Made by a program: the position numbers and the translations under genes. From Nitrospirales bacterium (GTDB taxonomy: Bacteria > Nitrospirota > Nitrospiria > Nitrospirales > UBA8639): a DNA stretch of 64,000 nucleotides. Each line of letters starts with the position of its first letter. Positions within the stretch are counted from its first letter, which is position 1. The stretch lies in contig OZ242026.1 of NCBI GenBank assembly GCA_965204965.1, positions 1,738,458-1,802,457 on the forward strand, given 5' to 3'. The notes below the pieces were generated by a model. The model worked only from the letters and a program-made list of their open reading frames with translations. It was not told the DNA's origin and made no database searches. Positions 1 to 64,000 of the stretch are shown in pieces.

Positions 1-321
1 GCCGATATTGTGACACACGGCCTTCATCAACTTGATTAAAGCCTCATCCGCTGCTCCCGTTGGTCTAGCAACTGGGGATGTTGCAGCGACAGTAAGAGAA
101 TTTTCTACTGCCTCGATTACTTCTTGGCTGTCAGAAAAAATAACCATTATTTCGTTTAGCGATTCTTGGAATTTTTGGCTGCCAATATCATGACGGCTGC
201 CGAACATTTTTCTTGCAGTTTCCATTTTCATTCTTCGTTTCTCAAGACGCTGGTAAAACCAAGATGAAACTGCTACTCCTATGAGTCGGAGAGTAACGAA
301 GATATTACCATTATTTGCCAT
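1..321 (-). CDS. hypothetical protein with one predicted TM segment; only the N-terminal 107 codons are present (gene runs off the left edge)
   Basis: Hand translation of the reverse strand from ATG (complement of 319-321) gives MANNGNIFVTLRLIGVAVSSWFYQRLEKRRMKMETARKMFGSRHDIGSQKFQ... It stays open to base 1. It is missing from the ORF track only because it has no stop in the window. The DNA is visibly AT-rich compared with everything to its right. Confidence 0.4.
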   Translation of the reverse strand, partial: MANNGNIFVTLRLIGVAVSSWFYQRLEKRRMKMETARKMFGSRHDIGSQKFQESLNEIMVIFSDSQEVIEAVENSLTVAATSPVARPTGAADEALIKLMKAVCHNIG

Positions 322-388
322 TCGACCATTTTGGGTCTCCCCTAACTTATCTTGTCACTCGTAGCAAAAAGCAGAGCGAGACGCAAGA

Positions 389-1417
389 TTACTCTTGCAG
401 GCTTACTTGCAACCGGTCTTGCAAGCCCGAGGACACGGACACGGTGCCGTCCGCGGCGACGATCACGCCTTCGACGCCGGGCAGGCGTTCGATCAACGCC
501 ATGCCTTGTTCCGGTCCCATGACGAAGATGCCGGTGTCCAGGCCGTCGGCCAGCACGCCGGTTTTCGCCACGACGGTGACGCTCTGCGAGAGACGTGCGG
601 GCTGGAGCGTTTGAGGATCGAGAATGTGATGGTAGCGAATGCTGTCTTTCTCGAAGTAGCGCTGATAATCGCCTGCCGTGGACACGGCTTCATCTTCGAG
701 TTCGAGTTGCCCGATCGTGATCCCGTTCTCCTTTCGGGGATGCTGGATGCCGAACACGAACCGTTGACCATCGGGCAGACGGCCAAAGGTCTTGATGTCC
801 CCGGAAATGGCGACCACACCCGACGAAGCCCCGGCTTCCCGCATCACACGAGCTGCGAAATCCGCGGCATACCCCTTGCCGATACCGCCGACATCCACCC
901 GCATCCCGGAACGAGCCAGAAACACGGTGCCCGCCTGCTTATCGATTTGAATGGCGGAAAGATCCATGAGCGGGCGCGTGGCATCCAATTCTGCCCGTGT
1001 GGGGATGCGTCCTTCCCGACTGACGTTCCAGGCCTCTACGGCCGGACCGATGGCAACGTTGAAGCCTCCCTGCGTCAACCGGGCCATTTCCATGGAGTGT
1101 TCCAACAGTTCCAAGGTTTCCGGACCGGCCTTCACGGCGCGTTGCCCGGCCCCGGCATTGATTCGGGAAAGTTCGCTGTCCGGAATCCATGTACTCAGGA
1201 TTTGCTCCAGGCGATGGATTTCCGCGAATCCTCGTTCAATCACCCCGTTGGCCAGTCGTTTGTCCGGAGCCACGGCAGTCAGAAAGACCAGCGTGCCCAT
1301 ATGCATCTGGCCACGCTTGACCACGTGCGGTGAAGCAGCCTGTCCGGTCAGATCAGGACAACAGAGGAACGAAATACCCAAAAGAGTCAACAAGAGGAAA
1401 GGAATCCGGAGTCTCAC
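389..1417 (-). CDS. apbE: FAD:protein FMN transferase (ApbE family), predicted lipoprotein
   Basis: ORF 389..1747 carries ApbE-like blocks (DVGGIGKGYAADFAARVM, AVSTAGDYQRYF..HHILDP). I moved the start to GTG at 1417 (VRLRIPFLLLTLLGISFLCC signal/lipobox) because the upstream part of the ORF reads through a REP-like palindrome. Confidence 0.85.
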   Translation of the reverse strand: MRLRIPFLLLTLLGISFLCCPDLTGQAASPHVVKRGQMHMGTLVFLTAVAPDKRLANGVIERGFAEIHRLEQILSTWIPDSELSRINAGAGQRAVKAGPETLELLEHSMEMARLTQGGFNVAIGPAVEAWNVSREGRIPTRAELDATRPLMDLSAIQIDKQAGTVFLARSGMRVDVGGIGKGYAADFAARVMREAGASSGVVAISGDIKTFGRLPDGQRFVFGIQHPRKENGITIGQLELEDEAVSTAGDYQRYFEKDSIRYHHILDPQTLQPARLSQSVTVVAKTGVLADGLDTGIFVMGPEQGMALIERLPGVEGVIVAADGTVSVSSGLQDRLQVSLQE

Positions 1418-1418
1418 T

Positions 1419-1456
1419 CCCTCTCCCTTGGTGGGAGAGGGCTGGGGTGAGGGGGG
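1419..1456. repeat. REP-like GC-rich palindrome, type I (CCCTCTCCC-N5-GGGAGAGGG followed by CTGGGGTGAGGGGGG)
   Basis: 9-bp perfect stem 1419-1427/1433-1441 plus a G-rich tail. The same unit recurs at 4201, 5571, 28536 and 40889. Confidence 0.8.
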
Positions 1457-1586
1457 TACGTTGCAGCCGTCCATTATACCCCCCACCGTCTCAGCCGGCG
1501 CCTGACGGCTTGGCTTCGGCGACTCCCCCTCAAGGGGGGAGTGATAATCCGTTCCCCAATTTCCCTCATCTGTCATCTGCGGCGAC

Positions 1587-2161
1587 TTAGCGGCGACGGA
1601 AATATCTGGCATTCGGTTGCCCGTCAACCATAAATCCGCGCGTTTCGAACGTCTCGGGTTTCGGCAAAACCGTTGCAATAGGCGTGCGTTCCGACCCAAG
1701 CACTGCGGAAAATTTCTTTGAGAACTCCGCCTCTCCTTCAAGGACACGGATTCTCACGTGCCGAATGGTCCGAGGCGTTTCAAGCTCTATTTGCCACGAG
1801 CCCAAATACGCCAGTTTTTTCTCGGGAACGCGAAAAGCCAATTGGACGTGAGATTCCACCCTGAACGGGCCTTCACTGAATTGCAAACGGTCAACGACAT
1901 ACCTTCCCGCGGGCAGCCTCGCGGAAAACACGCCTGATTGCGAATTCACGTTTACCCGGGACCGTACTCCGGTTTCTTCATTCGACACGAAAAAAAACCT
2001 CAATTTGGCCGGATACATGCGGGGATAACGGCCCTTGGTCTCACCTGAACGTAACCGAATGCCAATTCATGCGTCGTCACATCCAAGGACGTCTCCGGGA
2101 CCCCTGACACACATCCCATTCCCGCCATAAGAGAAAAGACCATCAAAAGGATTTTTCCCAT
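1587..2161 (-). pseudogene. lipoprotein gene apparently interrupted by a frameshift (signal-peptide ORF 2000..2161 plus body ORF 1587..2018)
   Basis: ATG at 2161 has a strong AGGAGG SD 5 nt upstream and encodes MGKILLMVFSLMAGMGC (lipobox). It stops after 53 aa. ORF 1587..2018 overlaps it by 19 nt in another frame and has no signal peptide or SD of its own. Confidence 0.45.
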
Positions 2162-2267
2162 GACGCCTCCTAAGCCGGTCCGATGCCTGAAAAGCATAGA
2201 GCCACCCATCTGATTTTACCAACACACGCACCTTGGTGTATGCATATTTTTCGTCAACAGAATAAAG

Positions 2268-2296
2268 TTGACAGGCTATCGAAAATCCTCTATTTT
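2268..2296 (+). promoter_or_regulatory. candidate sigma70-type promoter (TTGACA-17 nt-TATTTT)
   Basis: TTGACA at 2268-2273, a 17-nt spacer and TATTTT at 2291-2296, in an AT-rich divergent intergenic region upstream of the Com-like gene. Confidence 0.4.
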
Positions 2297-2324
2297 AAAA
2301 ACCGTTATCAAAATCAATCTGGTC

Positions 2325-2349
2325 AAAAATAAAAATCATTTTTATTTTT
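2325..2349. promoter_or_regulatory. perfect 12-1-12 AT-only palindrome (AAAAATAAAAAT-C-ATTTTTATTTTT), possible operator
   Basis: Read directly from the sequence. It lies between the candidate promoter and the start of the Com-like gene at 2400. Confidence 0.35.
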
Positions 2350-2399
2350 TGCAATCATGTGGCAAATTTGCTACATTCACGTTGTTTTTATTTCAAGCA

Positions 2400-2597
2400 A
2401 TGAATTTTGACAGAAACACGAGGTGGGAGGGGAAACAACTCAAGCCCGCCGAAGCCAGATGCGAATGCGGCCAACTCATCGCAAAACTTCGCGGGGATAT
2501 GCTCGAAGTCAAGTGCAAACGCTGCAAACGGATTGTCTCCATTTCCTACAATCAACTCAAAAAGAGCGAAGTCATCTTGGCGCCATGTACGCAATAG
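2400..2597 (+). CDS. small Com-like zinc-ribbon protein (65 aa)
   Basis: MNFDRNTRWEGKQLKPAEARCECGQLIAKLRGDMLEVKCKRCKRIVSIS follows the RC.C..L(L/I)AK...LE(I/V)KC.RC pattern of Mu Com-type zinc ribbons. The start was chosen at the internal ATG of ORF 2268..2597. A paralog lies at 28182..28376. Confidence 0.5.
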   Translation: MNFDRNTRWEGKQLKPAEARCECGQLIAKLRGDMLEVKCKRCKRIVSISYNQLKKSEVILAPCTQ

Positions 2598-2730
2598 CCG
2601 AAGAGTCAGCGTACCAATAAAGAGGCCGACAAATACGGTAAACACTTCAAGAAATAACACGTGAGGGCCACAAGAGCCCCTTTAGTGACCAGAGGACCGG
2701 CAAGAGTCCCCAATACAAGGAGGTCGTCCG

Positions 2731-4191
2731 ATGCGACGATTTTTTTTGATCACGGGGGCCTTGGCAGTCCTCATGATTATGCCACAAGCAACGGTTTGGG
2801 CTGAGGATGCGGATTTCACTCCCGCCCAAATGAAACAGATACGCAAAATGTTTGAAGAGTGGTCAAAGCAACAGCGACAGCCACCGGCGGGAGCCGTGGC
2901 GCGGCCGCCGGCCCCACCGGCCAGAAAGGGGTCTTCCGTGCCGACCATGGGTGACACGACAAAGCAGTCGATCCGGTACGGCCAGGAATTCTCGGGTGGT
3001 AGCGGCCTGCAGGGTGGACGGACCATCTACGCCAGACCCTTCGTCAAGGCTCCGAAAACCATCCTCGGTGGGTACATCGATTTCACGCTCACGAAATGTA
3101 ACAACGGGGGAGCACGGGATTGTGACAAGGTGTCGGGATTCGACCAGGAGCGCTTCGTGCCGTTCTTCTATTCCCAGGTCACGGACCGGCTCAGCGTGGC
3201 AGCGGAACTCGAGGTTGAACACGGCGGTCCCCAAGGCAATCAATCGGACGGGGACATCAAGATGGAATTCGCCACCATGGACTACCGGTTCAACGACGCG
3301 TTCAACCTGCGGGGCGGCATCATCCTGGTGCCCATGGGCCGGTTCAACCTGATCCACGACTCGCCCTTGAACGATTTGCCTCTTCGACCGATGGTGAGCC
3401 GTTCGATCCTGCCTTCCACGTTTGCCGAGAGCGGGATCGGCTTTTTCGGCACGTTCTATCCGAGCGCACTCTCCAAAATCGACTACGAATTATACGTCGT
3501 CAATGGCTTTGTCGGAGATAACGGACAGTTCAGGGATGGAAACGGGACGCGAGGGTCGCGTGGAAGCCTTAAAAAGGATAACAACGAAAACAAGGCGATC
3601 GTCAGCCGTGTCTCGTTCAGCCCGATGCTGGGTGTAGAGGTGGCCGGCTCTGTTCACCACGGCAAATGGGACAAGAAGGACGAGTATGACCTGACCCTGT
3701 TCGCCATTGATGGGGCTCTGCAACGAGGCCCTTTTGAACTCATGGGTGAAGCCGCCTGGGCCAACGCCGACGGGGGCGGGCTATATCAGACTGTGGCGGG
3801 GACAGTATCTCGTCAAGACGGTGACGACTCAAACAGGCGCCAAGTTGAGCAAGAAGGAGGCGAATTCTATGTCGTCCCCGAAAACATGTTCGGATATTAC
3901 GTGCAATTGAATTACCACTTTATGCCGGAGGGCCTCACCAGGGCACTGCCCAGCTATTTTGGCCAAGACTCGACGTTTACGGGCATCCTTCGTTGGGGAA
4001 AGGCGGACACCAACACCGATTCCGACATCAACCCGAATGACGAGGAACGATTGACCTTGGGGCTCAATTTCCGGCCGGTGGAAGACTCGGTCATCAAGTT
4101 CGCCTATACGTGGAACAGGAAGGGCGTGAACAATCCTGCGGGAGCCACGAATCACAACGGGTTCCAATTCAACTTGTCGTCGTATTTCTAA
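2731..4191 (+). CDS. outer-membrane beta-barrel, porin-like protein
   Basis: Signal peptide MRRFFLITGALAVLMIMPQATVWA, alternating beta-strand-like sequence, and a C-terminal ...FQFNLSSYF aromatic terminus typical of OMPs. Confidence 0.6.
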   Translation: MRRFFLITGALAVLMIMPQATVWAEDADFTPAQMKQIRKMFEEWSKQQRQPPAGAVARPPAPPARKGSSVPTMGDTTKQSIRYGQEFSGGSGLQGGRTIYARPFVKAPKTILGGYIDFTLTKCNNGGARDCDKVSGFDQERFVPFFYSQVTDRLSVAAELEVEHGGPQGNQSDGDIKMEFATMDYRFNDAFNLRGGIILVPMGRFNLIHDSPLNDLPLRPMVSRSILPSTFAESGIGFFGTFYPSALSKIDYELYVVNGFVGDNGQFRDGNGTRGSRGSLKKDNNENKAIVSRVSFSPMLGVEVAGSVHHGKWDKKDEYDLTLFAIDGALQRGPFELMGEAAWANADGGGLYQTVAGTVSRQDGDDSNRRQVEQEGGEFYVVPENMFGYYVQLNYHFMPEGLTRALPSYFGQDSTFTGILRWGKADTNTDSDINPNDEERLTLGLNFRPVEDSVIKFAYTWNRKGVNNPAGATNHNGFQFNLSSYF

Positions 4192-4200
4192 ACGAAAGGC

Positions 4201-4233
4201 CTCCTCATCCCCCTCTCCCTCCAAGGGAGAGGG
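4201..4233. repeat. REP-like palindrome type I, inverted orientation
   Basis: CTCCTCATCC-CCCTCTCCC-TCCAA-GGGAGAGGG. The C-rich tail is on the left, so it is the reverse complement of the 1419 copy. Confidence 0.75.
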
Positions 4234-4244
4234 GGGAAGAAATT

Positions 4245-4700
4245 ATGAGTAGACACGTTGTTCTTTCCTTGTTTCTGATCGTCTCCACGGTGGGGTGCGC
4301 CACGATGTCGGGCGCGCCCAGCACCGTGAAGGCGGCCTGTTCCTATGACCAGGCCTGGTCCGTAGCCCTCGCGAGTATGAACGAATTCGTGTTGACTCAA
4401 GAGGACAAGAACAAAGGGGTGATTGAAACCGAGTGGGCAACCTTTGCCTCCGGGCAAAGCATCGGGGTGTTCCAACGCCAGGGCAACAAGGAACGCGCGC
4501 GGTTTTTTGTGAACGTGGAAGCGGACCGGCAGCCGGTCAGGATCTCGATCCGGCAAGCCCGGGAGTTTTTTTCTCCCGTGGGCGCGCGGTCGCAAGGCAT
4601 AGCCTGGAAACGCATTCCACCCAACGCCGCGGAAGAACGGCGTCTGGTCCAACGGATTACCAATCAACTGCTGAGTGAGGGATGTACGGTTGTCGGTTGA
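4245..4700 (+). CDS. lipoprotein, function unknown
   Basis: MSRHVVLSLFLIVSTVGC lipobox. The start was set at the internal ATG because the upstream ORF portion crosses the REP element. Confidence 0.6.
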   Translation: MSRHVVLSLFLIVSTVGCATMSGAPSTVKAACSYDQAWSVALASMNEFVLTQEDKNKGVIETEWATFASGQSIGVFQRQGNKERARFFVNVEADRQPVRISIRQAREFFSPVGARSQGIAWKRIPPNAAEERRLVQRITNQLLSEGCTVVG

Positions 4701-4725
4701 TACGAAGTCTTGCGAGGCCTCAGGA

Positions 4726-5502
4726 ATGAAGGGACAGAAGAGAAAGACACTGGATTCCCGCTTTCGCGGGAATGACAGATTCGGGGTGTGGTGGACTCTT
4801 TCCATACCACTCCGGCTTGCGGTTATTTTTTCTGCTTGCAGTGTTTTAACGGGGTTTTCTTCTTCCCAAGTTCTCGCCCAAGGCGGACCTCAGGAACAGA
4901 TCTGGGACCATGAGCTCAACCGCTGGCTCACGCCGGAAGAACTGGGCCATCTGGAAATTTATTTTACCGAGGAAGAAGCCGCCAAAGTCATGTTCCCGGA
5001 TTCGGAAAAAATCCGCAGGGAAACCCTGCAGTTGACGGCCGAGCAAAAGGCGTTTGTCGAACAAGTCATCGGCTGGGAATTCCCTGAATACACCTTCGAC
5101 GTCTTCATCGGGGAAACCCAGGGAAACATCGACGGATACGCGGTCATCCAAAATACCATCGGCAAGCATCGCCCGATTACGTACATGGTGGGCGTCACCT
5201 CCACTGGCGAATGCATGAACTTTGAAGTACTGGTTTACCGGGAGGCCCGGGGTAACGAGATCGCTACGAAACGCTTCAATTACCAGTACCAGGGGAAAAC
5301 CATCGGTGACCCGGTACGGATCAATCGAGATATCCTCAACATCACCGGGGCCACGATGTCCGTGCGATCGGCGAGCGCCGGGGTGAAACGCGTGCTTGTC
5401 CTGGTGAATGAATTTTACTTGAAGCCCCGCGGGCTCGGCCGCGACGTCCTTGCGGCCACCACAAAGGAAAAAGGATTCTTTGAAACACTCTTGGGACTCT
5501 GA
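4726..5502 (+). CDS. exported FMN-binding (FMN_bind) domain protein with a flavinylation motif
   Basis: The C-terminal half resembles the NqrC/RnfG/PplA-type FMN_bind domain. It contains LNITGATMSV, where T-G-A-T is encoded at 5344-5355, i.e. the [S/T]GA[S/T] site targeted by ApbE. An N-terminal hydrophobic segment is present. The start is uncertain (ATG 4726 with GAGG SD, or GTG 4786). Confidence 0.7.
   Translation: MKGQKRKTLDSRFRGNDRFGVWWTLSIPLRLAVIFSACSVLTGFSSSQVLAQGGPQEQIWDHELNRWLTPEELGHLEIYFTEEEAAKVMFPDSEKIRRETLQLTAEQKAFVEQVIGWEFPEYTFDVFIGETQGNIDGYAVIQNTIGKHRPITYMVGVTSTGECMNFEVLVYREARGNEIATKRFNYQYQGKTIGDPVRINRDILNITGATMSVRSASAGVKRVLVLVNEFYLKPRGLGRDVLAATTKEKGFFETLLGL
4750..4776. repeat. 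short palindromic element CTGGATTCCCGC-TTTC-GCGGGAATGAC
   Basis: 8-bp stem 4754-4761/4766-4773. It gives the recurrent pseudo-peptides LDSRFRGND / SFPRKRESS seen in ORF-track entries on both strands. Confidence 0.6.
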
Positions 5503-5527
5503 AAGAAGAGGATAAATCCCGCAAACT

Positions 5528-5556
5528 CTACCTCCCCTACCCCCTCCTAGGAGGGG
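5528..5556. repeat. REP-like palindrome type II (CTACCTCCCCTAC-CCCCTCC-TA-GGAGGGG)
   Basis: Reverse complement of the unit at 10471..10506. Confidence 0.7.
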
Positions 5557-5570
5557 AATTTAAGGAAGCG

Positions 5571-5607
5571 CCCTCTCCCTTGGAGGAAGAGGGCTGGGAT
5601 GAGGGGG
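5571..5607. repeat. REP-like palindrome type I (degenerate stem)
   Basis: CCCTCTCCCTTGGAGGAAGAGGGCTGGGATGAGGGGG aligns with the 1419 copy. Confidence 0.7.
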
Positions 5608-5699
5608 AATCGTCAGCAAATGAGTGAACACAAACAGAAATGACAGACGGGGCTCAATGACAGACGGAAGTCAGGGCTCTACGTGAACATTCGATTGCA

Positions 5700-6227
5700 A
5701 TGCGGAATTTCAATACCCGGTTTCGGCTACGCGACACCGACCGGCAAATCCGGCTGGTATACACTTGGTTTCTGTTCATCATGTTTGTGGGATTCGTCTT
5801 CACCTTTATCTGGGCGCACAGCATGACCGACCTGACGCCAAAGGGCATTGCCCTTCACTATCGCGGATCTCCCGAAAATTTCGGCGAGCCCATGTCCTTC
5901 GGGCAATTGGCCGAAACCACGCACTTTCACTTGTTCACGCTACCCGTCGTATTCCTGATTATGGTGCACGTCTTGTACCTGACCATGGCCGGACCTCTCA
6001 CGAAGGTGCTGACCACGTGGTTCGCGTTTGTGGGCGTGACATTGGATCTTGTATCGCCGTGGCTGATCACCTACGTGTCTCCCCTCTTCGTGGTGACGCT
6101 GTTGACCGGCGACGTTCTCATGACGGTCACGTTTTTGATCATGTTCGCGATTCCCATGTACGAAATGTGGGTTTTGAGATATCCCCTCATGATGGGAAAA
6201 GGTGCCGATACGAATAAGACTTCCTGA
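5700..6227 (+). CDS. small integral membrane protein (about 4 TM) with conserved-looking His residues
   Basis: 175 aa with four long hydrophobic stretches. His residues sit at or within TM boundaries (WAHSM, HYRG, THFHLF, MVHVLY). A rho-independent terminator follows. Confidence 0.6.
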   Translation: MRNFNTRFRLRDTDRQIRLVYTWFLFIMFVGFVFTFIWAHSMTDLTPKGIALHYRGSPENFGEPMSFGQLAETTHFHLFTLPVVFLIMVHVLYLTMAGPLTKVLTTWFAFVGVTLDLVSPWLITYVSPLFVVTLLTGDVLMTVTFLIMFAIPMYEMWVLRYPLMMGKGADTNKTS

Positions 6228-6266
6228 TAGATCCGTTGAATAGAGCCAGAGACCATGCGTCCAGAG

Positions 6267-6302
6267 CCCAAGCGTGCCGTAGGCATCCTTGGGTTTTTTT
6301 TG
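6267..6302 (+). terminator. rho-independent terminator
   Basis: CCCAAG-CGTGCCGTAGGCATC-CTTGGG followed by a run of nine T. Confidence 0.65.
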
Positions 6303-6460
6303 TTGAGGGAGTGGGAAATACCCCATTCCTTGATGCCGGAAGGCAACCTCCTCCTGATACGCCTCCCGGCCCCCCCTACTGGACAAGAGAAGGGACTGCT
6401 CTCTTCTTCCACTAACTTCCCCCAAATAGACACGCGTTTCAGATATGCGGTAGCCCAACG

Positions 6461-7102
6461 ATGAACTCGGACATTATCACCGAACGAGACATTGACAACG
6501 CCTCTCTCTTCGATGCTGCCAGCAGTGCCCCCGCCGACAAAAGACGTCCGCGGTCGGCCTCTGCCGACATCGTCGCGAAGGACAAGGATTCCCTTACCCC
6601 ATCCGGTCCGGCCAATCAGGATGCCCTTCTCCGTGAATTGTTTGCGTATATAGTCAATTGGGCCAAACGTTTCTATCGCGGCCGGCAAAACCATGACCGT
6701 CAAAAAATCGTGGAATTCGTGTCACGGGCCCTCGTGCCTGATGCCTCCTTTCCCGCATCGTCCACTTTCAGCTTGCCCGACCAGATCCACGAATTCATGG
6801 TCACCCACCTGCATCAGGGATTGACGCTCAAGGAGTTGTCGGAATTTTTGGGATATTCAGAAAAATATTGCTCTGATTTTTTCATACTGCACATGGGAGA
6901 GCCCTTCTCCGTGTATTTGAAAGGGCTGCGTCTTCAAACGGCCAAACTCCTATTGAAGAATTCGGAACAGAATTTGACGCAGATAGCACAAGCCATCGGA
7001 TTTCAGGATCAGTTTTCTTTCAGCCATTTTTTCAAAAAGGCGGCGGGCTTGTCGCCACGGCAGTTTAGGGACAGCTTTTCCGTGTCCGGTTCTCGAACAT
7101 GA
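6461..7102 (+). CDS. AraC/XylS-family transcriptional regulator with a short non-canonical N-terminal region
   Basis: C-terminal double HTH (LTLKELSEFLGYSEKYCSDFF...LTQIAQAIGFQDQFSFSHFFKKAAGLSPRQFR). Its stop overlaps the next start (ATGA at 7099-7102). Confidence 0.8.
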   Translation: MNSDIITERDIDNASLFDAASSAPADKRRPRSASADIVAKDKDSLTPSGPANQDALLRELFAYIVNWAKRFYRGRQNHDRQKIVEFVSRALVPDASFPASSTFSLPDQIHEFMVTHLHQGLTLKELSEFLGYSEKYCSDFFILHMGEPFSVYLKGLRLQTAKLLLKNSEQNLTQIAQAIGFQDQFSFSHFFKKAAGLSPRQFRDSFSVSGSRT

Positions 7103-8424
7103 GTTCAGGTGAAAAGGAGCGACGGCGGATGTCCTCCGGTGACACCTCGGCTAAAGATGCGCCGGACTTGGATGACCTGATCATAGAGCACAAGTCGCCT
7201 CGCAAAACAAGAAGATTCCTCAAAGGCATCGCGTTTGTCGCAGGAACCGCCGTGCTTCTTTTTTCCATCAATACCTACTTGACCGGTGATCCCTCATCAC
7301 GCGCCACGCGCGTGGAGTTGACCTACGTGCAACGCGTGTCCAAGGTGCCCACCCGAGGGGCCTTGACGGCCACGGGGTACGTCGTCGCACAGAGGCAAGC
7401 CTCCGTCGCGTCAAAAGGAACGGGCCGTTTAACGTCCGTTCGGATTAACGTCGGCGACCGGGTGACCGCGGGGCAAATTCTGGCAACCATAGAACAGGCT
7501 GACGTTCAGGCGAAGCTCTTGCAATCCCAAGCCCGCTTGGACGTCGCGAAGGCCGCCCTGGCCAATGCCCGGCCCGAGTTGCGGGAAGCCACCCGCCATT
7601 ACCAACGCCTGAGAGTGTTACGGGATCAGGGCCTGTTTACGCAGGACGAATTCGACGTGGCGGAAGCCCGTCTTCGCCGGTCGCGGGCTGGGGTGCGATC
7701 ATCGCGTTCCGCCGTGGCCCTGGCACAAGCGGAAATACAAACCGTGCAAATAGAACTCGAAAACACCTTGATTCGAGCCCCGTTCGATGGAACCGTCATA
7801 CAAAAATTCGCGGAAATCGGCGAAATGGTCGCGCCCATGGCCGGGGCCTCTAACTCAAGAGGCTCAGTGGCCGCGATCGCCGATTTGAGCACGCTGCAGG
7901 TTGAGGCTGCAATTTCGGAGTCGTTTCTCAATTCGGTGCGCCTCGACCAACCGGCACGGATCCGTCTCGAAGCGGTTCCGGACCGCGTCTATCACGGGGG
8001 CGTCAGCCAAATTGTCCCTGCGGCAGATCGGACGAAGGCCGCCATTCCCGTAAAGATTCGAATTGACGACCTGGATGAAAAGATCTTTCCGGACATGAGT
8101 GCCACCGTAACCTTTTTGGAAGACTCGACTTCGGCCTCTCCAAAAGAAATACCGATCGACACCGTGGGCGTTCACCCCGAAGCCATCGTGACTCGAAACG
8201 GTCAAACGATGATCCTGCTGGTCGTGAATGACGTGGTGTCGGAAGTGCCCGTGGAAATCGACTCGGAGCTACATGGTCTCATTCCCGTTCGGGGAGAAGT
8301 TGTCGAGGGCGATACCGTGGTCATGAGCCCGCCCGAAGATCTCTTCGCCGGCAGCCTTGTCCAAGCGCGTTCCCTGGAATCCGGAAGGGATGGGTCCGGC
8401 CAAAACCCGAGGAATCGAAAATAA
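7099..8424 (+). CDS. HlyD/MacA-type periplasmic adaptor subunit
   Basis: N-terminal TM segment, lipoyl-like and coiled-coil segments (GQILATIEQADVQAKLLQSQARLDVAKAALANA), and a beta-barrel segment (IRAPFDGTVIQKF). Confidence 0.8.
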   Translation: MSSGEKERRRMSSGDTSAKDAPDLDDLIIEHKSPRKTRRFLKGIAFVAGTAVLLFSINTYLTGDPSSRATRVELTYVQRVSKVPTRGALTATGYVVAQRQASVASKGTGRLTSVRINVGDRVTAGQILATIEQADVQAKLLQSQARLDVAKAALANARPELREATRHYQRLRVLRDQGLFTQDEFDVAEARLRRSRAGVRSSRSAVALAQAEIQTVQIELENTLIRAPFDGTVIQKFAEIGEMVAPMAGASNSRGSVAAIADLSTLQVEAAISESFLNSVRLDQPARIRLEAVPDRVYHGGVSQIVPAADRTKAAIPVKIRIDDLDEKIFPDMSATVTFLEDSTSASPKEIPIDTVGVHPEAIVTRNGQTMILLVVNDVVSEVPVEIDSELHGLIPVRGEVVEGDTVVMSPPEDLFAGSLVQARSLESGRDGSGQNPRNRK

Positions 8425-8566
8425 GGAACCTCTGATTTCTTGTGATAGCGGGATGGAGGGCAAGGCGTCCCGGAGCGAAACCCGAGGCTTATCAGAGAGA
8501 TAGGTGAGGGGTGAGCGAGGACACAACGCAGCCATGCGCCCGATAGTGCACTAAATCAGAGGTTCC
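8425..8566 (-). mobile_element. 142-bp MITE-like element, copy 1 (inverted relative to copies 2 and 3)
   Basis: 14-bp terminal inverted repeats GGAACCTCTGATTT...AAATCAGAGGTTCC. Flanked by direct ATAA/ATAA. Near-identical to 50622..50763 and 51388..51529 when reverse-complemented. Confidence 0.75.
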
Positions 8567-8600
8567 ATAACGTGTTCACGAACGTCTCCAGGAGTCACCC

Positions 8601-9275
8601 ATGACGTCTTCCATTATCGAAATTCAAAAGGTGTCCCATTCGTACTTCCGGGACGACATCGAAATCCCCGTCCTGAGGGAACTGACGCTCACTATCGCCT
8701 CCGGGAGTTTTGTCGCCTTACTGGGTCCGTCCGGGTCCGGGAAAACCACTGTCCTGAATCTCATGGCGGGCTTCGACCGCCCCTTGCACGGACACGTGTC
8801 CATCAATGAGACCAACGTCAGCCGGCTCTCCGAGCGCCAACTGGCACGATGGCGAGCAAAGACGCTCGGTTTCATCTTTCAGTTTTACAACCTGATTCCG
8901 GTCCTGACGGCGGCCGAAAACGTGGAGTTGCCGTTGCTGCTGACCTCCTTGTCCCGCACACAGCGTGCGAAACACGTGGCGACAGCGCTACGTCTCGTCG
9001 GACTGGGAAACCGGATGACGCACTATCCCCGTCAACTCTCCGGAGGGCAGGAACAGCGCGTGGCCATTGCACGAGCAATCGTGATGGACCCGGCGATTCT
9101 CCTTGCCGATGAGCCGACGGGCAACCTGGATAGTGAGGCCGCGGAAGACATCATGACTCTTCTCCAACGCCTGAACGAGGAACAAGGTAAAACCATCGTG
9201 CTGGTCACCCACGATCTCGAGGCCGCCCAGCGCGCCACAACCATCTGTAAACTGCACAAGGGAAAAATGGAGTAG
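8601..9275 (+). CDS. ABC transporter ATP-binding protein (MacB/LolD-like)
   Basis: Walker A GPSGSGKTT, signature LSGGQEQRVAIARA, Walker B ILLADEPTGNLD. Confidence 0.9.
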   Translation: MTSSIIEIQKVSHSYFRDDIEIPVLRELTLTIASGSFVALLGPSGSGKTTVLNLMAGFDRPLHGHVSINETNVSRLSERQLARWRAKTLGFIFQFYNLIPVLTAAENVELPLLLTSLSRTQRAKHVATALRLVGLGNRMTHYPRQLSGGQEQRVAIARAIVMDPAILLADEPTGNLDSEAAEDIMTLLQRLNEEQGKTIVLVTHDLEAAQRATTICKLHKGKME

Positions 9276-10442
9276 ATGCTGCTTCGCTACGTCACTCGCA
9301 ACCTGACCCGTCATCCGCTCCGGGCGGCCTTAACCATTCTGACCGTGAGCCTTATCATTCTGGCCTTTGGTCTCCTTCGCACAATGATCACGGCCTGGTA
9401 CGGAGATTCCATCGGCACACCACCCGATCGTCTGCGAACCCGGCATGCCGTTTCTCTTACCTTTCAACTACCGGTGACGTATCAGGAACGCATCGCCGCT
9501 ATTCCCGGCGTGAGCGGGGTCTCCTACGGCAACTGGTTCGGCGGACGATGGAAGGACGGCAAAGCGTTTTTCCCACGCTTTGCCGTGGACCCGGTCTCGT
9601 ATTTGGCCGTCCATCCCGAGATTCAATTGCCTGCCTCCCAACGGGAGGCCTTCCTCCGCGATCGTCGTGCCTGCATCGTCGGGCAAGAGCTGGCTGCCAA
9701 ACGCAATTGGCAGGTTGGCGACATCGTCCGTATTCAAGGCAGTCTCTACCCGGGTGATTGGGAATTCACAATAAAGGGCATCTATACGGGAACGACGCCT
9801 ACCGCCGATGAAGGAAACATGTATCTTCACTGGGTCGCGGTCGACGAGCGACGACGCATCGAAGACCCGGATCGTGCCGGGACCGTCGGCTGGTTTGTCG
9901 TCCGCATGGCCAACCCCGAGAAAGCCGCCCAAGTCTCCGCGGCCATCGACCGGACCTTTACCAATTCCATGGCGGAAACGCGAACGGAGACGGAGCAGGC
10001 GTTTCGTGCAAATATGATCGCCATGTCCGGCGCCGTGATTCGCGTGGTTGAAATCATGTCATTTCTTATCCTGGGAATCAGCCTCCTGGTTGTCGCCAAT
10101 GCCATGGCCATGACCGTCCGGGAACGGCATCATGAATACGGCATCTTGAAGACGATGGGGTTTCGGGCGCCTCATCTCGGTTTCCTGATTTTTGGCGAAT
10201 CCGTGTGTCTGGCTCTCTTCGGCGGAATTCTGGGGGTGGCGCTGTTGTATCCCGCAAGCAAGGGGTTCGGCATGTTCCTCGCCGGCACTGTTGGTGGATT
10301 GTTCGGGACTCTTGAGTTACCTGTCCACTTGCCGGTGCTGGCAGTGTCACTCAGCGTGGGAATCGGTCTTCTGGGAGCGGTCATCCCGTTCTTCCTGTGC
10401 CTGCGCAGCCCGATTCGGGAGGAACTCCGTCACGTAGGATGA
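9276..10442 (+). CDS. ABC transporter permease, FtsX/MacB family
   Basis: N-terminal LRYVTRNLTRHPLRAALTILTV, a large periplasmic loop, and a C-terminal 3-TM FtsX block (RERHHEYGILKTMGF). Confidence 0.85.
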   Translation: MLLRYVTRNLTRHPLRAALTILTVSLIILAFGLLRTMITAWYGDSIGTPPDRLRTRHAVSLTFQLPVTYQERIAAIPGVSGVSYGNWFGGRWKDGKAFFPRFAVDPVSYLAVHPEIQLPASQREAFLRDRRACIVGQELAAKRNWQVGDIVRIQGSLYPGDWEFTIKGIYTGTTPTADEGNMYLHWVAVDERRRIEDPDRAGTVGWFVVRMANPEKAAQVSAAIDRTFTNSMAETRTETEQAFRANMIAMSGAVIRVVEIMSFLILGISLLVVANAMAMTVRERHHEYGILKTMGFRAPHLGFLIFGESVCLALFGGILGVALLYPASKGFGMFLAGTVGGLFGTLELPVHLPVLAVSLSVGIGLLGAVIPFFLCLRSPIREELRHVG

Positions 10443-10470
10443 CGACCGAACCAAGCTGTATGCAGATGTT

Positions 10471-10506
10471 CCCCTCCTTTGTAAGGAGGGGCGAGGGGAG
10501 GTAGAG
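10471..10506. repeat. REP-like palindrome type II
   Basis: CCCCTCCTT-TGT-AAGGAGGGG followed by CGAGGGGAGGTAGAG. Confidence 0.7.
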
Positions 10507-10512
10507 AGCGTC

Positions 10513-11681
10513 ATGCGCATTTTTTCTCATACAATCTCCGTCACCTGTTCGCTCGGCGGATCACCAACCTGTCGACGATCCTGGGAATCAGCCTGGTCGT
10601 GTTCATCTTTGTGGGCGTCCTGATGTTAGCCCACGGCGTCAAACACACCTTGGTCAATACCGGATCCAAGGGAAACGTACTGGTCCTCCGGAAAGGAGCC
10701 ATCAGCGAGATCGGCAGCGGTCTCTATCGGGATCAGACGGCCATCTTGCAAACGTTGCCGGACATCAGCCAACGGGGTGAGAACCCGCTGTTCTCACCTG
10801 AAGTCGTGGTGCTCATTAACCTGGAGAAGAAGGGAACGGGCACCGCTGCCAACGTGACCCTCCGTGGAGGATCAGCGGAATCGTTTCGCGTACGGCCCCA
10901 CGTGAAAATTGTGAGGGGTCGTATGTGGCGCCCCGGATCGAATGAAGTGGTGACGGGCAAACAAGTCGCGAAACGCTTCCAAAACGCAGGCTTGGGCCAA
11001 ACGCTTCGGTTCGGCAGACAGACCTGGACCGTGGTAGGAATTTTTGAAGCAGGCGGTACCGGGTTTGAATCCGAAACATGGGGGGATGCCGATCGATTCA
11101 TGGATGCGTTCGGGCGCACGTATTATTCGTCTGCCATCTTTCGACTCCGCGATCCCTCGCTGCTTCCCACGCTCCAATCCCGCATCGAGCAGGATACTCG
11201 CCTGCAGGTCCGGGTCACCCCGGAAATCGCCTATTATGAATCACGCTCCGGCGGTCTCGTGAATTTTATTAGAAGACTCGGGCTCATCCTGACGGGGCTT
11301 TTCAGCGCGGGGGCGAGCCTCGGCGCCATGATCACGATGTACGGCGCCGTCGCGAATCGCTCCACCGAGATCGGGACGCTACGTGCGATGGGATTCACGC
11401 GAAGCAGGATTTTCAGCCTTTTCGTCATCGAATCCGCCTTGATCGGGCTGATCGGATCCGCTCTCGGCATCGCGCTGGCTTCATTGCTCCAATTCACGTC
11501 CCTGTCAACGATCAACTTCGCCACCATGTCAGAGTTGGCCTACGGTTTTGTCCTGACTCACTCGATCGTATTGTGGGGCGTCGTCTTTGGCGTTGTCATG
11601 GCCACCTTGGGCGGATTGCTCCCTGCTATTCGGGCCATGCGAACCAATATTCCCAACGCCCTGAAATTCAGAGGCGCATAA
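10513..11681 (+). CDS. second FtsX-family ABC permease; its 5' end needs a frame change in a T6 run
   Basis: ORF 10599..11681 carries the FtsX C-terminal block (NRSTEIGTLRAMGF). The conserved N-terminus ...SYNLRHLFARRITNLSTILGISLVVFIF is open in the same frame upstream of 10599 but has no start codon there. The only ATG with context (10513) is in another frame, and the two are joined by the T-run 10520-10525. Confidence 0.7.
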
Positions 11682-11716
11682 CCCTGCCGCTCGGTCCGAG
11701 GGCATGCCACCCCCAC

Positions 11717-11819
11717 ATTTCCGGCAATCGGACATGTTAATCCGGCGATTGGACATGTTCGAGGGAGTTCCACCTGTTATATACTTGCTTGATTTTGAAA
11801 ATTGGTTTCATGATTAAAC
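11717..11819 (+). promoter_or_regulatory. composite regulatory module F (two 21-bp-phased direct repeats plus a Fur-box-like AT block) upstream of tonB
   Basis: ATTTCCGGCAATCGGACATG | TTAATCCGGCGATTGGACATG at 11717-11757, then TTGATTTTGAAAATTGGTTTCATGATTAAAC at 11789-11819. Confidence 0.55.
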
Positions 11820-11850
11820 ATATAGACATCTGAACCGGCAACGATCGGAA

Positions 11851-13146
11851 ATGCAAACTTCTGCCTTCGGCGCAATACAGGCTCCGCCCTATTGGAACGG
11901 CTGGGCATTATCCGGCTGCTTGCATGCTGTGATGGTCGGGGTCGCCCTGTTCCTTTCACACCAACTGCCTACACCCCAAAAAGCCGCGCGCAACCCCATC
12001 GCCGTTGCCTTCGTCACTCCCGAGCCCACCCGCACGTCCCCTACCCACCGACAGACCATGAAGAAGGCGCCTCCCACACCGACGATCAAACCGAAACAGG
12101 TGCAACCCGAAGTCATCCCCAGGGAACCGGCCCAATCGAAGCCGCATACGCAGACTCAGCCCAGACAAACAGTCTCTCCGCAAACGGTTGTCCACGCTTC
12201 ACCGAAGCCTGCTCCCCTAGCAAAACTTCAAGTTACGAACGCTACGCCAATATCCGTGGCCCAACCCAGGACGGTCAAGCACGCCCAAACGACGCATCAA
12301 CCTGCAGTCAGGAACGGTGTGATCTCGTCTCAACCAAAGACGGTCACCCAAAGAGCTTCTCAGCCTACGGTCAGCAGCGGCGTGATCGCGGCTCAACCGA
12401 TGCCACGGCACACGGGAGACACGCGACACCATCAGGCTCCCAAGGTTCATGCCTCACCTTCTCGTAAGAAACCGGTTCACGTTGAGGCGACAATTGACAA
12501 GCTGGATCCCATCGTGCCACGAGACCCGGTCATCCACCACCATGTCACAAACGTCACCCAACCCATAGCCACCACGGTCAGGGCAGCAGCAGTTCGGCAA
12601 TCCGTGAAGGCCCTACCGTCCCATGTGGAAAAGAGAGTCCACGCTCCGGCGACGGCAGTCAAGAAACAACACATCCCAAACGAAAACGCTCATACGGCAG
12701 TGAGGCATGTTTTCTCGAAACCCGCGCCGCAACAGGCATCACTCTCCTCGGGCACGCCCGTCGTGCAGACACGCACCACGGTCAATTACACCCGCCAATT
12801 GAGAAAAGCCCGTCCGACCACCACTTCACGGTCCGTTTCGGGAGACGGCCTTTCTCCTGAACTCCTGGCCTTCAGCAAACTCCTTCGCGAGAAAGTCGCG
12901 CGAACACTTGTATTCCCGCGTCTGGCCAAACGCCTCGGATATTCCGGAACGACCCACATTGCAATCGCCTTATCGAAAACCGGCATTGTGCGAGAGTTAA
13001 AAGTCTCGCAGCCCTCGGGTTACGAAATTCTGGACAAGGCGGCCATCGTCACGCTGGAAAAAGTGCTTCAAACGACAAAACCACCTGAATCCATCGAGAT
13101 TGAACAGCTTGTTATTCCCATTGCCTTCAATTTGAGGCGAAATTAA
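11851..13146 (+). CDS. tonB: TonB family energy transducer
   Basis: N-terminal TM segment (WALSGCLHAVMVGVALFL), a long Pro/Thr/Gln-rich spacer, and a C-terminal TonB_C-like domain (FPRLAKRLGYSGTTHIAIALSKTGIVRELKVSQPSGYEILDKAAI). Confidence 0.8.
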   Translation: MQTSAFGAIQAPPYWNGWALSGCLHAVMVGVALFLSHQLPTPQKAARNPIAVAFVTPEPTRTSPTHRQTMKKAPPTPTIKPKQVQPEVIPREPAQSKPHTQTQPRQTVSPQTVVHASPKPAPLAKLQVTNATPISVAQPRTVKHAQTTHQPAVRNGVISSQPKTVTQRASQPTVSSGVIAAQPMPRHTGDTRHHQAPKVHASPSRKKPVHVEATIDKLDPIVPRDPVIHHHVTNVTQPIATTVRAAAVRQSVKALPSHVEKRVHAPATAVKKQHIPNENAHTAVRHVFSKPAPQQASLSSGTPVVQTRTTVNYTRQLRKARPTTTSRSVSGDGLSPELLAFSKLLREKVARTLVFPRLAKRLGYSGTTHIAIALSKTGIVRELKVSQPSGYEILDKAAIVTLEKVLQTTKPPESIEIEQLVIPIAFNLRRN

Positions 13147-13184
13147 GTACTCGGAAACCATCTCATCACAAAGGAGAATGCATT

Positions 13185-13625
13185 ATGACTCGCGCTCATT
13201 TCCTTGCGCTACTTCTGGCTCTCACGATCACGCTCCCCATTTCCGTGCTCGCCCAAAACCGCACGTTTACGGCTGAGACCACCGATGCAGACGGCATCCA
13301 AATGTCGGTCTCCAATGCCCGGTTGTACTGGGAAGAGAAAATCGACGAGACGACCTTCGTCCCACATGAAATCACGCATGTTCCGGTCAAACACGGCGCG
13401 GCGACGATCAACGTCAAATTTCAAAAGATCGCGAAAATTCAGGTCAAACCCGATCACCCGGCAAAGGGTCGCCAGGCCCTGACCATCAAACTGTTAAACG
13501 GCAAATCCGGTGAATTCCCCTTGGCGAAGGAAGTCACGCTGATCGGACAATCCGATTTCGGTGAAATCCGTATTCCCATGCAGAACCTGCGGTCCCTGAC
13601 CTTCTCCAAGAAACCCGGTTCTTAA
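13185..13625 (+). CDS. secreted hypothetical protein
   Basis: Signal peptide MTRAHFLALLLALTITLPISVLA, an AGGAGA SD upstream, and a position between tonB and exbB. Confidence 0.55.
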   Translation: MTRAHFLALLLALTITLPISVLAQNRTFTAETTDADGIQMSVSNARLYWEEKIDETTFVPHEITHVPVKHGAATINVKFQKIAKIQVKPDHPAKGRQALTIKLLNGKSGEFPLAKEVTLIGQSDFGEIRIPMQNLRSLTFSKKPGS

Positions 13626-13678
13626 CAATAGGCAACGACCTTGGACCATAAGGGTCAACCCAAGGAGAACGTGAGCGC

Positions 13679-14104
13679 ATGACCGCCTTACACACCATCA
13701 TCGATTTTGGCATTATCGGACTTCTCGTACTGCTGAGCTTGTGGGCCGTTGCCGTTGCCCTGGAACGCTGGCTTTTTTATCGACGCGCGTCCCTGGCTCA
13801 GTTCCCCGACGTGCAGCAATTGGAAATATCACTGACCAAACGATTGGTCGTCATCGGCACCGTAGCCGCGAACGCACCCTACATCGGGCTCTTGGGCACC
13901 GTCCTCGGGATCATGGTCACCTTTCATACCATGGGCACGACCAAGACAATCGAGGTGAGCGCGATCATGGTCGGATTGAGCCTGGCCCTGAAAGCCACGG
14001 CGGTCGGGTTGCTGGTGGCCATTCCCTGTGTCGTCATGAATAACGCGTTGCGCCGCCGCGTGGCGGAGTTGGTGACGCAATACAAGGCCCTCAATGGATC
14101 ATGA
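13679..14104 (+). CDS. exbB: MotA/TolQ/ExbB proton-channel protein
   Basis: NAPYIGLLGTVLGIMVTF motif, 3 TM segments, overlaps exbD. Confidence 0.85.
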   Translation: MTALHTIIDFGIIGLLVLLSLWAVAVALERWLFYRRASLAQFPDVQQLEISLTKRLVVIGTVAANAPYIGLLGTVLGIMVTFHTMGTTKTIEVSAIMVGLSLALKATAVGLLVAIPCVVMNNALRRRVAELVTQYKALNGS

Positions 14105-14468
14105 ACTGAACCAAATCAACGTCATCCCCTTGGTCGACGTGATGTTGGTCCTGCTGGTTATCGTCCTGACGACGGCCACCTTCATTTCGACCGGACAAAT
14201 TCCCGTGGATCTCGCGCAAGCCGACGCCACAAGCGCCACGCCGAGCGAACCGATTACGATTACGATTACGTCGTCAGGAGAACTCTTTCTGGATGGCGCT
14301 CAACTGACACAGGAAGCGATGCTCAACGAATTGCAGCGGTTTCCGCCCGAAACGCTGGTGCTCGTTCGTGCCGATCGCGTGATTCAACTCGAGCAATTCG
14401 TCGACGTCGTGGACGACGTCCGAGGGGCGGGATTAACAAAGATCAGTCTTGCCGTGGCGCAAGAGTGA
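14094..14468 (+). CDS. exbD: ExbD/TolR biopolymer transport protein
   Basis: INVIPLVDVMLVLLVIVLTTATF N-terminal anchor and an ExbD-like periplasmic domain. Confidence 0.85.
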   Translation: MDHELNQINVIPLVDVMLVLLVIVLTTATFISTGQIPVDLAQADATSATPSEPITITITSSGELFLDGAQLTQEAMLNELQRFPPETLVLVRADRVIQLEQFVDVVDDVRGAGLTKISLAVAQE

Positions 14469-14511
14469 CGGCCGGAAGAAGGAAGCGCCGGTTCATACCA
14501 ATTCGTACCGC

Positions 14512-14943
14512 ATGAGCAAATGGCTGTGGATCATGTGTTGGAGCCTTGGGATCGGCACGTCGGCCTTCGCGTCCGTCCAAGCAGCCACACTTCACGTCAC
14601 GGTAGAGGGAGTCCGTAACGACGCGCGGCCCGTCCGCATTCTTCTCTTCACGTCGCCGGACTCGTTTCCCGATGAAGAACTGTCCTTCAAATCTCATGTG
14701 ACGAGGGCCGTGAAAGGGACGGCCATCGTTGAGTTTACGGACCTCGACCCTGGCCCTTATGCAATCATGGCCTACCATGATGAAAACGAAGACAACAGGC
14801 TCAATCGGGTCCTGGGCATGTGGCCGGCGGAAGGGTACGGTCTGAGTCTGAATCCGCTTATGATGGGCCCTCCTACCTTTCAAGAAACCTCCTTCGAACT
14901 GCCGGCTCGCGGATTATCCGTGACCATTTTTCTCCAATATTAG
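14512..14943 (+). CDS. DUF2141-like secreted protein
   Basis: Signal peptide MSKWLWIMCWSLGIGTSAFASVQA. The blocks GPYAIMAYHDENEDNRLNRVLGMWPAEGYGLS...GPPTFQETSF match my recollection of the DUF2141 family. Confidence 0.7.
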   Translation: MSKWLWIMCWSLGIGTSAFASVQAATLHVTVEGVRNDARPVRILLFTSPDSFPDEELSFKSHVTRAVKGTAIVEFTDLDPGPYAIMAYHDENEDNRLNRVLGMWPAEGYGLSLNPLMMGPPTFQETSFELPARGLSVTIFLQY

Positions 14944-14969
14944 GAGGCCAAGGAGCATTTAAGAAGCCA

Positions 14970-15075
14970 CTTTCCGGCAGATGGACATGGATTTCCGGTT
15001 AATGAACATGTCCAAGGATTCTGTTTGTGATAGGGTCTTATGCTGAAATTGATTATGCGTGTCATAATTGTATAT
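14970..15075 (+). promoter_or_regulatory. composite regulatory module U1 upstream of TBDR-1
   Basis: CTTTCCGGCAGATGGACATG | GATTTCCGGTTAATGAACATG at 14970-15010. TGAACA lies 17 nt upstream of TGTGAT. AT block TGCTGAAATTGATTATGCGTGTCATAATTGTATAT at 15041-15075. Confidence 0.55.
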
Positions 15076-15162
15076 GAGTTTGATTTCTGCCATCGTCTCA
15101 AGAGAGATTCAAAATCACATCATATGCCCTGATGCTCATGATAGGGGGGGGGGAAATTCATA

Positions 15163-17499
15163 ATGAAGAGATTCTGGCTTATGGCCGTCCTTGTGTTTCT
15201 TGTATTTTCAACAACCCCAGCTCTCGCGCAAGATGCTGAAGACTCACAAACACAGAAAGTCAAGTTGAGGCTGGAACAGGTCACGATCAGCGCGACCAAG
15301 ACCAAACGGGACACGTTGACCACCCCGGGCGAAGTCAGCGTCCTGAACCAGGAGTATTTTCAACAACGCCAGGCGCAAAGCCTCGACGACGTGTTGCGCT
15401 ACGAACCGGGCGTAACGTCGGGCGGGGGTCCACGGACCATGGCGGAGGGCCCGAACATTCGAGGACTGTCCGGAGATCGCGTCCTTACGCTGCTGGACGG
15501 CATGCGGCTCACCTTCCAATCCGGGCACAAGGGCCGCCTCTTCATAGACATGGACCAACTCAAACAAGTCGAGGTGATTCGCGGACCGGGCTCGGCCCTG
15601 TACGGCAGCCAGGCCGTGGGCGGGGTCGTGGCCATGGAGACCAAGGATCCTTCCGATTATCTGGCCCCGGACATGACGTACGGCATACGGCAAAAGTTCG
15701 GCTACCAATACGCCAATGAAGAGTTGCTCTCCACCACGACCTTATCGGCCCGCCTCACCGATCAGGTCGCGGTCATGACCAGCGGCACTTTCAGGGCCGG
15801 GGAGAACGTTCGCCTCGGCGGTGACTTGGACCGTTTATCCAATTCCGCCCAAGACACCGCGGCCAATCTGAGCAAAATCGTCTGGACACCGACTCCGTAC
15901 GACGAGGCCGAGTTCTCCGTTCAAGCTACTCGACAAGCCGCACAGATCCCCTTCCAGGCTAATTCCATGCCCACCCAGCAAAGTTCCATTGCGGACCGGG
16001 TGAATCGTCAAATCACCTATCGTCTGGGATACACGCATAATGATCCGGCGAACCCCTACCTGGACCTCCGGGGGTTCGTCTATCTGACGACGCTGGACGT
16101 CACGGAAAGCCGGATTACCGATGCATCTCAACGAGACGATTTCGGTTTTGATACCTTTGGATATGATCTCAGGAATTCCATGAACTTCGGCGATCCCTCG
16201 ACGCACCACCACATCGTGACCTTCGGATCGGAATATTTCCGGAACACGCAAGAGAGCACGGGAAGTCGGTATACCAATGAATTCTTTGTTTACACCCCGG
16301 GCCAACGCTGTAATCCACGGGCAGGATTGCTTCCTCCTCGCTGCGGCTTCGTGCCCCCGTATTTCACTACCCCTATTCCTGCCGGCCTGACTGCCGCAAC
16401 CACTCCCCTGGGAGCCGAAACATTTTTCCCTGCTGCAAAAGCCGATACCTTTGCCCTGTACGTTCAGGACGAGATGACGATTGTCGACCGCGTCACCCTC
16501 ATTCCCGCGCTACGCTGGGATAATTGGGAGAATAGAGCGTCCGGCCGGGAAACCAGATCCGCCAGTGTCCTCAACCCGAAAATCGGAACGGTCATCCAGG
16601 TCACGGACTTCCTGTTTCTCACGGCAAACTACGCCCATGGATTCCGTCAACCCACGTTCGGGGAACTCTTTATCTCCGGCACGCATTTGCCCGGCAGCGT
16701 ATTTCGGGCGAATCCCGACTTGAAACCGGAACGCAGCCGGAATATCGACGCCGGATTCCGCCTGAATGTGCCCAAGGTGCTTTCCAACAACGATCAGTTC
16801 ATTTTCAAGGGGACTTACTTCAGAAACACGTTCAAGGATTTTATTGACTTTGTCTCCGGAGGATCGGGCACACCGCACGTGTGCAATACTGAAATGCCGA
16901 ATTTCAGACAAGGACAGAGGCCTTGTCCCTGGATCAGTTTTGGCACTTCCGCACGGCCGGGATTCCACCTGGGCACACTCCTTCAGCAGGGACAGCCAAA
17001 TATCCAAACGTTCAGGAACGTGCCTGATGCTCTGATCCACGGAGTGGAAGCCGAGTTTGAATGGCGCGCGATTGAGAACGTCGTCCTGTCCGGGAACTAC
17101 ACCTTCACGCACGGTACGGATCAAACCAATGGACGGCCAATAAACAACATTCCCCCGAATCGCGGCGTGCTGGGGATCGACTATTTCTACGATGCTTGGG
17201 GATTAAACCTGGGGGCCCGATCGCAAATGGTAGCCGATCAGGATCGCGTGCCGGTCTCCGATGATCCCTTCGTGGCCGGGACCCCAACCCCCGGCTACGT
17301 GCTGTTCGACATCTGGGCCAATGTGCAACCGGCCAAGGCATTGCTCCCCGAGCTTCCGAAGTCGTGGCTTCAAGGGTTTCGCCTCAACCTGGGGGTGGAT
17401 AACCTGACGGACCGTAACTACCGGCGGCATTTGTCATCCCTTCCCGAGGCGGGAGTCAATCCCAAGATATCGTTTTGGTACTCCTTGAATCTGCCCTGA
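15163..17499 (+). CDS. TonB-dependent outer-membrane receptor, paralog 1 (heme-receptor-like motifs)
   Basis: Signal peptide, plug domain (TLTTPGEVSVLNQEYFQQRQAQSLDDVLRYEPGV), GFRQPTFGELFISGTHLPGSVFRANPDLKPE (FRAP-like, His, NPNL-like), and a C-terminal ...FWYSLNLP. Confidence 0.9.
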   Translation: MKRFWLMAVLVFLVFSTTPALAQDAEDSQTQKVKLRLEQVTISATKTKRDTLTTPGEVSVLNQEYFQQRQAQSLDDVLRYEPGVTSGGGPRTMAEGPNIRGLSGDRVLTLLDGMRLTFQSGHKGRLFIDMDQLKQVEVIRGPGSALYGSQAVGGVVAMETKDPSDYLAPDMTYGIRQKFGYQYANEELLSTTTLSARLTDQVAVMTSGTFRAGENVRLGGDLDRLSNSAQDTAANLSKIVWTPTPYDEAEFSVQATRQAAQIPFQANSMPTQQSSIADRVNRQITYRLGYTHNDPANPYLDLRGFVYLTTLDVTESRITDASQRDDFGFDTFGYDLRNSMNFGDPSTHHHIVTFGSEYFRNTQESTGSRYTNEFFVYTPGQRCNPRAGLLPPRCGFVPPYFTTPIPAGLTAATTPLGAETFFPAAKADTFALYVQDEMTIVDRVTLIPALRWDNWENRASGRETRSASVLNPKIGTVIQVTDFLFLTANYAHGFRQPTFGELFISGTHLPGSVFRANPDLKPERSRNIDAGFRLNVPKVLSNNDQFIFKGTYFRNTFKDFIDFVSGGSGTPHVCNTEMPNFRQGQRPCPWISFGTSARPGFHLGTLLQQGQPNIQTFRNVPDALIHGVEAEFEWRAIENVVLSGNYTFTHGTDQTNGRPINNIPPNRGVLGIDYFYDAWGLNLGARSQMVADQDRVPVSDDPFVAGTPTPGYVLFDIWANVQPAKALLPELPKSWLQGFRLNLGVDNLTDRNYRRHLSSLPEAGVNPKISFWYSLNLP

Positions 17500-17564
17500 T
17501 GTCCACGTCATCAGACCCGTGACTTTCTGCGGCTCCTCCTTTTCCCCCTGCGGAAGTCACGTCC

Positions 17565-17597
17565 GAGAGGCCGGCAAATGTCGGCCTCTCTTTTTTT
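17565..17597 (+). terminator. rho-independent terminator after TBDR-1
   Basis: GAGAGGCCG-GCAAATGT-CGGCCTCTC followed by T7. Confidence 0.8.
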
Positions 17598-17726
17598 CCG
17601 GGACCACGATTCCTACCGTCAGACGCCTATCGTAGCGCCAAACCGAGTGGCGCTCAGCGCGTCCCGTTGAATACGACCTACAGCTTTCTGGGGCGAAAAA
17701 TTACCCCGGAAGACACTGAAGCGCTA

Positions 17727-17826
17727 TTTTTCCGGTAGATCAACATGCTTTTCCGGTCTCTGAACATTTTCAAAGGGTGGAATTTATGATTATTATTTGA
17801 AATTAGTTATGCGTATCAAGATCATA
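17727..17826 (+). promoter_or_regulatory. composite regulatory module U2 upstream of TBDR-2
   Basis: TTTTTCCGGTAGATCAACATG | CTTTTCCGGTCTCTGAACATT at 17727-17768. TGAACA (17761-17766), an 18-nt spacer, then TATGAT (17785-17790). Fur-box-like TGATTATTATTTGAAATTAGTTATGC follows. Confidence 0.6.
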
Positions 17827-17897
17827 TCCGCAAAGCCCTCTTGCATGCATTTCAAGATCCACCCCGTCACTCATCATCGCTAATCAAGGAGGGCTGT

Positions 17898-20039
17898 ATG
17901 CATAAACCATTTACTCTCTTGGCAGTCGTTCTGCTTCTGGGTCTTTTCACAAGCCAGGCGCACGCGCAGGGCACTGAAGAAACCGAAGCCGAGGGACCCC
18001 CTAAAATCAAGATGCGACTCCAACAGGTCACAGTCAGCGCGACTAAAACCGAACGGGATCCGTTGACCACCCCTGGCGAGGTGAACGTCCTGACCCAGGA
18101 ATATTTTCAGCAGCGCCAGGCCCAAAGCCTGGACGACGTCCTGCGCTATGAACCGGGCGTTGATTCGATTTTAGGCCCGCGAACCATGGGAGAGAGCCCG
18201 AATATTCGAGGGCTGTCGGGTGCGCGGGTGCTCACGCTGGTGGATGGTGTCCGGCTCAACTTTCAATCCGGGCACAGAGGCCGCCTCTTTTTGGATATGG
18301 ATCAACTCAAGCAAGTCGAAGTGATTCGCGGACCGGGATCGGCCCTGTACGGCAGCCAGGCCCTGGGCGGGGTCGTCGCCATGGAGACCAAGGACCCCTC
18401 CGACTATCTGGCTCCGGACATGCAGTACGGCATACGACAAAAGCTCGGCTACCAATACGGCAATGAAGAACTGCTCTCCACCACCACCCTATCGGGCTGG
18501 CTCACCGGTCAGATCGAAGTCATGACCGCCAACACCATTCGGGCCTCCGGGGATATTCGACTCGGCGGCGACCTGCCGCGCTTGGCCAATTCCTCGCAAG
18601 ACACCTATGGGAATTTGAGCAAGATCGTCTGGGTACCGACTGCGCACGATCGAGCTGAATTTTCCCTTCAAGCCAATCGACAAACCGCGCGGATCCCCTT
18701 CAGCACCACCTCGACAACCACTTCACCCACATCCATCAGCGACCGTGTGAACCGTACGTTCACGTATCGCTTGGAGTACAAACATAATAATCCGTCGAAT
18801 CCGTATTTGAATCTTCAGGGATTCGCCTATCTCACGACCATGGACATCGACCAAACCGTGATTGCCAATCAGCAAAAAGACCACATCCGTTACGATACCT
18901 TGGGATATGACATACGAAATTCCATGAATTTCGGCAATCCTTCGTCTCATCATCACATCGTGACCATCGGGTCGGAATTTTTCCGGAACTCCCAGGAGGG
19001 GAGAGGGAATCGGATCAGCAGCTTTTCAGGGGCTCCGACGGGAGCCCCGCTGTATTGGCCCACCGCGGAATCGAGCGTCTTCGCCCTGTACGTGCAGGAC
19101 GAGATGACGATCATGGATCGCCTCACCGTGATTCCCGCCCTCCGATGGGATCATTGGGACAACGAGAGGGACGGACAGGAAACCAGATCTTTGGGTGTCC
19201 TCAACCCGAAAATCGGCGCCGTCTATCAGGTCACGGATTTCCTGTATCTTTCGGCGAACTACGCCCATGGATTCCGGCAACCCACGTTCCAGAACCTCTT
19301 TATCTCCGGCACGCACTTTCCGGGTACCGTTTTCGCTCCCAATCCCGACCTGGGCCCGGAACGCAGCCGGAATATCGACTTGGGCGTCCGGGTCAACCTG
19401 CCCAAGATGCTTTCCGATGATGACCGGTTCATTTTCAAGGGAGCGTATTTCAGAAACCAACTCAGAGATTTCATTGCCACGAACACGGTGTGTCCCGATG
19501 GTTCCCCGCCACGGGGGTTCTTCAACCCTTGCACCTCCGGACAGGCCATGACCGTCTACTATAACGTCCAACAGGCCCTGATCCAGGGCTGGGAGGCGGA
19601 ATTCGAATGGCGTGTCAGTGACAGCCTGGTTTTGAACGGGAACTACAGTCAGGCCCACGGGACTGATGAAATATCCAATATGCCATTACCCAACATTCAG
19701 CCGCGACGCGGTCTACTGAGCATCAACTATCTCTACGCGCCGTGGGGATTGTCTCTCGGCGCCCGAACGCAAATGGTGGCCGACATTACCCGAGTGCCGA
19801 TCCCGAGTTTCGGCGATCCAAATACACCCGGAGGCTACGCGATCTTCGATATCTGGGCCATCGTGCAACCCGGCACGGCCCTGTTGCCCGAACTCCCCAA
19901 ATCATGGCTTCAGGGATGGCAGGTAAACCTTGGAGTCGATAACCTGTTCGATCGCGAATATCGTCGAAACTTGTCACCTCTTCAGGAGATGGGGGTCAAT
20001 CCCAAGATACAGGTGTGGTACAACCTTAATCTTCCTTAA
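17898..20039 (+). CDS. TonB-dependent outer-membrane receptor, paralog 2
   Basis: AAGGAGGG SD then ATG at 17898, signal peptide MHKPFTLLAVVLLLGLFTSQAHA, a plug nearly identical to paralog 3, and GFRQPTFQNLFISGTHFPGTVFAPNPDLGPE. Confidence 0.9.
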   Translation: MHKPFTLLAVVLLLGLFTSQAHAQGTEETEAEGPPKIKMRLQQVTVSATKTERDPLTTPGEVNVLTQEYFQQRQAQSLDDVLRYEPGVDSILGPRTMGESPNIRGLSGARVLTLVDGVRLNFQSGHRGRLFLDMDQLKQVEVIRGPGSALYGSQALGGVVAMETKDPSDYLAPDMQYGIRQKLGYQYGNEELLSTTTLSGWLTGQIEVMTANTIRASGDIRLGGDLPRLANSSQDTYGNLSKIVWVPTAHDRAEFSLQANRQTARIPFSTTSTTTSPTSISDRVNRTFTYRLEYKHNNPSNPYLNLQGFAYLTTMDIDQTVIANQQKDHIRYDTLGYDIRNSMNFGNPSSHHHIVTIGSEFFRNSQEGRGNRISSFSGAPTGAPLYWPTAESSVFALYVQDEMTIMDRLTVIPALRWDHWDNERDGQETRSLGVLNPKIGAVYQVTDFLYLSANYAHGFRQPTFQNLFISGTHFPGTVFAPNPDLGPERSRNIDLGVRVNLPKMLSDDDRFIFKGAYFRNQLRDFIATNTVCPDGSPPRGFFNPCTSGQAMTVYYNVQQALIQGWEAEFEWRVSDSLVLNGNYSQAHGTDEISNMPLPNIQPRRGLLSINYLYAPWGLSLGARTQMVADITRVPIPSFGDPNTPGGYAIFDIWAIVQPGTALLPELPKSWLQGWQVNLGVDNLFDREYRRNLSPLQEMGVNPKIQVWYNLNLP

Positions 20040-20104
20040 CGCGCACAGACGGAGACCCGTGACTCTCTGCTACTCCTCCTTTCCCCCCTGCGGGAGTCAC
20101 GTCC

Positions 20105-20136
20105 GAGAGGCCGGTCTTTGCCGGCCTCTCTTTTTT
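20105..20136 (+). terminator. rho-independent terminator after TBDR-2
   Basis: GAGAGGCCGG-TCTTTG-CCGGCCTCTC followed by T6. Confidence 0.8.
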
Positions 20137-20256
20137 CCGGGATCACCAGTCCTACCGTCAGACGCTCGGCCTCGCGCTCAACAACGTTCGACTCGGCACG
20201 TCCCGTTGAATACGCCCTACAACCCTTTGGGGCGAAGAATTATCCCTGAAGCGCTA

Positions 20257-20354
20257 TTTTCCGGCAGATCGACATGCTTTTCCGGTCTCCGAACATTTCC
20301 ATACAGCTGGGTTTATGATTATCATTTGATATTGGTTATGCATGTCAAGATCAG
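20257..20354 (+). promoter_or_regulatory. composite regulatory module U3 upstream of TBDR-3
   Basis: TTTTCCGGCAGATCGACATG | CTTTTCCGGTCTCCGAACATT at 20257-20297. CGAACA, an 18-nt spacer, then TATGAT. Fur-box-like TGATTATCATTTGATATTGGTTATGC follows. Confidence 0.6.
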
Positions 20355-20424
20355 TATATGAAGGCCTCTTGCACCTTTTGAGATCAACTCCCGTCACTCA
20401 TCATCGCTAATCAAGGAGGGCTCC

Positions 20425-22521
20425 ATGCATAAACCACTTACTTGCCTGGCAGTCCTTCTGCTTATGGGGTTTTTTACAGGCCAGGCGCAGGCGCGGGACA
20501 CTGAAGAGGCCGAAGCCGAGGGGCCCCCTAAAATCAAGATGCGGCTCCAACAGGTCACGGTCAGCGCGACCAAAACCGAACGGGATCCGTTGACCACCCC
20601 TGGCGAAGTGAGCGTCCTGACCCAGGAATATTTTCAACAACGCCAGGCCCAAAGCCTGGACGACGTCCTGCGCTATGAACCGGGCGTTGATTCACGGATA
20701 GGCCCCAGAAACATGGGTGAGGGTCCGAATATTCGAGGATTGCAGCGTGCGCGGGTCCTGACGCTGCTGGACGGCGTCAGACTCAACTTTCAGGCCGGGC
20801 ACAAAGGCCGCATCTTTATTGACATGGATCAACTCAAACAAGTGGAGGTGGTTCGCGGTCCGAACTCGGCCTTGTACGGCAGCCAAGCGCTGGGGGGTGT
20901 CGTGGCCATGGTGACCAAAGACCCTTCCGATTATCTGGCCCCGGACATGCAGTACGGCATCCGTGAAAAATTCGGTTACCAGTACGTCAATGAGGAACTG
21001 CTGTCCACCACCACCTTATCAGCCCGCCTCACCAAGAACGTGGAATTCATGGCCAGTGGGACCTACCGGGCCGGCGAGAATATTCGACTCGGCGGCGACT
21101 TGCCGCGTTTGGCCAACTCCGCCCAGGACACCGCAGCCGGATTGACCAAACTAGTGTGGAAACCGACGCCGTATGACGAAGCCAAATTGTCCATTCAAGC
21201 CACTCGCCAGGCCGCGCGCATTCCCTTCAATACCAACTCCGGAACCTCCTCAACGAGGTCCATCTCCGACCGCGAGAACCGTCAAGTCACGTACCGCTTG
21301 GGTTATGCCCATCATAATCCGGCCAATCCGTATTTGAACCTCCGGGGGTTCGTGTATCTGACGACGCTGGACATCACGGAAATCCAGCTTTCCAATCAGG
21401 CAAGGGACGATATCACTTTCGACACGTTCGGGTATGATCTCAGAAATTCCATGAACTTCGGCAATCCTTCATCGAACCATCACATCGTGACCTTCGGATC
21501 CGAATTTTACCGGAACAGCCAAACGGGTGACGGAAGTCGCACAACCTCTTCCGGAGGACTCACGGGAGCCCGGGTGTTTTATCCCGATGCGGACTCTGAC
21601 GTTTTCGCCCTGTACCTGCAGGATGAGATCACCATCATGAATCGCCTCAACCTCATCCCCGCCTTGCGCTGGGATCATTGGAAAAATACGGCGCCGGACC
21701 AAGACGCCCAATCCGTGGGTGTCCTCAACCCGAAAATCGGCGCGGTGTTTCAAGTGACAGACTCTCTGTTCCTGACGGCAAACTATGCCCATGGTTTCCG
21801 GCAACCGACGTTTGCCCAGCTCTTTATCTCCGGCACGCATGCCGCGGGAAGCATTTTTGTTCCGAATCCCGACCTGAGTCCGGAACGGAGCCGGAACATC
21901 GACGTGGGATTCCGGGTGAAATTGCCAAAGATGCTCTTCAACCAGGATCGATTCATTTTCAAGGGAGCCTACTTCAGAAACCAGATCAGGGACTACATTG
22001 CCCTGTTCCGCTATGGACCGAGAAACATCAACAGAACCTACCGGAACATCGGAAATGCCATGATCCATGGCATGGAGGCGGAATTCGAATGGCGCGTCCT
22101 TCAGAACCTCGCCCTGCGCGGTAACTACAGCCTGGCGCACGGCACGGATGAAACCCTGGATAATCCACTGCCGGACATTACGCCTCAACGTGGGGTCTTG
22201 GGCATCGATTATCTGCACCAGCCTTGGGGATTGACCATGGGCGGCCGCACTCAAATGGTCGGCAACCAGGAACGCGTGCCGAGACCGGCGCGGGGCTCCA
22301 GACAGAGAACCGGCGGCTTTGTCATCTTCGATATCTACGCCACGGTGCAACCCGCCCGGGCGTTGCTCCCCGAACTTCCAAAATCATGGTTGCAAGGGTT
22401 TCAACTCAACATCGGCGTCGACAACCTAACGGATCGAAAGTACCGCCGGCATCTGTCATCCCTTCCCGAAGCCGGGGTCAATCCCAAGATATCGTTTTGG
22501 TACTCCATTAACTTTCCCTGA
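20425..22521 (+). CDS. TonB-dependent outer-membrane receptor, paralog 3
   Basis: Signal peptide MHKPLTCLAVLLLMGFFTGQAQA, plug domain, GFRQPTFAQLFISGTHAAGSIFVPNPDLSPE, and a C-terminal ...FWYSINFP. Confidence 0.9.
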   Translation: MHKPLTCLAVLLLMGFFTGQAQARDTEEAEAEGPPKIKMRLQQVTVSATKTERDPLTTPGEVSVLTQEYFQQRQAQSLDDVLRYEPGVDSRIGPRNMGEGPNIRGLQRARVLTLLDGVRLNFQAGHKGRIFIDMDQLKQVEVVRGPNSALYGSQALGGVVAMVTKDPSDYLAPDMQYGIREKFGYQYVNEELLSTTTLSARLTKNVEFMASGTYRAGENIRLGGDLPRLANSAQDTAAGLTKLVWKPTPYDEAKLSIQATRQAARIPFNTNSGTSSTRSISDRENRQVTYRLGYAHHNPANPYLNLRGFVYLTTLDITEIQLSNQARDDITFDTFGYDLRNSMNFGNPSSNHHIVTFGSEFYRNSQTGDGSRTTSSGGLTGARVFYPDADSDVFALYLQDEITIMNRLNLIPALRWDHWKNTAPDQDAQSVGVLNPKIGAVFQVTDSLFLTANYAHGFRQPTFAQLFISGTHAAGSIFVPNPDLSPERSRNIDVGFRVKLPKMLFNQDRFIFKGAYFRNQIRDYIALFRYGPRNINRTYRNIGNAMIHGMEAEFEWRVLQNLALRGNYSLAHGTDETLDNPLPDITPQRGVLGIDYLHQPWGLTMGGRTQMVGNQERVPRPARGSRQRTGGFVIFDIYATVQPARALLPELPKSWLQGFQLNIGVDNLTDRKYRRHLSSLPEAGVNPKISFWYSINFP

Positions 22522-22590
22522 AATGACGCATCCGATACGTGACTCTCTGCGATACTCCTCCTATCTTCCCCCTACGCAGAAGTCACTCTC

Positions 22591-22622
22591 GAGAGGCCGA
22601 CCCACGTCGGCCTCTCTTTTTT
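22591..22622 (+). terminator. rho-independent terminator after TBDR-3
   Basis: GAGAGGCCGA-CCCAC-GTCGGCCTCTC followed by T6. Confidence 0.8.
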
Positions 22623-22754
22623 CTGAACAGTTGGCGAATCGGCAGGTGCAATGTCATGGGTGAATCTGCAAGAATTCGCCACCCAACTACTTCCACCAAA
22701 TTTCACAAGGCTGCTGACGGAATTTAAATTTTTACAATTATCCCTTTTTCCCCA

Positions 22755-24032
22755 ATGAGCACGCTGATTCTGCTCCTGTTCGCCATTCATTCCCTTGCCG
22801 GCATTGCCTATGAGGTGGTGTGGATCAAACTGTTGACCGCCTCCATCGGCATGACGGTGACCGCCTTCGGCGTCGTCCTGGCCACGTTCATGGCCGGGTT
22901 GGGCCTCGGCAGTTACGTCATCGCCCGATGGAAGGACACCTCCGAGGACCATCTCAACAGTCGCGCTACCTATCGCCTCGTCGCTCTCTTGCAAACCCTG
23001 ATGGGTCTCCTGGGAATTGCGTTTCCTCTCCTTCTCAACTGGGGTGACCACCTCTACGTGCTGGTCGCACCCGAAACCGAAGGGGTCCGGCACCTTTTGG
23101 TCAGAGGACTCTACGTCGGCTTACTCCTCCTGCCCGTCACCACCTTGCACGGCATGAACTTTCCTATCCTGGCCTCCTTGCTCACACGATGCTTCACCCG
23201 TTCGCGCACGACCAAACCCTGCCTGCTTTACTGCGTCGGGCTCCTAGCCTCAGGATTGGGAGCGCTCACGTCGCTCGCCCTGATTCCCGCACTGGGGTTG
23301 CAGGGAACGTCGCTGGCCCTCGGGACGACGAACCTCATCCTCGCCGTAGCCGCTTTTCTCGCAGGTCAACGGGCATCCGACACGACTCATCCGACGAAGG
23401 AAGAGACGCCCCTTCCTCCTCGGACACGTGGCACCCGGAACGCTGCGACACCCACGCCATTGTCCTTATCCAGCCTGCAAGCACTTGGCGCGGTCGTCGG
23501 ATTTCTCGTGATTTCGCTGGAGATTATCGGCGCACAATACGTCTGGCTCATCGTCAACGTCACCGCCTATGCCGAAGGCATCCTCTTAACCACGGTGTTG
23601 TTCATGATGGGACTCGGTTCCGGTCTGTACCTGGTTCTCAGGGAACGGGTACGAGACCGGTTCGTGCCGTTCACGTGGGGGCTTTTCATCGCCCTCATCG
23701 CCCAACTCACGGTCTTGCCCATTGCGGGTGACATTGCCGCCCTATTTGATCGCACCTTCCAGAAACTGGACCCGCACGAGCTGACGGTCGTACAGTTCCT
23801 GATCGGCGACGGGCTGCTGGCCCTGACGATTCTCGGTGTGCCGATGTTCGGATTGGGCATGGCTTTTTGCAGCCTCTGTGACCTTGCGACCTCACCGCTG
23901 CCCGATCAACCGCAAAAGGCCGTTATTTCTCCCTTGGGACGGTTATATGCCTGGCATAATTGGGGCGCTTTGATCGGAGCCGTACTCACGACCTTCGGGT
24001 TGCTCATCCTCTTGGGGCTGACTCATACATAG
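22755..24032 (+). CDS. polytopic membrane domain of a fused membrane/spermidine-synthase-like protein (ends at an in-frame TAG)
   Basis: A 425-aa multi-TM protein beginning MSTLILLLFAIHSLAGIAYEVVWIKLLTASIG, typical of the N-terminal part of fused MFS-like/PABS proteins. The next ORF is in the same frame, separated only by TAG plus one codon. Confidence 0.7.
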   Translation: MSTLILLLFAIHSLAGIAYEVVWIKLLTASIGMTVTAFGVVLATFMAGLGLGSYVIARWKDTSEDHLNSRATYRLVALLQTLMGLLGIAFPLLLNWGDHLYVLVAPETEGVRHLLVRGLYVGLLLLPVTTLHGMNFPILASLLTRCFTRSRTTKPCLLYCVGLLASGLGALTSLALIPALGLQGTSLALGTTNLILAVAAFLAGQRASDTTHPTKEETPLPPRTRGTRNAATPTPLSLSSLQALGAVVGFLVISLEIIGAQYVWLIVNVTAYAEGILLTTVLFMMGLGSGLYLVLRERVRDRFVPFTWGLFIALIAQLTVLPIAGDIAALFDRTFQKLDPHELTVVQFLIGDGLLALTILGVPMFGLGMAFCSLCDLATSPLPDQPQKAVISPLGRLYAWHNWGALIGAVLTTFGLLILLGLTHT

Positions 24033-24035
24033 CTT

Positions 24036-25829
24036 TTGCTCTCAACCTGTCTGGTCGGTACGCTCGCATTCCTTGTGTGGCGACTTCCCCCGTCATCCGT
24101 GAAAGGCAAGCCCGGGCAACGCCCTGCCGGGATTCCAGGCCTATGGGGCAAAGGGCTCGCCTTCCTGTTTCTTCTTGGCATCCTTGCCTGGCTTGCAACT
24201 GACGCGGACCTTACCTTCCGGCACGCGGCCGCCGGGGATTCCCAGCAAGTGCTCTACCATCGTGAAGACGCCTTGGGCGTCACGGAGGTCTATGAAGACA
24301 AAGCGACCCTGGCCCGCAAGCTGCTTACCAGCCGGCTGCGACAGGAAGGAGGCAGCGCCCCCAAAGAAATCCGCGTACAACGTATTCAAGGCTATTTGCC
24401 GCTTTTCCTGCATCCCGACCCCCGGCGGGTGCTCGTGGTGGGACTAGGCACAGGTATCACTCTTTCACCAACCTTGCGCCAAGAAGTCGAAGAAGTCACC
24501 GTCATCGAAATTTCTCCGGGTGTTATTGAAGCAGCGAAACGCTTCTTTGCCGAAGCGAACGCCAAGGTTCTCGAGCACCCCAAGGTCCGTATCGTGGAAC
24601 AGGACGGTCGCAATTTTATCAGATTGACGCACAACACCTACGACCTCATCGTGCAAGAACTGTTTTTCCCCTACCAGACCGGAGTCGGCAGCTTGTATAC
24701 CCAGGAACATTACCGGACCTGTCGTGCCAAATTGGCTCCCGGCGGTCTCATGGCCCAATGGATCACTATCAACCAGTTGAGCACAACCGATTTGCGTACA
24801 TTGGTCCGAACTTTTCAATCCGTATTCCCGGCAACCTCACTGTGGTTGAATGGCGGATACCTGTTGATTCTGGGTGGACTCGATCCTCTCCACGTTTCCC
24901 TGGAACGTTTCCTGGAACGCTACGAGACCCGAGATCCAATAGGCGGCATGTCCGGGCTCGATTCAGACCCCTATAACTTGCTGGGCCTGTTCGTCAGCCA
25001 TGGCCCGGCCCTTCGGGAATGGACGCAGGATGCGCCGCTGAATACCGATGACAACCGCTTCATCGAATACTCGACGCCCCTGGCCTTCAATGCATTGAAT
25101 ACGGTAACCCTGGCGGCGGAGACGCTCACGAGCCTCCTGCCCCACTTTCGTCCTCTCACCGACGTTGTCTACGTCGCCCCATTTTCGAACGACGACTCGC
25201 GCGATCGATTGGCGCGGGTCTCCACCGCGTCGCAACTCCTGACGAAAGGCATCGTGGCACGTGCGGAAAATCGCATGAAGGAGGCCATCGAACTGTATTC
25301 ACAAGCCTGGGAACTTCAGCCGTCGAATTATCAAACCCGAATTTTTCTGGAACAGACCTGGGCAGCCGAAGGGCACGCACGAGTCCTGGAAGAGCAATAC
25401 GACGCCGCCATCCCCTGGTTGCAGAAGGCCCTTACGGTCAACGCACGGAACCTCAACGTGAGATTCGACCTGGCCTTGAGTCAAGCGCGACAGGGCAACA
25501 ACCAGGCGGCGGCGGATTTCTATGAATCCATCATTCGTCTGGACCCCGGGTGGCCCCAGATTTCATCCGTCTGGTTCAACTTGGGGTTAACCCGCTATCA
25601 CATGGGACTCTATCACTCCGCGGCAACGTTGTTCCGCGAAGCGCTCGATCGAGAACCCGCGTCGACGGCCGCTCGATTCAATCTGGCCAATAGCCTGGCC
25701 CAGGCCGGTAAATTTCAGGAAGCCGTCACGCAGTATCAAGAGATCCTGAAAGCCACGCCCGAGCATCAGGACGCCCGGGCGAATCTCAAGGAAATCCTCG
25801 CCTGGATGGAACGAAGTGACGAGAGGTGA
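24036..25829 (+). CDS. spermidine-synthase-like (PABS/SAM-MTase fold) domain plus C-terminal TPR repeats
   Basis: Two more TM segments, then VLVVGLGTGITLS...VTVIEISPGVIEAAKRFF...IVEQDGRNFI...YDLIVQELFFP (PABS-like), then TPR-like repeats (AIELYSQAWELQPSNYQ..., AVTQYQEILKATPEHQDA). A TTG start is implied only by the ORF caller. Confidence 0.7.
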   Translation: MLSTCLVGTLAFLVWRLPPSSVKGKPGQRPAGIPGLWGKGLAFLFLLGILAWLATDADLTFRHAAAGDSQQVLYHREDALGVTEVYEDKATLARKLLTSRLRQEGGSAPKEIRVQRIQGYLPLFLHPDPRRVLVVGLGTGITLSPTLRQEVEEVTVIEISPGVIEAAKRFFAEANAKVLEHPKVRIVEQDGRNFIRLTHNTYDLIVQELFFPYQTGVGSLYTQEHYRTCRAKLAPGGLMAQWITINQLSTTDLRTLVRTFQSVFPATSLWLNGGYLLILGGLDPLHVSLERFLERYETRDPIGGMSGLDSDPYNLLGLFVSHGPALREWTQDAPLNTDDNRFIEYSTPLAFNALNTVTLAAETLTSLLPHFRPLTDVVYVAPFSNDDSRDRLARVSTASQLLTKGIVARAENRMKEAIELYSQAWELQPSNYQTRIFLEQTWAAEGHARVLEEQYDAAIPWLQKALTVNARNLNVRFDLALSQARQGNNQAAADFYESIIRLDPGWPQISSVWFNLGLTRYHMGLYHSAATLFREALDREPASTAARFNLANSLAQAGKFQEAVTQYQEILKATPEHQDARANLKEILAWMERSDER

Positions 25830-25913
25830 GTGAAGAGAGCCGGCGCCTGTCCGGCATGCCCGCGCCTGCCCAGACTCCGATTCGGGCGGCGATCCAGCGT
25901 TCCGTTTTGGCCC

Positions 25914-25950
25914 GTCACCCCCGACCCTGATCGGGGATCCAGCGTCTTTT
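25914..25950. repeat. short palindromic element GTCACCCCCGACCCTGATCGGGGATCCAGCGTCTTTT
   Basis: Stem CCCCGA/TCGGGG at 25919-25936. A more degenerate copy sits just upstream (about 25873-25908), sharing GATCCAGCGT. Confidence 0.5.
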
Positions 25951-25970
25951 ACTTCGCAAAGGAAAATCTA

Positions 25971-26075
25971 CAACCGGTTATCGGACATCCTTTTCCGGCA
26001 AATGAACATGTACGTCCGTTGCCGCAAACTGCTATCATCTAAAACTTGATATTGATTCCTTATTTCAATATTAAG
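25971..26075 (+). promoter_or_regulatory. composite regulatory module D upstream of the CbiX-like gene
   Basis: CAACCGGTTATCGGACATC | CTTTTCCGGCAAATGAACATG at 25971-26010. AT block GCTATCATCTAAAACTTGATATTGATTCCTTATTTCAATATTAAG at 26031-26075, containing the inverted repeat ATATTGA...TCAATAT. Confidence 0.55.
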
Positions 26076-26084
26076 TAGGCTACC

Positions 26085-27758
26085 ATGCAACGTCACACAA
26101 GTAAGCTGTTCCTTGCCCTAACTCTATTGACGATCATCTGCAGCAGTCCCCTGCCTGTTCTCGCACAATCCCATCCAGGCTTTTTGGTCATTGCGCCGGA
26201 CCGCGGATATCTGGAGAATCAGGAGACCAACGAACTCTTCGAGGAATTTCAGCGTGCTTACCCCGCGTCTCTGGCTTTGGTCGGCGATCAAGATGGATAC
26301 CATGGGCCCGCGTATAATGAATACCTCAAGGAATCTGTCCAGCACTTACAGTCATTGAACGCGACGTCCATCGTTGCCATTCCTTTGTTTCTTTCCGATG
26401 CCGAACCGCAGCTGCAGGCAGTTCGTGACATTTTGCAAAGCCACACCGGCGATATGGCCGTCGAATGGGCTCCGGCAATGGCCGGGAGTCACCTGATCGG
26501 ACAGATCCTGCTCGACCGGGTCGAAGAAATCAGCCAGTCACCTGAAGACGAACGACTCGTTCTGGTCGGAATGGGTGCGCATGACGAAAAGAGTGAACAG
26601 GCTATCAAGGAAAACTTAACAGGACTGCTGAAGTACATCCAGCGATATAAGTCGTTCGAGGATAGCGAAGCAGTGGTCTACTATGCTTGGAATGCGGAAC
26701 AACGCCGTGAGAAGAATAAAGAAGTGGAGGCACACATCACGGAACTGGCTGCAAAGCAAGGCCGTACCTTGATGGTCCCGGCTTTCATCGGTGCCAAGTT
26801 CACTCACATGATGGCCGCAACGAACTGGATGCACCGCAAATTCAAAAAAATGAACGTGGTCTTTCAGCCATCGGAGGTTGTTCCTCATCCCAATCTGCTG
26901 TTGTGGCTCAAGAAAACCGCCAATCAGTACCTCACTGACATCAGTCCAAGCGAAATCGGGGTCGTCCTCATGCCCCATGGTTCATCACAGCCTTACAACG
27001 ACGCCATTGAAAAGCTCGTCAAACCTCTTACAGGCCGCTATCAAATTGAAATGGCTGATGGCATGGGCGATGCGGCCATCATTCAACAGGCCGTATCCCG
27101 TCTTGAACAACGGGGCGTGAAACGCATCGTGTTCGGAAGGATTTTTGGCCTCATCAATACCTTTAAACCCAAAACAGACTATATTCTTGGTCTTTCAGAC
27201 GAGTATCTCAAAGACCTCGACGAGGATCGCACCCCCCCTGCACAAATTCGAAGCGGCGCCATGTTCTCCACTTTCGGCGGATATGAGGAAGATGCCGTCA
27301 CGGCGCAGATACTGCATGAACGGATTATGGAGATCAGTCAAAACCCTTCAGAGGAAACGGTCGTACTCCTGGCGCACGGAACGGGATCCGACGAATCCAA
27401 CGAGCGATGGTTGTCGGCCATCAATGCCAATATCGAAACACTTCGTCAGGATCCGCATTGCGCAAAATTGAAAGCCATCAAGGCCATGACCGTCAGGGAA
27501 GATTGGCCTAAGCTACGGAAAAAAGCGGTTAAGGAAGTACGGGAATTCATTAAGGAAAGCAATAAAACCGGAAAGGTCTTGGTCATCTCCAATCGCCTCT
27601 ACGGCCCGGGACCGTATCCCAAAATGCTGGCCGGCCTTGATTTCGAAATCAACGGAAAAGGTTTTCTCTCTCCGGCCATGGCACACTGGCTTGACCAATC
27701 CATTCAGCAAGTGACTGAAGAGCTCAAAGGACCGGTAAGGCTTGCTGGACAAAGTTAG
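26085..27758 (+). CDS. secreted protein built from repeated CbiX/SirB-like (class II chelatase fold) half-domains
   Basis: Sec signal peptide MQRHTSKLFLALTLLTIICSSPLPVLA. Four CbiX-like segments: IVAIPLFLSDAEPQ, LVLVGMGAHDEKSE, GVVLMPHGSSQPYNDAIEKL and VVLLAHGTGSDESNERW. Confidence 0.55.
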   Translation: MQRHTSKLFLALTLLTIICSSPLPVLAQSHPGFLVIAPDRGYLENQETNELFEEFQRAYPASLALVGDQDGYHGPAYNEYLKESVQHLQSLNATSIVAIPLFLSDAEPQLQAVRDILQSHTGDMAVEWAPAMAGSHLIGQILLDRVEEISQSPEDERLVLVGMGAHDEKSEQAIKENLTGLLKYIQRYKSFEDSEAVVYYAWNAEQRREKNKEVEAHITELAAKQGRTLMVPAFIGAKFTHMMAATNWMHRKFKKMNVVFQPSEVVPHPNLLLWLKKTANQYLTDISPSEIGVVLMPHGSSQPYNDAIEKLVKPLTGRYQIEMADGMGDAAIIQQAVSRLEQRGVKRIVFGRIFGLINTFKPKTDYILGLSDEYLKDLDEDRTPPAQIRSGAMFSTFGGYEEDAVTAQILHERIMEISQNPSEETVVLLAHGTGSDESNERWLSAINANIETLRQDPHCAKLKAIKAMTVREDWPKLRKKAVKEVREFIKESNKTGKVLVISNRLYGPGPYPKMLAGLDFEINGKGFLSPAMAHWLDQSIQQVTEELKGPVRLAGQS

Positions 27759-27804
27759 CGTTTACTCATATTAACCATTTCTTCACTGATAGGGAGGAAG
27801 ATTT

Positions 27805-28053
27805 ATGCAATACATTTACCAACTCACACGGTCATTCCTGATCCTCGGTCTTCTGGCATTCGCACTGGTCGTTGGTTTTTCAGGAATAACCTTGGCCGAC
27901 GAAAAAGCGGCCGAAGGGGAAGCAAAAGCTTCCAGCGAGAAGAAAGCCGACGGTGAGATGAAGGCGGATGGCGATGCCAAAGCCGACGGTGAGAAAAAAT
28001 CGGATGGCGATGCCAAAGCTGAGGGGGAAGAAAAAGCCCCGGCATCCAAATAA
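27805..28053 (+). CDS. small secreted or anchored acidic/lysine repeat protein (KADGE repeats), copy 1
   Basis: GGGAGG SD upstream. MQYIYQLTRSFLILGLLAFALVVGFSGITLA hydrophobic leader, then DEKAAEGEAKASSEKKADGEMKADGDAKADGEKKSDGDAKAEGEEKAPASK. A paralog lies at 34365..34601. Confidence 0.65.
   Translation: MQYIYQLTRSFLILGLLAFALVVGFSGITLADEKAAEGEAKASSEKKADGEMKADGDAKADGEKKSDGDAKAEGEEKAPASK
27965..28019 (+). repeat. 36-bp-period direct repeat inside the KADGE gene
   Basis: CGGATGGCGATGCCAAAGC occurs at 27965-27983 and again at 28001-28019. Confidence 0.8.
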
Positions 28054-28070
28054 GCAGTGCTATGGATCCT

Positions 28071-28100
28071 GCGGAACTGAGGTTCGCGCCTCAGTTCCGC
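28071..28100 (+). other. 12-bp-stem hairpin GCGGAACTGAGG-N6-CCTCAGTTCCGC (no U-tract)
   Basis: Perfect inverted repeat. The same hairpin follows the paralogous small gene at 34635..34665. Confidence 0.7.
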
Positions 28101-28181
28101 CCTTGTCTGACCCCGACGGCAACGGATCATCGTCAAAGCGGGGAATGCAAAGCTTCGGCGCGCCAACCTCCCTTCTCAATC

Positions 28182-28376
28182 ATGAACAAGAAATCCGTCT
28201 CTTCGCGCTCTCTCCATGAAAGGCGCTGCCAGTGCGGGCAGTTGCTTGCGAAGATCGGACCTCAAGGATTAGAACTGAAATGCAATCGTTGCGGACGTCT
28301 TCTCACTCTTTCTCCCCCGTTTTCACATACCAGGATACGCATCTCCCCTAAGGACAAAAAAGTGGGGAACCGATAG
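28182..28376 (+). CDS. small Com-like zinc-ribbon protein, paralog 2 (64 aa)
   Basis: MNKKSVSSRSLHERRCQCGQLLAKIGPQGLELKCNRCGRLLTLS has the same CxC...CxxC layout as 2400..2597. Confidence 0.5.
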   Translation: MNKKSVSSRSLHERRCQCGQLLAKIGPQGLELKCNRCGRLLTLSPPFSHTRIRISPKDKKVGNR

Positions 28377-28535
28377 GAGGCACGGTCCCCGATTGACGCC
28401 GTTCGTTTCCGGCGTCAAACCGTTCCCCCTCACCCAAGCCCTTCCTCGCCTTCAGAAATAGTGTTTCCCTGTACAGACAGAGTTAGTGCCCCCCCGCCAA
28501 CTTCAACTCGCAAGGGTCGCGTGACAACCTGGGGC

Positions 28536-28573
28536 AACCCCTCCCCCCAACCCTCTCACAGGGAGAGGGTTGG
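28536..28573. repeat. REP-like palindrome type I, inverted orientation
   Basis: AACCCCTCCCCCC-CCAACCCTCTC-ACAGG-GAGAGGGTTGG. Confidence 0.7.
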
Positions 28574-28751
28574 AGAGTCTATGGTGCTATGTGCTCCAAA
28601 CTTTTGGCCAGACTGACCGCCAGCGGGCTTTTTCCGCCATGAACGTCTGATAGAGGAATCCCATGACGACGCAGACCACAAGTGCAGCACGAGATGCCAT
28701 GACGGGGACGGAGACTGATCGGAAGCCTGCACCTTCTCCAACACCTGTCCC

Positions 28752-29483
28752 TCAACGGTCGTTGTTTGCTGCGCAACCGTCGGCGACAGTTGATGACCGT
28801 GAAAAGAGCGCGACATCCGTACCGGAGAGGTTCTTGCCGTAGAGATCGATGTCCGGCAGCTTTTTCTCCCAGGTTCTTTCGTCAGGGCCGTAGATATGAC
28901 CCATGCGATCCAGATAGAGGTTCGCCAATTTTTCGTCCGTTTCCCACGTATCCGAGGCCAGGCTGGCGGTTTCCAATCCCGAGCCGTATTCTCCTCGTTC
29001 GTTGGAGAAAAAACGTATGGTGGACAACGTTTCGGCTTCCTCTGGTTCAATGCCCGACGCCAGCAGGTCCTGCTCGATGCGGGCGGAGTGCTGCGCAACG
29101 AAGTTGTCTTCTTCCTGTAATCGTGCGACCTGTTCGATGGCTTTCGAAATGAGCGTCATCACGTTCGGGAAGGCGTCACGATACAGACCCGTGGGCAATG
29201 ACTCCGGATTGTTGATCGGTCCCCTACCCGTAGACGTTGGAATATATTTTCCCTCCAAGGCCATAGTCAGCGATTTGAGTTCCTGCCGGCCCAGCAGGTC
29301 GGCATAATATTCCCTCGCCTTCTCCAGAAACCCGCGCAGTTCCGAAGACATGGTCTCCGCCGGGTCGACACCTTCCACCACGTGTGTTTTGACGAGCCGG
29401 TATTCAGGCGTGTGTTCCAATTCGTCGTATCGCATGGGTGTGTTCCCACCAAAAATAAGCGCATCGCCGTTCTCCGATGGCAA
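28752..29483 (-). pseudogene. internal fragment of a CobN/BchH/HmuS-type large chelatase subunit
   Basis: ALEGKYIPTSTGRGPINNPESLPTGLY and RFFSNERGEYGSGLETASLASDTWETDEKLANLYLDRMGHIYG match conserved CobN-family blocks. Only 243 aa are present, whereas the family is over 1000 aa. The reading frame is continuous upstream into the truncated TBDR in a shifted frame. Confidence 0.6.
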
Positions 29484-29485
29484 GT

Positions 29486-30619
29486 TTAGCGTACCCGCGA
29501 CCGCAAGCTTGTTGGCCAGGGTGACGTAGGAATCCCCCAGCGGACGCGGGCATCATCGATCCGCGCTTGGAACCCGACCGTCGCCATAACTTCGAGATCC
29601 GCCAATCGCAGCAGGTGTTGATAGCCAACGTCGCTGCCATAGACCCAGCGTCGATCTTTCTGTTCGATCCCGTCGCCGTTGACCGGATCATTCAGCAAAA
29701 AAGTGAAATTGGTGAACAACGAGAGTTGATAGTGCTGGGTCCAGACTTTGGCGAACACCTTCTTTAGCGGAGACAAGTCATAATAGTAGTCGAGACGGGC
29801 CGTGGTGCGAGCCGTTTCTCCCCCTTCGGATAGGTCTATGGCTCCGAAGCGATCGAGACGGCGCGTGCTGACTTCCCTCAACGGAATCTGGCCCGATCCG
29901 TTCCAACGCCCGTAATGCTGCGTCAGAGTGAAACGCAACCGGGATTCGGGTGTGGGATCAAAAGAGATCTTGGCCAAGCCGTTGTAGCGTATATTGCGAT
30001 TCACGAAGAGGAACGGACCGTCGGTGTAGTAAAACTCCCCGGCAAAAAGGGTACGAACGTCGTCCTGCACGGGCGACGTCATGAACAGGTGTCGCTGCGT
30101 GTTGAACTGGCCACCACTCGTCTGCACCACGGTCTCGGGGACGACCTCACGTGTCACGTAATTCACGGCCCCCGCTGTCGCAAAATCGCCATATTCAACG
30201 TAATAGGGACCCTTTTTCACAACGATTTCCCGAATGGGTTCCGGAATGATAAAGTTCAGGTCAGCGTAACCCTGTCCATGCGCATGGCTGCGAAGATTGA
30301 CCGGCATGTTGTCCACGTGGAAGGCAAGGTCCATCCCATGATCGCCGTCGAACCCGCGAAGCAAAAATTGGTCGGCCTTGCCCGCGCCCCCTGAATGTTC
30401 GAGGATGATGAGCCCAGGCGCCAAGCGGAGAAGATCTGCCGGGCGGCCTTGAGGTTGGAGCACGATGTCCTCATCCGGAATAATCCGGTTGGACGATGCC
30501 GCGGTGGGACGTTTCCCATTGACGACCATCACCGGAAGAGTCTGAACGGTCTCCGGGGTATGCGCTTCACCGTGCATAGGGAGGAACACGCACAAGACCA
30601 CCAACAGATATTTCTTCAT
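29486..30619 (-). pseudogene. truncated TonB-dependent receptor (signal peptide, plug and first barrel strands only)
   Basis: MKKYLLVVLCVFLPMHGEAH signal peptide and a plug (ADLLRLAPGLIILEHSGGAGKADQFLLRGFDGDHG). It is 377 aa versus 698-778 aa for the intact receptors here. Its C-terminal 18 aa look out of frame. Confidence 0.6.
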
Positions 30620-30683
30620 GGATCCTCCTGAACATCAGCTATTCAGTCTTACAGCACCACATCTCGCTGATCAGACGAATGGA

Positions 30684-30917
30684 CTACGATCTCTCGTCAT
30701 TCTCCGGCACATAGATTAAGGATCCATCCTCCAATCGATAGGCAATCCCCGCGCGCACGCCGTCGCCTCCTCCGATTTGTCCGGTCGATTTGTGGCGTTC
30801 GATTTTCTTCCCATTCTTGACGATGATTTCCATGTCATCTTTCTCGGAATTTTTGATGATCGTGAGATCTTCACTGAAAAAAGGGTTCAATGGCGATCCG
30901 TGTAAATGTGGACCCAT
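30684..30917 (-). CDS. small hypothetical protein (77 aa)
   Basis: An ORF heading the minus-strand TBDR-remnant unit. No recognisable family and a weak SD. Confidence 0.3.
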   Translation of the reverse strand: MGPHLHGSPLNPFFSEDLTIIKNSEKDDMEIIVKNGKKIERHKSTGQIGGGDGVRAGIAYRLEDGSLIYVPENDERS

Positions 30918-30927
30918 ACGTTTTCAC

Positions 30928-31040
30928 CCGAACCGGCGGATCAACATGTTTTCCCGGAAAATGAACATGGCCAAGACATAACCTCCATGATAGACTTATG
31001 ATGATATTGAGTTCTATTACTATAATCACTATTAATTGAC
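30928..31040 (+). promoter_or_regulatory. composite regulatory module E
   Basis: CCCGAACCGGCGGATCAACATG | TTTTCCCGGAAAATGAACATG at 30928-30969. TGAACA, an 18-nt spacer, then CATGAT. AT block ...TGATGATATTGAGTTCTATTACTATAATCACTATTAATTGAC. Confidence 0.5.
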
Positions 31041-31248
31041 ATTTGATCTTTTTTCATGACCGAGCATTTTGGGTTGCCTTAAATCGGAAAGATCTTGGAC
31101 GGAGATTAAGTTTTCACACCGGCCATAATGATCATACTTATTATTCTGCTTGTCAGATCTAGACTCACCTGATCAACAGACGGTGCCCCATCGGAGCATC
31201 GCCGCAACCGATCGCGGTCTATTTCGAACAGGGACACGAGGTGCAACA

Positions 31249-31971
31249 ATGGCCAACACGCGCGATACAAAAAATGCTTATCCTGCCGTCCCCGAAATGC
31301 TGTCCTGTCGGGAACCCATAGATTCTCTCGTTGGAGCTCTCCGACGTCACGATCCCGCGTTGCTCGAACACGGGATGCGAACGGCTTCCTATTCTCGGGT
31401 GCTCGGCCGACTCGTGAATCTTACACACAACGACCTGGAAGACCTTTACCATGCGGCACTCCTTCATGACATCGGAAAGATGTCTTTGCCGAATGAAGTG
31501 ATCCGGCAGAACGGCATCTCCATCATCGGCGATTACCTCATGACGGAATGCACCCCGCAAGCCAGCGCCGACATGCTTCGACCCTGGCCGGCCCTAGGGA
31601 ACGTTGCGACCCTGATTGCACTCCATCACGAACGATGGGACGGAATGGGTCTCCCCTTCGGGTTGCGCGGGCGACAGATCCCCATGGGCGCAAGGATTCT
31701 GTCACTGGCCGATACGGTCGACCAATTGCTTACACAGAAATCCGACTCATTTTCTGCTCAGGCCACGGCTCTGGTCCGAATTCTTAGCACTCTGTCCAGG
31801 TCCAGATTCGATCCCAAATTGGTCAATCTCTTTATCGAGTGGTTCCAAGACGTCTTCTTGGAAACGTTGGTCAATTACCCATGGGGGGAAGATTCTCTCG
31901 TGTGGAAATCAGATTCAACCTCTACAGCCGACATTCTCGAATCCGCAAAACTCATCCACGGCATCATGTGA
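31249..31971 (+). CDS. HD-GYP-like domain protein (degenerate GYP: HHERWDGMGLP)
   Basis: LLHDIGKMSLP (HD) and IALHHERWDGMGLPFGLRGRQIPMGARILSLADTVD. GAGGTG SD upstream of ATG at 31249. Confidence 0.7.
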   Translation: MANTRDTKNAYPAVPEMLSCREPIDSLVGALRRHDPALLEHGMRTASYSRVLGRLVNLTHNDLEDLYHAALLHDIGKMSLPNEVIRQNGISIIGDYLMTECTPQASADMLRPWPALGNVATLIALHHERWDGMGLPFGLRGRQIPMGARILSLADTVDQLLTQKSDSFSAQATALVRILSTLSRSRFDPKLVNLFIEWFQDVFLETLVNYPWGEDSLVWKSDSTSTADILESAKLIHGIM

Positions 31972-32043
31972 AACAAGGACGGCTTGGCCCGGACGGGATG
32001 TGTTCACATTCCGTATACGAACTGATAAGAAAGGACAGGTCTT

Positions 32044-33063
32044 ATGGTTATACGAACCCTCTTCATCATCGGAAGTATTCTGTTAGGATTTGCCCTAGGT
32101 TCAAGCTACGGACCGGAAACGGTCACCTACGGCCTCTTGGGCGGCTTTTTGCTCGGATTGCTAGGCATCGGCGTACTCAAATTGGAACGCATGATATTTC
32201 CCCTGCAATTCCATGAGGCGTTGTGTGGTTTTGCCGGTTTTTCGATTGGAATTTGCTTAAGTGGGATAACCAGCTTTCTCAGCCAACAGATTTTTCTCCA
32301 ACGTCCTGAAATTGTTCCCTTCGTCACCGCTTCCACTATGGTCGGTTTCTGCTACCTCGGCCTCATGCTGGGCATCCGACTGGGAAGGAAAATTTCTTTT
32401 GATCCTGTCTCGTACGGCACTGACTCCTCATCACAAACGCAGCAACCGAAGATCCTTGATACCAGCGCCATTATCGATGGACGCATTGCAGATTTATCCC
32501 GGACGGGATTTCTGGAGGGACCGCTCCTCGTCCCGCAATTCGTCCTCCACGAACTTCAGCGCATTTCGGATTCCTCTGACGGCCATAGACGCATTCGTGG
32601 AAAGCGTGGTCTCGACATTCTCCAGGAACTCACAAACATGGAAACCAGCAACGTCCAGATCGTTGATGTCGATTTTCCTCAGTTTTCCGATGTCGACAAC
32701 AAATTGGTGGCGATGGCGAAACTCCACAACGCGAAAATCGTGACCACCGACATGAACCTTAATAAGGTGGCTTCCGTCCAGGGAATATCGATTTTAAATA
32801 CTCATGAATTATCGAACGCAATGCGACCGGTCGTCTTGCCCGGCGAGGCATTAAAGGTCTTCTTCCTACGGGAAGGGAAAGAGGCGGGACAGGGCGTGGC
32901 GCACCTGGATGATGGAACCATGGTTGTCGTCGATCATGCCAGACGATGGATCGGGAAACACGTCGAGGTGATCGTCACCAGCGTCATTCAAACCAACGCG
33001 GGGCGTATGATTTTCTCCAGTCTTCGTGAAGGAACGCCTCGGTTGCAGGCCAGTTACGGCTGA
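32044..33063 (+). CDS. membrane-anchored PIN/TRAM domain protein (YacL-like)
   Basis: N-terminal TM segments, a PIN domain (ILDTSAIIDGRIADL...NKLVAMAKLHNAKIVTTDMNLNKVA), and a TRAM-like C-terminus (GKHVEVIVTSVIQTNAGRMIF). Confidence 0.8.
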   Translation: MVIRTLFIIGSILLGFALGSSYGPETVTYGLLGGFLLGLLGIGVLKLERMIFPLQFHEALCGFAGFSIGICLSGITSFLSQQIFLQRPEIVPFVTASTMVGFCYLGLMLGIRLGRKISFDPVSYGTDSSSQTQQPKILDTSAIIDGRIADLSRTGFLEGPLLVPQFVLHELQRISDSSDGHRRIRGKRGLDILQELTNMETSNVQIVDVDFPQFSDVDNKLVAMAKLHNAKIVTTDMNLNKVASVQGISILNTHELSNAMRPVVLPGEALKVFFLREGKEAGQGVAHLDDGTMVVVDHARRWIGKHVEVIVTSVIQTNAGRMIFSSLREGTPRLQASYG

Positions 33064-33129
33064 GATCGGCTGTTCCTTTCTTTTCGTCGCAAAACGCTCC
33101 TCGCTGTAACATGCTTTACCGTGGATCGT

Positions 33130-33420
33130 CGGATTGCAGAAATCGATCAATCTGATCTTGCAGTCTCGTTTGAATGGATTCGCACGTCGCGGCGTCTTCG
33201 ACTTTGTCGCCGTTGCGTGAAACACGTCCACGACTTGGTCGAGACGCGTGCCGATCTTGGCCGGGTTGACTGCATGCCCGAGAGCAGCGTTTTCGCGATT
33301 CTCTGAAGCAAGCCCTGCTTGTCATCGGCAAAGACGTTGATCGCGGCAAAGTGGTCCGACGTATCACTGTCGATTTTGTCCCCAGTGCGATTGCGGTGAA
33401 TCGGCATGCGGTCTACTTCA
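33130..33420 (-). pseudogene. decayed duplicate of the 3' end (last ACT domain) of glnD
   Basis: The DNA aligns by eye with 34870-35170, for example GTTTGAATGGATTC(G/A)CACGTCGC and GTGGTCCGACGTATCA. It has an approximately 10-nt deletion that breaks the frame. The peptide pieces DSDTSDHFAAINVFADDKQGLLQRIAKTL compare with DNDTSDHFTVIDVFADDKQGLLHEIAKTL. Confidence 0.75.
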
Positions 33421-33613
33421 GACATCGTTCTCGACCACCGACCCCGTTTCTCCGTCCAAGCCAGCCATGAGAATGCCTCGCTCCGTGAATCGTAGGAGCA
33501 TACGGTCTATTGAGCCAATTGCTTCTTGGCGAGGTTGACTTAACCGGGAAAAGCAAAAAGTCTTACCATGTATGTCGCGGGTCCTTATCCGTGACCCCTG
33601 CCTTCCCTCGCCG

Positions 33614-33725
33614 TCAACTCTCACCCTACCTGACCAAATCCATGAATTCATGGTCTCCCGCATTCATGGAGGATTGACGCCAAGGAGTTTCCAGAAAGTT
33701 TTGGCTATTCAAATAAGTATTGATA
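33614..33725 (+). pseudogene. fragment copied from the AraC-type regulator gene
   Basis: STLTLPDQIHEFMVSRIHGGLT compares with STFSLPDQIHEFMVTHLHQGLT (6767-6830). The DNA similarity continues with an indel. There is no HTH-encoding remainder. Confidence 0.7.
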
Positions 33726-34085
33726 AGAGAGCAGAATCGGTTTATATTCCGCTCATTCCCGTTGATTTTCTATTTGAATTGACGCAAGGTCCCGCCCTGC
33801 CGGCGCAAACTCGGAGCGCCGCAGTTTCTTCGCTTGCCGAGGATGCAAGGAAGGTGTCGGGATTCGTCGGTGTTGCATGAAGAGATTCTGGAGCATCGAC
33901 GAGGCCCTTCGAAGAAATTCGATATCATTCTTGATCATAGGACACAGTCGTACGAGAACGCCCAGCTACGGTTTTTGTTATCAACGCCAACATCCAAACA
34001 ATCGGAAAGGAGACACATTGCCCAAGACTGCACGACAGCCAGACCCTGGCCGTCAGAAAAGAGTGATCTGATTTGTTAAGAAAAG

Positions 34086-34352
34086 GTGGTAAAGGAAGTG
34101 CGCGCACTCATTCATGATTGCAACAACACCGGAAGGGTCCTGATCATCCGGAATGGCCTTTACGGCCCGGGACCGTATTCCAAAACACTGGCCGGCCTTG
34201 ACCAACGACGCACTGGGAAAGGACGTTTCTCTCCGGTCATGGCGCACTGGTTTGTCCATGCCATTCAGCAAATTACCGAACGGGTCAAAGGACCAACAAG
34301 GATGGCTGAGACAAAGCTGGGGCTTCTATCAACCTTTACCATCACACAATAA
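34086..34352 (+). pseudogene. 3'-terminal fragment copied from the CbiX-like gene
   Basis: VKEVRALIHDCNNTGRVLIIRNGLYGPGPYSKTLAGLDQRRTGKGRFSPVMAHWFVHAIQQITERVKGP compares with VKEVREFIKESNKTGKVLVISNRLYGPGPYPKMLAGLDFEINGKGFLSPAMAHWLDQSIQQVTEELKGP (27520-27740). Confidence 0.75.
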
Positions 34353-34364
34353 GGAGGTAGATCC

Positions 34365-34601
34365 ATGCGGTACATTCACCACATCACTCGATCTTTTGTC
34401 GTGCTCAGTCTGCTGGCGTTCGTTCTTGTTCTTGGTTTCTCCGGCATGGCCATGGCTGATGACAAAGCAGCCGACATGAAACCTGCCGAGGCCCAAGCAG
34501 ATGGTGAAAAGAAGGCCGATGACAAGGGCGCTGGTGAAAAGAAAGCCGAAGGCGGGGGCGACGGTGAAAAGAAAGCCGAAGGCGAGAAAAAGGCAGAGTG
34601 A
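34365..34601 (+). CDS. small secreted or anchored KADGE/KAEGE repeat protein, copy 2
   Basis: AAGGAGG SD upstream. MRYIHHITRSFVVLSLLAFVLVLGFSGMAMA then DDKAADMKPAEAQADGEKKADDKGAGEKKAEGGGDGEKKAEGEKKAE. Confidence 0.6.
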   Translation: MRYIHHITRSFVVLSLLAFVLVLGFSGMAMADDKAADMKPAEAQADGEKKADDKGAGEKKAEGGGDGEKKAEGEKKAE

Positions 34602-34634
34602 GCCAAGTAACAACTATTCTGCCGTCACAATCTT

Positions 34635-34665
34635 GCGGAACTGAGGCCCAGTGCCTCAGTTCCGC
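34635..34665 (+). other. hairpin GCGGAACTGAGG-N7-CCTCAGTTCCGC, second copy
   Basis: Same stem as 28071..28100. Confidence 0.7.
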
Positions 34666-34863
34666 CCTCACGTGCTGAACCGATCCTTCCTAGAAGAGCC
34701 TATCCGTAATCCCGTTCAAGTAGCGACTGCCGGAAAAAGTCAGAGGAAATGATTAACCTTTTCTCCATAGATTCAGGACCCTTTGGCTGAAAAATTGATT
34801 GCAGACCGTCATAAGGTCTTTTTTCATCCTTCTTGATGCAGAGCTGCGCCATCCTGTCAAGGT

Positions 34864-37662
34864 TCATTGTCCCTCGTCATCTTGCAAGAAACGATCGACC
34901 TGCTCTTTCAACTTCGTTTGAATGGATTCACACGTCGCCGTTTCTTCGACTTTGTTGCCGTTGCGTTCCGTGACGTGGAACACGTCCACAACCTGGTCGA
35001 GACGCGTGCCGATCTTAGCCGAGTGGACTGAAAGCCCGAGGGCATGCAGCGTTTTGGCGATCTCATGCAGCAGGCCTTGTTTGTCATCGGCAAACACGTC
35101 GATTACGGTAAAGTGGTCCGACGTATCATTATCAATCTTGACCTCGGTGCGGTTCCGGCGAATCGGTTTTTGGCTCCCAAATGACACGCGTCGATTCTGT
35201 GCCATAAAGGCTTCAATCGAGAGTTCTCCCTTCAACACACTGACGATCGCCTTTCCCACTTTTTCCAACCTCGCCGGCGTCGGCTCGCCGATGAAATCAG
35301 GGTCTTTGACCCAAAACGTATCTACCACAACGCCGTCAGGTTTCGTCACAATCTGAGCGTCAAGCACCCGCAGGCCCTTGGCAGCCAACACGCCCGTCAT
35401 CTTCATGAACATCCCGGACGCCATGGAATCAAAAGCAATGAGCGAATACTCACAGACCTTGAGTTCACGGTTGTAGGTGGAGACAACCCCGGGACGCTCC
35501 ACGGTCAGGGATCGGATGGCGGAAAGGTGCGCAATGATACGATTTTTGGCCGTGCCGGAAAGATACCGTACCGGAAACGTCTCCAATTGGCTCTTGACCC
35601 ACTCACGGTTCGGAGGAGCCTGGCTCTCGTCAGCTTGTTCACCCGCCGCCACGTGGGAAGCCGACGATTTCCAAGCCGCCAGGACCTCGTGCGTGACGTC
35701 CTCGATGTGCGAAGCGGATTCCACCCCTGCGCTTTGTCCGGACACTTCAGGAAGGGACATATGATAGAGTTCAATCAACAACGCTTCTTTCCATTTCGTC
35801 AGCACGCCCGGCCCCACCGCCGCAATGTCCGCGGCCGTCAGAAGCAAGAGTTGTTTCAAGCGTTCGGGAGCGTCCACGGCCCGGCTGAACGTGTGCCGCA
35901 CTTTTTCATCATGAGGATCCCGTCGAAAAGCCGTATTGGCCATCAACAGGTGTTCATGAACCAGGAACTCCAGGGTTCGGGATTCTTGTACATCAAGTCC
36001 TAATCTGACGGATACGTCCTGAGCGATCTTTCGGCCGACTTCGCTGTGGTCTTCAGGGAGGCCTTTCCCCACGTCGTGAAGAAGCACGGCCAGGTGCAGA
36101 AGATCCTTCTCTCGAATTTCCTGGTACGCCTGGCCCAACATTCCCGGTTGTTTCCCTAACGTCTCGACTTTTTTCACGGCCAGGAGGCTATGTTCGTCCA
36201 CCGTATATTTGTGGTATTGGTTGAATTGCATGAGGCCCCGTACACGACCAAAAGCGGGAATCAGTTTTTCCAAAACCCGAGCCTGATGCATTGACGTCAA
36301 GGTATCGGCAACTGCCTCGGGTCCTGACAATATTTCTCGAAACCCCCGACTGACGTCCTGGGTAGCAAACAGATGGTCCGGTACGCCTTCCATGTGGCGA
36401 TGAATCTCTTCCAGCACCAACCCATCAACCGGTACGCCTTGTTTTTGCGAGACCTGAAAGAGGCTCAAGAGATGCTTCGGCTCATCAAGGACCTGCATGA
36501 TTTTGTCCTCATGGATGGACAACTTCCCGTCAACCGTTTGAAAAAAGCCGTCGATCAACGGAGCCGGCCACAGTCGTCTGAGGCGAGTCCAGAGGTTTGC
36601 GGAATCTGCACGCTCCGCAAATCGCATCGCACGCTGATGAATGCCGGTAGTCAGACGATAATACTGCTGCATGAACTGTTCGACGCCCAGCAGATGCGGT
36701 TCATCGCGATAGCCAAACTCTTCAGCCATGCGCACTTGTTCGTCGAACGACAATATTTCCTGGGCGCGCCCTGCGCCCAAATGGAGCAAGGCGCGCACTT
36801 TGAACAAAAACTCTCTTGCTTCGAGCAAGGCCGAATAATCATGATGCGCCAAGACGCCACGATCGACCAACTCCTGCAACGTGGAGGCTTGGTACCGGGC
36901 CATGCCGACCCATTGCAGCAAGTGGGCGTCTCTTAACCCACCTTTACTTTTCTTGACGTTCGGTTCCAAGAGAAACACGGTCTCTCCGAACTTGGCATAG
37001 TCCTGCTCCCGTTCTTCGAGTTTCTCGCGGATGAAATTCCCCACTCGTTTTCCCAGCACGCGCTTGGCAAACCGTCGTTGAAACTCTTGAAAGACGACCG
37101 GATTGCCGACCAAAAACCGTGACTCCATCAGCGCGGTTTTAGCCGACAAATCCCCCTCTGCCACGACCATACAATCGTGAATCGACCGGACACTATGACC
37201 CACCTGAAACCCCAAATCCCACAAATGGTGAAACACTTGCTTGGAGAGATCCTGAACGACCGTGCCACCGCCGGCGCGATACAGCATCATGACGTCGATA
37301 TCGGAAAACGGAGCCAGTTCACGCCGGCCGTACCCTCCCACGGCCACCAGACAACAGTGCTGCATACCCGAAGACGTATCGCCGCTCAGTTGCCTGATCA
37401 CGCTTCGATATCTACCGATCAGGACCGTATCCACGAGGAAGGTAAAATCCGACACGACTTCCGTCCCGGACGCCCCTTCGCGCAATCGCCCGAGCATGCC
37501 TTCACGGCGCGCCTCAAGGACGGCTTGCGTGGAGGTCGCCCCCGATTGAGACGAACCCACCACTTGTTCCATAGGTTCCTGATTCACCGACGTACCCCTG
37601 TGACGTTGTCGTCCATCACGTTCCTGATTTCCTCGTATACCGGCTTGAACATTGTGCGTCAA
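34864..37662 (-). CDS. glnD: [protein-PII] uridylyltransferase / uridylyl-removing enzyme
   Basis: Nucleotidyltransferase domain (VAVGGYGRRELAPFSDIDVMMLY), HD domain (LAVLLHDVGKG), and two C-terminal ACT domains. The exact start is uncertain. Confidence 0.9.
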   Translation of the reverse strand: MTHNVQAGIRGNQERDGRQRHRGTSVNQEPMEQVVGSSQSGATSTQAVLEARREGMLGRLREGASGTEVVSDFTFLVDTVLIGRYRSVIRQLSGDTSSGMQHCCLVAVGGYGRRELAPFSDIDVMMLYRAGGGTVVQDLSKQVFHHLWDLGFQVGHSVRSIHDCMVVAEGDLSAKTALMESRFLVGNPVVFQEFQRRFAKRVLGKRVGNFIREKLEEREQDYAKFGETVFLLEPNVKKSKGGLRDAHLLQWVGMARYQASTLQELVDRGVLAHHDYSALLEAREFLFKVRALLHLGAGRAQEILSFDEQVRMAEEFGYRDEPHLLGVEQFMQQYYRLTTGIHQRAMRFAERADSANLWTRLRRLWPAPLIDGFFQTVDGKLSIHEDKIMQVLDEPKHLLSLFQVSQKQGVPVDGLVLEEIHRHMEGVPDHLFATQDVSRGFREILSGPEAVADTLTSMHQARVLEKLIPAFGRVRGLMQFNQYHKYTVDEHSLLAVKKVETLGKQPGMLGQAYQEIREKDLLHLAVLLHDVGKGLPEDHSEVGRKIAQDVSVRLGLDVQESRTLEFLVHEHLLMANTAFRRDPHDEKVRHTFSRAVDAPERLKQLLLLTAADIAAVGPGVLTKWKEALLIELYHMSLPEVSGQSAGVESASHIEDVTHEVLAAWKSSASHVAAGEQADESQAPPNREWVKSQLETFPVRYLSGTAKNRIIAHLSAIRSLTVERPGVVSTYNRELKVCEYSLIAFDSMASGMFMKMTGVLAAKGLRVLDAQIVTKPDGVVVDTFWVKDPDFIGEPTPARLEKVGKAIVSVLKGELSIEAFMAQNRRVSFGSQKPIRRNRTEVKIDNDTSDHFTVIDVFADDKQGLLHEIAKTLHALGLSVHSAKIGTRLDQVVDVFHVTERNGNKVEETATCESIQTKLKEQVDRFLQDDEGQ

Positions 37663-39437
37663 CGCTTAACGTAACGATTGGTAATCGGCATCCGGCGATC
37701 TTTCCCTAACGCCTTTTGCGTGATTTTGATCCCGATCGGAGCCTGGCGGCGTTTGTATTCACTGCGGTCCACCATGGCCATCACGCGCCGGACGGTTTGC
37801 AAAGGAAACCCCCTATCCACGATTTCCCGAAGTGAACGATCTTGTTCAACGTACGCTTCCAGGATGGGGTCAAGGACATCATAGGGCGGCAGGGTGTCCT
37901 GATCGGTTTGACCGGGCTTGAGTTCGGCCGACGGCGCCCGGGCGATGATCCGTTGGGGAATCACGGCCTTGCCATGGGCATCAACGGCCTTGCGGTTCCG
38001 ATACCCGGCCAAGTCATAGACCAGGACTTTGGAGACGTCTTTAATCACGGCGAACCCGCCGGCCATATCTCCGTACAGGGTGGCATACCCGACGCTCATT
38101 TCACTCTTGTTGCCGGTCGTCAGGACCAAGTCTCCGAACTTGTTGGACAGAGCCATCACAAGGGTACCACGGATGCGCGCCTGGAGATTTTCTTCCGTGG
38201 CATCGGACGCGCGTTCGCCGAACGTTCCAGACAGGGTCCGCACGTATTGTTTCCAGAGACGCGTAATCGGAATGGTCAACAACCGAACGTTCAACGCCTT
38301 CAGCAAGGCTTTGGCGTCAACGCGACTTTCCGGCGAGGTAAAGGGTGAGGGCATGAATACCCCCGTCACCCGGTCAGGTCCAAGAGCATCCGCGGCAATC
38401 ACAGCAGTCAGGGCCGAATCGATCCCTCCGCTGACCGCGACCAACACGCGACGAAAACCGTTCTTCCTGACGTAGTCCCGCACCCCCGTTACCAAGGCCC
38501 GGTAGATTTGTTCCACATCGTCAGGCAAGTCCGGCTTTGTGAGCGGCACCGGCTTATTCGGTTTTCGTCGCGGCACCGGAAACAGCCTGACTCGCTTGAC
38601 GGGATACCGTTGCGTAGACCGCGTGTCCCTACCCGATGAACGCGCCTTCCCATCAAACGACAGGTCGGTCACCAGCAGATCTTCTTCAAAGGCCTGGGCC
38701 CGCGTGAGGACCGTTCCCGTTCGATCAACGATCATACTGTTTCCATCAAAGACGACTTCGTCCTGCCCTCCGACCATGTTGGTATAACTCACCACCACGT
38801 CGTTTTCCGTTGCGCGTTGCACCAACATGCGTTCCCGCGTCCGTCCTTTTCCCACGTGATAGGGGGAGGCGTTGATATTCAGGATCAATTGCGCTCGCCC
38901 GACAAAAACCTGGTCACGCGTTGGCCCGCCGGCGTACCAGATATCCTCACAGATGTTGACGCCAAACCGCACGCCTTGGACCTGGCAGACCAGCGCCCTT
39001 TTGCCGGGCGAAAAATACCGGCTTTCGTCGAATACCCCGTAATTCGGCAGGAACGTTTTTTGGCAAGTGGCCACGACCTGCCGGTCATGAATCACCGCTG
39101 CTGCATTGAACACGTGCCGGAGCCCCGAGGGCACGACCAAGGGAGCCGAATTCCGCAAACGAATCCTTCCACCTTCTTCAAGATATCCGACGACCACGGT
39201 GAGGCCCCTGCACTGTGTCGTCAACCATAGAAGGGCTTGATACGTGTCGCGGAGAAAGCTCGGGCGTAAGACCAAGTCTTCAGGCGGATAGCCGGTGATC
39301 GCCAGTTCCGGGAAGACGACGATATCCGCACCAGCCCGACGGGCGCGCTTCACCCATTGCCCCATCGCACGAACGTTCCCGTCCACGTCGCCCACGACGG
39401 GATTCATCTGAACCATGGCAAGTCGGCAAGTCTGCAT
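37659..39437 (-). CDS. nadE: glutamine-dependent NAD+ synthetase
   Basis: N-terminal nitrilase/CN-hydrolase domain (VVFPELAITGYPPEDL, GVNICEDIWY) and a C-terminal NAD synthase domain (VLVAVSGGIDSALTA). The start was set at ATG 39437, which is tentative. Confidence 0.9.
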   Translation of the reverse strand: MQTCRLAMVQMNPVVGDVDGNVRAMGQWVKRARRAGADIVVFPELAITGYPPEDLVLRPSFLRDTYQALLWLTTQCRGLTVVVGYLEEGGRIRLRNSAPLVVPSGLRHVFNAAAVIHDRQVVATCQKTFLPNYGVFDESRYFSPGKRALVCQVQGVRFGVNICEDIWYAGGPTRDQVFVGRAQLILNINASPYHVGKGRTRERMLVQRATENDVVVSYTNMVGGQDEVVFDGNSMIVDRTGTVLTRAQAFEEDLLVTDLSFDGKARSSGRDTRSTQRYPVKRVRLFPVPRRKPNKPVPLTKPDLPDDVEQIYRALVTGVRDYVRKNGFRRVLVAVSGGIDSALTAVIAADALGPDRVTGVFMPSPFTSPESRVDAKALLKALNVRLLTIPITRLWKQYVRTLSGTFGERASDATEENLQARIRGTLVMALSNKFGDLVLTTGNKSEMSVGYATLYGDMAGGFAVIKDVSKVLVYDLAGYRNRKAVDAHGKAVIPQRIIARAPSAELKPGQTDQDTLPPYDVLDPILEAYVEQDRSLREIVDRGFPLQTVRRVMAMVDRSEYKRRQAPIGIKITQKALGKDRRMPITNRYVKR

Positions 39438-39582
39438 CGCAAAAAAAAACGCCCTCTTCCCTTCTGGGGAAGGAGGACGCCTTTGTCCCATCAACCGTCA
39501 ACCGTTCATGAGTCGTCTGTTGGGCTTGTACCAACGATCCGGACGGCCTGTCAAGGAAACGAGATAGAGGACCGATCGTCGG

Positions 39583-40869
39583 TCACGACTGATCCATGGA
39601 TCCACCTTCCAATTCTCCGGCCAGAATGACGGCTTCAGCAATCTCTCGCATGGATTTTCGCATGTTCATGCTTTGACGCTGGAGCAACCTGAACGCATCG
39701 GCTTCCGACAATTTGCGGGAATGCATGAGGTAACCCTTGGCCCGTTCGACGAGTTTCCTGACAGTCAGGGCTTCCTGCATTTCAAATGATTTTTCCATGA
39801 GACGCGTGTGCTCAATGGCTACCGCCGCCTGGTTGGCAATGGCCTGCATGATTTTGATTTCCTTGTCGTCAAAGGCATGCAACGTGGAGGTGTACGTATT
39901 GAGCACACCGATAACCTTTTCCTTGCTCAGCATGGGCACCGACAATAACGAACACAGCGACTCTCGTTTGGCCAGATCCTGGTAAAAAAATTCTTTTTCC
40001 TTCTTCACGTCGGACACGTAAACCGGCCGTTGTTCCTTGACCGCCCTCCCGCTGATACTCTGGCCGATCCTGAGCGGAGGTTTCCGGCGATAGGCTTCGC
40101 TCAGGCTCTGGGTCGCCGCAATACGCAACCGTTGGCTCTCCTCGTCAACCAACATCAGTGAACAGATCGTCGAGTCCATCATCTGCGCCGTCGTCATCAC
40201 GATCAATTGCAGCACTTCCTCGATCACGCGATTGGAAGCGACGGTTTCGGAAACCTGGGACAGGGTATCCAGTTGTAACGTTTGTCGCTTCATTTCATCA
40301 TACAAACGAGCGTTTTCAATGGCGCCCCCGACCTGGTTCGCAATCGTCGACAGCAGCGCCAGTTCGGCGTCCTGATAGCGCCTCGCCCGCTTGTGTTGCA
40401 CGTTAATGACCCCGATGACATTGCCTTTGGTCACCACGGGAAGCGAGACGAACGCCTGATACCGGTCTTCCGGCAAATTGTGAAATAACTTAAACCGGGG
40501 ATCATCGCTCGCGTGGCGAGGAATGACCACCGGCACCCTTTCCTGGGCCACCCAGCCCGTAATGCCTTCTCCCAACCCAACGGAGATCCGGCCGATGAGC
40601 TTGGGATGGGGATTCTTGGATGAGCGCAAGATGAGTTCGTCCCGATTCTCCGAGACGAGATACAACAAACAGGAATCGGCTTTCGTGACTTCGACCACCA
40701 CTTCGACGATCTGTTTGAGCACGGCTTCCAAATCGAGCGTGCTGCTGATCGACTCGCTAATCCGGTACAACACTTCCACTTCCCGCGTTCGTTCACGCAA
40801 GACGGCCTTGACGTCCGGTTTGGACCTCTTGGGGGACTTCTTTGTCGGCGTTTTCTTTCCTGGAGGCAT
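39583..40869 (-). CDS. tandem GAF domain / ANTAR RNA-binding antiterminator-type regulator
   Basis: Two GAF-like segments and a C-terminal ANTAR domain (LVERAKGYLMHSRKLSEADAFRLLQRQSMNMRKSMREIAEAVI). The start was set at MPPGKK because the longer ORF crosses a REP element. Confidence 0.8.
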   Translation of the reverse strand: MPPGKKTPTKKSPKRSKPDVKAVLRERTREVEVLYRISESISSTLDLEAVLKQIVEVVVEVTKADSCLLYLVSENRDELILRSSKNPHPKLIGRISVGLGEGITGWVAQERVPVVIPRHASDDPRFKLFHNLPEDRYQAFVSLPVVTKGNVIGVINVQHKRARRYQDAELALLSTIANQVGGAIENARLYDEMKRQTLQLDTLSQVSETVASNRVIEEVLQLIVMTTAQMMDSTICSLMLVDEESQRLRIAATQSLSEAYRRKPPLRIGQSISGRAVKEQRPVYVSDVKKEKEFFYQDLAKRESLCSLLSVPMLSKEKVIGVLNTYTSTLHAFDDKEIKIMQAIANQAAVAIEHTRLMEKSFEMQEALTVRKLVERAKGYLMHSRKLSEADAFRLLQRQSMNMRKSMREIAEAVILAGELEGGSMDQS

Positions 40870-40888
40870 CTCAAGAATGTCCAAGTTT

Positions 40889-40924
40889 CCCTCTCCCCGC
40901 GGGAGAGGGTTTGGATAAGGGGTC
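40889..40924. repeat. REP-like palindrome type I
   Basis: CCCTCTCCC-CGC-GGGAGAGGG followed by TTTGGATAAGGGG, in the aroB / GAF-ANTAR intergenic region. Confidence 0.75.
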
Positions 40925-40928
40925 TTGC

Positions 40929-42020
40929 TCAACTGAACTGCGCATGCCACCGTCTCACCGCGCGCGGTTCCAGCGGCAAGACTTGAACACGGCCTATCGA
41001 CCGGGGAAGCACGCAATAGATGGTGCCGCCCGCCACCTTTTTATCATGGCCCATGGCCCCCCAGAATTTCAAAAAACTGTGGGCCGGCATGCGCACGGGA
41101 AGGCCCGTTCTCTGTATCAGGGTCCGTTGCCTGTCGACCACGGCCGCCGAGCACAACTCCAAATGATGGGCCAGGAGGGCTTCATGCACCATGCCGATTC
41201 CCACGGCCTCACCATGGATATATTTTCGGTACCGGCTCAGGGATTCCAACGCGTGACCGATCGTGTGTCCATAATTCAAAATGCGGCGCAGACCCGATTC
41301 CCGTTCATCCTTGGCCACTACCTTCGCTTTGATCTCACAACAACGCTTCACAACCATTTGGACGTCCGTCTCCCGCATATCGAGAATGTGTTCCATCCGG
41401 TCTTCCAAAAACGCGAAAAATTGTCTATCGGCAATGACCCCGTATTTGATCACTTCGGCCAACCCGGCCAACCACTCCCGTCTGGGGAGGGTTCGTAACG
41501 TACTCGTATCGGATACCACGAGCGCCGGCTGGTAGAACGCGCCGATCAAATTCTTCCCTGAGGGATGATTGACCCCGGTTTTCCCGCCCACACTGGAATC
41601 CACTTGGGCCACCAGCGTGGTCGCCACTTGAATGAAAGGGATGCCTCGCAGATACATCGACGCGGCAAAGCCCGTAATATCGCCAATGACCCCTCCGCCC
41701 AACGCTACAAGCGCAGACCGGCGTTCGAATCGATGCTTGACCAATTCGTCGATGATGGACGAGGCCCACCGAAGCGTTTTGGTCCGCTCACCTTCCGGAA
41801 TGCTGATCATGTGACAGGCGAAGCCCGCTTTGACAAGCGCCTGTTTGAGCGATGCCCCATACAAACGGGCCAGCGCCGGATTGGTCACGACGCCGACTTT
41901 CCCGGACAGTCCCAATCCCTGCAAATATGCTCCCATCCGGCGAAGGCTGCCGGGAGCGATCACGATGTCGTAGCTTCGCTTGCCGAGACCGACTTTGACA
42001 ATTTCTTTCGAGCGAGTCAT
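40929..42020 (-). CDS. aroB: 3-dehydroquinate synthase
   Basis: GGGVIGDITGFAASMYLRGIPFIQVATTLVAQVDSSVGGKTGVNHPSGKNLIGAFYQP. Confidence 0.95.
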   Translation of the reverse strand: MTRSKEIVKVGLGKRSYDIVIAPGSLRRMGAYLQGLGLSGKVGVVTNPALARLYGASLKQALVKAGFACHMISIPEGERTKTLRWASSIIDELVKHRFERRSALVALGGGVIGDITGFAASMYLRGIPFIQVATTLVAQVDSSVGGKTGVNHPSGKNLIGAFYQPALVVSDTSTLRTLPRREWLAGLAEVIKYGVIADRQFFAFLEDRMEHILDMRETDVQMVVKRCCEIKAKVVAKDERESGLRRILNYGHTIGHALESLSRYRKYIHGEAVGIGMVHEALLAHHLELCSAAVVDRQRTLIQRTGLPVRMPAHSFLKFWGAMGHDKKVAGGTIYCVLPRSIGRVQVLPLEPRAVRRWHAQFS

Positions 42021-42083
42021 GAGCAGCCAAGCACCCGGCTTTTCCGGTTGAACGATACCATCGGTTGAAGATGGGTCAAGAGA

Positions 42084-43244
42084 CTAGAAATTCTTCACGT
42101 ATTCCTGGTACGCGTCGTAATTTCGTTTCATTTCATCGACGTTGTCGCCGGCGAACTTTTCCAACATGGCATTGGCCATTTCATAGGCAATGACGGCTTC
42201 CCCTACCACACCGGCAGCGGGTACCGTACAGATGTCGGAACGTTCCACCGTGGCTTCGAAGGGTTTTTTGGTTTGAATATCCACGCTGTTCTTGGGTTGA
42301 TACAGAGTGGCAATCGGTTTCATGGCAACCCGCACGACAATAGGTTGGCCGTTCGTTATGCCGCCTTCCAAACCACCGGCATGATTGGTCTCTCTAGCAA
42401 AGCCGGGTTTGATGTCACTGGGATAAATGTCGTCATGGACTTCAGATCCCAGGCGACGTGCAGACTCGAACCCCATGCCGATTTCCACCCCTTTCATGGC
42501 CTGGATACTCATGGCCGCCATGGCCAACCGCGCGCTCAGACGCCGGTCCCACTGCGCGTAACTGCCCAACCCGATTGGGGGATTGGTGACGACCACCTCG
42601 AAGACGCCGCCCAATGAGTCACCGCTCCGTTTCGCCGATTGAATCTGCCCGATCATCTTTTCATTGGCTTCGGAATCGGGACACCGGACCTGAGACTGCT
42701 CAGCCAGTTCATACGCCGCCAGAGGATCGTCCACCGGCGGAATCGCCACGGAGCCGATGCGGGTCGTATAACTGACCACCCGCATATCAAATTGCGACAA
42801 GAGGGCCTTGGCCACGCCGCCGAGGGCCACCCGGATAGCCGTTTCTCTCGCACTGGCCTTTTCGAGCACGTTGCGAATGTCCCGATGGCCGTATTTGATG
42901 GCCCCCACCAAATCGGCATGCCCGGGTCGAGGGCGGGTCACGACGCGTTCTTCCGACGGAGGACCCGGTTCAGCCGCCATGATCTCCTGCCAATTTTCCC
43001 AATCCCGATTACGAACCAGGAGGCCCAACGGATTGCCCAACGTTTTCCCTTTTCGGACCCCGCAATAGAATTCCACCTGATCCTTTTCAATTCGCATCCG
43101 GCCTCCGCGACCATACCCGCCCTGCCTCCGCGCCAGGTCCTGATTGATCATTTCCGCGGTGAGCGGAAGCCCGGCCGGGACCCCTTCCAACACGGCCATC
43201 AGTCCCTTTCCATGGGATTCACCGGCATTCAAATAACGCAACAT
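42084..43244 (-). CDS. aroC: chorismate synthase
   Basis: MLRYLNAGESHGKGLMAVLEGVPAGL..., GRPGHADL, SARETAIRVALG. Confidence 0.95.
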   Translation of the reverse strand: MLRYLNAGESHGKGLMAVLEGVPAGLPLTAEMINQDLARRQGGYGRGGRMRIEKDQVEFYCGVRKGKTLGNPLGLLVRNRDWENWQEIMAAEPGPPSEERVVTRPRPGHADLVGAIKYGHRDIRNVLEKASARETAIRVALGGVAKALLSQFDMRVVSYTTRIGSVAIPPVDDPLAAYELAEQSQVRCPDSEANEKMIGQIQSAKRSGDSLGGVFEVVVTNPPIGLGSYAQWDRRLSARLAMAAMSIQAMKGVEIGMGFESARRLGSEVHDDIYPSDIKPGFARETNHAGGLEGGITNGQPIVVRVAMKPIATLYQPKNSVDIQTKKPFEATVERSDICTVPAAGVVGEAVIAYEMANAMLEKFAGDNVDEMKRNYDAYQEYVKNF

Positions 43245-43269
43245 GTTCCACCTTTATCCGTCTGAGTGT

Positions 43270-43737
43270 TCAGGAATCCCCGCCGAAACGGGGTTCTCGG
43301 ATTTCGGGTTCTTCGTCCAACCAATACGTTTTCTCCGCTGGAGACGTTGCCGTCTCTCCCATCGCCGAAAGAGTCACGCCGTGCTCCGTAATGCGTTTCA
43401 CGACTCGGGAATAGCCGGAAACGACCTGTCCCGGCATGACGATGAGTCGTTCACCCCTCTCGAATTCCAACACGGCCCAACGGCCTTGAACGGATAACAT
43501 CGTTCCCACAACCTTCACGGTTTGAGCACTGCCGTCACGCCCCTGTACGGCAGAGCCCACGGACGTTGGAAGCACAACCGTTGACGCAACGAAAGGATCG
43601 CGATAGCGATCCGAACTATAGCTGAACGAGGGCGAAGGCTCTTGTGTGTTGACCACCACCTGATCATTCGGTCCTGCCTGAACTCCGGCAACGCTCCAGC
43701 ACAGCAAACACATGAGCACGAAAACAATACGTATCAT
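43270..43737 (-). CDS. secreted protein in the PilP position of the pil cluster
   Basis: Signal peptide MIRIVFVLMCLLCWSVAGVQA. It is positioned right after pilO. Sequence similarity to PilP was not established. Confidence 0.45.
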   Translation of the reverse strand: MIRIVFVLMCLLCWSVAGVQAGPNDQVVVNTQEPSPSFSYSSDRYRDPFVASTVVLPTSVGSAVQGRDGSAQTVKVVGTMLSVQGRWAVLEFERGERLIVMPGQVVSGYSRVVKRITEHGVTLSAMGETATSPAEKTYWLDEEPEIREPRFGGDS

Positions 43738-43831
43738 AGGGTTATACCTCTACCTGCAAGGAATTTTGGACTTTTGATTGTGTATTGGAAAATCATAAAA
43801 AAATCAGCAATCCGCAATCCAAAATCCGCAA

Positions 43832-44422
43832 TCATTTTACGCTTTGTCCAATCTCAGCCGCCTCAAAACCCGTCAATTCAATGGAGGCTTGAATGGCATG
43901 CCCCGGGTTTGCCCCAGTCCGTTCCCGGGCGTGAAAGTCCAGCGATCTCAACGTCAACTTGTTGGGTAGCGTTTGAAGCTCTTCGAGAAAGTGGGCAAGC
44001 GCATGATACCCTCCCTCGGCGTGAAGCCTAAGCGTGACGCGACGCACGTTGGTTTCCAGAAGCGGGACAGGCTCTTCTGACTCCCAGGACGTCAGTGCCA
44101 CGTCAACCGATTCCGCCTTGTCCACAATACCCGCGAGCACATGATCCATGGGTGCTGCCGACGGTCTCTTCTGTATTGCGAGCCGGCCAGTCAGCCTGCC
44201 GATTTCCTCTTTGAGCGTTTCCAATTCTCGATCCGGTTTTGACGTGACAAGTTGGTGGTCCAGTGATCGAAGGGTTTGTTGAAACGCCCGGGCGCGCTCC
44301 CGTTGCGGTTCCACGACGAATTGAAACAGGATGATCGACGTCAACCCTGCGCAAAGCAGCAGGAGCATGGTCTTGCGACTCTTAGGCGTGTCTTCCACCC
44401 AATCAAGAATTCGTTCCAGCAT
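43832..44422 (-). CDS. pilO: type IV pilus assembly protein PilO-like
   Basis: A single N-terminal TM segment (MLLLLCAGLTSIILFQF), a coiled-coil, and a position after pilN. Confidence 0.6.
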   Translation of the reverse strand: MLERILDWVEDTPKSRKTMLLLLCAGLTSIILFQFVVEPQRERARAFQQTLRSLDHQLVTSKPDRELETLKEEIGRLTGRLAIQKRPSAAPMDHVLAGIVDKAESVDVALTSWESEEPVPLLETNVRRVTLRLHAEGGYHALAHFLEELQTLPNKLTLRSLDFHARERTGANPGHAIQASIELTGFEAAEIGQSVK

Positions 44423-44975
44423 GATTCGGCGAGTCCATCAAGATGTTCATTGAAAATTGAAAGAGATCCGGCAACTCCACGTGAGGACCGGCGTCGACGA
44501 CTTCGACCGGCCCAAGCTTTCCGTGCTTTTCGAAATCCTTTGCGAGTTTCAACACGTCCTGAAGGGACCGGGCGACACCTGACAACGTCACCTTTGCATC
44601 CTTTGCCTGAAGATGCAACAACCACACGTCCAGAGGATCAACCACCCGGCTGATGATCGCAAGCAGGTGAATGGGGCGCCCCAACTCACTCGTCAAGGCC
44701 TTAACTCTTTCTTGTTCCGCCACCATGGCTTGCCGTCGTTCTTCCAGTGCCAAGACCTCCTGTCGGGTTGTTTGCAGCACCGCGACACGAGCCTGTTTGG
44801 CTTGCACTTCCCGTTCAAGCCGTTGCGTCGCCTGTGTGACGTCGATGGCGACCCATCCCCAAATCGCACAGACGCTCGCCACGACGCAGAGCCCCGCGAT
44901 CAACTCCGACTTGGCGCGCTTCCGCACCGGACGGTCATCGGATCGTTGGCTTCTCAGTAAATTAATGCTCACCAT
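44403..44975 (-). CDS. pilN: type IV pilus assembly protein PilN-like
   Basis: MVSINLLRSQR..., a TM segment and a coiled-coil. The start was trimmed from ORF 44403..45323 to the ATG that overlaps the end of pilM. Confidence 0.7.
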   Translation of the reverse strand: MVSINLLRSQRSDDRPVRKRAKSELIAGLCVVASVCAIWGWVAIDVTQATQRLEREVQAKQARVAVLQTTRQEVLALEERRQAMVAEQERVKALTSELGRPIHLLAIISRVVDPLDVWLLHLQAKDAKVTLSGVARSLQDVLKLAKDFEKHGKLGPVEVVDAGPHVELPDLFQFSMNILMDSPNHAGTNS

Positions 44976-46023
44976 GGTTGTCCTGATGCATGGCCAACCC
45001 CACGGCCACCCCTCCGAGGTGGGCCGAAGCCGAGAGTCGATCCCGGTGATCACCCGAACATTCGATTTCCTCAAAAGGATCGAACTGGAGAGTCGGAATT
45101 CCCAACGCGTCGTGCAACATACTTCGCAACCGTGGATCGTTCGATTGCCCGCCGCACAGAAAGAGCTTCTCCACGTCGAGTTCAGGATAGCGATCCAAGA
45201 CAGACTCGACACAGCATGTGATTTCCCTGACGACCTCCGCCATAGCCTGGAAATTCTCAGGGGAATCGGTTCTTGCCTGAAACGAACCGTGACTGGCCGC
45301 GCCCTCGCCGGCTGCCCCGTCAACGGCAGTCAGGTTTGATGACGTTTCATTCAAGATGACGTCGCGGACCACGAGAGGCTGCTCATCTGCGACGACGACG
45401 ATATTCATTCCACTTGCCCCTACGTTGACAATCGCAAACGACCTTCCCCGTGAGGCCCGACGTGTACGCAAAATTGTCTTCATTAACGCAAGACCATCGA
45501 CGTCACACACGACCGGATGAACCCCGATTTCTTCCAGCATCGTCTTACGACTTTCAACCACCTGCTGCTTGGCGGCTACCAGCAACAGTTCCAACTCCTC
45601 CGAGGCAAGTCGAGGTTGAGGCAGAATCGAATAATCAAAATAGATGTCATTCATGGCATACGGAATGTACTGACGGCCTTCCCACGTCAAGTATTCATCA
45701 AGGGCATCCGCCTTGACTCCGGACACGCGTATCCGCTTGACCATCACCGATGGTCCGGACACGGAGATGGCCACGGGACTGCCGAGGAGGTCACATTCTT
45801 GAAACAGTTCGGTAAGTGAGGCTTTGAGCCTGAGGGAAGCGTGGATGGATTCCTCTTCCGCCACCCTTGATTCAAGACGACGCACGCCGAATCGTTTGAG
45901 ACGATACCCGCCGGCACGTTGCTCAAGCTCGATCAGCTTGATCGCGGAAGACCCGATGTCCAATCCGACACGGATCTGCGGTCGTGACAACGCCTCGGTC
46001 CATTTCCGGAGTCGCTTCCTCAT
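44962..46023 (-). CDS. pilM: type IV pilus assembly ATPase-like protein PilM
   Basis: Actin-like fold start VGLDIGSSAIKLIELEQ, with 353 aa typical of PilM. Confidence 0.85.
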   Translation of the reverse strand: MRKRLRKWTEALSRPQIRVGLDIGSSAIKLIELEQRAGGYRLKRFGVRRLESRVAEEESIHASLRLKASLTELFQECDLLGSPVAISVSGPSVMVKRIRVSGVKADALDEYLTWEGRQYIPYAMNDIYFDYSILPQPRLASEELELLLVAAKQQVVESRKTMLEEIGVHPVVCDVDGLALMKTILRTRRASRGRSFAIVNVGASGMNIVVVADEQPLVVRDVILNETSSNLTAVDGAAGEGAASHGSFQARTDSPENFQAMAEVVREITCCVESVLDRYPELDVEKLFLCGGQSNDPRLRSMLHDALGIPTLQFDPFEEIECSGDHRDRLSASAHLGGVAVGLAMHQDNHGEH

Positions 46024-46260
46024 CGGCTGTCAATGGCGAGGACTCACCTGCCCTCCCAGGCAACATCCTTGACGTTTTGCTCAAAGGATTTAACCTACAC
46101 TGTTCTCAATTGACCGTCAAACAATGGCGATTTGGCTCAACTGCCGAGGAGATTTCTTGACGAAGAGTTCACGAGGAGCAACGCGTGACGTGTCAATGCG
46201 GCATCCGGGAAAGAAAACGGCCGTAGTGCGAAAACGCGCCCGACCGGAAAATTCTGTGCG

Positions 46261-47151
46261 TCAATATTCCGAACGATCCAGGTCCCGATGCCTGAGGGTG
46301 ACGTTGTAACCTAAGGGTGAGAACAGTTCTTGTACCTTGTGGGCAATCGCGACGGAACGATGCCTTCCGCCCGTACAACCGATGGCGATGGTCAAATAGC
46401 TCCGTCGTTCTCGCTCAAACAGCGGAAGGAGAAAAGCGAATAAGTTTCTCATCTGTTCGAGAAACCCCTGTGCCTCTTCGTTTTCAAGCACGTACTGCTG
46501 GATGTTTTCTTCATTTCCCGTTAACGGCTTCAACTCCAGAACGAAGTGTGGATTTTGCAAGAATCTGACGTCAAACACGAGGTCGGCTTCGTAAGGCACG
46601 CCAAACTTGTAACCAAACGTGATCACGGATACCTTCATCGAGTGCCGATGCTCAGGGTCACCGTACTGCTGCGCCATCCAATCGCGAAGTTCATGCACGG
46701 TCAACTCCGACGTATCCAGGACTCGATCGGCACGAGCGCGCAAGTCACCAAGGCGCTGCCGTTCGACCCGGATCCCTTCAAGGACGGGCTGCCGGGGAAG
46801 GAGCGGATGGGGTCGACGGGATTCCGAAAATCGACGAGTCAAGACCATGTCATTCGCTTCCAGATACAACAGTTCCACGATGGAGACGTTCGCTTGGAGC
46901 CGTTCTAGATTTTCGGAAAAATCCGAAAAAAATTCTCGTTCGCGAATGTCAATGCACAAGGCTATCTTTCGAACAGTGTGGCTGCGCTGGCTGCAAAACT
47001 CTGCAAATGACAGGAACAGCGCCGGAGGGAGGTTGTCGACGCAGAAGAAGCCCAGATCTTCGAGACATTTCAGGGCTTGGGTTTTTCCTGAACCGGATAA
47101 ACCCGTGACGATCACGAGATGCAGTGAACGTTCCGATCCGGTATCAGTCAC
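46261..47151 (-). CDS. rapZ: RNase adapter protein RapZ (YhbJ)
   Basis: LVIVTGLSGSGKTQALKCLEDLGFFCVDNLP and C-terminal CTGGRHRSV. Confidence 0.9.
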   Translation of the reverse strand: MTDTGSERSLHLVIVTGLSGSGKTQALKCLEDLGFFCVDNLPPALFLSFAEFCSQRSHTVRKIALCIDIREREFFSDFSENLERLQANVSIVELLYLEANDMVLTRRFSESRRPHPLLPRQPVLEGIRVERQRLGDLRARADRVLDTSELTVHELRDWMAQQYGDPEHRHSMKVSVITFGYKFGVPYEADLVFDVRFLQNPHFVLELKPLTGNEENIQQYVLENEEAQGFLEQMRNLFAFLLPLFERERRSYLTIAIGCTGGRHRSVAIAHKVQELFSPLGYNVTLRHRDLDRSEY

Positions 47152-47224
47152 GTCGACCTAAGGTGAGTCTTTGTCATCGGGAAAAACAATACGGGGGTGA
47201 AGCGCCGTCACGGAGCGGGCCGCT

Positions 47225-48757
47225 TCAATAAATCCGTTTCCGCTGGCTGGCCGTGGCTATGTTGAGTTCCGCTCGATATTTGGCAACCGTCCGCCTGGCA
47301 ATAACGATCCCTCTGGCGCGCAACCTCGACACAATCTCCTGATCTTTCAAAGGTTTCGCGGGATTCTCCTGCGCAACCATTTCACGGATCAACTCACGCA
47401 CCGTGATCGAAGATAAGTCTTCAGCACCCGGGTCCGCACGCTGAATGCCGGCGTTAAAGAAATATTTCAGTTCCAACATGCCCTGAGGGCAATACATGTA
47501 TTTATTGGTCGTCACCCGACTGATGGTCGACTCGTGCATGCCGACGTCTTCAGCTACCTGCTTCAGGACGAGTGGCTTCAAATACTGAATGCCTTTTTCC
47601 AGAAAAGCTTCCTGAAACGTGATTAAACTTTCTACGACTCTCAGAATTGTCTTGTTCCTCTGCTCAAGACTGCGGATAATCCACTGCGCCCCCCGCAGTT
47701 TGTCCTCCAAATAGGCCTTCGTGGCGTCTCCATCTCCACGTTTCGTTCCCAACATGTCCGTATAATACGGATTAAGACGCACGCGGGGCATCCCATCGTC
47801 ATTGAGGACTACCCGCCATTTGTCTTCATCCTTGAAGACGAACACGTCCGGCACAATCACCTGGTTATTGTCGAAACCATAGGGTCGGCCCGGTTTCGGT
47901 TCCAACCCTTCAATAATATGCACGGCCTCTACAATTTCTTCGACGGACCTCCCGACGGCTTTGGCAACAGTGGAGTATCGCTTTTTCTGGAGATCGTGCA
48001 GATGGCCCTTGATTATCAATTCAAGCAATGATTCCTGACGAGTACCGCCATGCGCGTATCCGTTGCCGATAGGATTATGGAGGTGGCGAAGTTGAATCAA
48101 TAAACATTCCTGCAGATCCCGGGCCGCGATCCCCAGCGGATCGAACGTTTGAATCAAGGACAACACGGAATCCACTTTGGCGACGGAGACCCTCGCTTCT
48201 TCGGCAATTTCCTCGATCGACGTTCGAAGATACCCGTCTTCATCGAGATTGCCGATGAGCAAATGACCGATGGTTTTTTCTTCTTCATCTTCGGAAGAAA
48301 GCCGTAACTGCCACAGCAGGTGATCTTCCAACGTAGACGGCTTGGTCAGCGTTTGGTCATAAGAAGGAAAATCCCCTTCCGGCAACGTTCCGGACTCGCC
48401 ACCCCTCGGTCGCCAGTCACTTTCAAAATAGTCTTCCCATCCCCCCGGCGAGAGCGGTTCGGAAAATTCATGAACGGCCACGGACTCGATCTCGCTCCCT
48501 GAATCGCGGCCATCGGCACCAGAACTGCCGCTGACCTCTCCTTCTCCTTCGGGGGCCACCTCTTCCGGTGTAGGCCCGTCTCCCTCATCGGCATCGACAC
48601 TCGACTCTTCAAGAAGCGGATTCTCCAGTATTTGTTGAGCAAGAACCTGCTGTAATTCCAGTCTGGATAACTGCAAGAGCTTGATGGCCTGTTGAAGTTG
48701 GGGTGTCATCACCAACTTCTGACTGAGCCGAAGATCGAGTTTGAGTTCCATCGCCAC
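47225..48757 (-). CDS. rpoN: RNA polymerase sigma-54 factor
   Basis: LSQKLVMTPQLQQAIKLLQLSRLEL, HTH, and RpoN box ARRTVAKYR. Confidence 0.95.
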   Translation of the reverse strand: MAMELKLDLRLSQKLVMTPQLQQAIKLLQLSRLELQQVLAQQILENPLLEESSVDADEGDGPTPEEVAPEGEGEVSGSSGADGRDSGSEIESVAVHEFSEPLSPGGWEDYFESDWRPRGGESGTLPEGDFPSYDQTLTKPSTLEDHLLWQLRLSSEDEEEKTIGHLLIGNLDEDGYLRTSIEEIAEEARVSVAKVDSVLSLIQTFDPLGIAARDLQECLLIQLRHLHNPIGNGYAHGGTRQESLLELIIKGHLHDLQKKRYSTVAKAVGRSVEEIVEAVHIIEGLEPKPGRPYGFDNNQVIVPDVFVFKDEDKWRVVLNDDGMPRVRLNPYYTDMLGTKRGDGDATKAYLEDKLRGAQWIIRSLEQRNKTILRVVESLITFQEAFLEKGIQYLKPLVLKQVAEDVGMHESTISRVTTNKYMYCPQGMLELKYFFNAGIQRADPGAEDLSSITVRELIREMVAQENPAKPLKDQEIVSRLRARGIVIARRTVAKYRAELNIATASQRKRIY

Positions 48758-48779
48758 TATCCGGACTGGCCCGACACGT

Positions 48780-49523
48780 TCAGAGCCGAAAGCGTTCGCC
48801 CAGGTAAATTTCTCTCACCTTGGGACTCTTGACAATGGCTTCCGACGTACCTGCTTCAAGGATCGTTCCTTCATTAATGATATACGCCCGCTCGGTTATG
48901 GAGAGCGTCTCTTGCACGTTATGATCCGTCGTCAGGATACCGATGTTTCTTCTTTTCAGGGACTGAATGATTTTTTGGATGTCGGCGACCGCGATGGGAT
49001 CAATGCCGGCAAAAGGTTCATCCAACAATAAGAACTGAGGGGTCGTGGCCAGAGCCCTCGTAATTTCCAATCGACGACGCTCGCCTCCGGACAGCGTATA
49101 GGCTTTGCTGTATCGAATATGGCCTAATCCGAGTTCGTTCAATAAACTTTCCAAGCGTACCTGACGCTCATCCCTGGAAATGTCCAGGGTTTCCAGAACG
49201 GCACAAATATTATCTTGTACGGATAATCGACGGAAAACCGATGCTTCTTGCGGGAGATAGCCAATACCTCGGCGGGCCCTTTGGTACATCGGCAACGCCG
49301 TAATTGGATCCTGATTTAAGAAAATCTGCCCATGATCAGGCTCGCAAAGGCCAACCACCATGTCGAAAATGGTCGTTTTCCCTGCTCCGTTCGGCCCTAA
49401 TAGGCCGACAATTTCTCCTGACTCGACATCTAAAGAGACGCCTCGCACGGCATCCCGGCCTTTGAAACTCTTGCGTAGTTCCTTGACGGAAAGCCTGGAG
49501 TACGCCATGACGAGCTGTAACAT
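48780..49523 (-). CDS. lptB: LPS export ABC transporter ATP-binding protein
   Basis: [36 protein letters not shown]. Genomic context is lptC-lptA-lptB-rpoN. Confidence 0.9.
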
Positions 49524-49552
49524 GTCAGCGATGGTCCACGGCCTGGCGGCCC

Positions 49553-50077
49553 CTACTCTTCGAGAATCACCACGTGGGACCCGCCCTCGACGACACTCCG
49601 TTCTTCTTTTAAAAACATGGTCATTTGGGCTCCCTTGATCTTGGTCCCACCTTGCCAGGCCACCGGCGACTCCGTCAGCACAAGTTTTTCTTCATCTTTA
49701 TAATACAACGCGCGCCCACACGTCGCTTTCCCATCCGATTTCTCAATGACCACTTTGCCGTTCGCCTCGATGCGGTCAACCTGATGTGCGGTCCCCTCTT
49801 CCGTTTGCCGGCTTCCATTTTTCGCGCTCTCTTTGAACGTTACCACCATGTGGTCCGAGCGCATGACAAAGTTCCCTTTCTTGAGGACCACCGTTCCTTC
49901 GAAGATCGTCTGTCTGGATTTTCCTTGGACGGTCATTGTCTCTGACGTAATCGTCGTTTCCTCTTTTTTCTGGGCAAAGGCGCAAGGAACGGCCTGCGCC
50001 GACACAAGGCCAAAGACGAGCAATCCAATGAAGATCGAGTGACCGTATTCAAGACGTAATGTGGACGTGGACATCAT
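49553..50077 (-). CDS. lptA: LPS transport periplasmic protein LptA (OstA-like)
   Basis: Signal peptide and a beta-jellyroll-like repeat pattern. It lies between lptC and lptB. Confidence 0.7.
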
Positions 50078-50615
50078 CGAGAACTCCTAATTTTTCTGTT
50101 TTCAACTCTGCAACCAACCCGTTACCCGTTATAATCAATCCGGGACCGTGTATGGTGACCGGCCTATCCGTGCTGATGGTCTGCTCTGCATCCACCCAGT
50201 GTACGTGCGGGGTCAGGATTGTGTATCCATTGACCAAAGCAATCGCAATCAATTCATCTTCGTTTCGTAGATCGAAATCGCCGCTGGCCGTATTGATCGT
50301 TCCTTCGTCAGCCTCCAACTCCATGTTTTGCCCTGCCTTGCCGAACAAACGAACCTGAACGCGCTTCAACAGGACGTGTTGTTCGGATTCACGGCTTTCC
50401 GCTTTTAGCGCTTCCACCTCCCACTGGACCCGCCCGTCTTCGGTTTGCCGGTATACAAAACCCTCGATACCAGCATCGGTCGTTTCAAAGACCGGTTCCG
50501 TTACAAGAGGGAGAGGTTGGTTGGACTGCATTTGCTGCATGAGGACATACCCGAGAAAGCCTGCCAAACACAGGGTCATCCCCCTTAGAATCCATCGAAT
50601 CCATGAGCGAAACAT
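50049..50615 (-). CDS. lptC: LPS export system protein LptC-like
   Basis: A single N-terminal TM anchor, about 190 aa, immediately upstream of lptA. Confidence 0.6.
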   Translation of the reverse strand: MFRSWIRWILRGMTLCLAGFLGYVLMQQMQSNQPLPLVTEPVFETTDAGIEGFVYRQTEDGRVQWEVEALKAESRESEQHVLLKRVQVRLFGKAGQNMELEADEGTINTASGDFDLRNEDELIAIALVNGYTILTPHVHWVDAEQTISTDRPVTIHGPGLIITGNGLVAELKTEKLGVLDDVHVHITS

Positions 50616-50621
50616 CGGTTA

Positions 50622-50763
50622 GGAACCTCTGATTTATCGCACTATCGGGCGCATGGCTGCGTTGTGTCCTCGCTCACCCCTCACCTCTCTCTCTGATAAG
50701 CCTCGGGGTTCGCTCCGGGACGCCTTGCCCTGCATCCCGCTATCACCATAAATCAGAGGTTCC
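50622..50763 (+). mobile_element. 142-bp MITE-like element, copy 2
   Basis: Terminal inverted repeats (TIRs) GGAACCTCTGATTT...AAATCAGAGGTTCC. Direct GTTA/GTTA flanks. It starts 6 nt from the lptC start codon. Confidence 0.75.
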
Positions 50764-50952
50764 GTTAGCACGTCAATGATGGCTTGGAAGGAATTTGAAA
50801 CACAATACCATACGCCCCCAACCAAGTAAACTAAACGGCCGTTCAGACGCGCTGATGCTTGACTATGAATGGGAAATCCGCGGGGGACAGGCTGTCATGT
50901 CACGGACTCCCGTAAGGCCGGACATGCGAGGAGGAAGGGACTGCCAAAAAGC

Positions 50953-51360
50953 TTATGACGCCTTGTCTTCGGTCACCGGTTCGTCCACGTCCACACTCAC
51001 CGGCCCGCGTTCAATCAGTTCAACCGCCACAAGTTCCGCGGCATCCCCGGGGCGCCGTCTCGTTGGGATGATCCGAACGTACCCTCCGGACCGGCGATCG
51101 AACCGTCCGGCAACGTCACCGAATAACTTGGAGACGACGTCTTTTTTTCGGATGAAAGTCAAGGCTTGCCTTCGCGCGTGCAGAGAACCTTCTTTCCCTA
51201 GGGTGATCATTCTTTCTGTGAGGCCGCGAAGCTCTTTCGCTTTGGCCTCCGTGGTCTCGATACGTTCGTGTTCCAGTAACGCAGTGACCAAGTTCCGAAA
51301 CATCGCGTGGCGATGTTTGGTATTGCGCCCTAATTGTCTGCCTTTTTTTCGATGTCGCAT
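50953..51360 (-). CDS. rplQ: 50S ribosomal protein L17
   Basis: MRHRKKGRQLGRNTKHRHAMFRNLVTALLEHERIETT. Confidence 0.95.
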   Translation of the reverse strand: MRHRKKGRQLGRNTKHRHAMFRNLVTALLEHERIETTEAKAKELRGLTERMITLGKEGSLHARRQALTFIRKKDVVSKLFGDVAGRFDRRSGGYVRIIPTRRRPGDAAELVAVELIERGPVSVDVDEPVTEDKAS

Positions 51361-51387
51361 TCCGTCGCTCTCTTGATAATATGTTAC

Positions 51388-51529
51388 GGAACCTCTGCTT
51401 TATTGCACTATCGGGCGTATGGCGGCGTTGTGTCCTCGCTCAACCCTCACCTATCTCTCTGATAAGCCTCGGGGTTCGCTGCGGGACGCCTTGCCCTCCA
51501 TCCCGCTATCACAATAAATCAAAGGTTCC
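51388..51529 (+). mobile_element. 142-bp MITE-like element, copy 3
   Basis: TIRs GGAACCTCTGCTTT...AAATCAAAGGTTCC (one mismatch each). It fills the rpoA-rplQ spacer and abuts the rpoA stop codon at 51530-51532. Confidence 0.75.
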
Positions 51530-52525
51530 CTAATGCGATTGGTTGTTGGTCTGCGCCAGGGTTTCTCGTCTCAGGCCCAAGCTCAACCCCATTTCAGCCA
51601 ACACTTCCTTGATTTCATTGAGCGATTTTTTTCCGAAGTTTTTGGTTTTCAGCATCTCGATTTCCGTCTTCTGCACGAGGTCTTCAATGGTCTTGATATT
51701 CGCATTTTTCAGACAATTCGCGGCACGGACGGAAAGTTCCAGTTCATTGACGCTTCGAGCCAAATGTTTATTCAATTCGGCTTGTGTTTCCTCGTACGCG
51801 GAATCATGCTCCACTTCTGTCATTTCTTCATTGGGAATGCAAATAGCCAAATGCTCACGCAGAATAGAGGCCGAAGAGGATACGGCCTCTTGCGGGGTGA
51901 TACTGCCGTCGGTCCAAATCTCAAGATTCAATTTGTCATAATCGGTCACACGGCCGACCCGGGCATTCTCCACGTGAAAGTTCACACGCTTAATCGGGGA
52001 AAATATCGAGTCGACGGGGATAACGCCAATGGGCAACGCTTCCTCTTTATTGCGTTCCGCCGGTACGTACCCACGACCCGGTTTCACAATCAACTCTATG
52101 TCGAGCATTCCGTCTTTGTCCAACGTCGCGATATGCAGTTCCGGGTTCAAAATGGTGATGTCCGCGTCATGCTGAATATCGGCGGCACTGACTTCACCAG
52201 GCCCTTTTTTCTTTAACCGCATCGCCTTCGATTTGTCGGTATGCAGCTTCAACCGAAGATTCTTCACGTTCAGGATGATAATGGTCACGTCTTCCGTAAC
52301 ACCGGGAAGGGTGGAAAATTCATGAAACGACCCTTCGATCTTGACAGAGGTCACGGCCGCCCCGGTTAACGAGGACAACAATACGCGTCGCAGGGAATTC
52401 CCGACCGTGGTTCCAAACCCGCGTTCAAAGGGCTCTGCCGTAAACTTACCATAGGTGGGCGAGGCTGTTTCCTTTTCCAATTCCAGCCGCATCGGCAACT
52501 GAAAATCCTTGATCCCTTTGTTCAT
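51530..52525 (-). CDS. rpoA: DNA-directed RNA polymerase alpha subunit
   Basis: [14 protein letters not shown]..., with the C-terminal domain [17 protein letters not shown]. The start was set at the ATG preceded by AAGGGAG. Confidence 0.95.
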
Positions 52526-52597
52526 TACGCTCCCTTTCACCTCAATCCGGCATAGCCGAGATATCGGCTCATATCCGGTTCGCCAACTCGTTCCCTG

Positions 52598-53224
52598 CTA
52601 GCGAGAATATAATTCGACAATGATCTGTTCATTGACCGGGGCCCCGATGTCATCTTTCGTCGGAAATGCCCGAATCGTCCCTTTCAACGCATCACGGTCA
52701 CAGTCGATCCAGTTGACGCCAGGCAGGTTGTCGGCGGCATCCGCCGCCGCTTTAATCGCCACTAATTCCGCACTCCGCGGCCTGACTTGAATCACGTCTC
52801 CCATGGCCGTCGTATACGAAGGAATGTCGGTTTTCCGGCCATTGACCAAAATATGACCATGATTGACCAATTGGCGAGCCTGCTTACGCGAAAATGCCAA
52901 TCCGATCCGGTAGACGACGTTATCCAGCCGTCGCTCAAGCAACGCCAGCAGGTTTTCACCCGTCACGCCCTCCTGACGTTCGGCGCGCTCGAAGATCCCG
53001 CGAAACTGGCGCTCCTGTACGGCGTACATCCGACGCAATTTCTGTTTCTCGCGAAGCTGCATACTGTAATCCGTGACTCGATGTCGAGCTTGTCCATGTT
53101 GCCCCGGAGGATAACTTCGACGTTCGATCGCACACTTGTCGGTCATGCAACGGGTTCCCTTAAGGAACAGCTTGACACCTTCCCTTCGACAAATCCTGCA
53201 TACTGGACCACGATAATTTGCCAC
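52598..53224 (-). CDS. rpsD: 30S ribosomal protein S4
   Basis: [23 protein letters not shown]... Confidence 0.95.
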
Positions 53225-53294
53225 GTCTCTAGCCTCTCACTTTCAAAACTTCAGATTCCACCTTGGCGCGTCTGAAGGTTGAGTCCATCACCGC

Positions 53295-53678
53295 TTACAC
53301 CCGTCGCCGTTTCGGCGGCCGACATCCATTATGGGGAACCGGCGTCACGTCACGAATTAAATTCACGCGCAGGCCCACGGACTGCAGCGCGCGCACCGCC
53401 GACTCACGTCCCGATCCCGGGCCGTTGACGTACACGTCGATCTGGCGCATACCCTGCTCCATCGCTTTTCGGCCGGCCGCTTCCCCCACGCGCGTCGCCG
53501 CAAAGGGTGTACTTTTTCTGGCCCCTTTGAAGCCCAGACCGCCCGCGTTCGACCACGACACCGTGTTCCCGCTCATGTCGGTAATGGTGACCAATGTATT
53601 GTTAAAAGACGCCTGAATATGGGCAATGCCCATTTGCACGATTTTTTTCTCTTTTTTCCGACCTTTTTTTACGCTCAT
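53295..53678 (-). CDS. rpsK: 30S ribosomal protein S11
   Basis: [18 protein letters not shown]...[13 protein letters not shown]. Confidence 0.95.
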
Positions 53679-53698
53679 GCTGTCACCTGGATGGCTGT

Positions 53699-54067
53699 TT
53701 ATTTTTTGGAACGGCCGATCGACGCCCGTTTCCCTTTCCGGGTTCGTGAATTCGTCTTGGTTCGTTGACCACGCACGGGAAGCCCTCTGCGATGCCGAAG
53801 CCCTCGATAGGTTCCCGTATCGATCAGGCGTTTGATGCTGAGAGTGATTTCCTTTCGAAGATCCCCCTCCACCGTGTAATCTTTATCGATCGTCTCACGA
53901 AGTTTGACAATGTCTTCCTCACGGAGATCCTTGACGCGCACGGCGGAATCAATGCCGGTCTTCTGCAAAATCTTCCTGGCGCTCCACGGCCCGATCCCGT
54001 AAATATAGGTCAAGCCTATCTCAATGCGTTTGCCCACGGGCAGATCAACGCCTGCTATCCGAGCCAT
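53699..54067 (-). CDS. rpsM: 30S ribosomal protein S13
   Basis: [26 protein letters not shown]. Confidence 0.95.
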
Positions 54068-54102
54068 GTCTCCTCCTTCTTCACCTGACGCGGCCTTCCG
54101 CC

Positions 54103-54216
54103 TTACCCTTGTCTCTGCTTGTGGCGAGGGTTACTGCATCGGACCCGAACGATGCCACGTCGTCGGAAGACAATACATTTTGAACACATCGGTTTGACTG
54201 ACGATTTGACTTTCAT
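54103..54216 (-). CDS. rpmJ: 50S ribosomal protein L36
   Basis: Not in the ORF track because it is under 60 aa. Hand translation gives [37 protein letters not shown], in the expected infA-rpmJ-rpsM position. Confidence 0.9.
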
Positions 54217-54234
54217 GAGAGCTGCCTCTTCTCG

Positions 54235-54453
54235 CTATTTGAAGCGATAGGTGATCCGTCCCCTCGTGAGGTCATACGGAGACAACTCCACGGTCACTTT
54301 ATCGCCCGGAAGAATGCGAATAAAATGCATCCGCATCTTCCCTGAAATATGTGCCAAAATCTTATGCCCACTCTCCAATTGAACCCGAAACATGGCATTG
54401 GGCAACGTTTCCATGATCACCCCTTGTACTTCAATGACGTCTTCCTTTGCCAT
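54235..54453 (-). CDS. infA: translation initiation factor IF-1
   Basis: [41 protein letters not shown]. Confidence 0.95.
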
Positions 54454-55247
54454 CAGCCTGAAACCGCGTCGCTATGAATTGAGACGCTGACCTGCTCCTT
54501 GACCGTCGTCAAAATCACGGGTGGCCCTTCGGGTTGAACCGCCACGGTATGTTCAAAATGCGCCGACAGGCTCCCGTCTTTCGTGACGGCGGTCCATTGG
54601 TCGTCCAGCACTTTCACCTGCGGCCCCCCGACGTTCACCATGGGCTCGATGGCCAACACCATCCCGAACTGAAGACGCGAGCCTTGCCCCGGACGCCCAT
54701 AATTGGGAACTTGCGGCTCCTCATGAAGTTGCCGGCCGATCCCATGCCCCACAAAATCCCTCACGACGGAAAATCCGTGTGCTTCCACGTACCGTTGAAT
54801 CGCATGACCGATGTCGGACAGCCGGTTCCCGACCCGGGCTTGATCGATCCCTTTATGCATCGCCGCTTCCGTCACCTTGAGCAGGGTGTCGATGTCGTCC
54901 GAAACCGGGCCCACGGGCACCGTCACGGCCCCATCGCCATAAAATCCCTGAACAATCGCCCCCAAGTCAAGCCCGACGATATCCCCTTCCTTCAGTTCCC
55001 GGTTGGAGGGAATCCCATGAACCACTTCATGATTCACCGAGGCACAGAGGGTATTGGGGAAACTACGGTACCCCTTGAAGGCCGGAACGCCCCCGTGGTC
55101 ACGAATGAACGTCTCTGCCAGTTCGTCCAAATATAACGTGGTGACACCGGGTCTGACCTCCTGTTGCAGCACCTGATGCGCTTCAGCCACAATCTTCGAA
55201 GCTTGGGCCATCAACGCAATTTCTTCCTCGGTCTTGAGCATGATCAT
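54453..55247 (-). CDS. map: type I methionine aminopeptidase
   Basis: VCHGIP-like [18 protein letters not shown] and [10 protein letters not shown]. Confidence 0.95.
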
Positions 55248-55253
55248 GAAGCG

Positions 55254-55901
55254 CTACGCCCCGGACACCAATGCCAGCAACCGCTCCTGGACTTGATCAA
55301 CGGGTCCCGCACCGTCCAATTCGGCCAACACCTGTTTCTCTTGATAATAGTCAATCAAGGGTGACGTTTGCTCTTCATAGACCACCAGCCTCGATTCCAC
55401 CGTCTCCCGTTTATCGTCGCTCCGTTGAACGAGGGCCGCCCCGCACTCGTCACAGCGTCCATCCTGCTTGGGCGGCACGTAATCGACGTGATACACCGCC
55501 GAACAGGCTGAGCAACTTCGTCGTCCGCTCAACCGCTTCACCACTTCCTCGCGGGGGATCACGAAATAGATGACCCGATCCAGCGCCACCTCCTGCTCTT
55601 GAAGAATGTCCGACAACGCGTCCGCCTGAAGAATGGTTCGCGGAAATCCATCAAGAATAAATCCCTTTTCACATTCGGCGGACGCAATTTTTTCCGCGAC
55701 GAGGCCGATCACCACCTTGTCGGGCACGAGTTCTCCTCGCGTCATGTACTGCTGCGCTTCAAGCCCCAACGGCGTCTTTTGGGCCACACCCGTTCGCAAC
55801 AAGTCCCCCGTGGAAATTTTTGGTATCGCCAGTTTGGCGGCCACCATTTCGGCCTGCGTGCCCTTGCCCACTCCGGGCGCACCGAGAAAAACGAGTCGCA
55901 T
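55254..55901 (-). CDS. adk: adenylate kinase (zinc-lid type)
   Basis: MRLVFLGAPGVGKGTQA, with lid residues C..C...C..C (CSACSAV...CDECG). Confidence 0.95.
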   Translation of the reverse strand: MRLVFLGAPGVGKGTQAEMVAAKLAIPKISTGDLLRTGVAQKTPLGLEAQQYMTRGELVPDKVVIGLVAEKIASAECEKGFILDGFPRTILQADALSDILQEQEVALDRVIYFVIPREEVVKRLSGRRSCSACSAVYHVDYVPPKQDGRCDECGAALVQRSDDKRETVESRLVVYEEQTSPLIDYYQEKQVLAELDGAGPVDQVQERLLALVSGA

Positions 55902-55907
55902 GGCGTG

Positions 55908-57221
55908 CTATCCGCTCCGGCCTTTCAATTTTCCCTTGGCCAGGAAGCCCTCATAATTCCGCATCAGCATGTGAGACTCGATTTGTTGAGCGGTATCCAA
56001 CCCGACCCCCACGACAATCAACAACGAGGTCCCACCGAAATAAAAGGGCACGTTCAACTTATATATCAACAATTCCGGAATCACGCAGACGATCGCCAGG
56101 TAAATGGAACCGGCAAACGTAATCCGGGTGAGAACCCGGTAAATATAATCGGCCGTGCGCTGCCCAGGACGAATACCCGGAATAAAGCCTCCATACTTTT
56201 TCATGTTGTCTGCCATATCGACCGGATTCAACACGACCGCCGTATAGAAAAAACAGAAGAAAATAATCATGCTCACGTACATCAACGTATAGACGACCGA
56301 GCCCGGCGCCAAATGCGCCCCCAAGGCCTGCACCCACGGCACCTGAATAAATGAGGTAATCGTGGCCGGAAAGGCAATAATCGAAGACGCAAAAATCGGC
56401 GGAATCACGCCTGCCGTATTGATTTTCAAGGGAATATGCGTGCTTTGCCCCCCATACACCCTGCGTCCGACAACCCGTTTGGCATATTGAACCGGAACCC
56501 GTCGCCTTCCGCTTTCCAGGAACACGATAGCCGTAATCACGGCCAACATGCTCACGACCAACAGAATCAGGAAGAGCAGGCTCAGTTCCCCGACCCGGTA
56601 CATTTCAAAGGTTTGGGCAACCGCGCTTGGAAGACGGGCGACGATCCCGGCGAAAATGATCAGCGAGATGCCGTTCCCCACTCCGCGCTCGGTGATTTGT
56701 TCACCCAACCACATGAGGAACGCGGTTCCCGCGGTCAGCGTAATCACGGTCATGAACCGAAACGGCCAGCCCGGCTCCAACACGTATTGACCGCCGTTCA
56801 TGCCTTCGAGCCCCAGGGCGATCCCGAACCCCTGGATCAGGGCGATCCCGATGGTGCCGTAGCGGGTATATTGAATGATCGTCTTTCTTCCTCGTTCACC
56901 CTCCTTGGCCAGTTTCGATAAATGCGGGATTACCACCGTCAAGAGTTGCAGGATAATCGACGCACTGATGTAGGGCATGATGCCCAACGCAAAAATCGTT
57001 AACCGTGATAGCGAACCTCCGGAAAAAATATCCAGGAACCCGAGGAGGGCTCCGCCTTGATCCAATAAGAATTGCGCCAATTCATCATTGTTGATCCCCG
57101 GAGTCGGAATATGAGCTCCAATCCGGTACACAGCCAACATTGCCAACGTAAACAGGACACGGCTACGTAACTCCGGTATTTTAAGGATGTTCTGGAAGCT
57201 CGTAATGAGCCGTTCAAGCAC
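55908..57221 (-). CDS. secY: preprotein translocase subunit SecY
   Basis: IPELRSRVLFTLAMLAVYRIGAHIPTPG and 10 TM segments. The start was trimmed to GTG at 57221, overlapping the rplO stop, rather than the 82-nt overlapping ORF start. Confidence 0.9.
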   Translation of the reverse strand: MLERLITSFQNILKIPELRSRVLFTLAMLAVYRIGAHIPTPGINNDELAQFLLDQGGALLGFLDIFSGGSLSRLTIFALGIMPYISASIILQLLTVVIPHLSKLAKEGERGRKTIIQYTRYGTIGIALIQGFGIALGLEGMNGGQYVLEPGWPFRFMTVITLTAGTAFLMWLGEQITERGVGNGISLIIFAGIVARLPSAVAQTFEMYRVGELSLLFLILLVVSMLAVITAIVFLESGRRRVPVQYAKRVVGRRVYGGQSTHIPLKINTAGVIPPIFASSIIAFPATITSFIQVPWVQALGAHLAPGSVVYTLMYVSMIIFFCFFYTAVVLNPVDMADNMKKYGGFIPGIRPGQRTADYIYRVLTRITFAGSIYLAIVCVIPELLIYKLNVPFYFGGTSLLIVVGVGLDTAQQIESHMLMRNYEGFLAKGKLKGRSG

Positions 57222-57657
57222 GGCCGATGACCTTGGCTTGTCCGCCCGCCTGTTCAATCTTCCGAAGAGCCGACTGACTGAATTTATGCGCTTCAATAGT
57301 CATGGGCTTGTCCAGCTCTCCGACACCAAGAATCTTGATGGGCTTTGACTGCTTCTTGACAATCCGCTTCTCATAGAGGACTTGAGGAGTCACGTTCTGG
57401 TCGAGGGCAGCTAGGGTTTTGAGATTGACCACGGCGAATTCGATGCGAAACGGATTGTGAAATCCTCGTTTGGGCAACCTCCGTGCGAGCGGCATTTGAC
57501 CGCCTTCAAATCCCGCGACGTTCGCCCTCCCGGAACGAGCGAGCATACCTTTATGCCCCTTGCCGGCCGTCTTTCCCAACCCCGAGCCCGGACCTCGCCC
57601 TAAACGTTTTTTCGATTTCCTGGAACCCGGCGCCGGCTGCAATTGATGAAGTTTCAT
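57214..57657 (-). CDS. rplO: 50S ribosomal protein L15
   Basis: [37 protein letters not shown]. Confidence 0.95.
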
Positions 57658-57860
57658 TGATCGTTGACCTCAACGAGATGCTTGACCTTTCGGAGCAACC
57701 CCAACACCTGGGGCGTCTTGGGGCGTTGCACCGTTTGATGGAGCTTTCGTAACCCAAGCCCCTGTAAATACAGGCGCTGTTTATGGGGTCGTCCGATGGG
57801 ACTATGCTTCAGCGTAATGGATAGCTGATCAGGAGATTGAGACACAGCGCTATTCCTCAC
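57654..57860 (-). CDS. rpmD: 50S ribosomal protein L30
   Basis: LSITLKHSPIGRPHKQRLYLQGLGLRKLHQTV, positioned between rpsE and rplO. The exact start is uncertain. Confidence 0.85.
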   Translation of the reverse strand: MRNSAVSQSPDQLSITLKHSPIGRPHKQRLYLQGLGLRKLHQTVQRPKTPQVLGLLRKVKHLVEVNDQ

Positions 57861-57866
57861 ACCACG

Positions 57867-58364
57867 TTAGAGTGACGGCTCATTCGAGACCTGACGGAGT
57901 TGCTTGACGTCTTCCGGGCCCTTGAGTTGGGACAAGCCGGCCAACGTGGCCTGCACCACGTTATAGGGGTTGCCGCGGCCCAAGGTCTTCGCAATGATAT
58001 TGTGCGCCCCGAGCACTTCCAAAATGGCTCGAACCGCCCCGCCCGCGATGATCCCCGTCCCTGCTTTCGCCGGTTTCATGTATACGTGTTCCCCACAGAA
58101 ACGCCCGTGCACGTCATGGGGGATACTGCCGTTTCTCAGAGGGACCTGAAGCAGTTGCTTCTTGGCCCGGCCAACGGCTTTGGCAATAGCCGGCGGCACC
58201 TCGGTAGCCTTGCCCTTGCCGATGCCAACCCATCCCTGTCCATCCCCGACCACGACCAGGGCGCTGAAAGAAAACCGCTTTCCGCCTTTGACGACTTTTG
58301 CCACCCGGTTAATCGAGATTAACTTGTCTTTAAGGTTCAATTCTTCGGGGTTGACTTGTTGCAC
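57867..58364 (-). CDS. rpsE: 30S ribosomal protein S5
   Basis: [25 protein letters not shown]. Confidence 0.95.
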
Positions 58365-58382
58365 CGAATGCCATCCTCTTCG

Positions 58383-58748
58383 TTAAAAGGCCAGACCACC
58401 TTCACGGGACGCGTCCGCCAAGGCTTTGACTCGTCCATGATACAGTCGCCCGTTCCGGTCGAACACGACGCCGGTCACCTTCGCAGCCCTGGCCCGTTCG
58501 GCCAACAATTTCCCGACGACTTGCGCGGCCTCCTTCGACGAACCGGACTTTATGGTTTCGCGCAGTCCGGCGTCCATGGATGACGCAGCGGCCAAGGTGA
58601 GACCCGCAACGTCATCGACAACTTGGGCGTAAATGTGTGCATTGCTTCGAAACACGGTCAGTCTGGGCCGTTGAGACGTACCCTGAACTTTTTTTCTGAC
58701 CCGTGTTTTGCGTCGCTCCAACCGGCGACGTTGCGTCTTGAGATTCAT
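58383..58748 (-). CDS. rplR: 50S ribosomal protein L18
   Basis: [20 protein letters not shown]...[27 protein letters not shown]. Confidence 0.95.
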
Positions 58749-58751
58749 ATG

Positions 58752-59291
58752 TTATTTCTTCCCGGCTTTCCCGGCTTTCTTGATCAGGACTTCACCTGCG
58801 TACCTGATGCCTTTTTGCTTATAGACGTCGGGCGGTCTCACGCGGCGAATATTAGCGGCCGTCTGGGTCACGACCCGTTTATCAATACCTTTGATGGAAA
58901 TCATGGTTTGCTTCTCAACCGACGCCTGCACGCCTTCCGGGACCGCCACGGTCACAGGATGCGCAAAACCGACGTTTAACGTCAGCGCTTGCCCCTGCAC
59001 TTGCGCCCTGTACCCCACCCCGGTCAATTCCAGTGTGCGTTCAAACCCCTTGGTCACACCCTCGACCAGATTCGCCAGTTCAACACGTGTCAGTCCATGG
59101 AGGGCTTTGACGCGCGGCGCATGCCACCGCCGACCCACCTGGATAGCTCCCTCGTTGATGGTCACGTCAATCCCGTCGGCGAGTTCCCACCCCAATTGGC
59201 CCAGAGGCCCCTTGACGGAAACGGAACTCCCTTCCACCTTCACCTCGACGGTGGAGGCCAGTGCAATTGGTTTGATACCGATCCTAGACAT
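58752..59291 (-). CDS. rplF: 50S ribosomal protein L6
   Basis: MSRIGIKPIALASTVEVKVEGSSVSVKGPLG. Confidence 0.95.
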   Translation of the reverse strand: MSRIGIKPIALASTVEVKVEGSSVSVKGPLGQLGWELADGIDVTINEGAIQVGRRWHAPRVKALHGLTRVELANLVEGVTKGFERTLELTGVGYRAQVQGQALTLNVGFAHPVTVAVPEGVQASVEKQTMISIKGIDKRVVTQTAANIRRVRPPDVYKQKGIRYAGEVLIKKAGKAGKK

Positions 59292-59336
59292 CGTTGACCT
59301 GACTGCTTCGTTGGGATAAACCTGTTCGTCCCAGCC

Positions 59337-59741
59337 CTACCAAACGTGACACAACACCTCTCCTCCGATACTTTGCTGTCTGGCCTGCCGGTCGGTCATG
59401 ACCCCTATCGAGGTCGACAACACCGCAACCCCCAGCCCGCCCCGCACTCGAGGAATGGAGGAAACCCCCACGTACACGCGCTTGCCGGGCTTGCTGACCC
59501 GTTTGATTTTCTCGATCACGGGTTTCTTTTCCCGTCCGGGGACATACCGCAATTCCACCTGAAGACCCGGATGCCCATCGAGCGTGGTGGGTGAGAAATT
59601 TTGAATAAACCCCTCGTCCTTAAAGACGGCAAGCACGTTGGCCTTCAACTTGGAGGCGGGAACGTTGACCGTCGCGTGCCCCCGTCGAATGGCATTCATG
59701 ATGCGAATAAAAAGATCGGCAATTGGATCAGTCATACTCAT
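59337..59741 (-). CDS. rpsH: 30S ribosomal protein S8
   Basis: MTDPIADLFIRIMNAIRRGH. Confidence 0.95.
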   Translation of the reverse strand: MSMTDPIADLFIRIMNAIRRGHATVNVPASKLKANVLAVFKDEGFIQNFSPTTLDGHPGLQVELRYVPGREKKPVIEKIKRVSKPGKRVYVGVSSIPRVRGGLGVAVLSTSIGVMTDRQARQQSIGGEVLCHVW

Positions 59742-59778
59742 AACGTCATACCCTTATCATCCGCAGCCTGGCGCCGGG

Positions 59779-59964
59779 CTACCAACTCGACTTGGTGACC
59801 CCCGGAATGTTTCCGCGCAGGCTATGCAGCCGGAAACAAATCCGGCACATGTGGAAGCGGCGCAAAAAGGCCCTCACGCGACCACAGAGAGGGCAGCGAT
59901 TATATCGCCGGACGGGAAATTTCGGCTCAGCCGCCTGCTTGTTCCGTAATGCTTTTCTTGCCAC
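59779..59964 (-). CDS. rpsN: 30S ribosomal protein S14, type Z (zinc-binding, 61 aa)
   Basis: [45 protein letters not shown]. The GTG start was chosen to give the canonical 61 aa. Confidence 0.9.
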
Positions 59965-59990
59965 GCAAGCCTCCGTCTCAATCACTTAGT

Positions 59991-60587
59991 TCAACGAAAC
60001 GGCATGCCGAGATGACTCAGCAAGGATTTAGCCTCGTCATTTCGTTGAGCGCTCGTCACAATGGTAATATCCATCCCATGGATGGCTGCCACGTCGTCAT
60101 ATTTGATTTCAGGAAAGGTCAACTGCTCCTTCAACCCGAACGTATAGTTACCACGGCCATCAAACGCCTTGGGGGAAACTCCCCGAAAATCCCGAATCCG
60201 GGGCAAGCCAACGTTCAGCAAACGATCCAGAAATTCATACATCCGGCTACCGCGAAGCGTGACCTTGGCTCCGGTCGGCATCCCCTGTCGCACCTTGAAA
60301 CCGGCGATGGCTTTCTTCGCCCTGGTCACGACGGGCTTCTGCCCCGTAATCAAGGCCAATTCGGCCACGGCACTTTCCAGCAACTTGACCTCTTGAATGG
60401 CTTCTCCCATACCGACGTTCAGGACCACTCTTTCCACGCGAGGCACTTGCATCGGGTTGGCATACGAGAATTCCTTCATCATCCGGGGGACCACGTCATT
60501 CCGGTAGAGATCCCGTAACCGCGGAGGAGGTCCTGCCTGTGCAGCCTTGGGTTTGGCCGCCGGTTTGGTTTCTTTTTTCGCCATCAC
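59991..60587 (-). CDS. rplE: 50S ribosomal protein L5
   Basis: [42 protein letters not shown]. Confidence 0.95.
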
Positions 60588-60946
60588 ACCTTATCCAACA
60601 CGTCATCAGGACTTTTCTGTAAGACTCGAACCCGACGCCCATCATCCAATCGTTTGATTGCGACCCGTGAAGGCTTCCCCAAAGCCTGGGAATATACCAT
60701 GACGTTTGAAATCGCCAGGGGCGCCTCGCGCTCCAAAATGCCGCCTTGCTTCATCTTTTGGGAAGGCTTCGTGTGCCGCTTAATCACGTTGATTTTTTCC
60801 ACCGTCACCCGGCTTGTCCGCGGATCCACGTGCAAGACCTTCCCCATTTTCCCTTTCTCCCGTCCGGCAATCACAATCACCGTATCGCCCTTGCGAATAC
60901 GCGATTTCGTCACCGAGGGGCTTCCATTCGCAGTTCGGGTCCCCAT
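60584..60946 (-). CDS. rplX: 50S ribosomal protein L24
   Basis: [22 protein letters not shown] (KOW motif). The start may be internal. Confidence 0.9.
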
Positions 60947-60951
60947 GGGTC

Positions 60952-61320
60952 CTACAACACCTCCGGAGCAAGAGAAATGATTTTCATGAACTTCTTTTTC
61001 CTTAATTCCCGGGCAACGGGCCCGAAGATTCTCGTGCCCACGGGATCCCCTTGATTATTCACCAGCACACACGCATTACGATCGAAGCGAATATAGGAGC
61101 CATCCTCGCGGCGCCGGCTCTTTTTCGTTCGCACGATCACCGCTTTGACCACGTCACCTTTCTTGACGGACGCTTTGGGTATGGCTTCTCGAACCGACAC
61201 GACTACAACGTCGCCGATGCCTCCATACCGCCGGCGGGTCCCACCCAACACGTGAAAGCACCGCACGCTCTTCGCGCCTGAATTATCCGCGACGTCAAGG
61301 TAACTGTAATTTTGAATCAT
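60952..61320 (-). CDS. rplN: 50S ribosomal protein L14
   Basis: [27 protein letters not shown]. Confidence 0.95.
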
Positions 61321-61350
61321 CGGAACACCACGCCATTTCCGGTTCGCCGT

Positions 61351-61620
61351 TTACGCCGACGGATTCTGTTCGCCCCGCTCGACTATGGCCGCCACCCGCC
61401 AATGCTTATCTTTGCTGAGCGGGCGCGTCTCCACGATTTTCACGCGATCGCCGATCCGGGATTCATTTTTTTCATCATGGGCCTTCAACTTGGTCAGACG
61501 TCGCACAACCTTTCCGTACAACGCGTGCGACACCAATCTCGGGACCGCCACAACGACCGTTTTATCCATTTTATCGCTGATCACGCGTCCATACGATGCC
61601 CGTTGCCGTCTTACAGTCAT
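61351..61620 (-). CDS. rpsQ: 30S ribosomal protein S17
   Basis: [16 protein letters not shown]...[27 protein letters not shown]. Confidence 0.95.
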
Positions 61621-61626
61621 ATCTCG

Positions 61627-61842
61627 TCAACCCTCGCCTTTCGATTGCGCCGACGCTCGCTTTTCACGAAGGACGGTCTTGGCCCTGGCCACGTCCTTCC
61701 GTGCCTGACGAATTTTCATCGGATTTTCAATGCGTCCAAGGGCATGTTGGCAGCGGAGGTGAAACAATTCCTGTTTCAACTCATGCACTTTCCCGACCAA
61801 TTCTTCCGCTTCCATGCCTTGTAATTCTTTGACGTCCATCAA
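61627..61842 (-). CDS. rpmC: 50S ribosomal protein L29
   Basis: ELVGKVHELKQELFHLRCQHALGRIENPMKIRQARKDVARAKTVL. Confidence 0.9.
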   Translation of the reverse strand: MMDVKELQGMEAEELVGKVHELKQELFHLRCQHALGRIENPMKIRQARKDVARAKTVLREKRASAQSKGEG

Positions 61843-61848
61843 TGCGCC

Positions 61849-62268
61849 TCAGACGGGATATTCTCCTCTGGCGACGAATTTCGTCGCCAACGGCAGTTTG
61901 TGACCGGCCAAACGAAACGCCTCTTCCGCGACGCTTCTCGTCACGTCATCCATTTCGTAGAGAATACGACCGGGCTTCACCACGGCCACCCAAAACTCGG
62001 GGTTCCCTTTACCCTTCCCCATTCGCACTTCCGCAGGCTTCTTGGTGACGGGCTTATCAGGAAAGATCCGCGTCCAGATTCTCCCGCCACGCTTGACGTG
62101 GCGCGTCATCGCGATTCTCGCCGCCTCGATTTGCCTGGCGGTAATCCGGCCGGGCTCGAGAACCTTGAGCCCGAACTGACCGAAAGACACGTCCCCGCCA
62201 CGGTAGGCCTTCCCCCGCATGTTGCCTTTTTGCACTTTTCGAAACTTAACTTTTTTCGGAGCTAACAT
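61849..62268 (-). CDS. rplP: 50S ribosomal protein L16
   Basis: [24 protein letters not shown]. Confidence 0.95.
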
Positions 62269-62336
62269 ATTTTAGGTCCATCAAGTTTTTGCGTATCCGC
62301 ATCAGACGCTCTTATCCGTGCGGTATCTATCACTCT

Positions 62337-63002
62337 CTACAACAAATTCAGCGACGCTTCGTCTTTCACCGCGTTCGGCAACTCGGCATCACCTTTATAA
62401 ATCCACGCCTTCACCCCGATAATCCCCATGGTCGTATGAGCTTCCGCAAACCCGTAATCAACGTCAGCCCTGAGCGTATGAAGCGGAACCCGGCCTTCCC
62501 GATACCATTCCGTCCTGGCAATTTCATTGCCGCCCAACCGTCCGGCACACGACACCCGAACGCCTTGAGCCCCCAAGCGAAGCGCCGAAGCCACGCTTCT
62601 TTTCATGGCGCGACGAAATGAAACGCGTTTCTCCAATTGCAAGGCGATGTTTTCAGAAACCAACTGCGCATCCAACTCCGGCTTCTTGATTTCCTTCACC
62701 GTCACGTAGACTTCCCGGCCATACCGTTGCTCCAGCATCGCCTTCAACTTATCAACCTCCGCACCCTTTCTCCCGATGATAATACCGGGACGGGCCGTAT
62801 AGATGATCACCTTCACCTGATTTCCGGAACGCTCGATCTCCACCCGTGAAATACCGGCGTGAAACAACCGGGATTTGACCGTCTGACGAATCTCGACGTC
62901 CTCATGCAGGAGTTTCACGAAATCTTTTTTGGCGTACCACCGGGAATTCCACGTCCTGGTGTACCCCAGCCGAAAACCATATGGATGTGTTTTTTGTCCC
63001 AT
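62337..63002 (-). CDS. rpsC: 30S ribosomal protein S3
   Basis: [24 protein letters not shown]. Confidence 0.95.
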
Positions 63003-63053
63003 ACTCCGGTTCTACCTCGCTCCGTCAACGGAAACGGTTGCCCGTGACTTCCT

Positions 63054-63401
63054 CTAGGAATCCTCTTTCGTCGGAGAAACCGCTATCGTCAAATGACTGG
63101 TTCGCTTATGGATGGGATTCGCCCTGCCCATGGACCTGGCTCGAAACCGCTTTAAAACGGGACCTCCATCGACGTAGGCTCTTGAAATTTTCAACGATTC
63201 CGCGTCCCCCAGTTCCTGTTGTCCGGCATTCGCGACCGCGGAATGCAACACCTTTTCCACGACCGGGGACGCGGCCCTGGGCAAATACTTGAGAACGGTC
63301 AACGCCTCGGACACACCACGCCCGCGAATGAGGTCGACAACCATCCGCACTTTTCGCGGCGTCATTCTCACGTAGCGCAAGACTGCCTTTGCTTCAGCCA
63401 T
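63054..63401 (-). CDS. rplV: 50S ribosomal protein L22
   Basis: [27 protein letters not shown]. Confidence 0.95.
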
Positions 63402-63434
63402 AAGATCCCTTCCCTGCTGCTCCCTCAAGTCACG

Positions 63435-63722
63435 CTACTTTAATGGAACGGCCTTTTCCGATTTGGCGGCTCCATGCCCCTTAAAAAACCGGGTCGGAGA
63501 AAATTCTCCAAGTTTATGCCCAACCATATTTTCCGTCACGTAGACCGGCAGAAACTTTTTCCCGTTGTGTACCGCAAACGTATGACCAATCATTTCAGGG
63601 ATAATAGTAGAACGACGCGACCAGGTCTTGATGATTTTCATATCGCGAGAGTCGTTCATTCTTTCCACCTTTTCCAGGAGGTGGGTATCAACAAACGGTC
63701 CTTTATGAATCGAACGCGGCAT
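63435..63722 (-). CDS. rpsS: 30S ribosomal protein S19
   Basis: [19 protein letters not shown]...[23 protein letters not shown]. Confidence 0.95.
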
Positions 63723-63737
63723 CGACGCTGGGTCTCC

Positions 63738-64000
63738 TTATTTCGTCCGTCTGGAGATAATGAATTTCGACGACTGTTTCTTCTTCCGGGTCTTGAAGCC
63801 TTTGGTCGGAACCCCCCAAGGGGAAACGGGATGCGGGTTGCCTTGCCCGGACTTCCCTTCGCCCCCGCCATGAGGATGGTCGACCGGATTCATCACGACC
63901 CCTCGGACGTGGGGCCGTTTTCCCATCCACCTGGAACGACCGGCCTTCCCCACGGAAACGTTCTCATGATCGAGGTTCCCAATTTGGCCTACGGTGGCCA
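63738..64000 (-). CDS. rplB: 50S ribosomal protein L2, C-terminal part (gene continues past the right edge)
   Basis: [30 protein letters not shown]. Confidence 0.9.

Follow-up and report, generated by a model that had tools for sequence, protein, structure and literature searches.

A 142-bp intergenic repeat of Nitrospirales with the features of a mobile, non-autonomous MITE family

Results

Three copies of a 142-bp repeat in the spacers of a Nitrospirales contig

The window, that is, the whole 64,000-nt stretch of Nitrospirales DNA analysed here, contains three copies of a short repeat (Table 1). Copy 1 lies inverted in the spacer between an HlyD-type membrane-fusion gene and a MacB-type ABC ATPase gene, where the mRNA would bear the G-rich strand of the element. 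Copy 2 is located between rplQ and lptC, and copy 3 between rpoA and rplQ. A lookup of encoding contigs with the window rpoA and ABC ATPase translations returned no exact match. We re-located all three copies at the positions where a first, sequence-only reading had placed them, each of them exactly 142 bp long, and the single mismatch that it had seen at each end of copy 3 and the tetramers that it had read beside each copy were likewise recovered.

Table 1. Repeat copies, flanking tetramers and neighbouring genes in the window
Feature	Positions	Strand	Sequence	Remark
HlyD-type membrane-fusion gene	7099-8424			upstream of copy 1
Copy 1 TSD, left	8421-8424		ATAA	includes TAA stop of upstream gene
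MITE copy 1	8425-8566	-		142 bp, inverted
Copy 1 TSD, right	8567-8570		ATAA	
MacB-type ABC ATPase gene	8601-9275			copy 1 in spacer between HlyD-type gene and this gene
lptC	50049-50615	-		one neighbour of copy 2
Copy 2 TSD, left	50618-50621		GTTA	
MITE copy 2	50622-50763	+		142 bp
Copy 2 TSD, right	50764-50767		GTTA	
rplQ	50953-51360	-		between copies 2 and 3
Copy 3 TSD, left, decayed	51384-51387		TTAC	TTAA in L074 and L001-L003
MITE copy 3	51388-51529	+		142 bp, 1 mismatch per TIR
Copy 3 TSD, right	51530-51533		CTAA	overlaps rpoA stop (TAG, minus strand)
rpoA	51530-52540	-		other neighbour of copy 3

When up to 2 mismatches were allowed, the terminal 14-mer GGAACCTCTGATTT was found at 6 sites in the window, all of them the six element ends, compared with a mean of 0.49 in the shuffled window (0/100 shuffles reached 6), and in a three-way alignment the copies ceased to match above background precisely at their outer ends. 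The terminal inverted repeat (TIR) of 14 bp described earlier holds for the window copies (14-15 bp) but not for the family, in which the consensus TIR extends to 18 bp (GGAACCTCTGATTTATTG). The earlier reading saw no cognate transposase in the window, and the TIR search likewise gave no sign of one bearing these ends, as it found nothing beyond the six element ends. The interior is an imperfect palindrome and, as had also been read, has no coding capacity: in an element of only 142 bp the sole internal ATG-initiated ORF spans 32 codons and is not kept in all copies, the ATG being absent where column 33 is G.

Distribution of the family in Nitrospirales genomes

A genome scan, which required an exact 18-mer and therefore gives minimum copy numbers and misses part of the decayed copies, returned at least 98 stretches with matches, at least 93 of them from Nitrospirales; five matches in other phyla (L016, L043, L046, L050 and L065) extended over 18-20 nt only and were rejected as chance. 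This count, which the sequence-only reading had proposed, revealed at least 101 full-length copies with sharp ends and TIRs, at 89 or more insertion sites in no fewer than 13 species-level Nitrospirales metagenome-assembled genomes (MAGs). Among the matches listed, 81 of 89 sites were exactly 142 bp, and mean column identity was 97%. Copy density was roughly 30-50 per Mb as a lower bound, and non-anchor copies alone reached at least about 31 per Mb. More distant lineages carry decayed copies with 86-91% identity and degenerate ends. No other dispersed repeat was found in the DNA sampled from these genomes, whose complete chromosomes in our set are small (2.1-2.6 Mb) and whose MAG names may point to marine sponge hosts. 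Literature on MITEs in Nitrospira, and on transposases in sponge Nitrospira, did not describe the element. Surviving copies lie almost without exception between genes, and many directly adjoin a stop codon that is part of the target-site duplication (TSD); host G+C is 55%, and the preferred target contains TAA.

Target-site duplications and empty sites

Among the matches listed, a perfect 4-bp TSD flanked the element at 54 of 89 sites and a 3/4-base match at a further 25, whereas the next four bases outward, used as a control, matched perfectly at 2/89. Perfect flanking repeats of 3 bp or of 5-8 bp were found at 0/89 listed sites, and of 2 bp at three. The 4-bp duplications first noted at copies 1 and 2 therefore follow a family-wide rule. 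Base frequencies at the 89 listed targets (T 0.69, T 0.65, A 0.61, A 0.63) gave a TTAA-like consensus, with T or C at position 1 in 82%, a core of T (65%) and A (61%), and A or G at position 4 in 76%.

Comparison with empty sites in relatives, another check that had been proposed, revealed a single copy of the tetramer. Filled and empty states varied between genomes (35 filled pairs, 16 empty pairs), and in the 16 filled/empty pairs, which cover about 11 sites, the flanks mostly overlapped by 4 bp, as a single TSD copy. At the site of copy 2, L001 reads GTGCTAAC followed directly by CTATG, where the window reads GTGCTAAC, the element and then TAACCGATG; the empty site holds a single TAAC on the opposite strand. 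Copy 2 is a recent insertion, its site being empty in both L001 and L074. Copy 3 is an older insertion, common to L001, L002, L003 and L074, in all of which the site is filled and the same two TIR mutations are present. The flanks of copy 3 had been read as no clean duplication, which is correct for the window, but the relatives reveal a decayed TSD, since the site reads TTAA/CTAA (a 3/4 match) in L074. Transposition postdates the divergence of the MAG species, and even of near-identical strains.

RNA structure

The strand as written for copy 2 folds at -58.1 kcal/mol (z = -5.6) and its complement at -70.2 kcal/mol (z = -7.4), confirming the extended imperfect self-complementarity and hairpin potential noticed at the outset. 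Such a long, stable hairpin, together with the intergenic location of almost all copies and the failure to find a cognate transposase in the loci searched, would suit REP-type palindromes or genes for structured non-coding RNAs, with duplication or a RAYT (IS200/IS605-type) enzyme accounting for their spread. We nevertheless consider this origin highly improbable. Rfam returned no match at the gathering score nor at E ≤ 1, the covariation term was 0.04, paired columns carried 0.031 substitutions per column per sequence against 0.021 in unpaired columns, and per-copy fold energy equalled that of controls. Selection on RNA structure was thus rejected, with no covariation, no compensatory substitutions and pairs that are not better conserved, and the conserved-RNA alternative raised by the sequence-only reading was not borne out. 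The sharp ends with 18-bp TIRs also speak against it, as do the TSDs and the single tetramer at empty sites, which already contradict it; REP/RAYT and IS200/IS605 systems are not known to make target duplications. Orthologous sharing of copies, which that reading had taken to indicate a functional RNA rather than a mobile element, was indeed seen and came with unusual conservation, yet it occurs alongside clear mobility. The TIRs, TSDs, empty sites and null RNA tests together support the original MITE interpretation, indicating that the window repeats are very probably copies of a mobile, non-coding and non-autonomous MITE family in Nitrospirales.

The source of transposase

Mobilization of this MITE family would involve a DDE-type transposase acting in trans, which would bind both identical ends and make 4-bp staggered cuts at TTAA-like (YTAR-like) targets, with repair giving the 4-bp duplication. 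The sequence-only reading had suggested looking for a parent IS with the same TIRs, but searches of 845 kb of Nitrospirales loci, of plasmids and of viral contigs found none. Specifically, no inverted TIR pairs (≤4 mismatches) 250-4000 bp apart with a TSD were detected in the 845 kb; 27 such pairs were seen, all without a matching 4-bp flank, and those inspected join neighbouring MITEs. An all-against-all megablast of the loci found no intragenomic repeat >300 bp except the window receptor paralogs, a consensus blastn search against 72,556 plasmids gave only chance matches (21-30 bp, E ≥ 1), and a viral-contig scan gave 0 matches to the element. In L020, the ORFs that separate a full copy from a truncated one were considered as a transposase and rejected, being ribF, hemB and a CBS-domain gene. 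Since no matching transposase was seen, a trans-acting source should exist.

The IS5 subgroup has a YTAR-like target in ISfinder and reportedly combines a 4-bp TSD with GG ends; IS701 likewise generates 4-bp duplications. The 4-bp TSD and YTAR-like target of the family fit the IS5 subgroup, and the element ends begin with GG. The TIR core ACCT.TG is also present in an IS5-family TIR, GAGACCTTTGCAAAA (PMC4596501). Our best guess would be an IS5-family (IS5 subgroup) partner; as no partner was found, the assignment draws on the target, the length of the TSD and a weak similarity between TIRs.

Orientation relative to transcription

In gaps between co-directional genes, 37 of the listed sites had the G-rich and 13 the C-rich strand transcribed (p = 0.0009). 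Listed copies faced a start codon with their left end 52 times (median 39 bp) and with their right end 28 times (median 156 bp); a distance of 10-45 bp to the start codon downstream is typical of the left end but hardly ever seen for the right. These orientation counts use a custom codon-usage gene caller that was checked against the window ribosomal operon only. With four CCUC anti-Shine-Dalgarno-like motifs and the abundance of C and scarcity of G seen in Rho-loading sites, the C-rich transcript may be harmful near a downstream start codon. The bias itself was observed, and we infer as its cause host-level selection on the copies that were kept. A scan of the region in and around copies 2 and 3 found no promoter-like or terminator-like consensus; by eye, the best promoter-like match was 8/12.

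Slow divergence of orthologous copies

Orthologous copies differed at 43 of 1988 positions (2.2%). Divergence was 2.7% at codon positions 1+2, 9.6% in other intergenic DNA and 13.7% at codon position 3, indicating that the copies change about 4-6x slower than third codon positions and the intergenic DNA around them. The dip does not extend beyond the element, since the flanks differ by 6.6% at 1-25 bp and 8.0% at 26-50 bp. A recombination tract behind the conserved orthologues was rejected, as background divergence is regained within 25 bp of the element. Candidates for this slow change are constraint on the sequence and correction against other copies.

Correction could take the form of concerted evolution, in which the tens of copies in a genome would undergo ectopic gene conversion with one another, each being pulled toward the consensus. 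Identity between genomes (95.0%) is close to that within genomes (95.4%), each copy lies about 3% from a single consensus in a star-like arrangement, paired and unpaired columns are evenly conserved, and the dip stops precisely where the element does, as it should with other copies as donors. Deep orthologous pairs nonetheless share derived variants, e.g. C33 and C140 in L036/L047, subfamily haplotypes common to up to 5 genomes persist, and conversion alone leaves unexplained an identical consensus in 13 species whose third codon positions are 10-30% apart. We regard concerted evolution as possible, though rather unlikely. The same retention of shared derived variants argues against frequent gene conversion and so favours constraint, under which the family would be a MITE by origin with many copies that the host keeps in intercistronic spacers and 5' leaders as cis-acting modules of RNA or DNA, possibly as an outward promoter at the left end, a binding site for a protein, or a hairpin that stabilises mRNA or is processed by RNase. 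The low orthologue divergence and its stop at the element boundary, the 37:13 orientation with the left rather than the right end close upstream of starts, and the copies kept across species inside essential operons (rpoA-rplQ) are in line with such domestication. Set against it are the absence of compensatory substitutions, paired columns that are no better conserved than unpaired ones, control-like fold energy, the missing promoter or terminator consensus around copies 2 and 3, and the decayed copies of distant lineages; selection against harmful insertions alone can also yield an orientation bias. Moreover, most copies appear dispensable, because species often differ in whether a site is occupied (16 empty against 35 filled pairs). 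Domestication of the family is in our judgement unlikely, and we hold it doubtful, too, that a part of the family was co-opted as a one-orientation cis-element with the whole 142 bp conserved across species, including the copy in the rpoA-rplQ operon. As many species-level genomes are available, selection and gene conversion could be separated.

Discussion

These data show recent transposition in uncultured, small-genome Nitrospirales. For annotation, copies can be miscalled as small ORFs, and they provide the stop codons of some genes; the family probably also breaks assemblies, because several short-read contigs start or stop inside a copy.

Among known repeats, REP/BIME sequences are 20-40 bp palindromes with no TSD and a linked RAYT gene, in contrast to 142 bp and a 4-bp TSD here. 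Neisseria ATR and P. gingivalis BrickBuilt/MITE239 are bacterial MITEs derived from the IS5 family (PMC4596501). Like the present element they are short, intergenic and non-coding, and their TIR begins G(G/A)(A/G)ACCT.TG (GGAACCTCTG here, a partial match to GAGACCTTTG of ISNme1, and GAGACCTTCG in BrickBuilt; PMC4596501). However, the TIRs match only in part, none of the ISs examined resembles the interior, and the sampled Nitrospirales DNA contains no IS5-family element bearing matching TIRs.

In behaviour, the family appears by analogy to resemble ERIC or Correia elements. Correia elements (CREE/NEMIS) of Neisseria are likewise MITEs of 100-155 bp with TIRs and a high copy number, lying beside genes, co-transcribed as hairpins, with orientation-dependent effects and no autonomous parent known. 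They have a 26-bp TIR and a TA duplication, whereas the Nitrospirales element has a different, 18-bp TIR and a 4-bp TSD. Correia elements also have documented promoter boxes, IHF sites and processing by RNase III; in and near copies 2 and 3, no promoter consensus was found. ERIC (IRU) elements are, like the family described here, imperfect palindromes (127 bp against 142 bp) in transcribed intergenic regions, with tens of copies per genome and without a known transposase. Their copies, too, are said to be highly conserved between copies and species, with orthologues that reportedly evolve more slowly than their surroundings. The hosts differ, being Enterobacteriaceae and Vibrio rather than Nitrospirales, and the likeness is one of analogy only; ERIC insertion has been reported at TA, as against a 4-bp TSD at TTAA-like sites with perfect 18-bp TIRs here. 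Mobility, strand bias and a 4-6x slower divergence together thus pose the ERIC puzzle in an unrelated phylum, and if copies did prove to be co-opted, the Nitrospirales family would offer a tractable ERIC-like case for why some bacterial intergenic repeats far exceed neutral conservation.

Ends, flanks and target-site duplication

The three copies of exactly 142 bp that the sequence-only reading had placed in the window were borne out by its sequence, as were their flanking tetramers, ATAA/ATAA for copy 1, GTTA/GTTA for copy 2 and TTAC/CTAA for copy 3. Aligning them with 20 bp of flank showed near-complete identity within the element and a background level past both ends. The shared inverted-repeat ends were likewise confirmed: the terminal 14-mer GGAACCTCTGATTT had six matches in the window at ≤2 mismatches, every one at an element end, and in dinucleotide-preserving shuffles the mean was 0.49, with six matches reached in 0 of 100. 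The interior self-complementarity it had described proved strong on both strands, with fold energies of −58.1 kcal/mol (z = −5.6) for the copy 2 strand as written and −70.2 kcal/mol (z = −7.4) for the complementary G-rich strand.

The window has ~55% G+C and is chromosomal. Copy 1 follows an HlyD-type membrane-fusion gene, the TAA stop of which falls in the left ATAA, and a MacB-type ABC ATPase gene lies 34 bp downstream of it; copy 2 is placed between rplQ and lptC, and copy 3 between rpoA and rplQ. All three therefore occupy spacers between co-directional genes, and the predicted mRNA carries the same G-rich element strand in each.

When prokaryotic species, each represented by a single genome, were scanned with a central 18-mer of the element, at least 98 stretches matched, at least 93 of them from at least 13 species-level Nitrospirales or Nitrospira MAGs; five stretches in other phyla were rejected as chance 18–20-mers. 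For the genome-wide copy count that the earlier reading had proposed, blastn against the listed loci gave at least 101 full-length copies at at least 89 distinct insertion sites, with a length of exactly 142 bp at 81 of 89 sites among the matches listed. A perfect 4-bp direct repeat flanked 54 of the 89 listed sites, and 25 more agreed at three of four bases; as a control, the four bases beyond these on either side matched perfectly at 2. Perfect flanking repeats of 3 bp or 5–8 bp occurred at none of the 89 listed sites. The reconstructed target consensus was palindromic and TTAA-like (T 0.69, T 0.65, A 0.61, A 0.63).

Empty sites in relatives confirmed the duplication. Lookup by the window's L17 protein yielded three metagenome contigs of close relatives, all of which contain copy 3 with the same two terminal inverted repeat (TIR) mutations. 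L001, a relative compared at this locus, lacks copy 2 and reads GTGCTAAC followed directly by CTATG; the window reads GTGCTAAC, the 142 bp and then TAACCGATG. The L001 position is thus an empty site in which the duplicated 4-mer occurs once. Flank comparisons across genomes yielded 35 filled/filled pairs and 16 filled/empty pairs, the latter from about 11 distinct sites, and at most empty sites the two flanks overlapped by exactly 4 bp. Transposition therefore postdates the split of these species, and also that of strains whose flanks are ~99.5% identical. The ends, duplications and empty sites together supported the interpretation as a MITE (miniature inverted-repeat transposable element), which the element is by every structural criterion tested, the sole exception being an identified parent.

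A structured RNA gene was rejected, since the RNAalifold covariation term was 0.04, substitutions per column per sequence were not rarer in paired (0.031) than in unpaired (0.021) columns, and fold energies of real copies equalled those of controls with the same substitutions moved to random positions. Searching the window against Rfam at gathering scores gave no match, nor did a search at E ≤ 1 of the region around copies 2 and 3.

Coordinates of the element copies, their variants and other repeats (window positions unless prefixed; L numbers are matching stretches from other genomes or metagenomes)
Feature	Location	Remark
MITE copy 1	8425-8566	inverted; exactly 142 bp
MITE copy 2	50622-50763	exactly 142 bp
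MITE copy 3	51388-51529	exactly 142 bp
Right-end TIR insert	L005:5847-6043, L021:2195-2419, L027:3437-3605, L083:2563-2731	
Left-end TIR insert	L056:4239-4407, L056:~1091-1258, L094:834-1002	
Internal-deletion derivative	L076:205-285	orthologous to full-length L011:1402-1543
21-bp tandem duplication	L014:2272-2435	right end + flank
ORF stop in TIR	L062:7298-7439, L099:524-665, L067:6259-6400	weaker cases L009, L011, L093
49-nt motif	11713-11761, 14966-15014, 17724-17772, 20253-20301, 25966-26014, 30925-30973	
G+C-rich palindromic repeat CCCTCTCCCTTGGnGGGAGAGGGCTGGGGTGAGGGG	1412-1455, 4200-4240, 5571-5607, 40887-40923	also L103, L109
TonB-dependent receptor paralogues	15163-22521	778, 732, 698 aa
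GlnD-like segment	33126-33404 (~280 bp)	downstream of ORF 32044-33063
GlnD-like gene 3' end	34874-35166	gene 34864-37662, minus strand

Family variation and density

Across 81 aligned copies, mean column identity was 97%, and copies departed from the consensus at 3.5 positions on average, of the 124 outside the search 18-mer. Similarity was about equal whether the copies came from different genomes (95.0%) or from one (95.4%), and subfamily haplotypes (columns 16, 31, 33, 37, 94, 111 and 126) were common to up to five genomes. Density was ~31 copies per Mb with search-anchor copies left out, and 47 per Mb in the window; by extrapolation, a genome of 2.1–2.6 Mb would hold tens to about 100 copies. 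Several short-read contigs start or stop within a copy. A metagenome scan added five sites with older copies of 86–91% identity and degenerate ends.

Nearly all alignment columns were ≥90% conserved other than column 16, the first base past the 15-bp perfect TIR, which was hypervariable (T 31, A 23, G 15, C 12 of 81), was partly linked to columns 31, 33 and 37, which mark subfamilies, and differed between the two members in 2 of about 14 orthologous pairs. In one subfamily a further palindrome of 27, 55 or 83 bp (CATGTCCTCGAC...CTTAATCGGGGA) is inserted within the left or right TIR, between AAA and TCAGAGG, probably as a nested second mini-element targeting TIR sequence. We also observed an 81-bp derivative joining positions 1–49 to 105–142, and a copy whose right end is tandemly duplicated with its flank. 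Counted inward from each end, nt 9–11 of the TIR are TGA (GGAACCTCTGA), and long ORFs of 329, 521 and 536 codons end there; the element thus gives some genes their stop codon and last two residues.

Slow divergence of orthologous copies

In 14 orthologous pairs, the MITE differed at 43/1988 positions (2.2%), compared with 2822/20660 (13.7%) at third codon positions, 809/8424 (9.6%) in other aligned intergenic DNA and 1126/41250 (2.7%) at codon positions 1+2. Requiring the 18-mer biases those 18 columns only, and MITE divergence without them was ~2.5%. Binned by distance in 12 pairs, flank divergence was already 6.6% at 1–25 bp and 8.0% at 26–50 bp, indicating that the dip is restricted to the element; introgressed recombination tracts were therefore ruled out.

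Slow divergence would then reflect either constraint on the sequence or correction of copies against each other. Simple constraint on hairpin stability is weighed against by the uniform conservation of loops and stems, and frequent conversion is somewhat disfavoured by derived variants common to deep pairs.

Orientation relative to transcription

Orientation was analysed in 83 clusters, into which orthologous sites had been collapsed, using a codon-usage gene caller of our own build whose only check is its correct recovery of the window ribosomal operon. Of the sites between co-directional genes, 37 had the G-rich strand in the transcript and 13 the C-rich one (binomial p = 0.0009). A start codon was faced 52 times by the left end (median distance 39 bp) and 28 times by the right end (median 156 bp), in the latter case only twice within 45 bp. 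Because the target logo is symmetric and the TIRs are identical, insertion itself should be orientation-blind, so the strand bias points to selection after insertion.

The C-rich strand contains 47 C versus 31 G and, in our reading of the consensus, four CCUC motifs. Rho-dependent polarity, or masking of the Shine-Dalgarno sequence downstream, would be a plausible cause of the bias. A scan in and near copies 2 and 3 for promoter or terminator consensus sequences gave none.

Search for a mobilising enzyme

At 142 bp the element is far below the size needed to encode a transposase, and its TIR had no other match in the window. No inverted TIR pairs 250–4000 bp apart with a target-site duplication were found in 845 kb, no repeats >300 bp within one genome among the loci, and no hits in plasmids or viral contigs; the genes adjoining one truncated copy were housekeeping. 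The 4-bp duplication, YTAR/TTAA-like target and GG ends agree with the IS5 subgroup within the IS5 family as described in ISfinder and by Siguier et al. 2015. Among the IS5-family TIRs listed in PMC4596501, GAGACCTTTG and GAGACCTTCG show a partial match to the TIR core of the element (GGAACCTCTG). An IS5-type partner is a candidate suggested by these features, a lead and not a demonstration. Duplications of 4 bp are also made by IS701-type elements.

Other repeats in the window

Six copies of a 49-nt motif with two direct half-repeats (TTTCCGG-N6-GAACATG-like) each lie about 90–200 bp upstream of a gene start, before a TonB-domain gene, three tandem TonB-dependent receptor genes, an unannotated 557-aa ORF and an HD-domain gene; the motif looks like a putative regulator-binding site shared by one uptake regulon. 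The three receptor genes are paralogues of 60–92% DNA identity whose upstream regions are duplicated too. The short palindromic repeat CCCTCTCCCTTGGnGGGAGAGGGCTGGGGTGAGGGG, unrelated to the MITE, occurs in both orientations and, in the two metagenome loci, adjoins a MITE copy truncated at position 72. With 80–86% identity to the 3' end of that gene, a GlnD-like uridylyltransferase gene, the segment at 33126-33404 is suggestive of a fragment of a gene or of a diverged paralogue.

Comparison with known repeats

We found no description of the element in the searchable literature. The MITE class itself is already known; what is new here, and goes past a plain selfish repeat, is the bias in strand and the low rate at which orthologous copies diverge. 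Closest in behaviour are the ERIC and Correia repeats, which are likewise intergenic, hairpin-forming, orientation-sensitive, unusually conserved and of no known parent, co-transcription being predicted here. Neither the host nor, presumably, the sequence is shared with ERIC, and neither the TIR nor the type of target-site duplication is shared with Correia.

Follow-up and report, generated by a model that had tools for sequence, protein, structure and literature searches.

Six intergenic sites on the plus strand of the window (the whole 64,000-nt stretch of Nitrospirales bacterium DNA analysed) share what is, on the sequence evidence, a conserved composite promoter, made up of a pair of direct repeats, a -10-like hexamer and an AT-rich block. 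The sequence architecture, its conservation and its gene linkage were read directly from the DNA. It is fairly probable that each promoter combines a site for a class II AraC-type activator with a Fur-family operator, where binding by either protein is deduced.

Structure and conservation of the repeat pairs

All six sites were found where the original prediction had placed them, each with two copies of tTCCGG-N7-ACATg spaced by exactly 21 bp. The flanked form of the element is tTCCGGt.aaTGrACATg, and CCGG-N7-ACAT is the invariant core of the half-sites at all six sites, with CCGG starts at 11721/11742, 14974/14995, 17732/17753, 20261/20282, 25974/25995 and 30933/30954. The description of two repeats per site was correct, but the gap of 6–7 nt and the register of 20–21 bp given for them were artefacts of how the flanks had been delimited, as the core spacing is constant (N7, 21 bp). 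A search of both strands of the window for CCGG-N7-ACAT-N6-CCGG-N7-ACAT, allowing one mismatch, found six pairs against 0.00 expected (100 dinucleotide-preserving shuffles); none was on the minus strand, and none was inside a gene. A half-site PWM scan of 128 kb (both strands) gave 15.5–33.4 bits for the 12 half-sites and at most 11.7 bits at all other positions, a circular test, though the gap is large. A lone half-site at 7086, within the 3′ end of the AraC-type gene, is not conserved in L001 and looks like a chance occurrence.

In a position matrix built from the 41 unique instances, self-correlation is high for a 21-bp shift (r = 0.94) and absent for 10–11 bp (r about 0), so the repeat unit is asymmetric and bipartite; its CCGG and ACAT subsites are 11 bp apart. 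A two-HTH AraC/XylS monomer would be expected to bind such a unit, whereas an OmpR/PhoB-type protein or another binder of 10–11-bp repeats would not. The AraC/XylS option of the original prediction is thus favoured by the 21-bp geometry, and its OmpR option disfavoured.

Among the matches listed, there are at least 41 unique instances of the module in about 14 Nitrospirales genomes, including one of another genus, Ca. Nitronereus thalassa, whose regulator is only 45% identical. The genes that it precedes are orthologs of tonB-exbBD, the heme-type TonB-dependent receptors (receptors 1–3) and the secreted CbiX-like gene, together with those for a PF10634 Fe2+ transport protein, a secreted protein of 161 aa and a few others. 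Conservation at orthologous promoters, proposed originally as a check, was found for tonB (L001, OZ241337, JAAXIB58, OY282373 and OZ251550), the receptors and the CbiX-like gene (L020, L025, L043, L070 and JAAXIB58). A 10-genome footprint at the receptor 1 promoter shows three conserved islands (the repeat pair, the -10-like hexamer and the AT block of 21–25 bp), separated by unconstrained spacers.

The six promoters of the window

Repeat pair 1 (ATTTCCGGCAATCGGACATG followed by TTAATCCGGCGATTGGACATG, 11717–11757) precedes the tonB-hyp-exbB-exbD-DUF2141 operon, with a -10-like TATACT at 11780–11785 and a Fur-like block, TGATTTTGAAAATTGGTTTCA, at 11790–11810; these and all the features below are on the plus strand. 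Upstream of receptor 1 (15163–17499) are pair 2 (14970–15010), an extended -10, TGaTAGGGT (15028–15036), and the Fur-like block TGAAATTGATTATGCGTGTCA (15044–15064). Receptor 2 (ORF 17841–20039) has pair 3 (17728–17768), TATTAT (17791–17796) and the block TGAAATTAGTTATGCGTATCA (17798–17818), and receptor 3 (20425–22521) has pair 4 (20257–20297), paralogous to pair 3, followed by TATCAT (20320–20325) and TGATATTGGTTATGCATGTCA (20327–20347). A strong intrinsic terminator downstream of receptor 1 (17565–17590) has near-identical counterparts at 20105–20130 and 22591–22616, so that each receptor gene forms its own transcription unit. The three receptors are tandem duplicates (60–69% identical) and score as heme/hemoglobin-type (TIGR01785, NCBIfam); an assignment as siderophore receptors was rejected on these scores. 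Pair 5 (25970–26010), with a weaker distal copy (ACAACCGG...ACATC), precedes the secreted CbiX-like gene (26085–27758), along with the extended -10 TGcTATCAT (26030–26038) and the block TGATATTGATTCCTTATTTCA (26047–26067). The HD-GYP gene (31150–31971) is preceded by pair 6 (30929–30969), the extended -10 TGaTAGACT (30988–30996) and the AT block TGATATTGAGTTCTATTACTATAATCA (31002–31028).

A TAnnnT hexamer lies 21–26 nt 3′ of ACAT in 40 of the 41 unique instances, 16 of which have a TG upstream of it, and none of the 41 has a good -35 (best match 4/6 or less); in this clade, a perfect TTGACA is present at promoters of the Fur-only kind. The original pairing of TGAACA as -35 with TATGAT or TGTGAT as -10 is not upheld by the orthologs, which conserve another -10 22–24 nt after ACAT (TAGGGT, TATTAT, TATCAT, TATACT or TAGACT, often preceded by TGn). 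With these hexamers, the tonB and CbiX sites have the same spacing as the others, and not a different one as previously suggested.

Downstream of the proximal ACAT, a TGA-N15-TCA 21-mer begins within 31–40 nt at all six window sites, so the AT block expected there is present; across the 41 instances this form is missing in 12, and the promoters of the 161-aa secreted protein class have no block of this kind. The consensus, TGAwATTGATT-N5-TATCA (21–25 bp), covers the inferred transcription start. Its resemblance to Fur boxes was borne out, as 13 of the 15 positions that are invariant in the 10-genome footprint agree with the Fur 21-mer. The mean best match of the blocks to the Fur consensus is 12.1/19, compared with 10.1 ± 1.0 in shuffles, and in all loci they rank among the best matches; single blocks match moderately (11–15/19), the right half deviating. 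The block is probably a Fur-family operator. No Fur gene was found within the window.

The original prediction placed the module before six genes, which is correct for the window, but the HD-GYP site is not conserved in orthologs. The pair is decayed in OZ241337 and absent from OZ252040 and CBDDOW, and since the HD-GYP orthologs use a classical TTGACA promoter with canonical Fur boxes (17/19), the site is lineage-specific. Comparison with these orthologs indicates a remnant of the ancestral Fur-only promoter at 31095–31142, with a -35 region degraded relative to TTGACA and a weakened Fur box (CATAATGATCATACTTATT, 31124–31142, 14/19).

The AraC-type gene and alternative explanations

The candidate cognate regulator is a 213-aa AraC-type protein encoded at 6461–7102 (plus strand), the sole regulator gene within 0–34 kb of the neighbourhood, as noted originally. 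It has a disordered N-terminus (residues 1–46), a long helix (50–91) and a DNA-binding domain (105–210), and its stop codon overlaps the start of an HlyD/MacB-type pump operon (7099–11681). No ligand-binding domain was found in it, only about 50 conserved helical residues ahead of the DNA-binding domain, at odds with the siderophore-responsive PchR/YbtA class first proposed. Its closest PDB sequence matches include RamA, MarA and SoxS, and an NCBIfam match to Btr covers the DNA-binding domain only (55.7 bits against a cutoff of 900). The two strictly phased boxes and the predicted 42-residue helix suggest that the regulator may act as a dimer. All named homologs are from Nitrospira or Nitronereus, and the family is Nitrospirales-restricted as far as sampled; members with as little as 35% identity still adjoin TonB or iron genes. 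Five loci picked solely by regulator homology each fall in a TonB or iron neighbourhood, and the module is recognisable in four of them; six contigs with the module are the same contigs that encode regulator homologs. Recognition helices GYSEKYCS and GFQDQFSFSHFFKK vary hardly at all, which parallels the invariance of the motif. Around the most distant homolog examined, L118, no pair could be recognised within ±10 kb, which makes the regulator family wider than the motif.

The repeat pair might instead be bound by some other transcription factor (a response regulator, for example) whose gene lies elsewhere, which would leave the AraC-type protein in control of its MacB-type pump operon alone. 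The lack of a sensor domain, the case of L118 and the absence of a pair upstream of the regulator/pump operon would all suit that arrangement, but we regard it as unlikely, given that a 21-bp asymmetric unit without 10–11-bp sub-periodicity is typical of AraC/XylS proteins and unlike OmpR/PhoB sites, that no other regulator is common to the examined loci, and that regulator family and motif, both restricted to Nitrospirales among the matches listed, co-occur on the same contigs. The proximal GAACAT could also be read as the -35 of an ECF-type sigma promoter, with the upstream copy incidental. GAAC-containing -35 elements are typical of ECF sigma promoters, and L002 has an ECF-type sigma gene about 5 kb from the regulator; with both copies equally conserved and strictly phased, a downstream TAnnnT or TGnTAnnnT of the housekeeping and not the CGT type, and an ECF sigma gene neither in the window nor common to the loci, this is very improbable.

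There is some chance, though a small one, that the AT block, instead of being a Fur operator, binds some other repressor, serves as an alternative promoter for sigma-70 or forms a conserved 5′-leader element. The block varies by gene class, each block taken singly matches the Fur consensus only moderately, and the receptor-class block contains TTGAAA with a weak -10 17 bp downstream (TTGAAA-N17-AATTGT). However, non-homologous promoter classes in two genera share the Fur 21-mer features (TGA.A.TGAT.....TATCA), the relatives' HD-GYP and exbB promoters have canonical Fur boxes at the equivalent position, the leaders match no Rfam family, and the CbiX-like block is too near the ribosome-binding site for a promoter role. 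That the module reflects copy history only, as a promoter cassette spread by duplication with a motif free of selection, is scarcely credible and is already contradicted by the footprint. Sites 17727 and 20257 (pairs 3 and 4) are clearly paralogous and stand before tandem duplicates, a point the original prediction had right, but beyond the three islands the six regions show no relationship, and the other four have only the motif islands in common. Orthologous promoters retain the islands while their spacers have diverged, and the module stands before unrelated genes (tonB, CbiX-like, Fe2+ transport protein and 161-aa secreted protein) and is retained across genera, in support of the original view that it is more than copy history.

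Related systems and a proposed mechanism

In the systems of PchR, YbtA, AlcR, DesR and Btr, Fur repression is lifted when iron is scarce, and the AraC-type protein raises expression of receptor and transport genes. The logic proposed here is the same, but those proteins measure at least about 300 aa (some 530 in Btr) with a ligand- or siderophore-binding domain, which the Nitrospirales regulator lacks. MarA, SoxS and RamA likewise consist of hardly more than the two-HTH DNA-binding domain, which leaves their activity to be set by abundance, and they bind an asymmetric bipartite box of roughly 20 bp; they do so as monomers on single boxes, in contrast to the two phased boxes and suggested dimer here, and their regulon is stress and efflux, not metal uptake. 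XylS sites at Pm of the TOL plasmid have a 21-bp period, the proximal one overlapping the -35, and as in the Nitrospirales module there are two homologous, bipartite repeats with the proximal site by the -35; at Pm, dimer occupancy activates RNA polymerase. Each of the 15-bp direct repeats at Pm comprises box A-N6-box B, and helices 3 and 6 of one monomer recognise the two boxes (PMC5481539). The XylS sequence is TGCA-N6-GGNTA and not CCGG-N7-ACAT, XylS has a benzoate-binding N-terminal domain, and Pm serves a catabolic pathway and has no Fur operator. The proposed arrangement is analogous to that of FoxR of Salmonella enterica, an AraC-family activator encoded beside its receptor gene. At the promoter of foxA, the gene for a TonB-dependent receptor, FoxR occupies two direct repeats that lie upstream of about -33 and requires them for binding and activation; this promoter has a weak -35 and a Fur box over the -10 (PMC9804782). 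Unlike the Nitrospirales regulator, FoxR possesses an N-terminal domain; ferrioxamine stabilises the protein, and its gene is Fur-repressed, whereas no Fur-like box was found upstream of the 6461–7102 gene in the window. The putative Fur operator of the Nitrospirales promoters lies over +1 and not over the -10, the receptors are heme-type by NCBIfam, and one motif precedes the tonB-exbBD energiser operon and non-receptor genes as well as several receptors.

We infer the start site, what the two proteins are and which way each of them regulates. Each site would govern an iron- or heme-acquisition promoter through two inputs. The activator input would be two tandem 15-bp elements at 21 bp, roughly -70 to -35 from the inferred start, the proximal one abutting the place of the missing -35 hexamer. 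One protomer of an AraC/XylS-type dimer would occupy each element, its two HTHs contacting CCGG and ACAT a helical turn apart, and would bring RNA polymerase to a promoter whose sole core element is a -10 or extended -10, as in class II activation. This activator is most likely encoded at 6461–7102 and would be a minimal AraC protein of long helix and DNA-binding domain, which probably works via its abundance or a partner and not a bound small ligand. The repressor input would be the AT-rich block of 21–25 bp at about -5 to +24, overlapping the inferred start, where a Fur-family repressor would block transcription when iron is replete. The model of Fur repression with a dedicated activator is partly supported by the sequences, and the module looks like a new example of known activator-plus-Fur control, at iron and heme uptake genes.

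Repeat pairs and their gene neighbourhood

All six composite sites of the original prediction were confirmed, beginning at 11717 (upstream of tonB), 14970, 17727 and 20257 (receptors 1 to 3), 25971 (the CbiX-like gene) and 30928 (the HD-GYP gene). They share an invariant core, CCGG-N7-ACAT, and the second copy starts exactly 21 bp past the first in 6/6 window sites as well as in the 41 instances collected. When both strands of the window were searched for the composite arrangement with no more than one mismatch permitted, six matches were found against 0.00 expected from 100 dinucleotide-preserving shuffles, and a half-site position weight matrix (PWM) separated the 12 half-sites (≥15.5 bits) from every other position (≤11.7 bits). 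All six sites are intergenic, on the + strand, and 73–181 nt upstream of + strand ORF starts. A singleton half-site at 7086, within the regulator gene and just upstream of the pump operon, was taken as chance because it is unpaired and is missing at the same place in the related locus L001.

The consensus over 41 unique instances is ttTCCGGt.aaTggACATg.tTtTCCGGt.aaTGaACATgt. Its position matrix shows strong self-correlation at a shift of 21 bp (r = 0.94) and virtually none at 10–12 bp (−0.04 at 10 bp, 0.00 at 11 bp, −0.04 to 0.04 over the range), so the half-site is not built from a repeated short unit. The CCGG and ACAT subsites have centres 11 bp apart, and the repeat unit is a single asymmetric, bipartite element of ~17 bp with two conserved subsites.

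Pfam and NCBIfam searches bore out the earlier gene calls. The regulator, an AraC-type ORF (6461–7102, + strand) scoring 66.6 bits on HTH_18, has a stop codon overlapping the start of a MacB-type pump operon (HlyD/ABC/FtsX/FtsX); it had been described as the only regulator gene nearby, and indeed no other was found in 0–34 kb of the window. Past the pump operon lie tonB, a hypothetical gene, exbB, exbD, a DUF2141 gene and three TonB-dependent receptor genes, then two spermidine-synthase-like/TPR genes and a gene for a secreted protein whose likeness to CbiX/chelatases is only faint, followed by decayed CobN-like and Plug-only genes (− strand), the HD-GYP (HD_5) gene and a PIN-TRAM gene. The three receptors clear the TIGR01785 heme/hemoglobin receptor cutoff (426–435 bits vs 317) and fall below the siderophore-receptor cutoff (175–209 vs 223.5); no siderophore biosynthesis genes were seen. 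As far as checked, the remaining window is housekeeping (GlnD, pilM/pilO, Lpt, ribosomal proteins). Three near-identical strong terminators, one past each receptor gene (17565–17590, 20105–20130 and 22591–22616, + strand), consist of a stem (GAGAGGCCGG-loop-CCGGCCTCTC) and T6, and were evidently duplicated along with the receptor genes. Since a strong terminator follows each receptor gene, each module heads a separate transcription unit.

At 28752–30619 (− strand), a Plug-only receptor fragment (377 aa), which has an 88% ortholog in OZ241337, a contig of a relative, is directly followed downstream by a CobN/Mg-chelatase fragment (243 aa); the two look like a decayed receptor and CobN-like (HmuS-like) tetrapyrrole-uptake pair. 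After the CbiX-like gene comes a gene (27805–28053, + strand) for a small secreted protein whose repeat is rich in Lys/Asp/Glu/Ala; it is conserved in position in the related contig OZ252040, where the repeat is Pro/Ala/Glu-rich. Downstream of a consensus promoter, TTGACA-N17-TATTTT (2268–2296, + strand), lies an AT palindrome of perfect 12-1-12 symmetry, AAAAATAAAAATCATTTTTATTTTT (2325–2349), which could be another Fur-family or other repressor operator. Both precede a Com-like ORF and an operon for a porin-like protein, a lipoprotein, FMN_bind and Aq_1264_TM, divergent from ApbE. This Mu Com-like zinc-ribbon mini-ORF (C.CGQL[IL]AK...LE[VL]KC[KN]RC), which might encode a small regulatory protein, occurs in the window at ~2460–2545 and ~28227–28310 (both + strand) and also in L117 (two copies), L119 and OZ252040, beside iron, FMN-binding and regulator loci.

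Promoter elements and the AT-rich block

A hexamer whose second base is A and whose sixth is T begins 21–26 nt past the proximal ACAT in 40 of the 41 instances (33 of them at 22–24 nt), and the extended −10 position is TG in 16 of the 41. The best −35 match is at most 4/6 in every one of these instances. Fur-only promoters of the same clade carry a perfect TTGACA, these being the promoters of HD-GYP orthologs, of exbB in L118 and at 2268 in the window. In a MAFFT alignment of ten orthologous receptor-1 promoters, three islands upstream of the ribosome-binding site are conserved, namely the pair, TG-n-TA and a block of 25 bp; the sequence around them is unconstrained. TGAACA-N17–18-TATGAT had originally been read as −35 and −10, and a promoter scan lists it at site 3 (17727), but this TATGAT is missing from the orthologs L055+149 and L055+2778, in which the hexamer retained is the one 6 nt beyond it; TATGAT was dropped as −10 for the hexamer at +22 to +24 relative to the proximal ACAT.

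With transcription inferred to start about 7 nt past the −10, the distal CCGG and ACAT would lie at −70 to −67 and −59 to −56, the proximal CCGG at −49 to −46, the proximal ACAT at about −38 to −35, and the AT block at −5 to +24. At these predicted positions relative to +1, the block overlaps the core promoter of genes for TonB, heme-type receptors and a Fe2+ transport protein.

A TGA-N15-TCA 21-mer is present in 6/6 window sites, starting 31–40 nt past the proximal ACAT, and in 29/41 instances, usually beginning 0–11 nt after the −10-like hexamer. Across promoter classes the block has the consensus TGAwATTGATT-N5-TATCA, which coincides with the Fur 21-mer TGATAATGATAATCATTATCA. The likeness to a Fur box held at the conserved positions, where 13 of the 15 invariant positions in the receptor-1 block footprint equal the Fur 21-mer, and was moderate for individual blocks, which match the 19-bp Fur consensus GATAATGATAATCATTATC at 11–15/19 (mean best match 12.1 vs 10.1 ± 1.0 in shuffles). 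The block of related locus L012, TGAGAATTACTATCA, agrees with the 7-1-7 consensus TGATAAT-n-ATTATCA (15 nt) at 12 of its 14 specified positions, or at 13/15 when the spacer is scored as a match. In about 240 kb of related loci, most non-canonical matches of ≥14/19 are within module blocks; canonical Fur boxes in the same clade reach 17/19. Iron-related neighbours among the loci include ferritins, a FUR gene and a ferric ABC transporter. There is no Fur gene in the window, and a FUR-domain gene is found at the edge of L118. Searches of the leaders for known RNA elements or riboswitches gave no Rfam family at gathering thresholds and one implausible sub-threshold sRNA match. Because of the consensus match, the iron-related targets and neighbours, and the lack of an Rfam match, the block is read as a predicted Fur-family operator of moderate consensus match.

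The regulator and a predicted dual control

The regulator (213 aa) has about 107 close homologs of 170–230 aa, all named ones from Nitrospira sp. MAGs or Ca. Nitronereus thalassa. Conservation in their alignment begins near residue 52, and the two recognition helices that are predicted, GYSEKYCS and GFQDQFSFSHFFKK, hardly vary even where overall identity is as low as 35%. AlphaFold, run on the homolog alignment, predicted residues 1–46 as disordered, one long helix at 50–91 (pLDDT about 70–86), a linker, and with confidence a seven-helix AraC DNA-binding domain. Sequence matches in the PDB (YesN, RamA, AraC, MarA, SoxS) are confined to the DNA-binding domain, and outside it no Pfam or PDB match was supported, leaving the regulator with no effector-binding domain. 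An Ankyrin-like N-terminus, indicated by a marginal DARPin match (E = 0.003), was rejected as unsupported, the region being predicted as disordered and unconserved. By our own alignment to MarA, the invariant Cys137 is at what we take to be a buried helix-3 position, and no sensor role is claimed for it. Homologs adjoin TonB, receptor or iron genes in L001, L002, L117, L118 and L119. In the PchR/YbtA/AlcR/FoxR class, the regulator gene is itself under Fur repression; no Fur-like box was found 5′ of the regulator gene in the window (5′ of 6461) or in L001. About 190 bp 5′ of the regulator gene of L002 (Ca. Nitronereus thalassa), the Fur consensus is matched twice at 15/19 by overlapping sites, GAAAATGATTATGGTTTTCATTATA (9807–9831), which suggests a possible Fur-to-activator cascade in Nitronereus. 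A decayed fragment of a second copy of the regulator occurs at 33527–33706 (+ strand); it shows 45% identity to residues 72–131 by tblastn (E = 2.5e-15), contains an in-frame stop and is missing the HTH part.

The best-supported interpretation of these sequences is that a predicted AraC/XylS-type activator dimer would occupy the phased pair in class II mode, while a Fur-family repressor would occupy the block at the start site. Together they would form an AND-type gate, open at low iron when the activator is present. Another transcription factor might bind the pair instead, and the sites had been attributed to either AraC/XylS- or OmpR-type proteins. Of these, the AraC/XylS option is the better supported: three features of a class II site of that type were found (21-bp direct repeats, an asymmetric bipartite half-site and a linked AraC-family gene). 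OmpR/PhoB-type boxes, which are 10–11-bp direct repeats, were rejected on the periodicity test. An ECF sigma promoter would consist of a GAAC-type −35 and a CGT-type −10 placed 16–17 bp downstream; the conserved element is instead TAnnnT or TGnTAnnnT, and the distal repeat is conserved as well as the proximal one. The AT block could have a role unrelated to Fur, as the moderate matches of individual blocks might allow, or the modules could reflect mere copy history, the receptor genes and their terminators being evident duplicates. The repeat periodicity, the promoter footprint and the gene linkage make these four alternatives less likely.

Functionally, the module corresponds to a known design in which promoters for TonB-dependent uptake are under both Fur and an AraC-type activator. 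A parallel is foxA, where FoxR has two direct repeats upstream of −33 and the core promoter carries a Fur box (PMC9804782). The half-site design resembles that of XylS at Pm, where two 15-bp repeats, each box A-N6-box B, are read by helices 3 and 6 (PMC5481539). The suggested PchR/YbtA-class activator was not upheld: members of the PchR/YbtA/AlcR/FoxR class have an N-terminal effector-binding/dimerisation domain of about 150–200 aa and target cognate siderophore receptor/transport genes. The Nitrospirales regulator is not of this siderophore-sensing class, because it lacks the effector domain and the receptors are heme-type. It is closer in size to MarA and SoxS, but differs from them in its predicted dimerising helix and paired sites.

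The most interesting point is this unusual, minimal regulator. It is a speculative and rather improbable proposal that it represents a new AraC architecture (disordered tail, long dimerising helix and DNA-binding domain, with no effector domain) and is the master activator of TonB-dependent heme/iron uptake, including tonB-exbBD, in marine and symbiotic Nitrospirales, conveying a second signal beyond Fur through a protein partner or its own controlled abundance. The Mu Com-like zinc-ribbon mini-protein would be a candidate for such a partner. InvF and MxiE, which are chaperone-dependent AraC activators, offer a comparison for a partner-dependent regulator.

Distribution in the Nitrospirales and turnover at the HD-GYP promoter

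Five loci were picked by regulator homology alone. L001 (regulator 59% identical) has the same synteny, with modules before tonB and receptor 1, and L002 (45%) has three, before hyp-exbBD, a receptor and tonB. L119 (46%) carries one module with a degenerate distal copy. A 42-bp PWM scan of L117 and L118 gave no matches of ≥8 bits; by manual reading, tonB of L117 (about 40%) is preceded by a degenerate module, and L118 (about 35%) has no recognisable module, its exbB being preceded only by a TTGACA + Fur-box promoter.

A phased-pair scan of GTDB species genomes found at least 114 stretches, at least 22 of them from Nitrospirales/Nitrospirota, often with several per genome. Among the matches listed, the non-Nitrospirota stretches are scattered singletons, many in GC-rich Actinobacteria, or tandem-repeat arrays; the Actinobacteria singletons and the arrays (L033, L060, L076, L079) were set aside as chance or unrelated. 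After adjacent tiles were joined and the window proteins mapped onto them, modules were located before orthologs of tonB, receptors 1/2/3 and the CbiX-like gene in OZ241337, CBDDOW, OZ252040, OY282373, JAAXIB58, OZ251550, OY729426, SB0662 and ATF24. The module is also found before other receptor genes and before the genes of a PF10634 Fe2+ transport protein and of a Gly-rich, 161-aa secreted protein, the last transcribed divergently. Six module-bearing contigs, matched by identical length, also encode regulator homologs (P0034, P0043, P0044, P0046, P0047 and P0070). Modules of the Gly-rich protein class (about 160 aa, ending CHSVxPQGGH) are at L017 6745–6780 (−), L091 ~6513 (+), L086 ~7274 (−) and L101 ~2492 (−), and have the pair and −10 with no Fur-like block; a palindrome of the GTCAAGAATTATTGAC type is found further downstream instead.

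The sixth site, before the HD-GYP gene, is lineage-specific. The HD-GYP orthologs of OZ252040 and CBDDOW have a Fur promoter only, with a box (GATAATGAATATGATTATC, 17/19) that overlaps a consensus TTGACA promoter, and OY282373 is without the gene. In OZ241337, the TTGACA + Fur-box promoter is intact and a decayed pair (CCAA...ACAA / CCGG...ACGT) lies 5′ of it. In the window, the pair, −10 and AT block are intact, the ancestral −35 is degraded, with TTAAGT aligned in its place, and the remaining Fur box (CATAATGATCATACTTATT) is a weaker, 14/19 match. The comparison suggests that a promoter once under Fur alone has turned over to one under an activator as well as Fur. An HD_5 (HD-GYP) gene is also found immediately 5′ of the distant regulator homologs in L117 (6907–7617) and L118 (8584–9291), and the link between HD-GYP and the iron locus is therefore older than the sixth module of the window.

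Nitrospirales, which are key nitrite oxidisers, need iron and heme in very large amounts. To our knowledge, most marine and symbiont lineages are uncultured and their regulation is essentially uncharacterised; we found no published description of iron- or heme-responsive promoters, or of such a regulon, motif or regulator, in Nitrospira/Nitrospirales. The signature tTCCGG-N7-ACATg, twice at 21 bp, with a −10 and a Fur-like box, is searchable and would make a metal-acquisition regulon definable in MAGs. Turnover at the HD-GYP promoter would link c-di-GMP turnover to iron status, and the module as a whole would carry a design known from proteobacteria, in which an AraC activator and Fur share the promoters of receptor genes, into another phylum, where the regulator is unusually minimal.

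What the first reader, a model, noticed from the sequence alone, without database searches (positions are those of the whole stretch)
26085..27758. A secreted protein built from tandem CbiX-like chelatase half-domains sits under the iron-type promoter module
The 557-aa product has a clear Sec signal peptide and four segments resembling CbiX/SirB half-domains. Two keep an HGS/HGT motif (MPHGSSQPYN, LAHGTGSDESN). The other two are degenerate (APDRGY, GMGAHDEK).

Class II chelatases are normally cytoplasmic tetrapyrrole-metal insertases. A periplasmic paralog, CbiK(P) of Desulfovibrio, is known to bind heme.

Here the gene follows heme-type receptors and lies near a CobN/HmuS-like remnant. That suggests a periplasmic tetrapyrrole-binding or metal-extracting (dechelatase-like) role rather than biosynthesis. 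A duplicated double-domain, exported version of this kind is not something I recognise as characterised.
Basis: partly seen in the sequence, partly recalled or inferred. Interest (0 to 1): 0.65.

Follow-up and report, generated by a model that had tools for sequence, protein, structure and literature searches.

The report
Exported double chelatase-fold partner of heme-type receptors
The gene encodes an exported protein made of two copies of the fold normally used to put metals into heme-like rings. It belongs to a widespread, unstudied family that sits beside, shares a control motif with, or is even fused to outer-membrane heme-type importers, so it most likely handles imported heme or its iron in the periplasm.

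Summary
Window 26085..27758 (+) is a 557-aa ORF with a Sec-type signal peptide (aa 1-27). It contains four alpha/beta lobes forming two tandem class II chelatase modules. The AlphaFold model has pLDDT 85, and the best Foldseek match is SirB. The two modules are homologous to each other (hhalign E 3e-9).

Only the C-terminal module keeps a His at the canonical CbiX catalytic position, one in each lobe (H298, H431). Both are invariant down to 22% identity. The N-terminal module has replaced them with its own nearly invariant APDRG and GxGA motifs.

This is not a biosynthetic enzyme in the usual setting:
- A hydrophobic signal-like N-terminus is present in all 42 relatives checked.
- Some single-module relatives look like lipoproteins.
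- A heme-family TonB-dependent receptor (TBDR) lies within 5 kb in 46 of 62 loci from at least six phyla.
- In Marinacidobacterales a related module is fused to the receptor's N-terminus.
- hemP or fur are neighbours in distant relatives.

In the window, the gene carries the same tandem CCGG-N6-RACAT upstream motif as tonB, three heme-type receptors and an HD-domain gene.

Best reading: a periplasmic heme or metalloporphyrin handling protein, possibly an iron extractor. The ligand is untested. It is a new variant of a known kind (exported chelatases such as CbiK(P) and FetB/IhtB).

The parts
25974..26009 (+). Tandem pair of CCGG-N6-RACAT sites 21 bp apart, a putative regulator-binding module upstream of the gene
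   Evidence: 15 matches in the window against 1.7 expected. Six same-strand pairs with 21-bp spacing lie upstream of tonB, TBDR1-3, this gene and the HD gene. The pair is conserved upstream of the orthologue in L010, L011, L013, L014, L018 and L019.
26046..26075 (+). AT-rich inverted repeat (ATATTGA-N9-TCAATAT) readable as TTGATA-N17-TATTAA, ending 10 nt before the ATG. Possible promoter or operator
   Evidence: Similar TTGAWATT..TCA elements precede the three TBDR genes. The consensus promoter scan did not call it, so the promoter assignment is by eye only.
26085..27758 (+). 557-aa ORF: exported protein with two class II chelatase-fold modules
26085..26165 (+). Sec-type signal peptide, aa 1-27, predicted cleavage after VLA
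   Evidence: A hydrophobic N-terminus is present in 42 of 42 family members.
26169..26939 (+). N-terminal two-lobe module (aa 29-285). Both canonical His positions are lost and replaced by conserved APDRG (26193-26207) and GxGA
   Evidence: hhalign against the single-module family: 99.6%, E 9e-24, 233 columns. Pfam CbiX hit at residues 78-106. SirB alignment at 87-175. D39 and G41 invariant.
26940..27734 (+). C-terminal two-lobe module (aa 286-550) keeping His298 (26976-26978), Met327 (27063-27065) and His431 (27375-27377)
   Evidence: hhalign against the single-module family: E 3e-67. H298, M327, H431, E472, D473, W474 and R504 are invariant in 42 sequences down to 22% identity. The H298-equivalent His aligns on the CbiX 'AHGS' His of 3lyh.
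27805..28053 (+). 82-aa ORF with an N-terminal hydrophobic segment and a K/A/D/E/G-rich repeat tail, conserved just downstream of the gene in the closest clade
   Evidence: (small82 in L010, L011, L013-L015)
20425..22521 (+). TBDR3, heme/hemoglobin-family TonB-dependent receptor, preceded by the same motif pair (20261/20282)
   Evidence: TIGR01785 434.6 bits, cutoff 316.85
17841..20039 (+). TBDR2, heme-family receptor, motif pair at 17732/17753
15163..17499 (+). TBDR1, heme-family receptor, motif pair at 14974/14995
11851..14943 (+). tonB, 146-aa ORF, exbB, exbD and DUF2141 operon, motif pair at 11721/11742
6461..11681 (+). AraC-family regulator followed by a MacB-type pump (MFP, ABC ATPase, two FtsX permeases). 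Syntenic with the Nitrospira loci that carry the orthologue
31150..31971 (+). HD (HD_5) domain gene carrying the sixth motif pair (30933/30954). An HD gene is linked to the family in many loci
28752..30619 (-). Remnants of a TBDR (Plug only, 29486-30619) and a CobN-like gene (28752-29483). Both are intact in relative L018
34081..34601 (+). Diverged duplicate of the last ~76 codons of the gene plus an intact paralogue of the small ORF
   Evidence: (62% aa identity, E 8e-31)

Best explanation
The product is a periplasmic protein that works downstream of heme-family TonB-dependent receptors (TBDRs) in an iron-acquisition regulon.

It is built from two class II (CbiX/SirB-type) chelatase modules. 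The C-terminal module keeps one canonical His in each lobe (H298, H431) and an invariant Met (M327), all expected to line the inter-lobe cleft. I propose that this cleft receives the metalloporphyrin, most likely heme, that the receptor delivers to the periplasm.

The N-terminal module has lost both His residues but is strongly conserved. It would act as a non-catalytic ligand-holding or partner-docking module.

The outcome is one of two things: hand-over of the tetrapyrrole, or the chelatase reaction run backwards, which frees iron in the periplasm.

Shown here: export features, the fold, the internal duplication, residue conservation, the linkage and fusion to heme-type receptors, and the shared upstream motif.

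Inferred: the ligand, the role of each module, and dechelation.
For: Fold and architecture:
- The AlphaFold2 model is confident and the best Foldseek matches are class II chelatases.
- The protein is a tandem duplication of a two-lobe module.
- H298, M327 and H431 are invariant across 42 sequences down to 22% identity. The equivalent residues are also invariant in 22 single-module relatives.
- H298 corresponds to the catalytic His of CbiX in the profile alignment.

Export:
- Signal-like N-termini are present in 42 of 42 members.
- Lipobox-like N-termini occur in 8 of the 20 single-module relatives scored.

Linkage to receptors:
- A TBDR lies within 5 kb in 46 of 62 loci and within 1.5 kb in 33 of 62. 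These loci span Nitrospirota, Gammaproteobacteria, Sphingomonadales, Acidobacteriota and Latescibacterota.
- The partner receptors pass the curated heme-family cutoffs in the window and in three distant loci.
- A related module is fused to the N-terminus of such a receptor in five Marinacidobacterales loci, directly upstream of the double-module gene.
- hemP and fur are neighbours in L003 and L081.

Regulation: the gene shares the tandem CCGG-N6-RACAT motif with tonB, the three receptors and the HD gene. The motif is conserved upstream of six orthologues.

Precedents: exported CbiK-type chelatases that bind metalloporphyrins are known. [quoted passage not shown]
Against: - No binding or activity data exist for any member.
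- The second catalytic His of CbiX/CfbA is not conserved: it aligns to Ser or to nothing. Met327 appears to occupy the position of the catalytic Glu. This argues against a standard chelatase or dechelatase chemistry.
- The heme-family TBDR models also cover transferrin, lactoferrin and other receptors. The window's three receptors lack a FRAP box.
- No inner-membrane heme transporter or heme oxygenase lies in the window.
- Several loci (Nitrospinota, Scalindua, L038, L075) and the single-module relatives have no receptor nearby.
- The Nitrospira loci also carry an AraC regulator, a MacB-type pump and a PepSY_TM protein. That combination fits siderophore handling equally well.
Confidence: 0.5

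Rival explanations
1. It is a periplasmic binding or processing protein for a non-porphyrin metal chelate (a siderophore or other metallophore), or for the free metal ion released from one. The His pair would capture Fe(II), Ni or Co after reduction. The MacB-type pump would recycle the emptied ligand, as in pyoverdine recycling by PvdRT-OpmQ (own knowledge).
For: - AraC, MFP, ABC and two FtsX genes, plus tonB, flank the gene in Nitrospira and in the window.
- Fourteen Nitrospira loci have a PepSY_TM protein next to an exported canonical CbiX. From my own knowledge, this family includes FoxB-type siderophore reductases.
- SirB crystal structures bind Co, Ni and Fe at the His site (PDB titles).
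- The heme-family TBDR models are broad.
Against: - The chelatase cleft is a tetrapyrrole site in every characterised member.
- The partner receptors score best with the heme models, not the siderophore model, where they fall below cutoff.
- hemP is a neighbour in two independent lineages.
- No ABC importer for metal ions or siderophores is linked.
Confidence: 0.25
2. It is a periplasmic chelatase working in the forward direction. It would insert a metal into imported or exported porphyrin, for example to detoxify free porphyrin or to make a non-iron metalloporphyrin, as reported for FetB-dependent Mn-PPIX.
For: P. gingivalis FetB, an exported CbiK-type chelatase, is needed for Mn-protoporphyrin IX production (PMC13065792). 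His298 is retained at the catalytic position.
Against: The second His and probably the Glu of the catalytic triad are missing. The iron-uptake type context (TonB, receptors, fur, hemP) points to acquisition rather than synthesis.
Confidence: 0.1
3. It is an ordinary cytoplasmic sirohydrochlorin ferro- or cobaltochelatase for siroheme or cobalamin synthesis, as database names suggest.
For: Source annotations such as 'sirohydrochlorin ferrochelatase'. Weak CbiX and CfbA model hits.
Against: - Signal peptides are present throughout the family, and some relatives have lipoboxes.
- A related module is fused to the N-terminus of an outer-membrane receptor.
- Catalytic residues are lost in three of four lobe positions.
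- The NCBIfam score is 23.9 against a cutoff of 120.
- No cob, cys or hem biosynthesis neighbours were found.
Confidence: 0.03

Closest known systems
SirB / long CbiX (CbiX-L) sirohydrochlorin chelatases (for example B. subtilis SirB, PDB 5zt7)
   Same: Best structural match (Foldseek E 8e-6, target TM 0.66, about 260 columns). Same Pfam family, CbiX PF01903. Two-lobe module with a His at the end of the first strand.
   Different: The known enzymes are cytoplasmic, single-module and catalytic, using a His-Glu-His site in one lobe. Here the protein is exported and the module is duplicated. One His is kept in each lobe of the C-module only, and the second His is not conserved.
Small CbiX (CbiX-S) / CfbA homodimeric chelatases (M. 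jannaschii CfbA, PDB 6m25; PDB 3lyh)
   Same: Best sequence-profile match for the C-module type (E 1.5e-7 and 5e-4). Having the same His in both lobes mirrors the symmetric two-His arrangement of a CbiX-S dimer.
   Different: Those are cytoplasmic half-size proteins that insert Ni or Co. The His of the 'AHGIH' motif is absent here.
Desulfovibrio vulgaris periplasmic CbiK(P) (PDB 2xvz)
   Same: An exported class II chelatase that binds metalloporphyrin (PMC13065792). It is a Foldseek hit (rank 9, E 2.6e-3).
   Different: It belongs to the CbiK branch (Pfam CbiK is not hit), has a single module, and has no reported TBDR fusion or double-module form.
Porphyromonas gingivalis FetB/IhtB (PDB 9B86)
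   Same: [quoted passage not shown] From my own recollection, its gene sits in a TonB-linked receptor operon. Lipoprotein-type signals resemble those of several single-module relatives here.
   Different: It is CbiK-type (37% identical to Salmonella CbiK), single-module and found in Bacteroidota. It shows no detectable sequence relation beyond the shared fold.
CobN-like HmuS / BtuS proteins of Bacteroidota heme loci
   Same: Chelatase-type proteins placed beside heme receptors and implicated in heme metabolism or in assimilating iron released from heme (PMC13227078, PMC6460266). A decayed TBDR plus CobN-like pair lies next to the gene.
   Different: These are class I (CobN) chelatase subunits, a completely different fold and size.

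Membership tests
Class II chelatase fold (CbiX/SirB/CbiK/HemH) | Two alpha/beta lobes, each a four-stranded parallel sheet with flanking helices, around a central cleft | tested here: met
   AlphaFold2 model pLDDT 85.2, with four such lobes. Foldseek top hits are SirB, CbiK(P), HemH and CbiK, probability 1.00.
Pfam CbiX (PF01903) | Score above the gathering cutoff | tested here: met
   23.4 bits against a cutoff of 22, which is marginal. Eighteen of 22 single-module relatives match, best E 3.3e-15. The receptor-fused module scores 44-46 bits.
Catalytically competent CbiX/SirB/CfbA chelatase | First catalytic His at the end of strand 1 (the HGS motif) | tested here: met
   H298 and H431 are invariant. 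The H298-equivalent aligns on the 'AHGS' His of 3lyh. The His is absent from both N-module lobes.
Catalytically competent CbiX/SirB/CfbA chelatase | Second catalytic His after strand 3 (CfbA 'AHGIH', SirB His76) | tested here: not met
   In the profile alignment it falls on 'sgeS-f'. In the window protein the region reads FGRIFGLINTF, and a His occurs there only in some relatives.
Catalytically competent CbiX/SirB/CfbA chelatase | Catalytic Glu after strand 2 (SirB Glu43; the numbering is from memory) | tested here: inconclusive
   The alignment to 3lyh puts invariant Met327 on the Glu of 'YMEL'. That this Glu is the catalytic one rests on my recollection of SirB, not on a test.
NCBIfam CfbA / sirohydrochlorin nickelochelatase equivalog | Score above the curated cutoff (120 bits) | tested here: not met
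   23.9 bits
CbiK family (includes CbiK(P) and FetB/IhtB) | Match to the Pfam CbiK model / CbiK-type sequence | tested here: not met
   No CbiK hit at E<=1 for the protein, nor at E<=0.01 for 22 relatives. The similarity is structural only.
Exported chelatase-like proteins of heme/iron uptake loci (functional class) | Export signal | tested here: met
   Signal-like N-terminus in 42 of 42 members. Lipobox-like motifs in some members. No dedicated predictor was run.
Exported chelatase-like proteins of heme/iron uptake loci (functional class) | Genomic linkage to a TonB-dependent receptor | tested here: met
   46 of 62 loci within 5 kb. Fusion to the receptor in five loci.
Exported chelatase-like proteins of heme/iron uptake loci (functional class) | Binds heme or another metalloporphyrin | not testable with these tools
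   Needs purified protein and spectroscopy.

The most novel reading that the evidence does not exclude
The family is the core of a periplasmic 'heme mining' route. A heme-type receptor imports heme. The double chelatase-fold protein then strips the iron without opening the ring. In Nitrospira it would be helped by an exported canonical CbiX and a PepSY_TM reductase. The linked MacB-type pump would expel the toxic free porphyrin; E. coli MacAB-TolC is known to export protoporphyrin IX (PMC4263509). Heme would never need to cross the inner membrane. This would give nitrite oxidisers, and their sponge and coral symbiont relatives, an iron source not so far attributed to them.
Probability: 0.2. 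Interest if true: 0.8.

Novelty: new variant of a known kind. Interest (0 to 1): 0.6.

Why it matters
How bacteria get iron out of heme without a heme oxygenase is still argued over. The candidates are CobN-like HmuS/BtuS, FetB/IhtB and the disputed 'deferrochelatases'. This family offers a clean test case. It is an exported protein with a chelatase fold and strictly conserved His/Met/His residues. It is tied to heme-type receptors across several phyla and physically fused to one in some Acidobacteriota.

It is common in Nitrospira, the main nitrite oxidisers of soils, oceans and treatment plants. My searches found no paper on this protein family there, and iron supply limits their heme-rich enzymes. 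The closest relatives of the window come from sponge- and coral-associated Nitrospirales, where host heme could be an iron source.

The finding also corrects a systematic database name ('sirohydrochlorin ferrochelatase') for hundreds of proteins. It defines a candidate regulon, marked by the tandem CCGG-N6-RACAT motif and an AraC-type regulator, that can be tested directly.

Tried and rejected
- A single-sequence search of PDB sequences gave only noise. Profiles were needed.
- The search for related loci with the broad alignment A3 failed because no stretch was conserved enough. A1 was used instead.
- My first motif pattern had the wrong spacing and was at chance level. The corrected pattern was 15 matches against 1.7 expected.
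- The consensus promoter scan did not call the TTGATA-N17-TATTAA element. The promoter and the possible near-leaderless start are therefore only a visual reading.
- Similarity of the AT-rich element to the E. coli Fur box is about 11 of 19 by eye. I do not claim a Fur box.
- FRAP/NPNL heme-receptor boxes were found in the L003 and L061 receptors. The window's three receptors have only NPDL/NPK-type boxes.
- Loci without a receptor (Nitrospinales L043, Scalindua L048) had housekeeping or multicopper-oxidase neighbours and gave no functional hint.
- Single-module relatives in Bacteroidota and in an unassigned metagenome contig showed no receptor linkage.
- Literature searches for Nitrospira plus periplasmic chelatase or iron limitation found nothing on this family.
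- A cytoplasmic biosynthetic role was considered and rejected (see rivals).
- A lipoprotein reading of Cys19 was rejected. The residues before it do not fit a lipobox and the Cys is not conserved.
I could not measure whether H298, M327 and H431 face one cleft.
Full report
**1. The observation**

Window 26085..27758 (+) is a 557-aa ORF starting at ATG. Its N-terminus, MQRHTSKLFLALTLLTIICSSPLPVLA then QS, has the three parts of a Sec signal: basic residues, a hydrophobic core and a small-x-small cleavage site. It has no lipobox. Twenty-three homologues share the same start and the first conserved strand, GFLV(V/I)APDRG.

An AlphaFold2 model built on that alignment is confident (mean pLDDT 85.2, pTM 0.82). 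It shows four consecutive lobes, each with four strands and flanking helices.

**2. Is it a chelatase fold?**

Sequence evidence for the single protein is weak but consistent:
- Pfam CbiX scores 23.4 bits against a cutoff of 22, at residues 78-106.
- NCBIfam CfbA matches residues 292-354, far below its cutoff.
- The family profile matches B. subtilis SirB.

Structure evidence is clear. The seven best Foldseek hits are SirB structures (E 8e-6 to 1e-4, target TM about 0.66, about 260 aligned columns). They are followed by periplasmic CbiK of D. vulgaris, B. subtilis HemH and Salmonella CbiK.

The N-half (29-285) and the C-half (286-550) are homologous (hhalign 96%, E 3e-9). So the protein is a tandem duplication of a complete two-lobe module.

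**3. The family**

A word-indexed search found about 500 relatives. They are mostly 550-570 aa, nearly all from Nitrospira or Nitrospirota, and are named 'hypothetical' or 'sirohydrochlorin (ferro)chelatase'. An exhaustive search of 50%-identity representatives found 699 proteins at E<=1e-3. These include full-length double-module proteins down to about 25% identity, and roughly 300-aa proteins that match only residues 288-545.

Those single-module proteins occur in Bacteroidota and Gemmatimonadales as 'hypothetical'. Most have signal peptides, and 8 of the 20 scored have a lipobox-like motif.

Profile comparisons:

| Comparison | E-value |
|---|---|
| C-module vs single-module family | 3e-67 |
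| N-module vs single-module family (233 columns) | 9e-24 |

In the N-module alignment, APDRG lies on AHGG and GxGA lies on AHGxG.

Across 42 double-module proteins down to 22% identity, the invariant residues are D39, G41, P100, M243, H298, G299, M327, G344, G369, G398, G399, E424, H431, G432, E472, D473, W474 and R504. The residues equivalent to H298, M327 and H431 are also invariant in the single-module family. The N-module is therefore conserved and re-purposed, not decaying.

**4. Catalytic residues**

The single-module profile matches CfbA (6m25, E 1.5e-7) and a small CbiX (3lyh, E 5e-4). The His equivalent to H298 aligns on the 'AHGS' His of 3lyh. The His of CfbA's 'AHGIH' aligns to Ser or to nothing. 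A weaker alignment puts H431 on the SirB 'GHGS' His.

So each lobe of the C-module keeps the first catalytic His, as in a symmetric small-CbiX dimer, but the second His is gone. The same alignment puts invariant Met327 on the Glu of CbiX 'YMEL'. From memory I believe that Glu corresponds to the catalytic Glu43 of SirB; this is a lead, not a test.

A His/Met pair contributed by two lobes is how the heme-binding protein IsdE holds heme iron (own knowledge). That makes heme binding plausible, but it is only an analogy.

**5. Context in the window**

On the + strand, in order:
- AraC-type regulator (6461-7102)
- MFP, ABC ATPase and two FtsX permeases, forming a MacB-type pump (7099-11681)
- tonB, a 146-aa ORF, exbB, exbD and DUF2141 (11851-14943)
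- three TonB-dependent receptors (15163-22521)
- a membrane/SpeE-like/TPR gene (22755-25829)
- the target
- an 82-aa repeat protein
- on the - strand, remnants of a CobN-like gene and a receptor
- an HD-domain gene (31150)

All three receptors pass the curated cutoffs of the heme/hemoglobin receptor models: TIGR01785 scores 427-435 bits against a cutoff of 317. They fall below the siderophore model cutoff.

**6. A shared upstream motif**

The pattern CCGG-N6-RACAT occurs 15 times against 1.7 expected. Twelve of these form six same-strand pairs exactly 21 bp apart. The pairs lie upstream of tonB, each receptor, the target (25974/25995) and the HD gene. The pair is conserved upstream of the orthologue in six of ten related Nitrospirales genomes, and upstream of their receptors, tonB and HD genes.

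Direct repeats with a 21-bp period suit an AraC-type activator, and one heads the cluster. This is an inference.

An AT-rich inverted repeat, readable as TTGATA-N17-TATTAA, ends 10 nt before the ATG. The scan tool did not call it as a promoter.

**7. Context elsewhere**

Sixty-nine loci were recovered from species-representative genomes. They cover Nitrospirales, Nitrospira, Manganitrophaceae, Nitrospinota, Gammaproteobacteria, Sphingomonadales, Scalindua, Acidobacteriota, Latescibacterota and Myxococcota. The closest are sponge- and coral-associated Nitrospirales.

With the window's proteins as probes, a receptor lies within 5 kb in 46 of 62 loci that have a full-length gene, and within 1.5 kb in 33 of 62. 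In Gammaproteobacteria this is 4 of 4 within 1.5 kb, and in Acidobacteriota 10 of 12. I did not run a matched random-gene control.

Receptors next to distant homologues also pass the heme-family cutoffs (L003, L044, L061). Two of them have FRAP/NP(D/E)L boxes.

Other informative arrangements:
- L003: receptor, hemP, target.
- L081: receptor, target, fur, an unnamed gene, hemP.
- Five Marinacidobacterales loci: a single ORF encodes a signal peptide, a two-lobe chelatase-like module (Pfam CbiX 44-46 bits; hhalign to the single-module family E 2e-40) and then the receptor plug and barrel. The double-module gene lies immediately downstream. N-terminal extensions of such receptors are periplasmic (established knowledge). 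This fusion ties the module physically to the receptor.
- Nitrospira: the gene follows AraC, the MacB-type pump and tonB. It is followed by a receptor, and then by an exported canonical CbiX that keeps both His residues (Pfam 52.6 bits) and a PepSY_TM protein.

**8. Interpretation**

The evidence places the protein in the periplasm as a partner of heme-family receptors within an iron-acquisition regulon. The most economical mechanism is that the C-module cleft receives the imported metalloporphyrin through H298, H431 and M327, while the His-less N-module holds ligand or docks a partner. Whether it merely passes heme on or removes the iron cannot be decided here.

The dechelatase idea gains some coherence from three observations:
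- the neighbouring remnant of a receptor/CobN-like pair, which is intact in L018;
- the PepSY_TM protein of Nitrospira;
- the linked MacB-type pump, since E. coli MacAB-TolC exports protoporphyrin IX (PMC4263509).

The same parts also fit a siderophore-type route, which is the main rival. The loss of the second catalytic His warns against assuming standard chelatase chemistry.

**9. Comparison with what is known**

Exported class II chelatases exist. D. vulgaris CbiK(P) binds metalloporphyrin. [quoted passage not shown] Both are single-module proteins of the CbiK branch.

The present family differs in five ways:
- it belongs to the CbiX/SirB branch, with no Pfam CbiK hit;
- it is duplicated;
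- it has a distinctive His/Met/His signature;
- it is fused to a receptor in one lineage;
- it has no characterised member that I could find.

I therefore rate it a new variant of a known kind, of moderate to high interest.

Noticed in passing
window 11721-11756, 14974-15009, 17732-17767, 20261-20296, 25974-26009, 30933-30968 (single sites at 7086, 52824, 54811): Six tandem pairs of CCGG-N6-RACAT with exactly 21-bp spacing define a candidate regulon: tonB, three receptors, the target and an HD-domain gene. An AraC-type regulator (6461-7102) heads the cluster and is the obvious candidate binder.
   Followed up: partly
window 24030-24032 (within 22755-25829): A single in-frame TAG replaces a Trp codon of a 1,024-codon membrane/SpeE-like/TPR gene. 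The gene is uninterrupted in relatives L010, L015 and L018 (85% identity). This is a nonsense mutation, a split gene or a sequencing error.
   Followed up: yes
window 34081-34601 compared with 27520-28050: Diverged segmental duplication (77-80% nt identity) of the last ~76 codons of the target plus the small repeat-protein gene. The target copy is a truncated remnant (88-aa ORF, 62% identity). The small ORF copy (34365-34601) is intact.
   Followed up: partly
window 33126-33404 compared with 34874-35166: A second duplicated stretch (80-86% nt identity) is a remnant of the 3' end of the GlnD-like gene (34864-37662, minus strand). Together with the CobN, receptor and target remnants, this suggests a genome accumulating gene fragments, as in host-associated lineages.
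   Followed up: no
window 28752-30619 (minus strand): A Plug-only receptor fragment (376 aa) and a 243-aa CobN/Mg-chelatase fragment. In relative L018 the same position holds an intact receptor (about 685 aa) and a CobN-like gene (about 1,365 aa).
   Followed up: partly
L061 6598-9699 (also L062, L063, L073, L078): Marinacidobacterales encode a heme-family TonB-dependent receptor with an N-terminal signal peptide plus a complete chelatase-like module fused in frame. The double-module gene lies directly downstream.
   Followed up: partly
L001 16835-19735 (and 13 other Nitrospira loci): Downstream of the receptor lies a conserved trio. It consists of a 442-aa protein with a Trans_reg_C domain, an exported canonical CbiX of 312 aa that keeps both catalytic His residues, and a PepSY_TM-like membrane protein. 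This trio is absent from the window.
   Followed up: partly
window 27805-28053: An 82-aa ORF with an N-terminal hydrophobic segment and a tail of 30-36-nt repeats encoding K/A/D/G/E-rich units. It is conserved right after the target in the closest clade. Function unknown.
   Followed up: no
window 15144-15153: A run of ten G lies 10 nt upstream of the TBDR1 start codon. It could be a slippage-prone tract or part of the ribosome-binding region.
   Followed up: no
window 26069-26087: If TATTAA (26069-26074) is the -10 element, transcription would start 3-4 nt before the ATG, giving a nearly leaderless mRNA.
   Followed up: no
L048 1736-3994; L006 13911-16472: In Scalindua two multicopper oxidase genes lie near the homologue. 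Near one single-module relative lies a copper-type P-type ATPase. These are weak hints of a copper link that fit the His/Met signature but nothing else.
   Followed up: no
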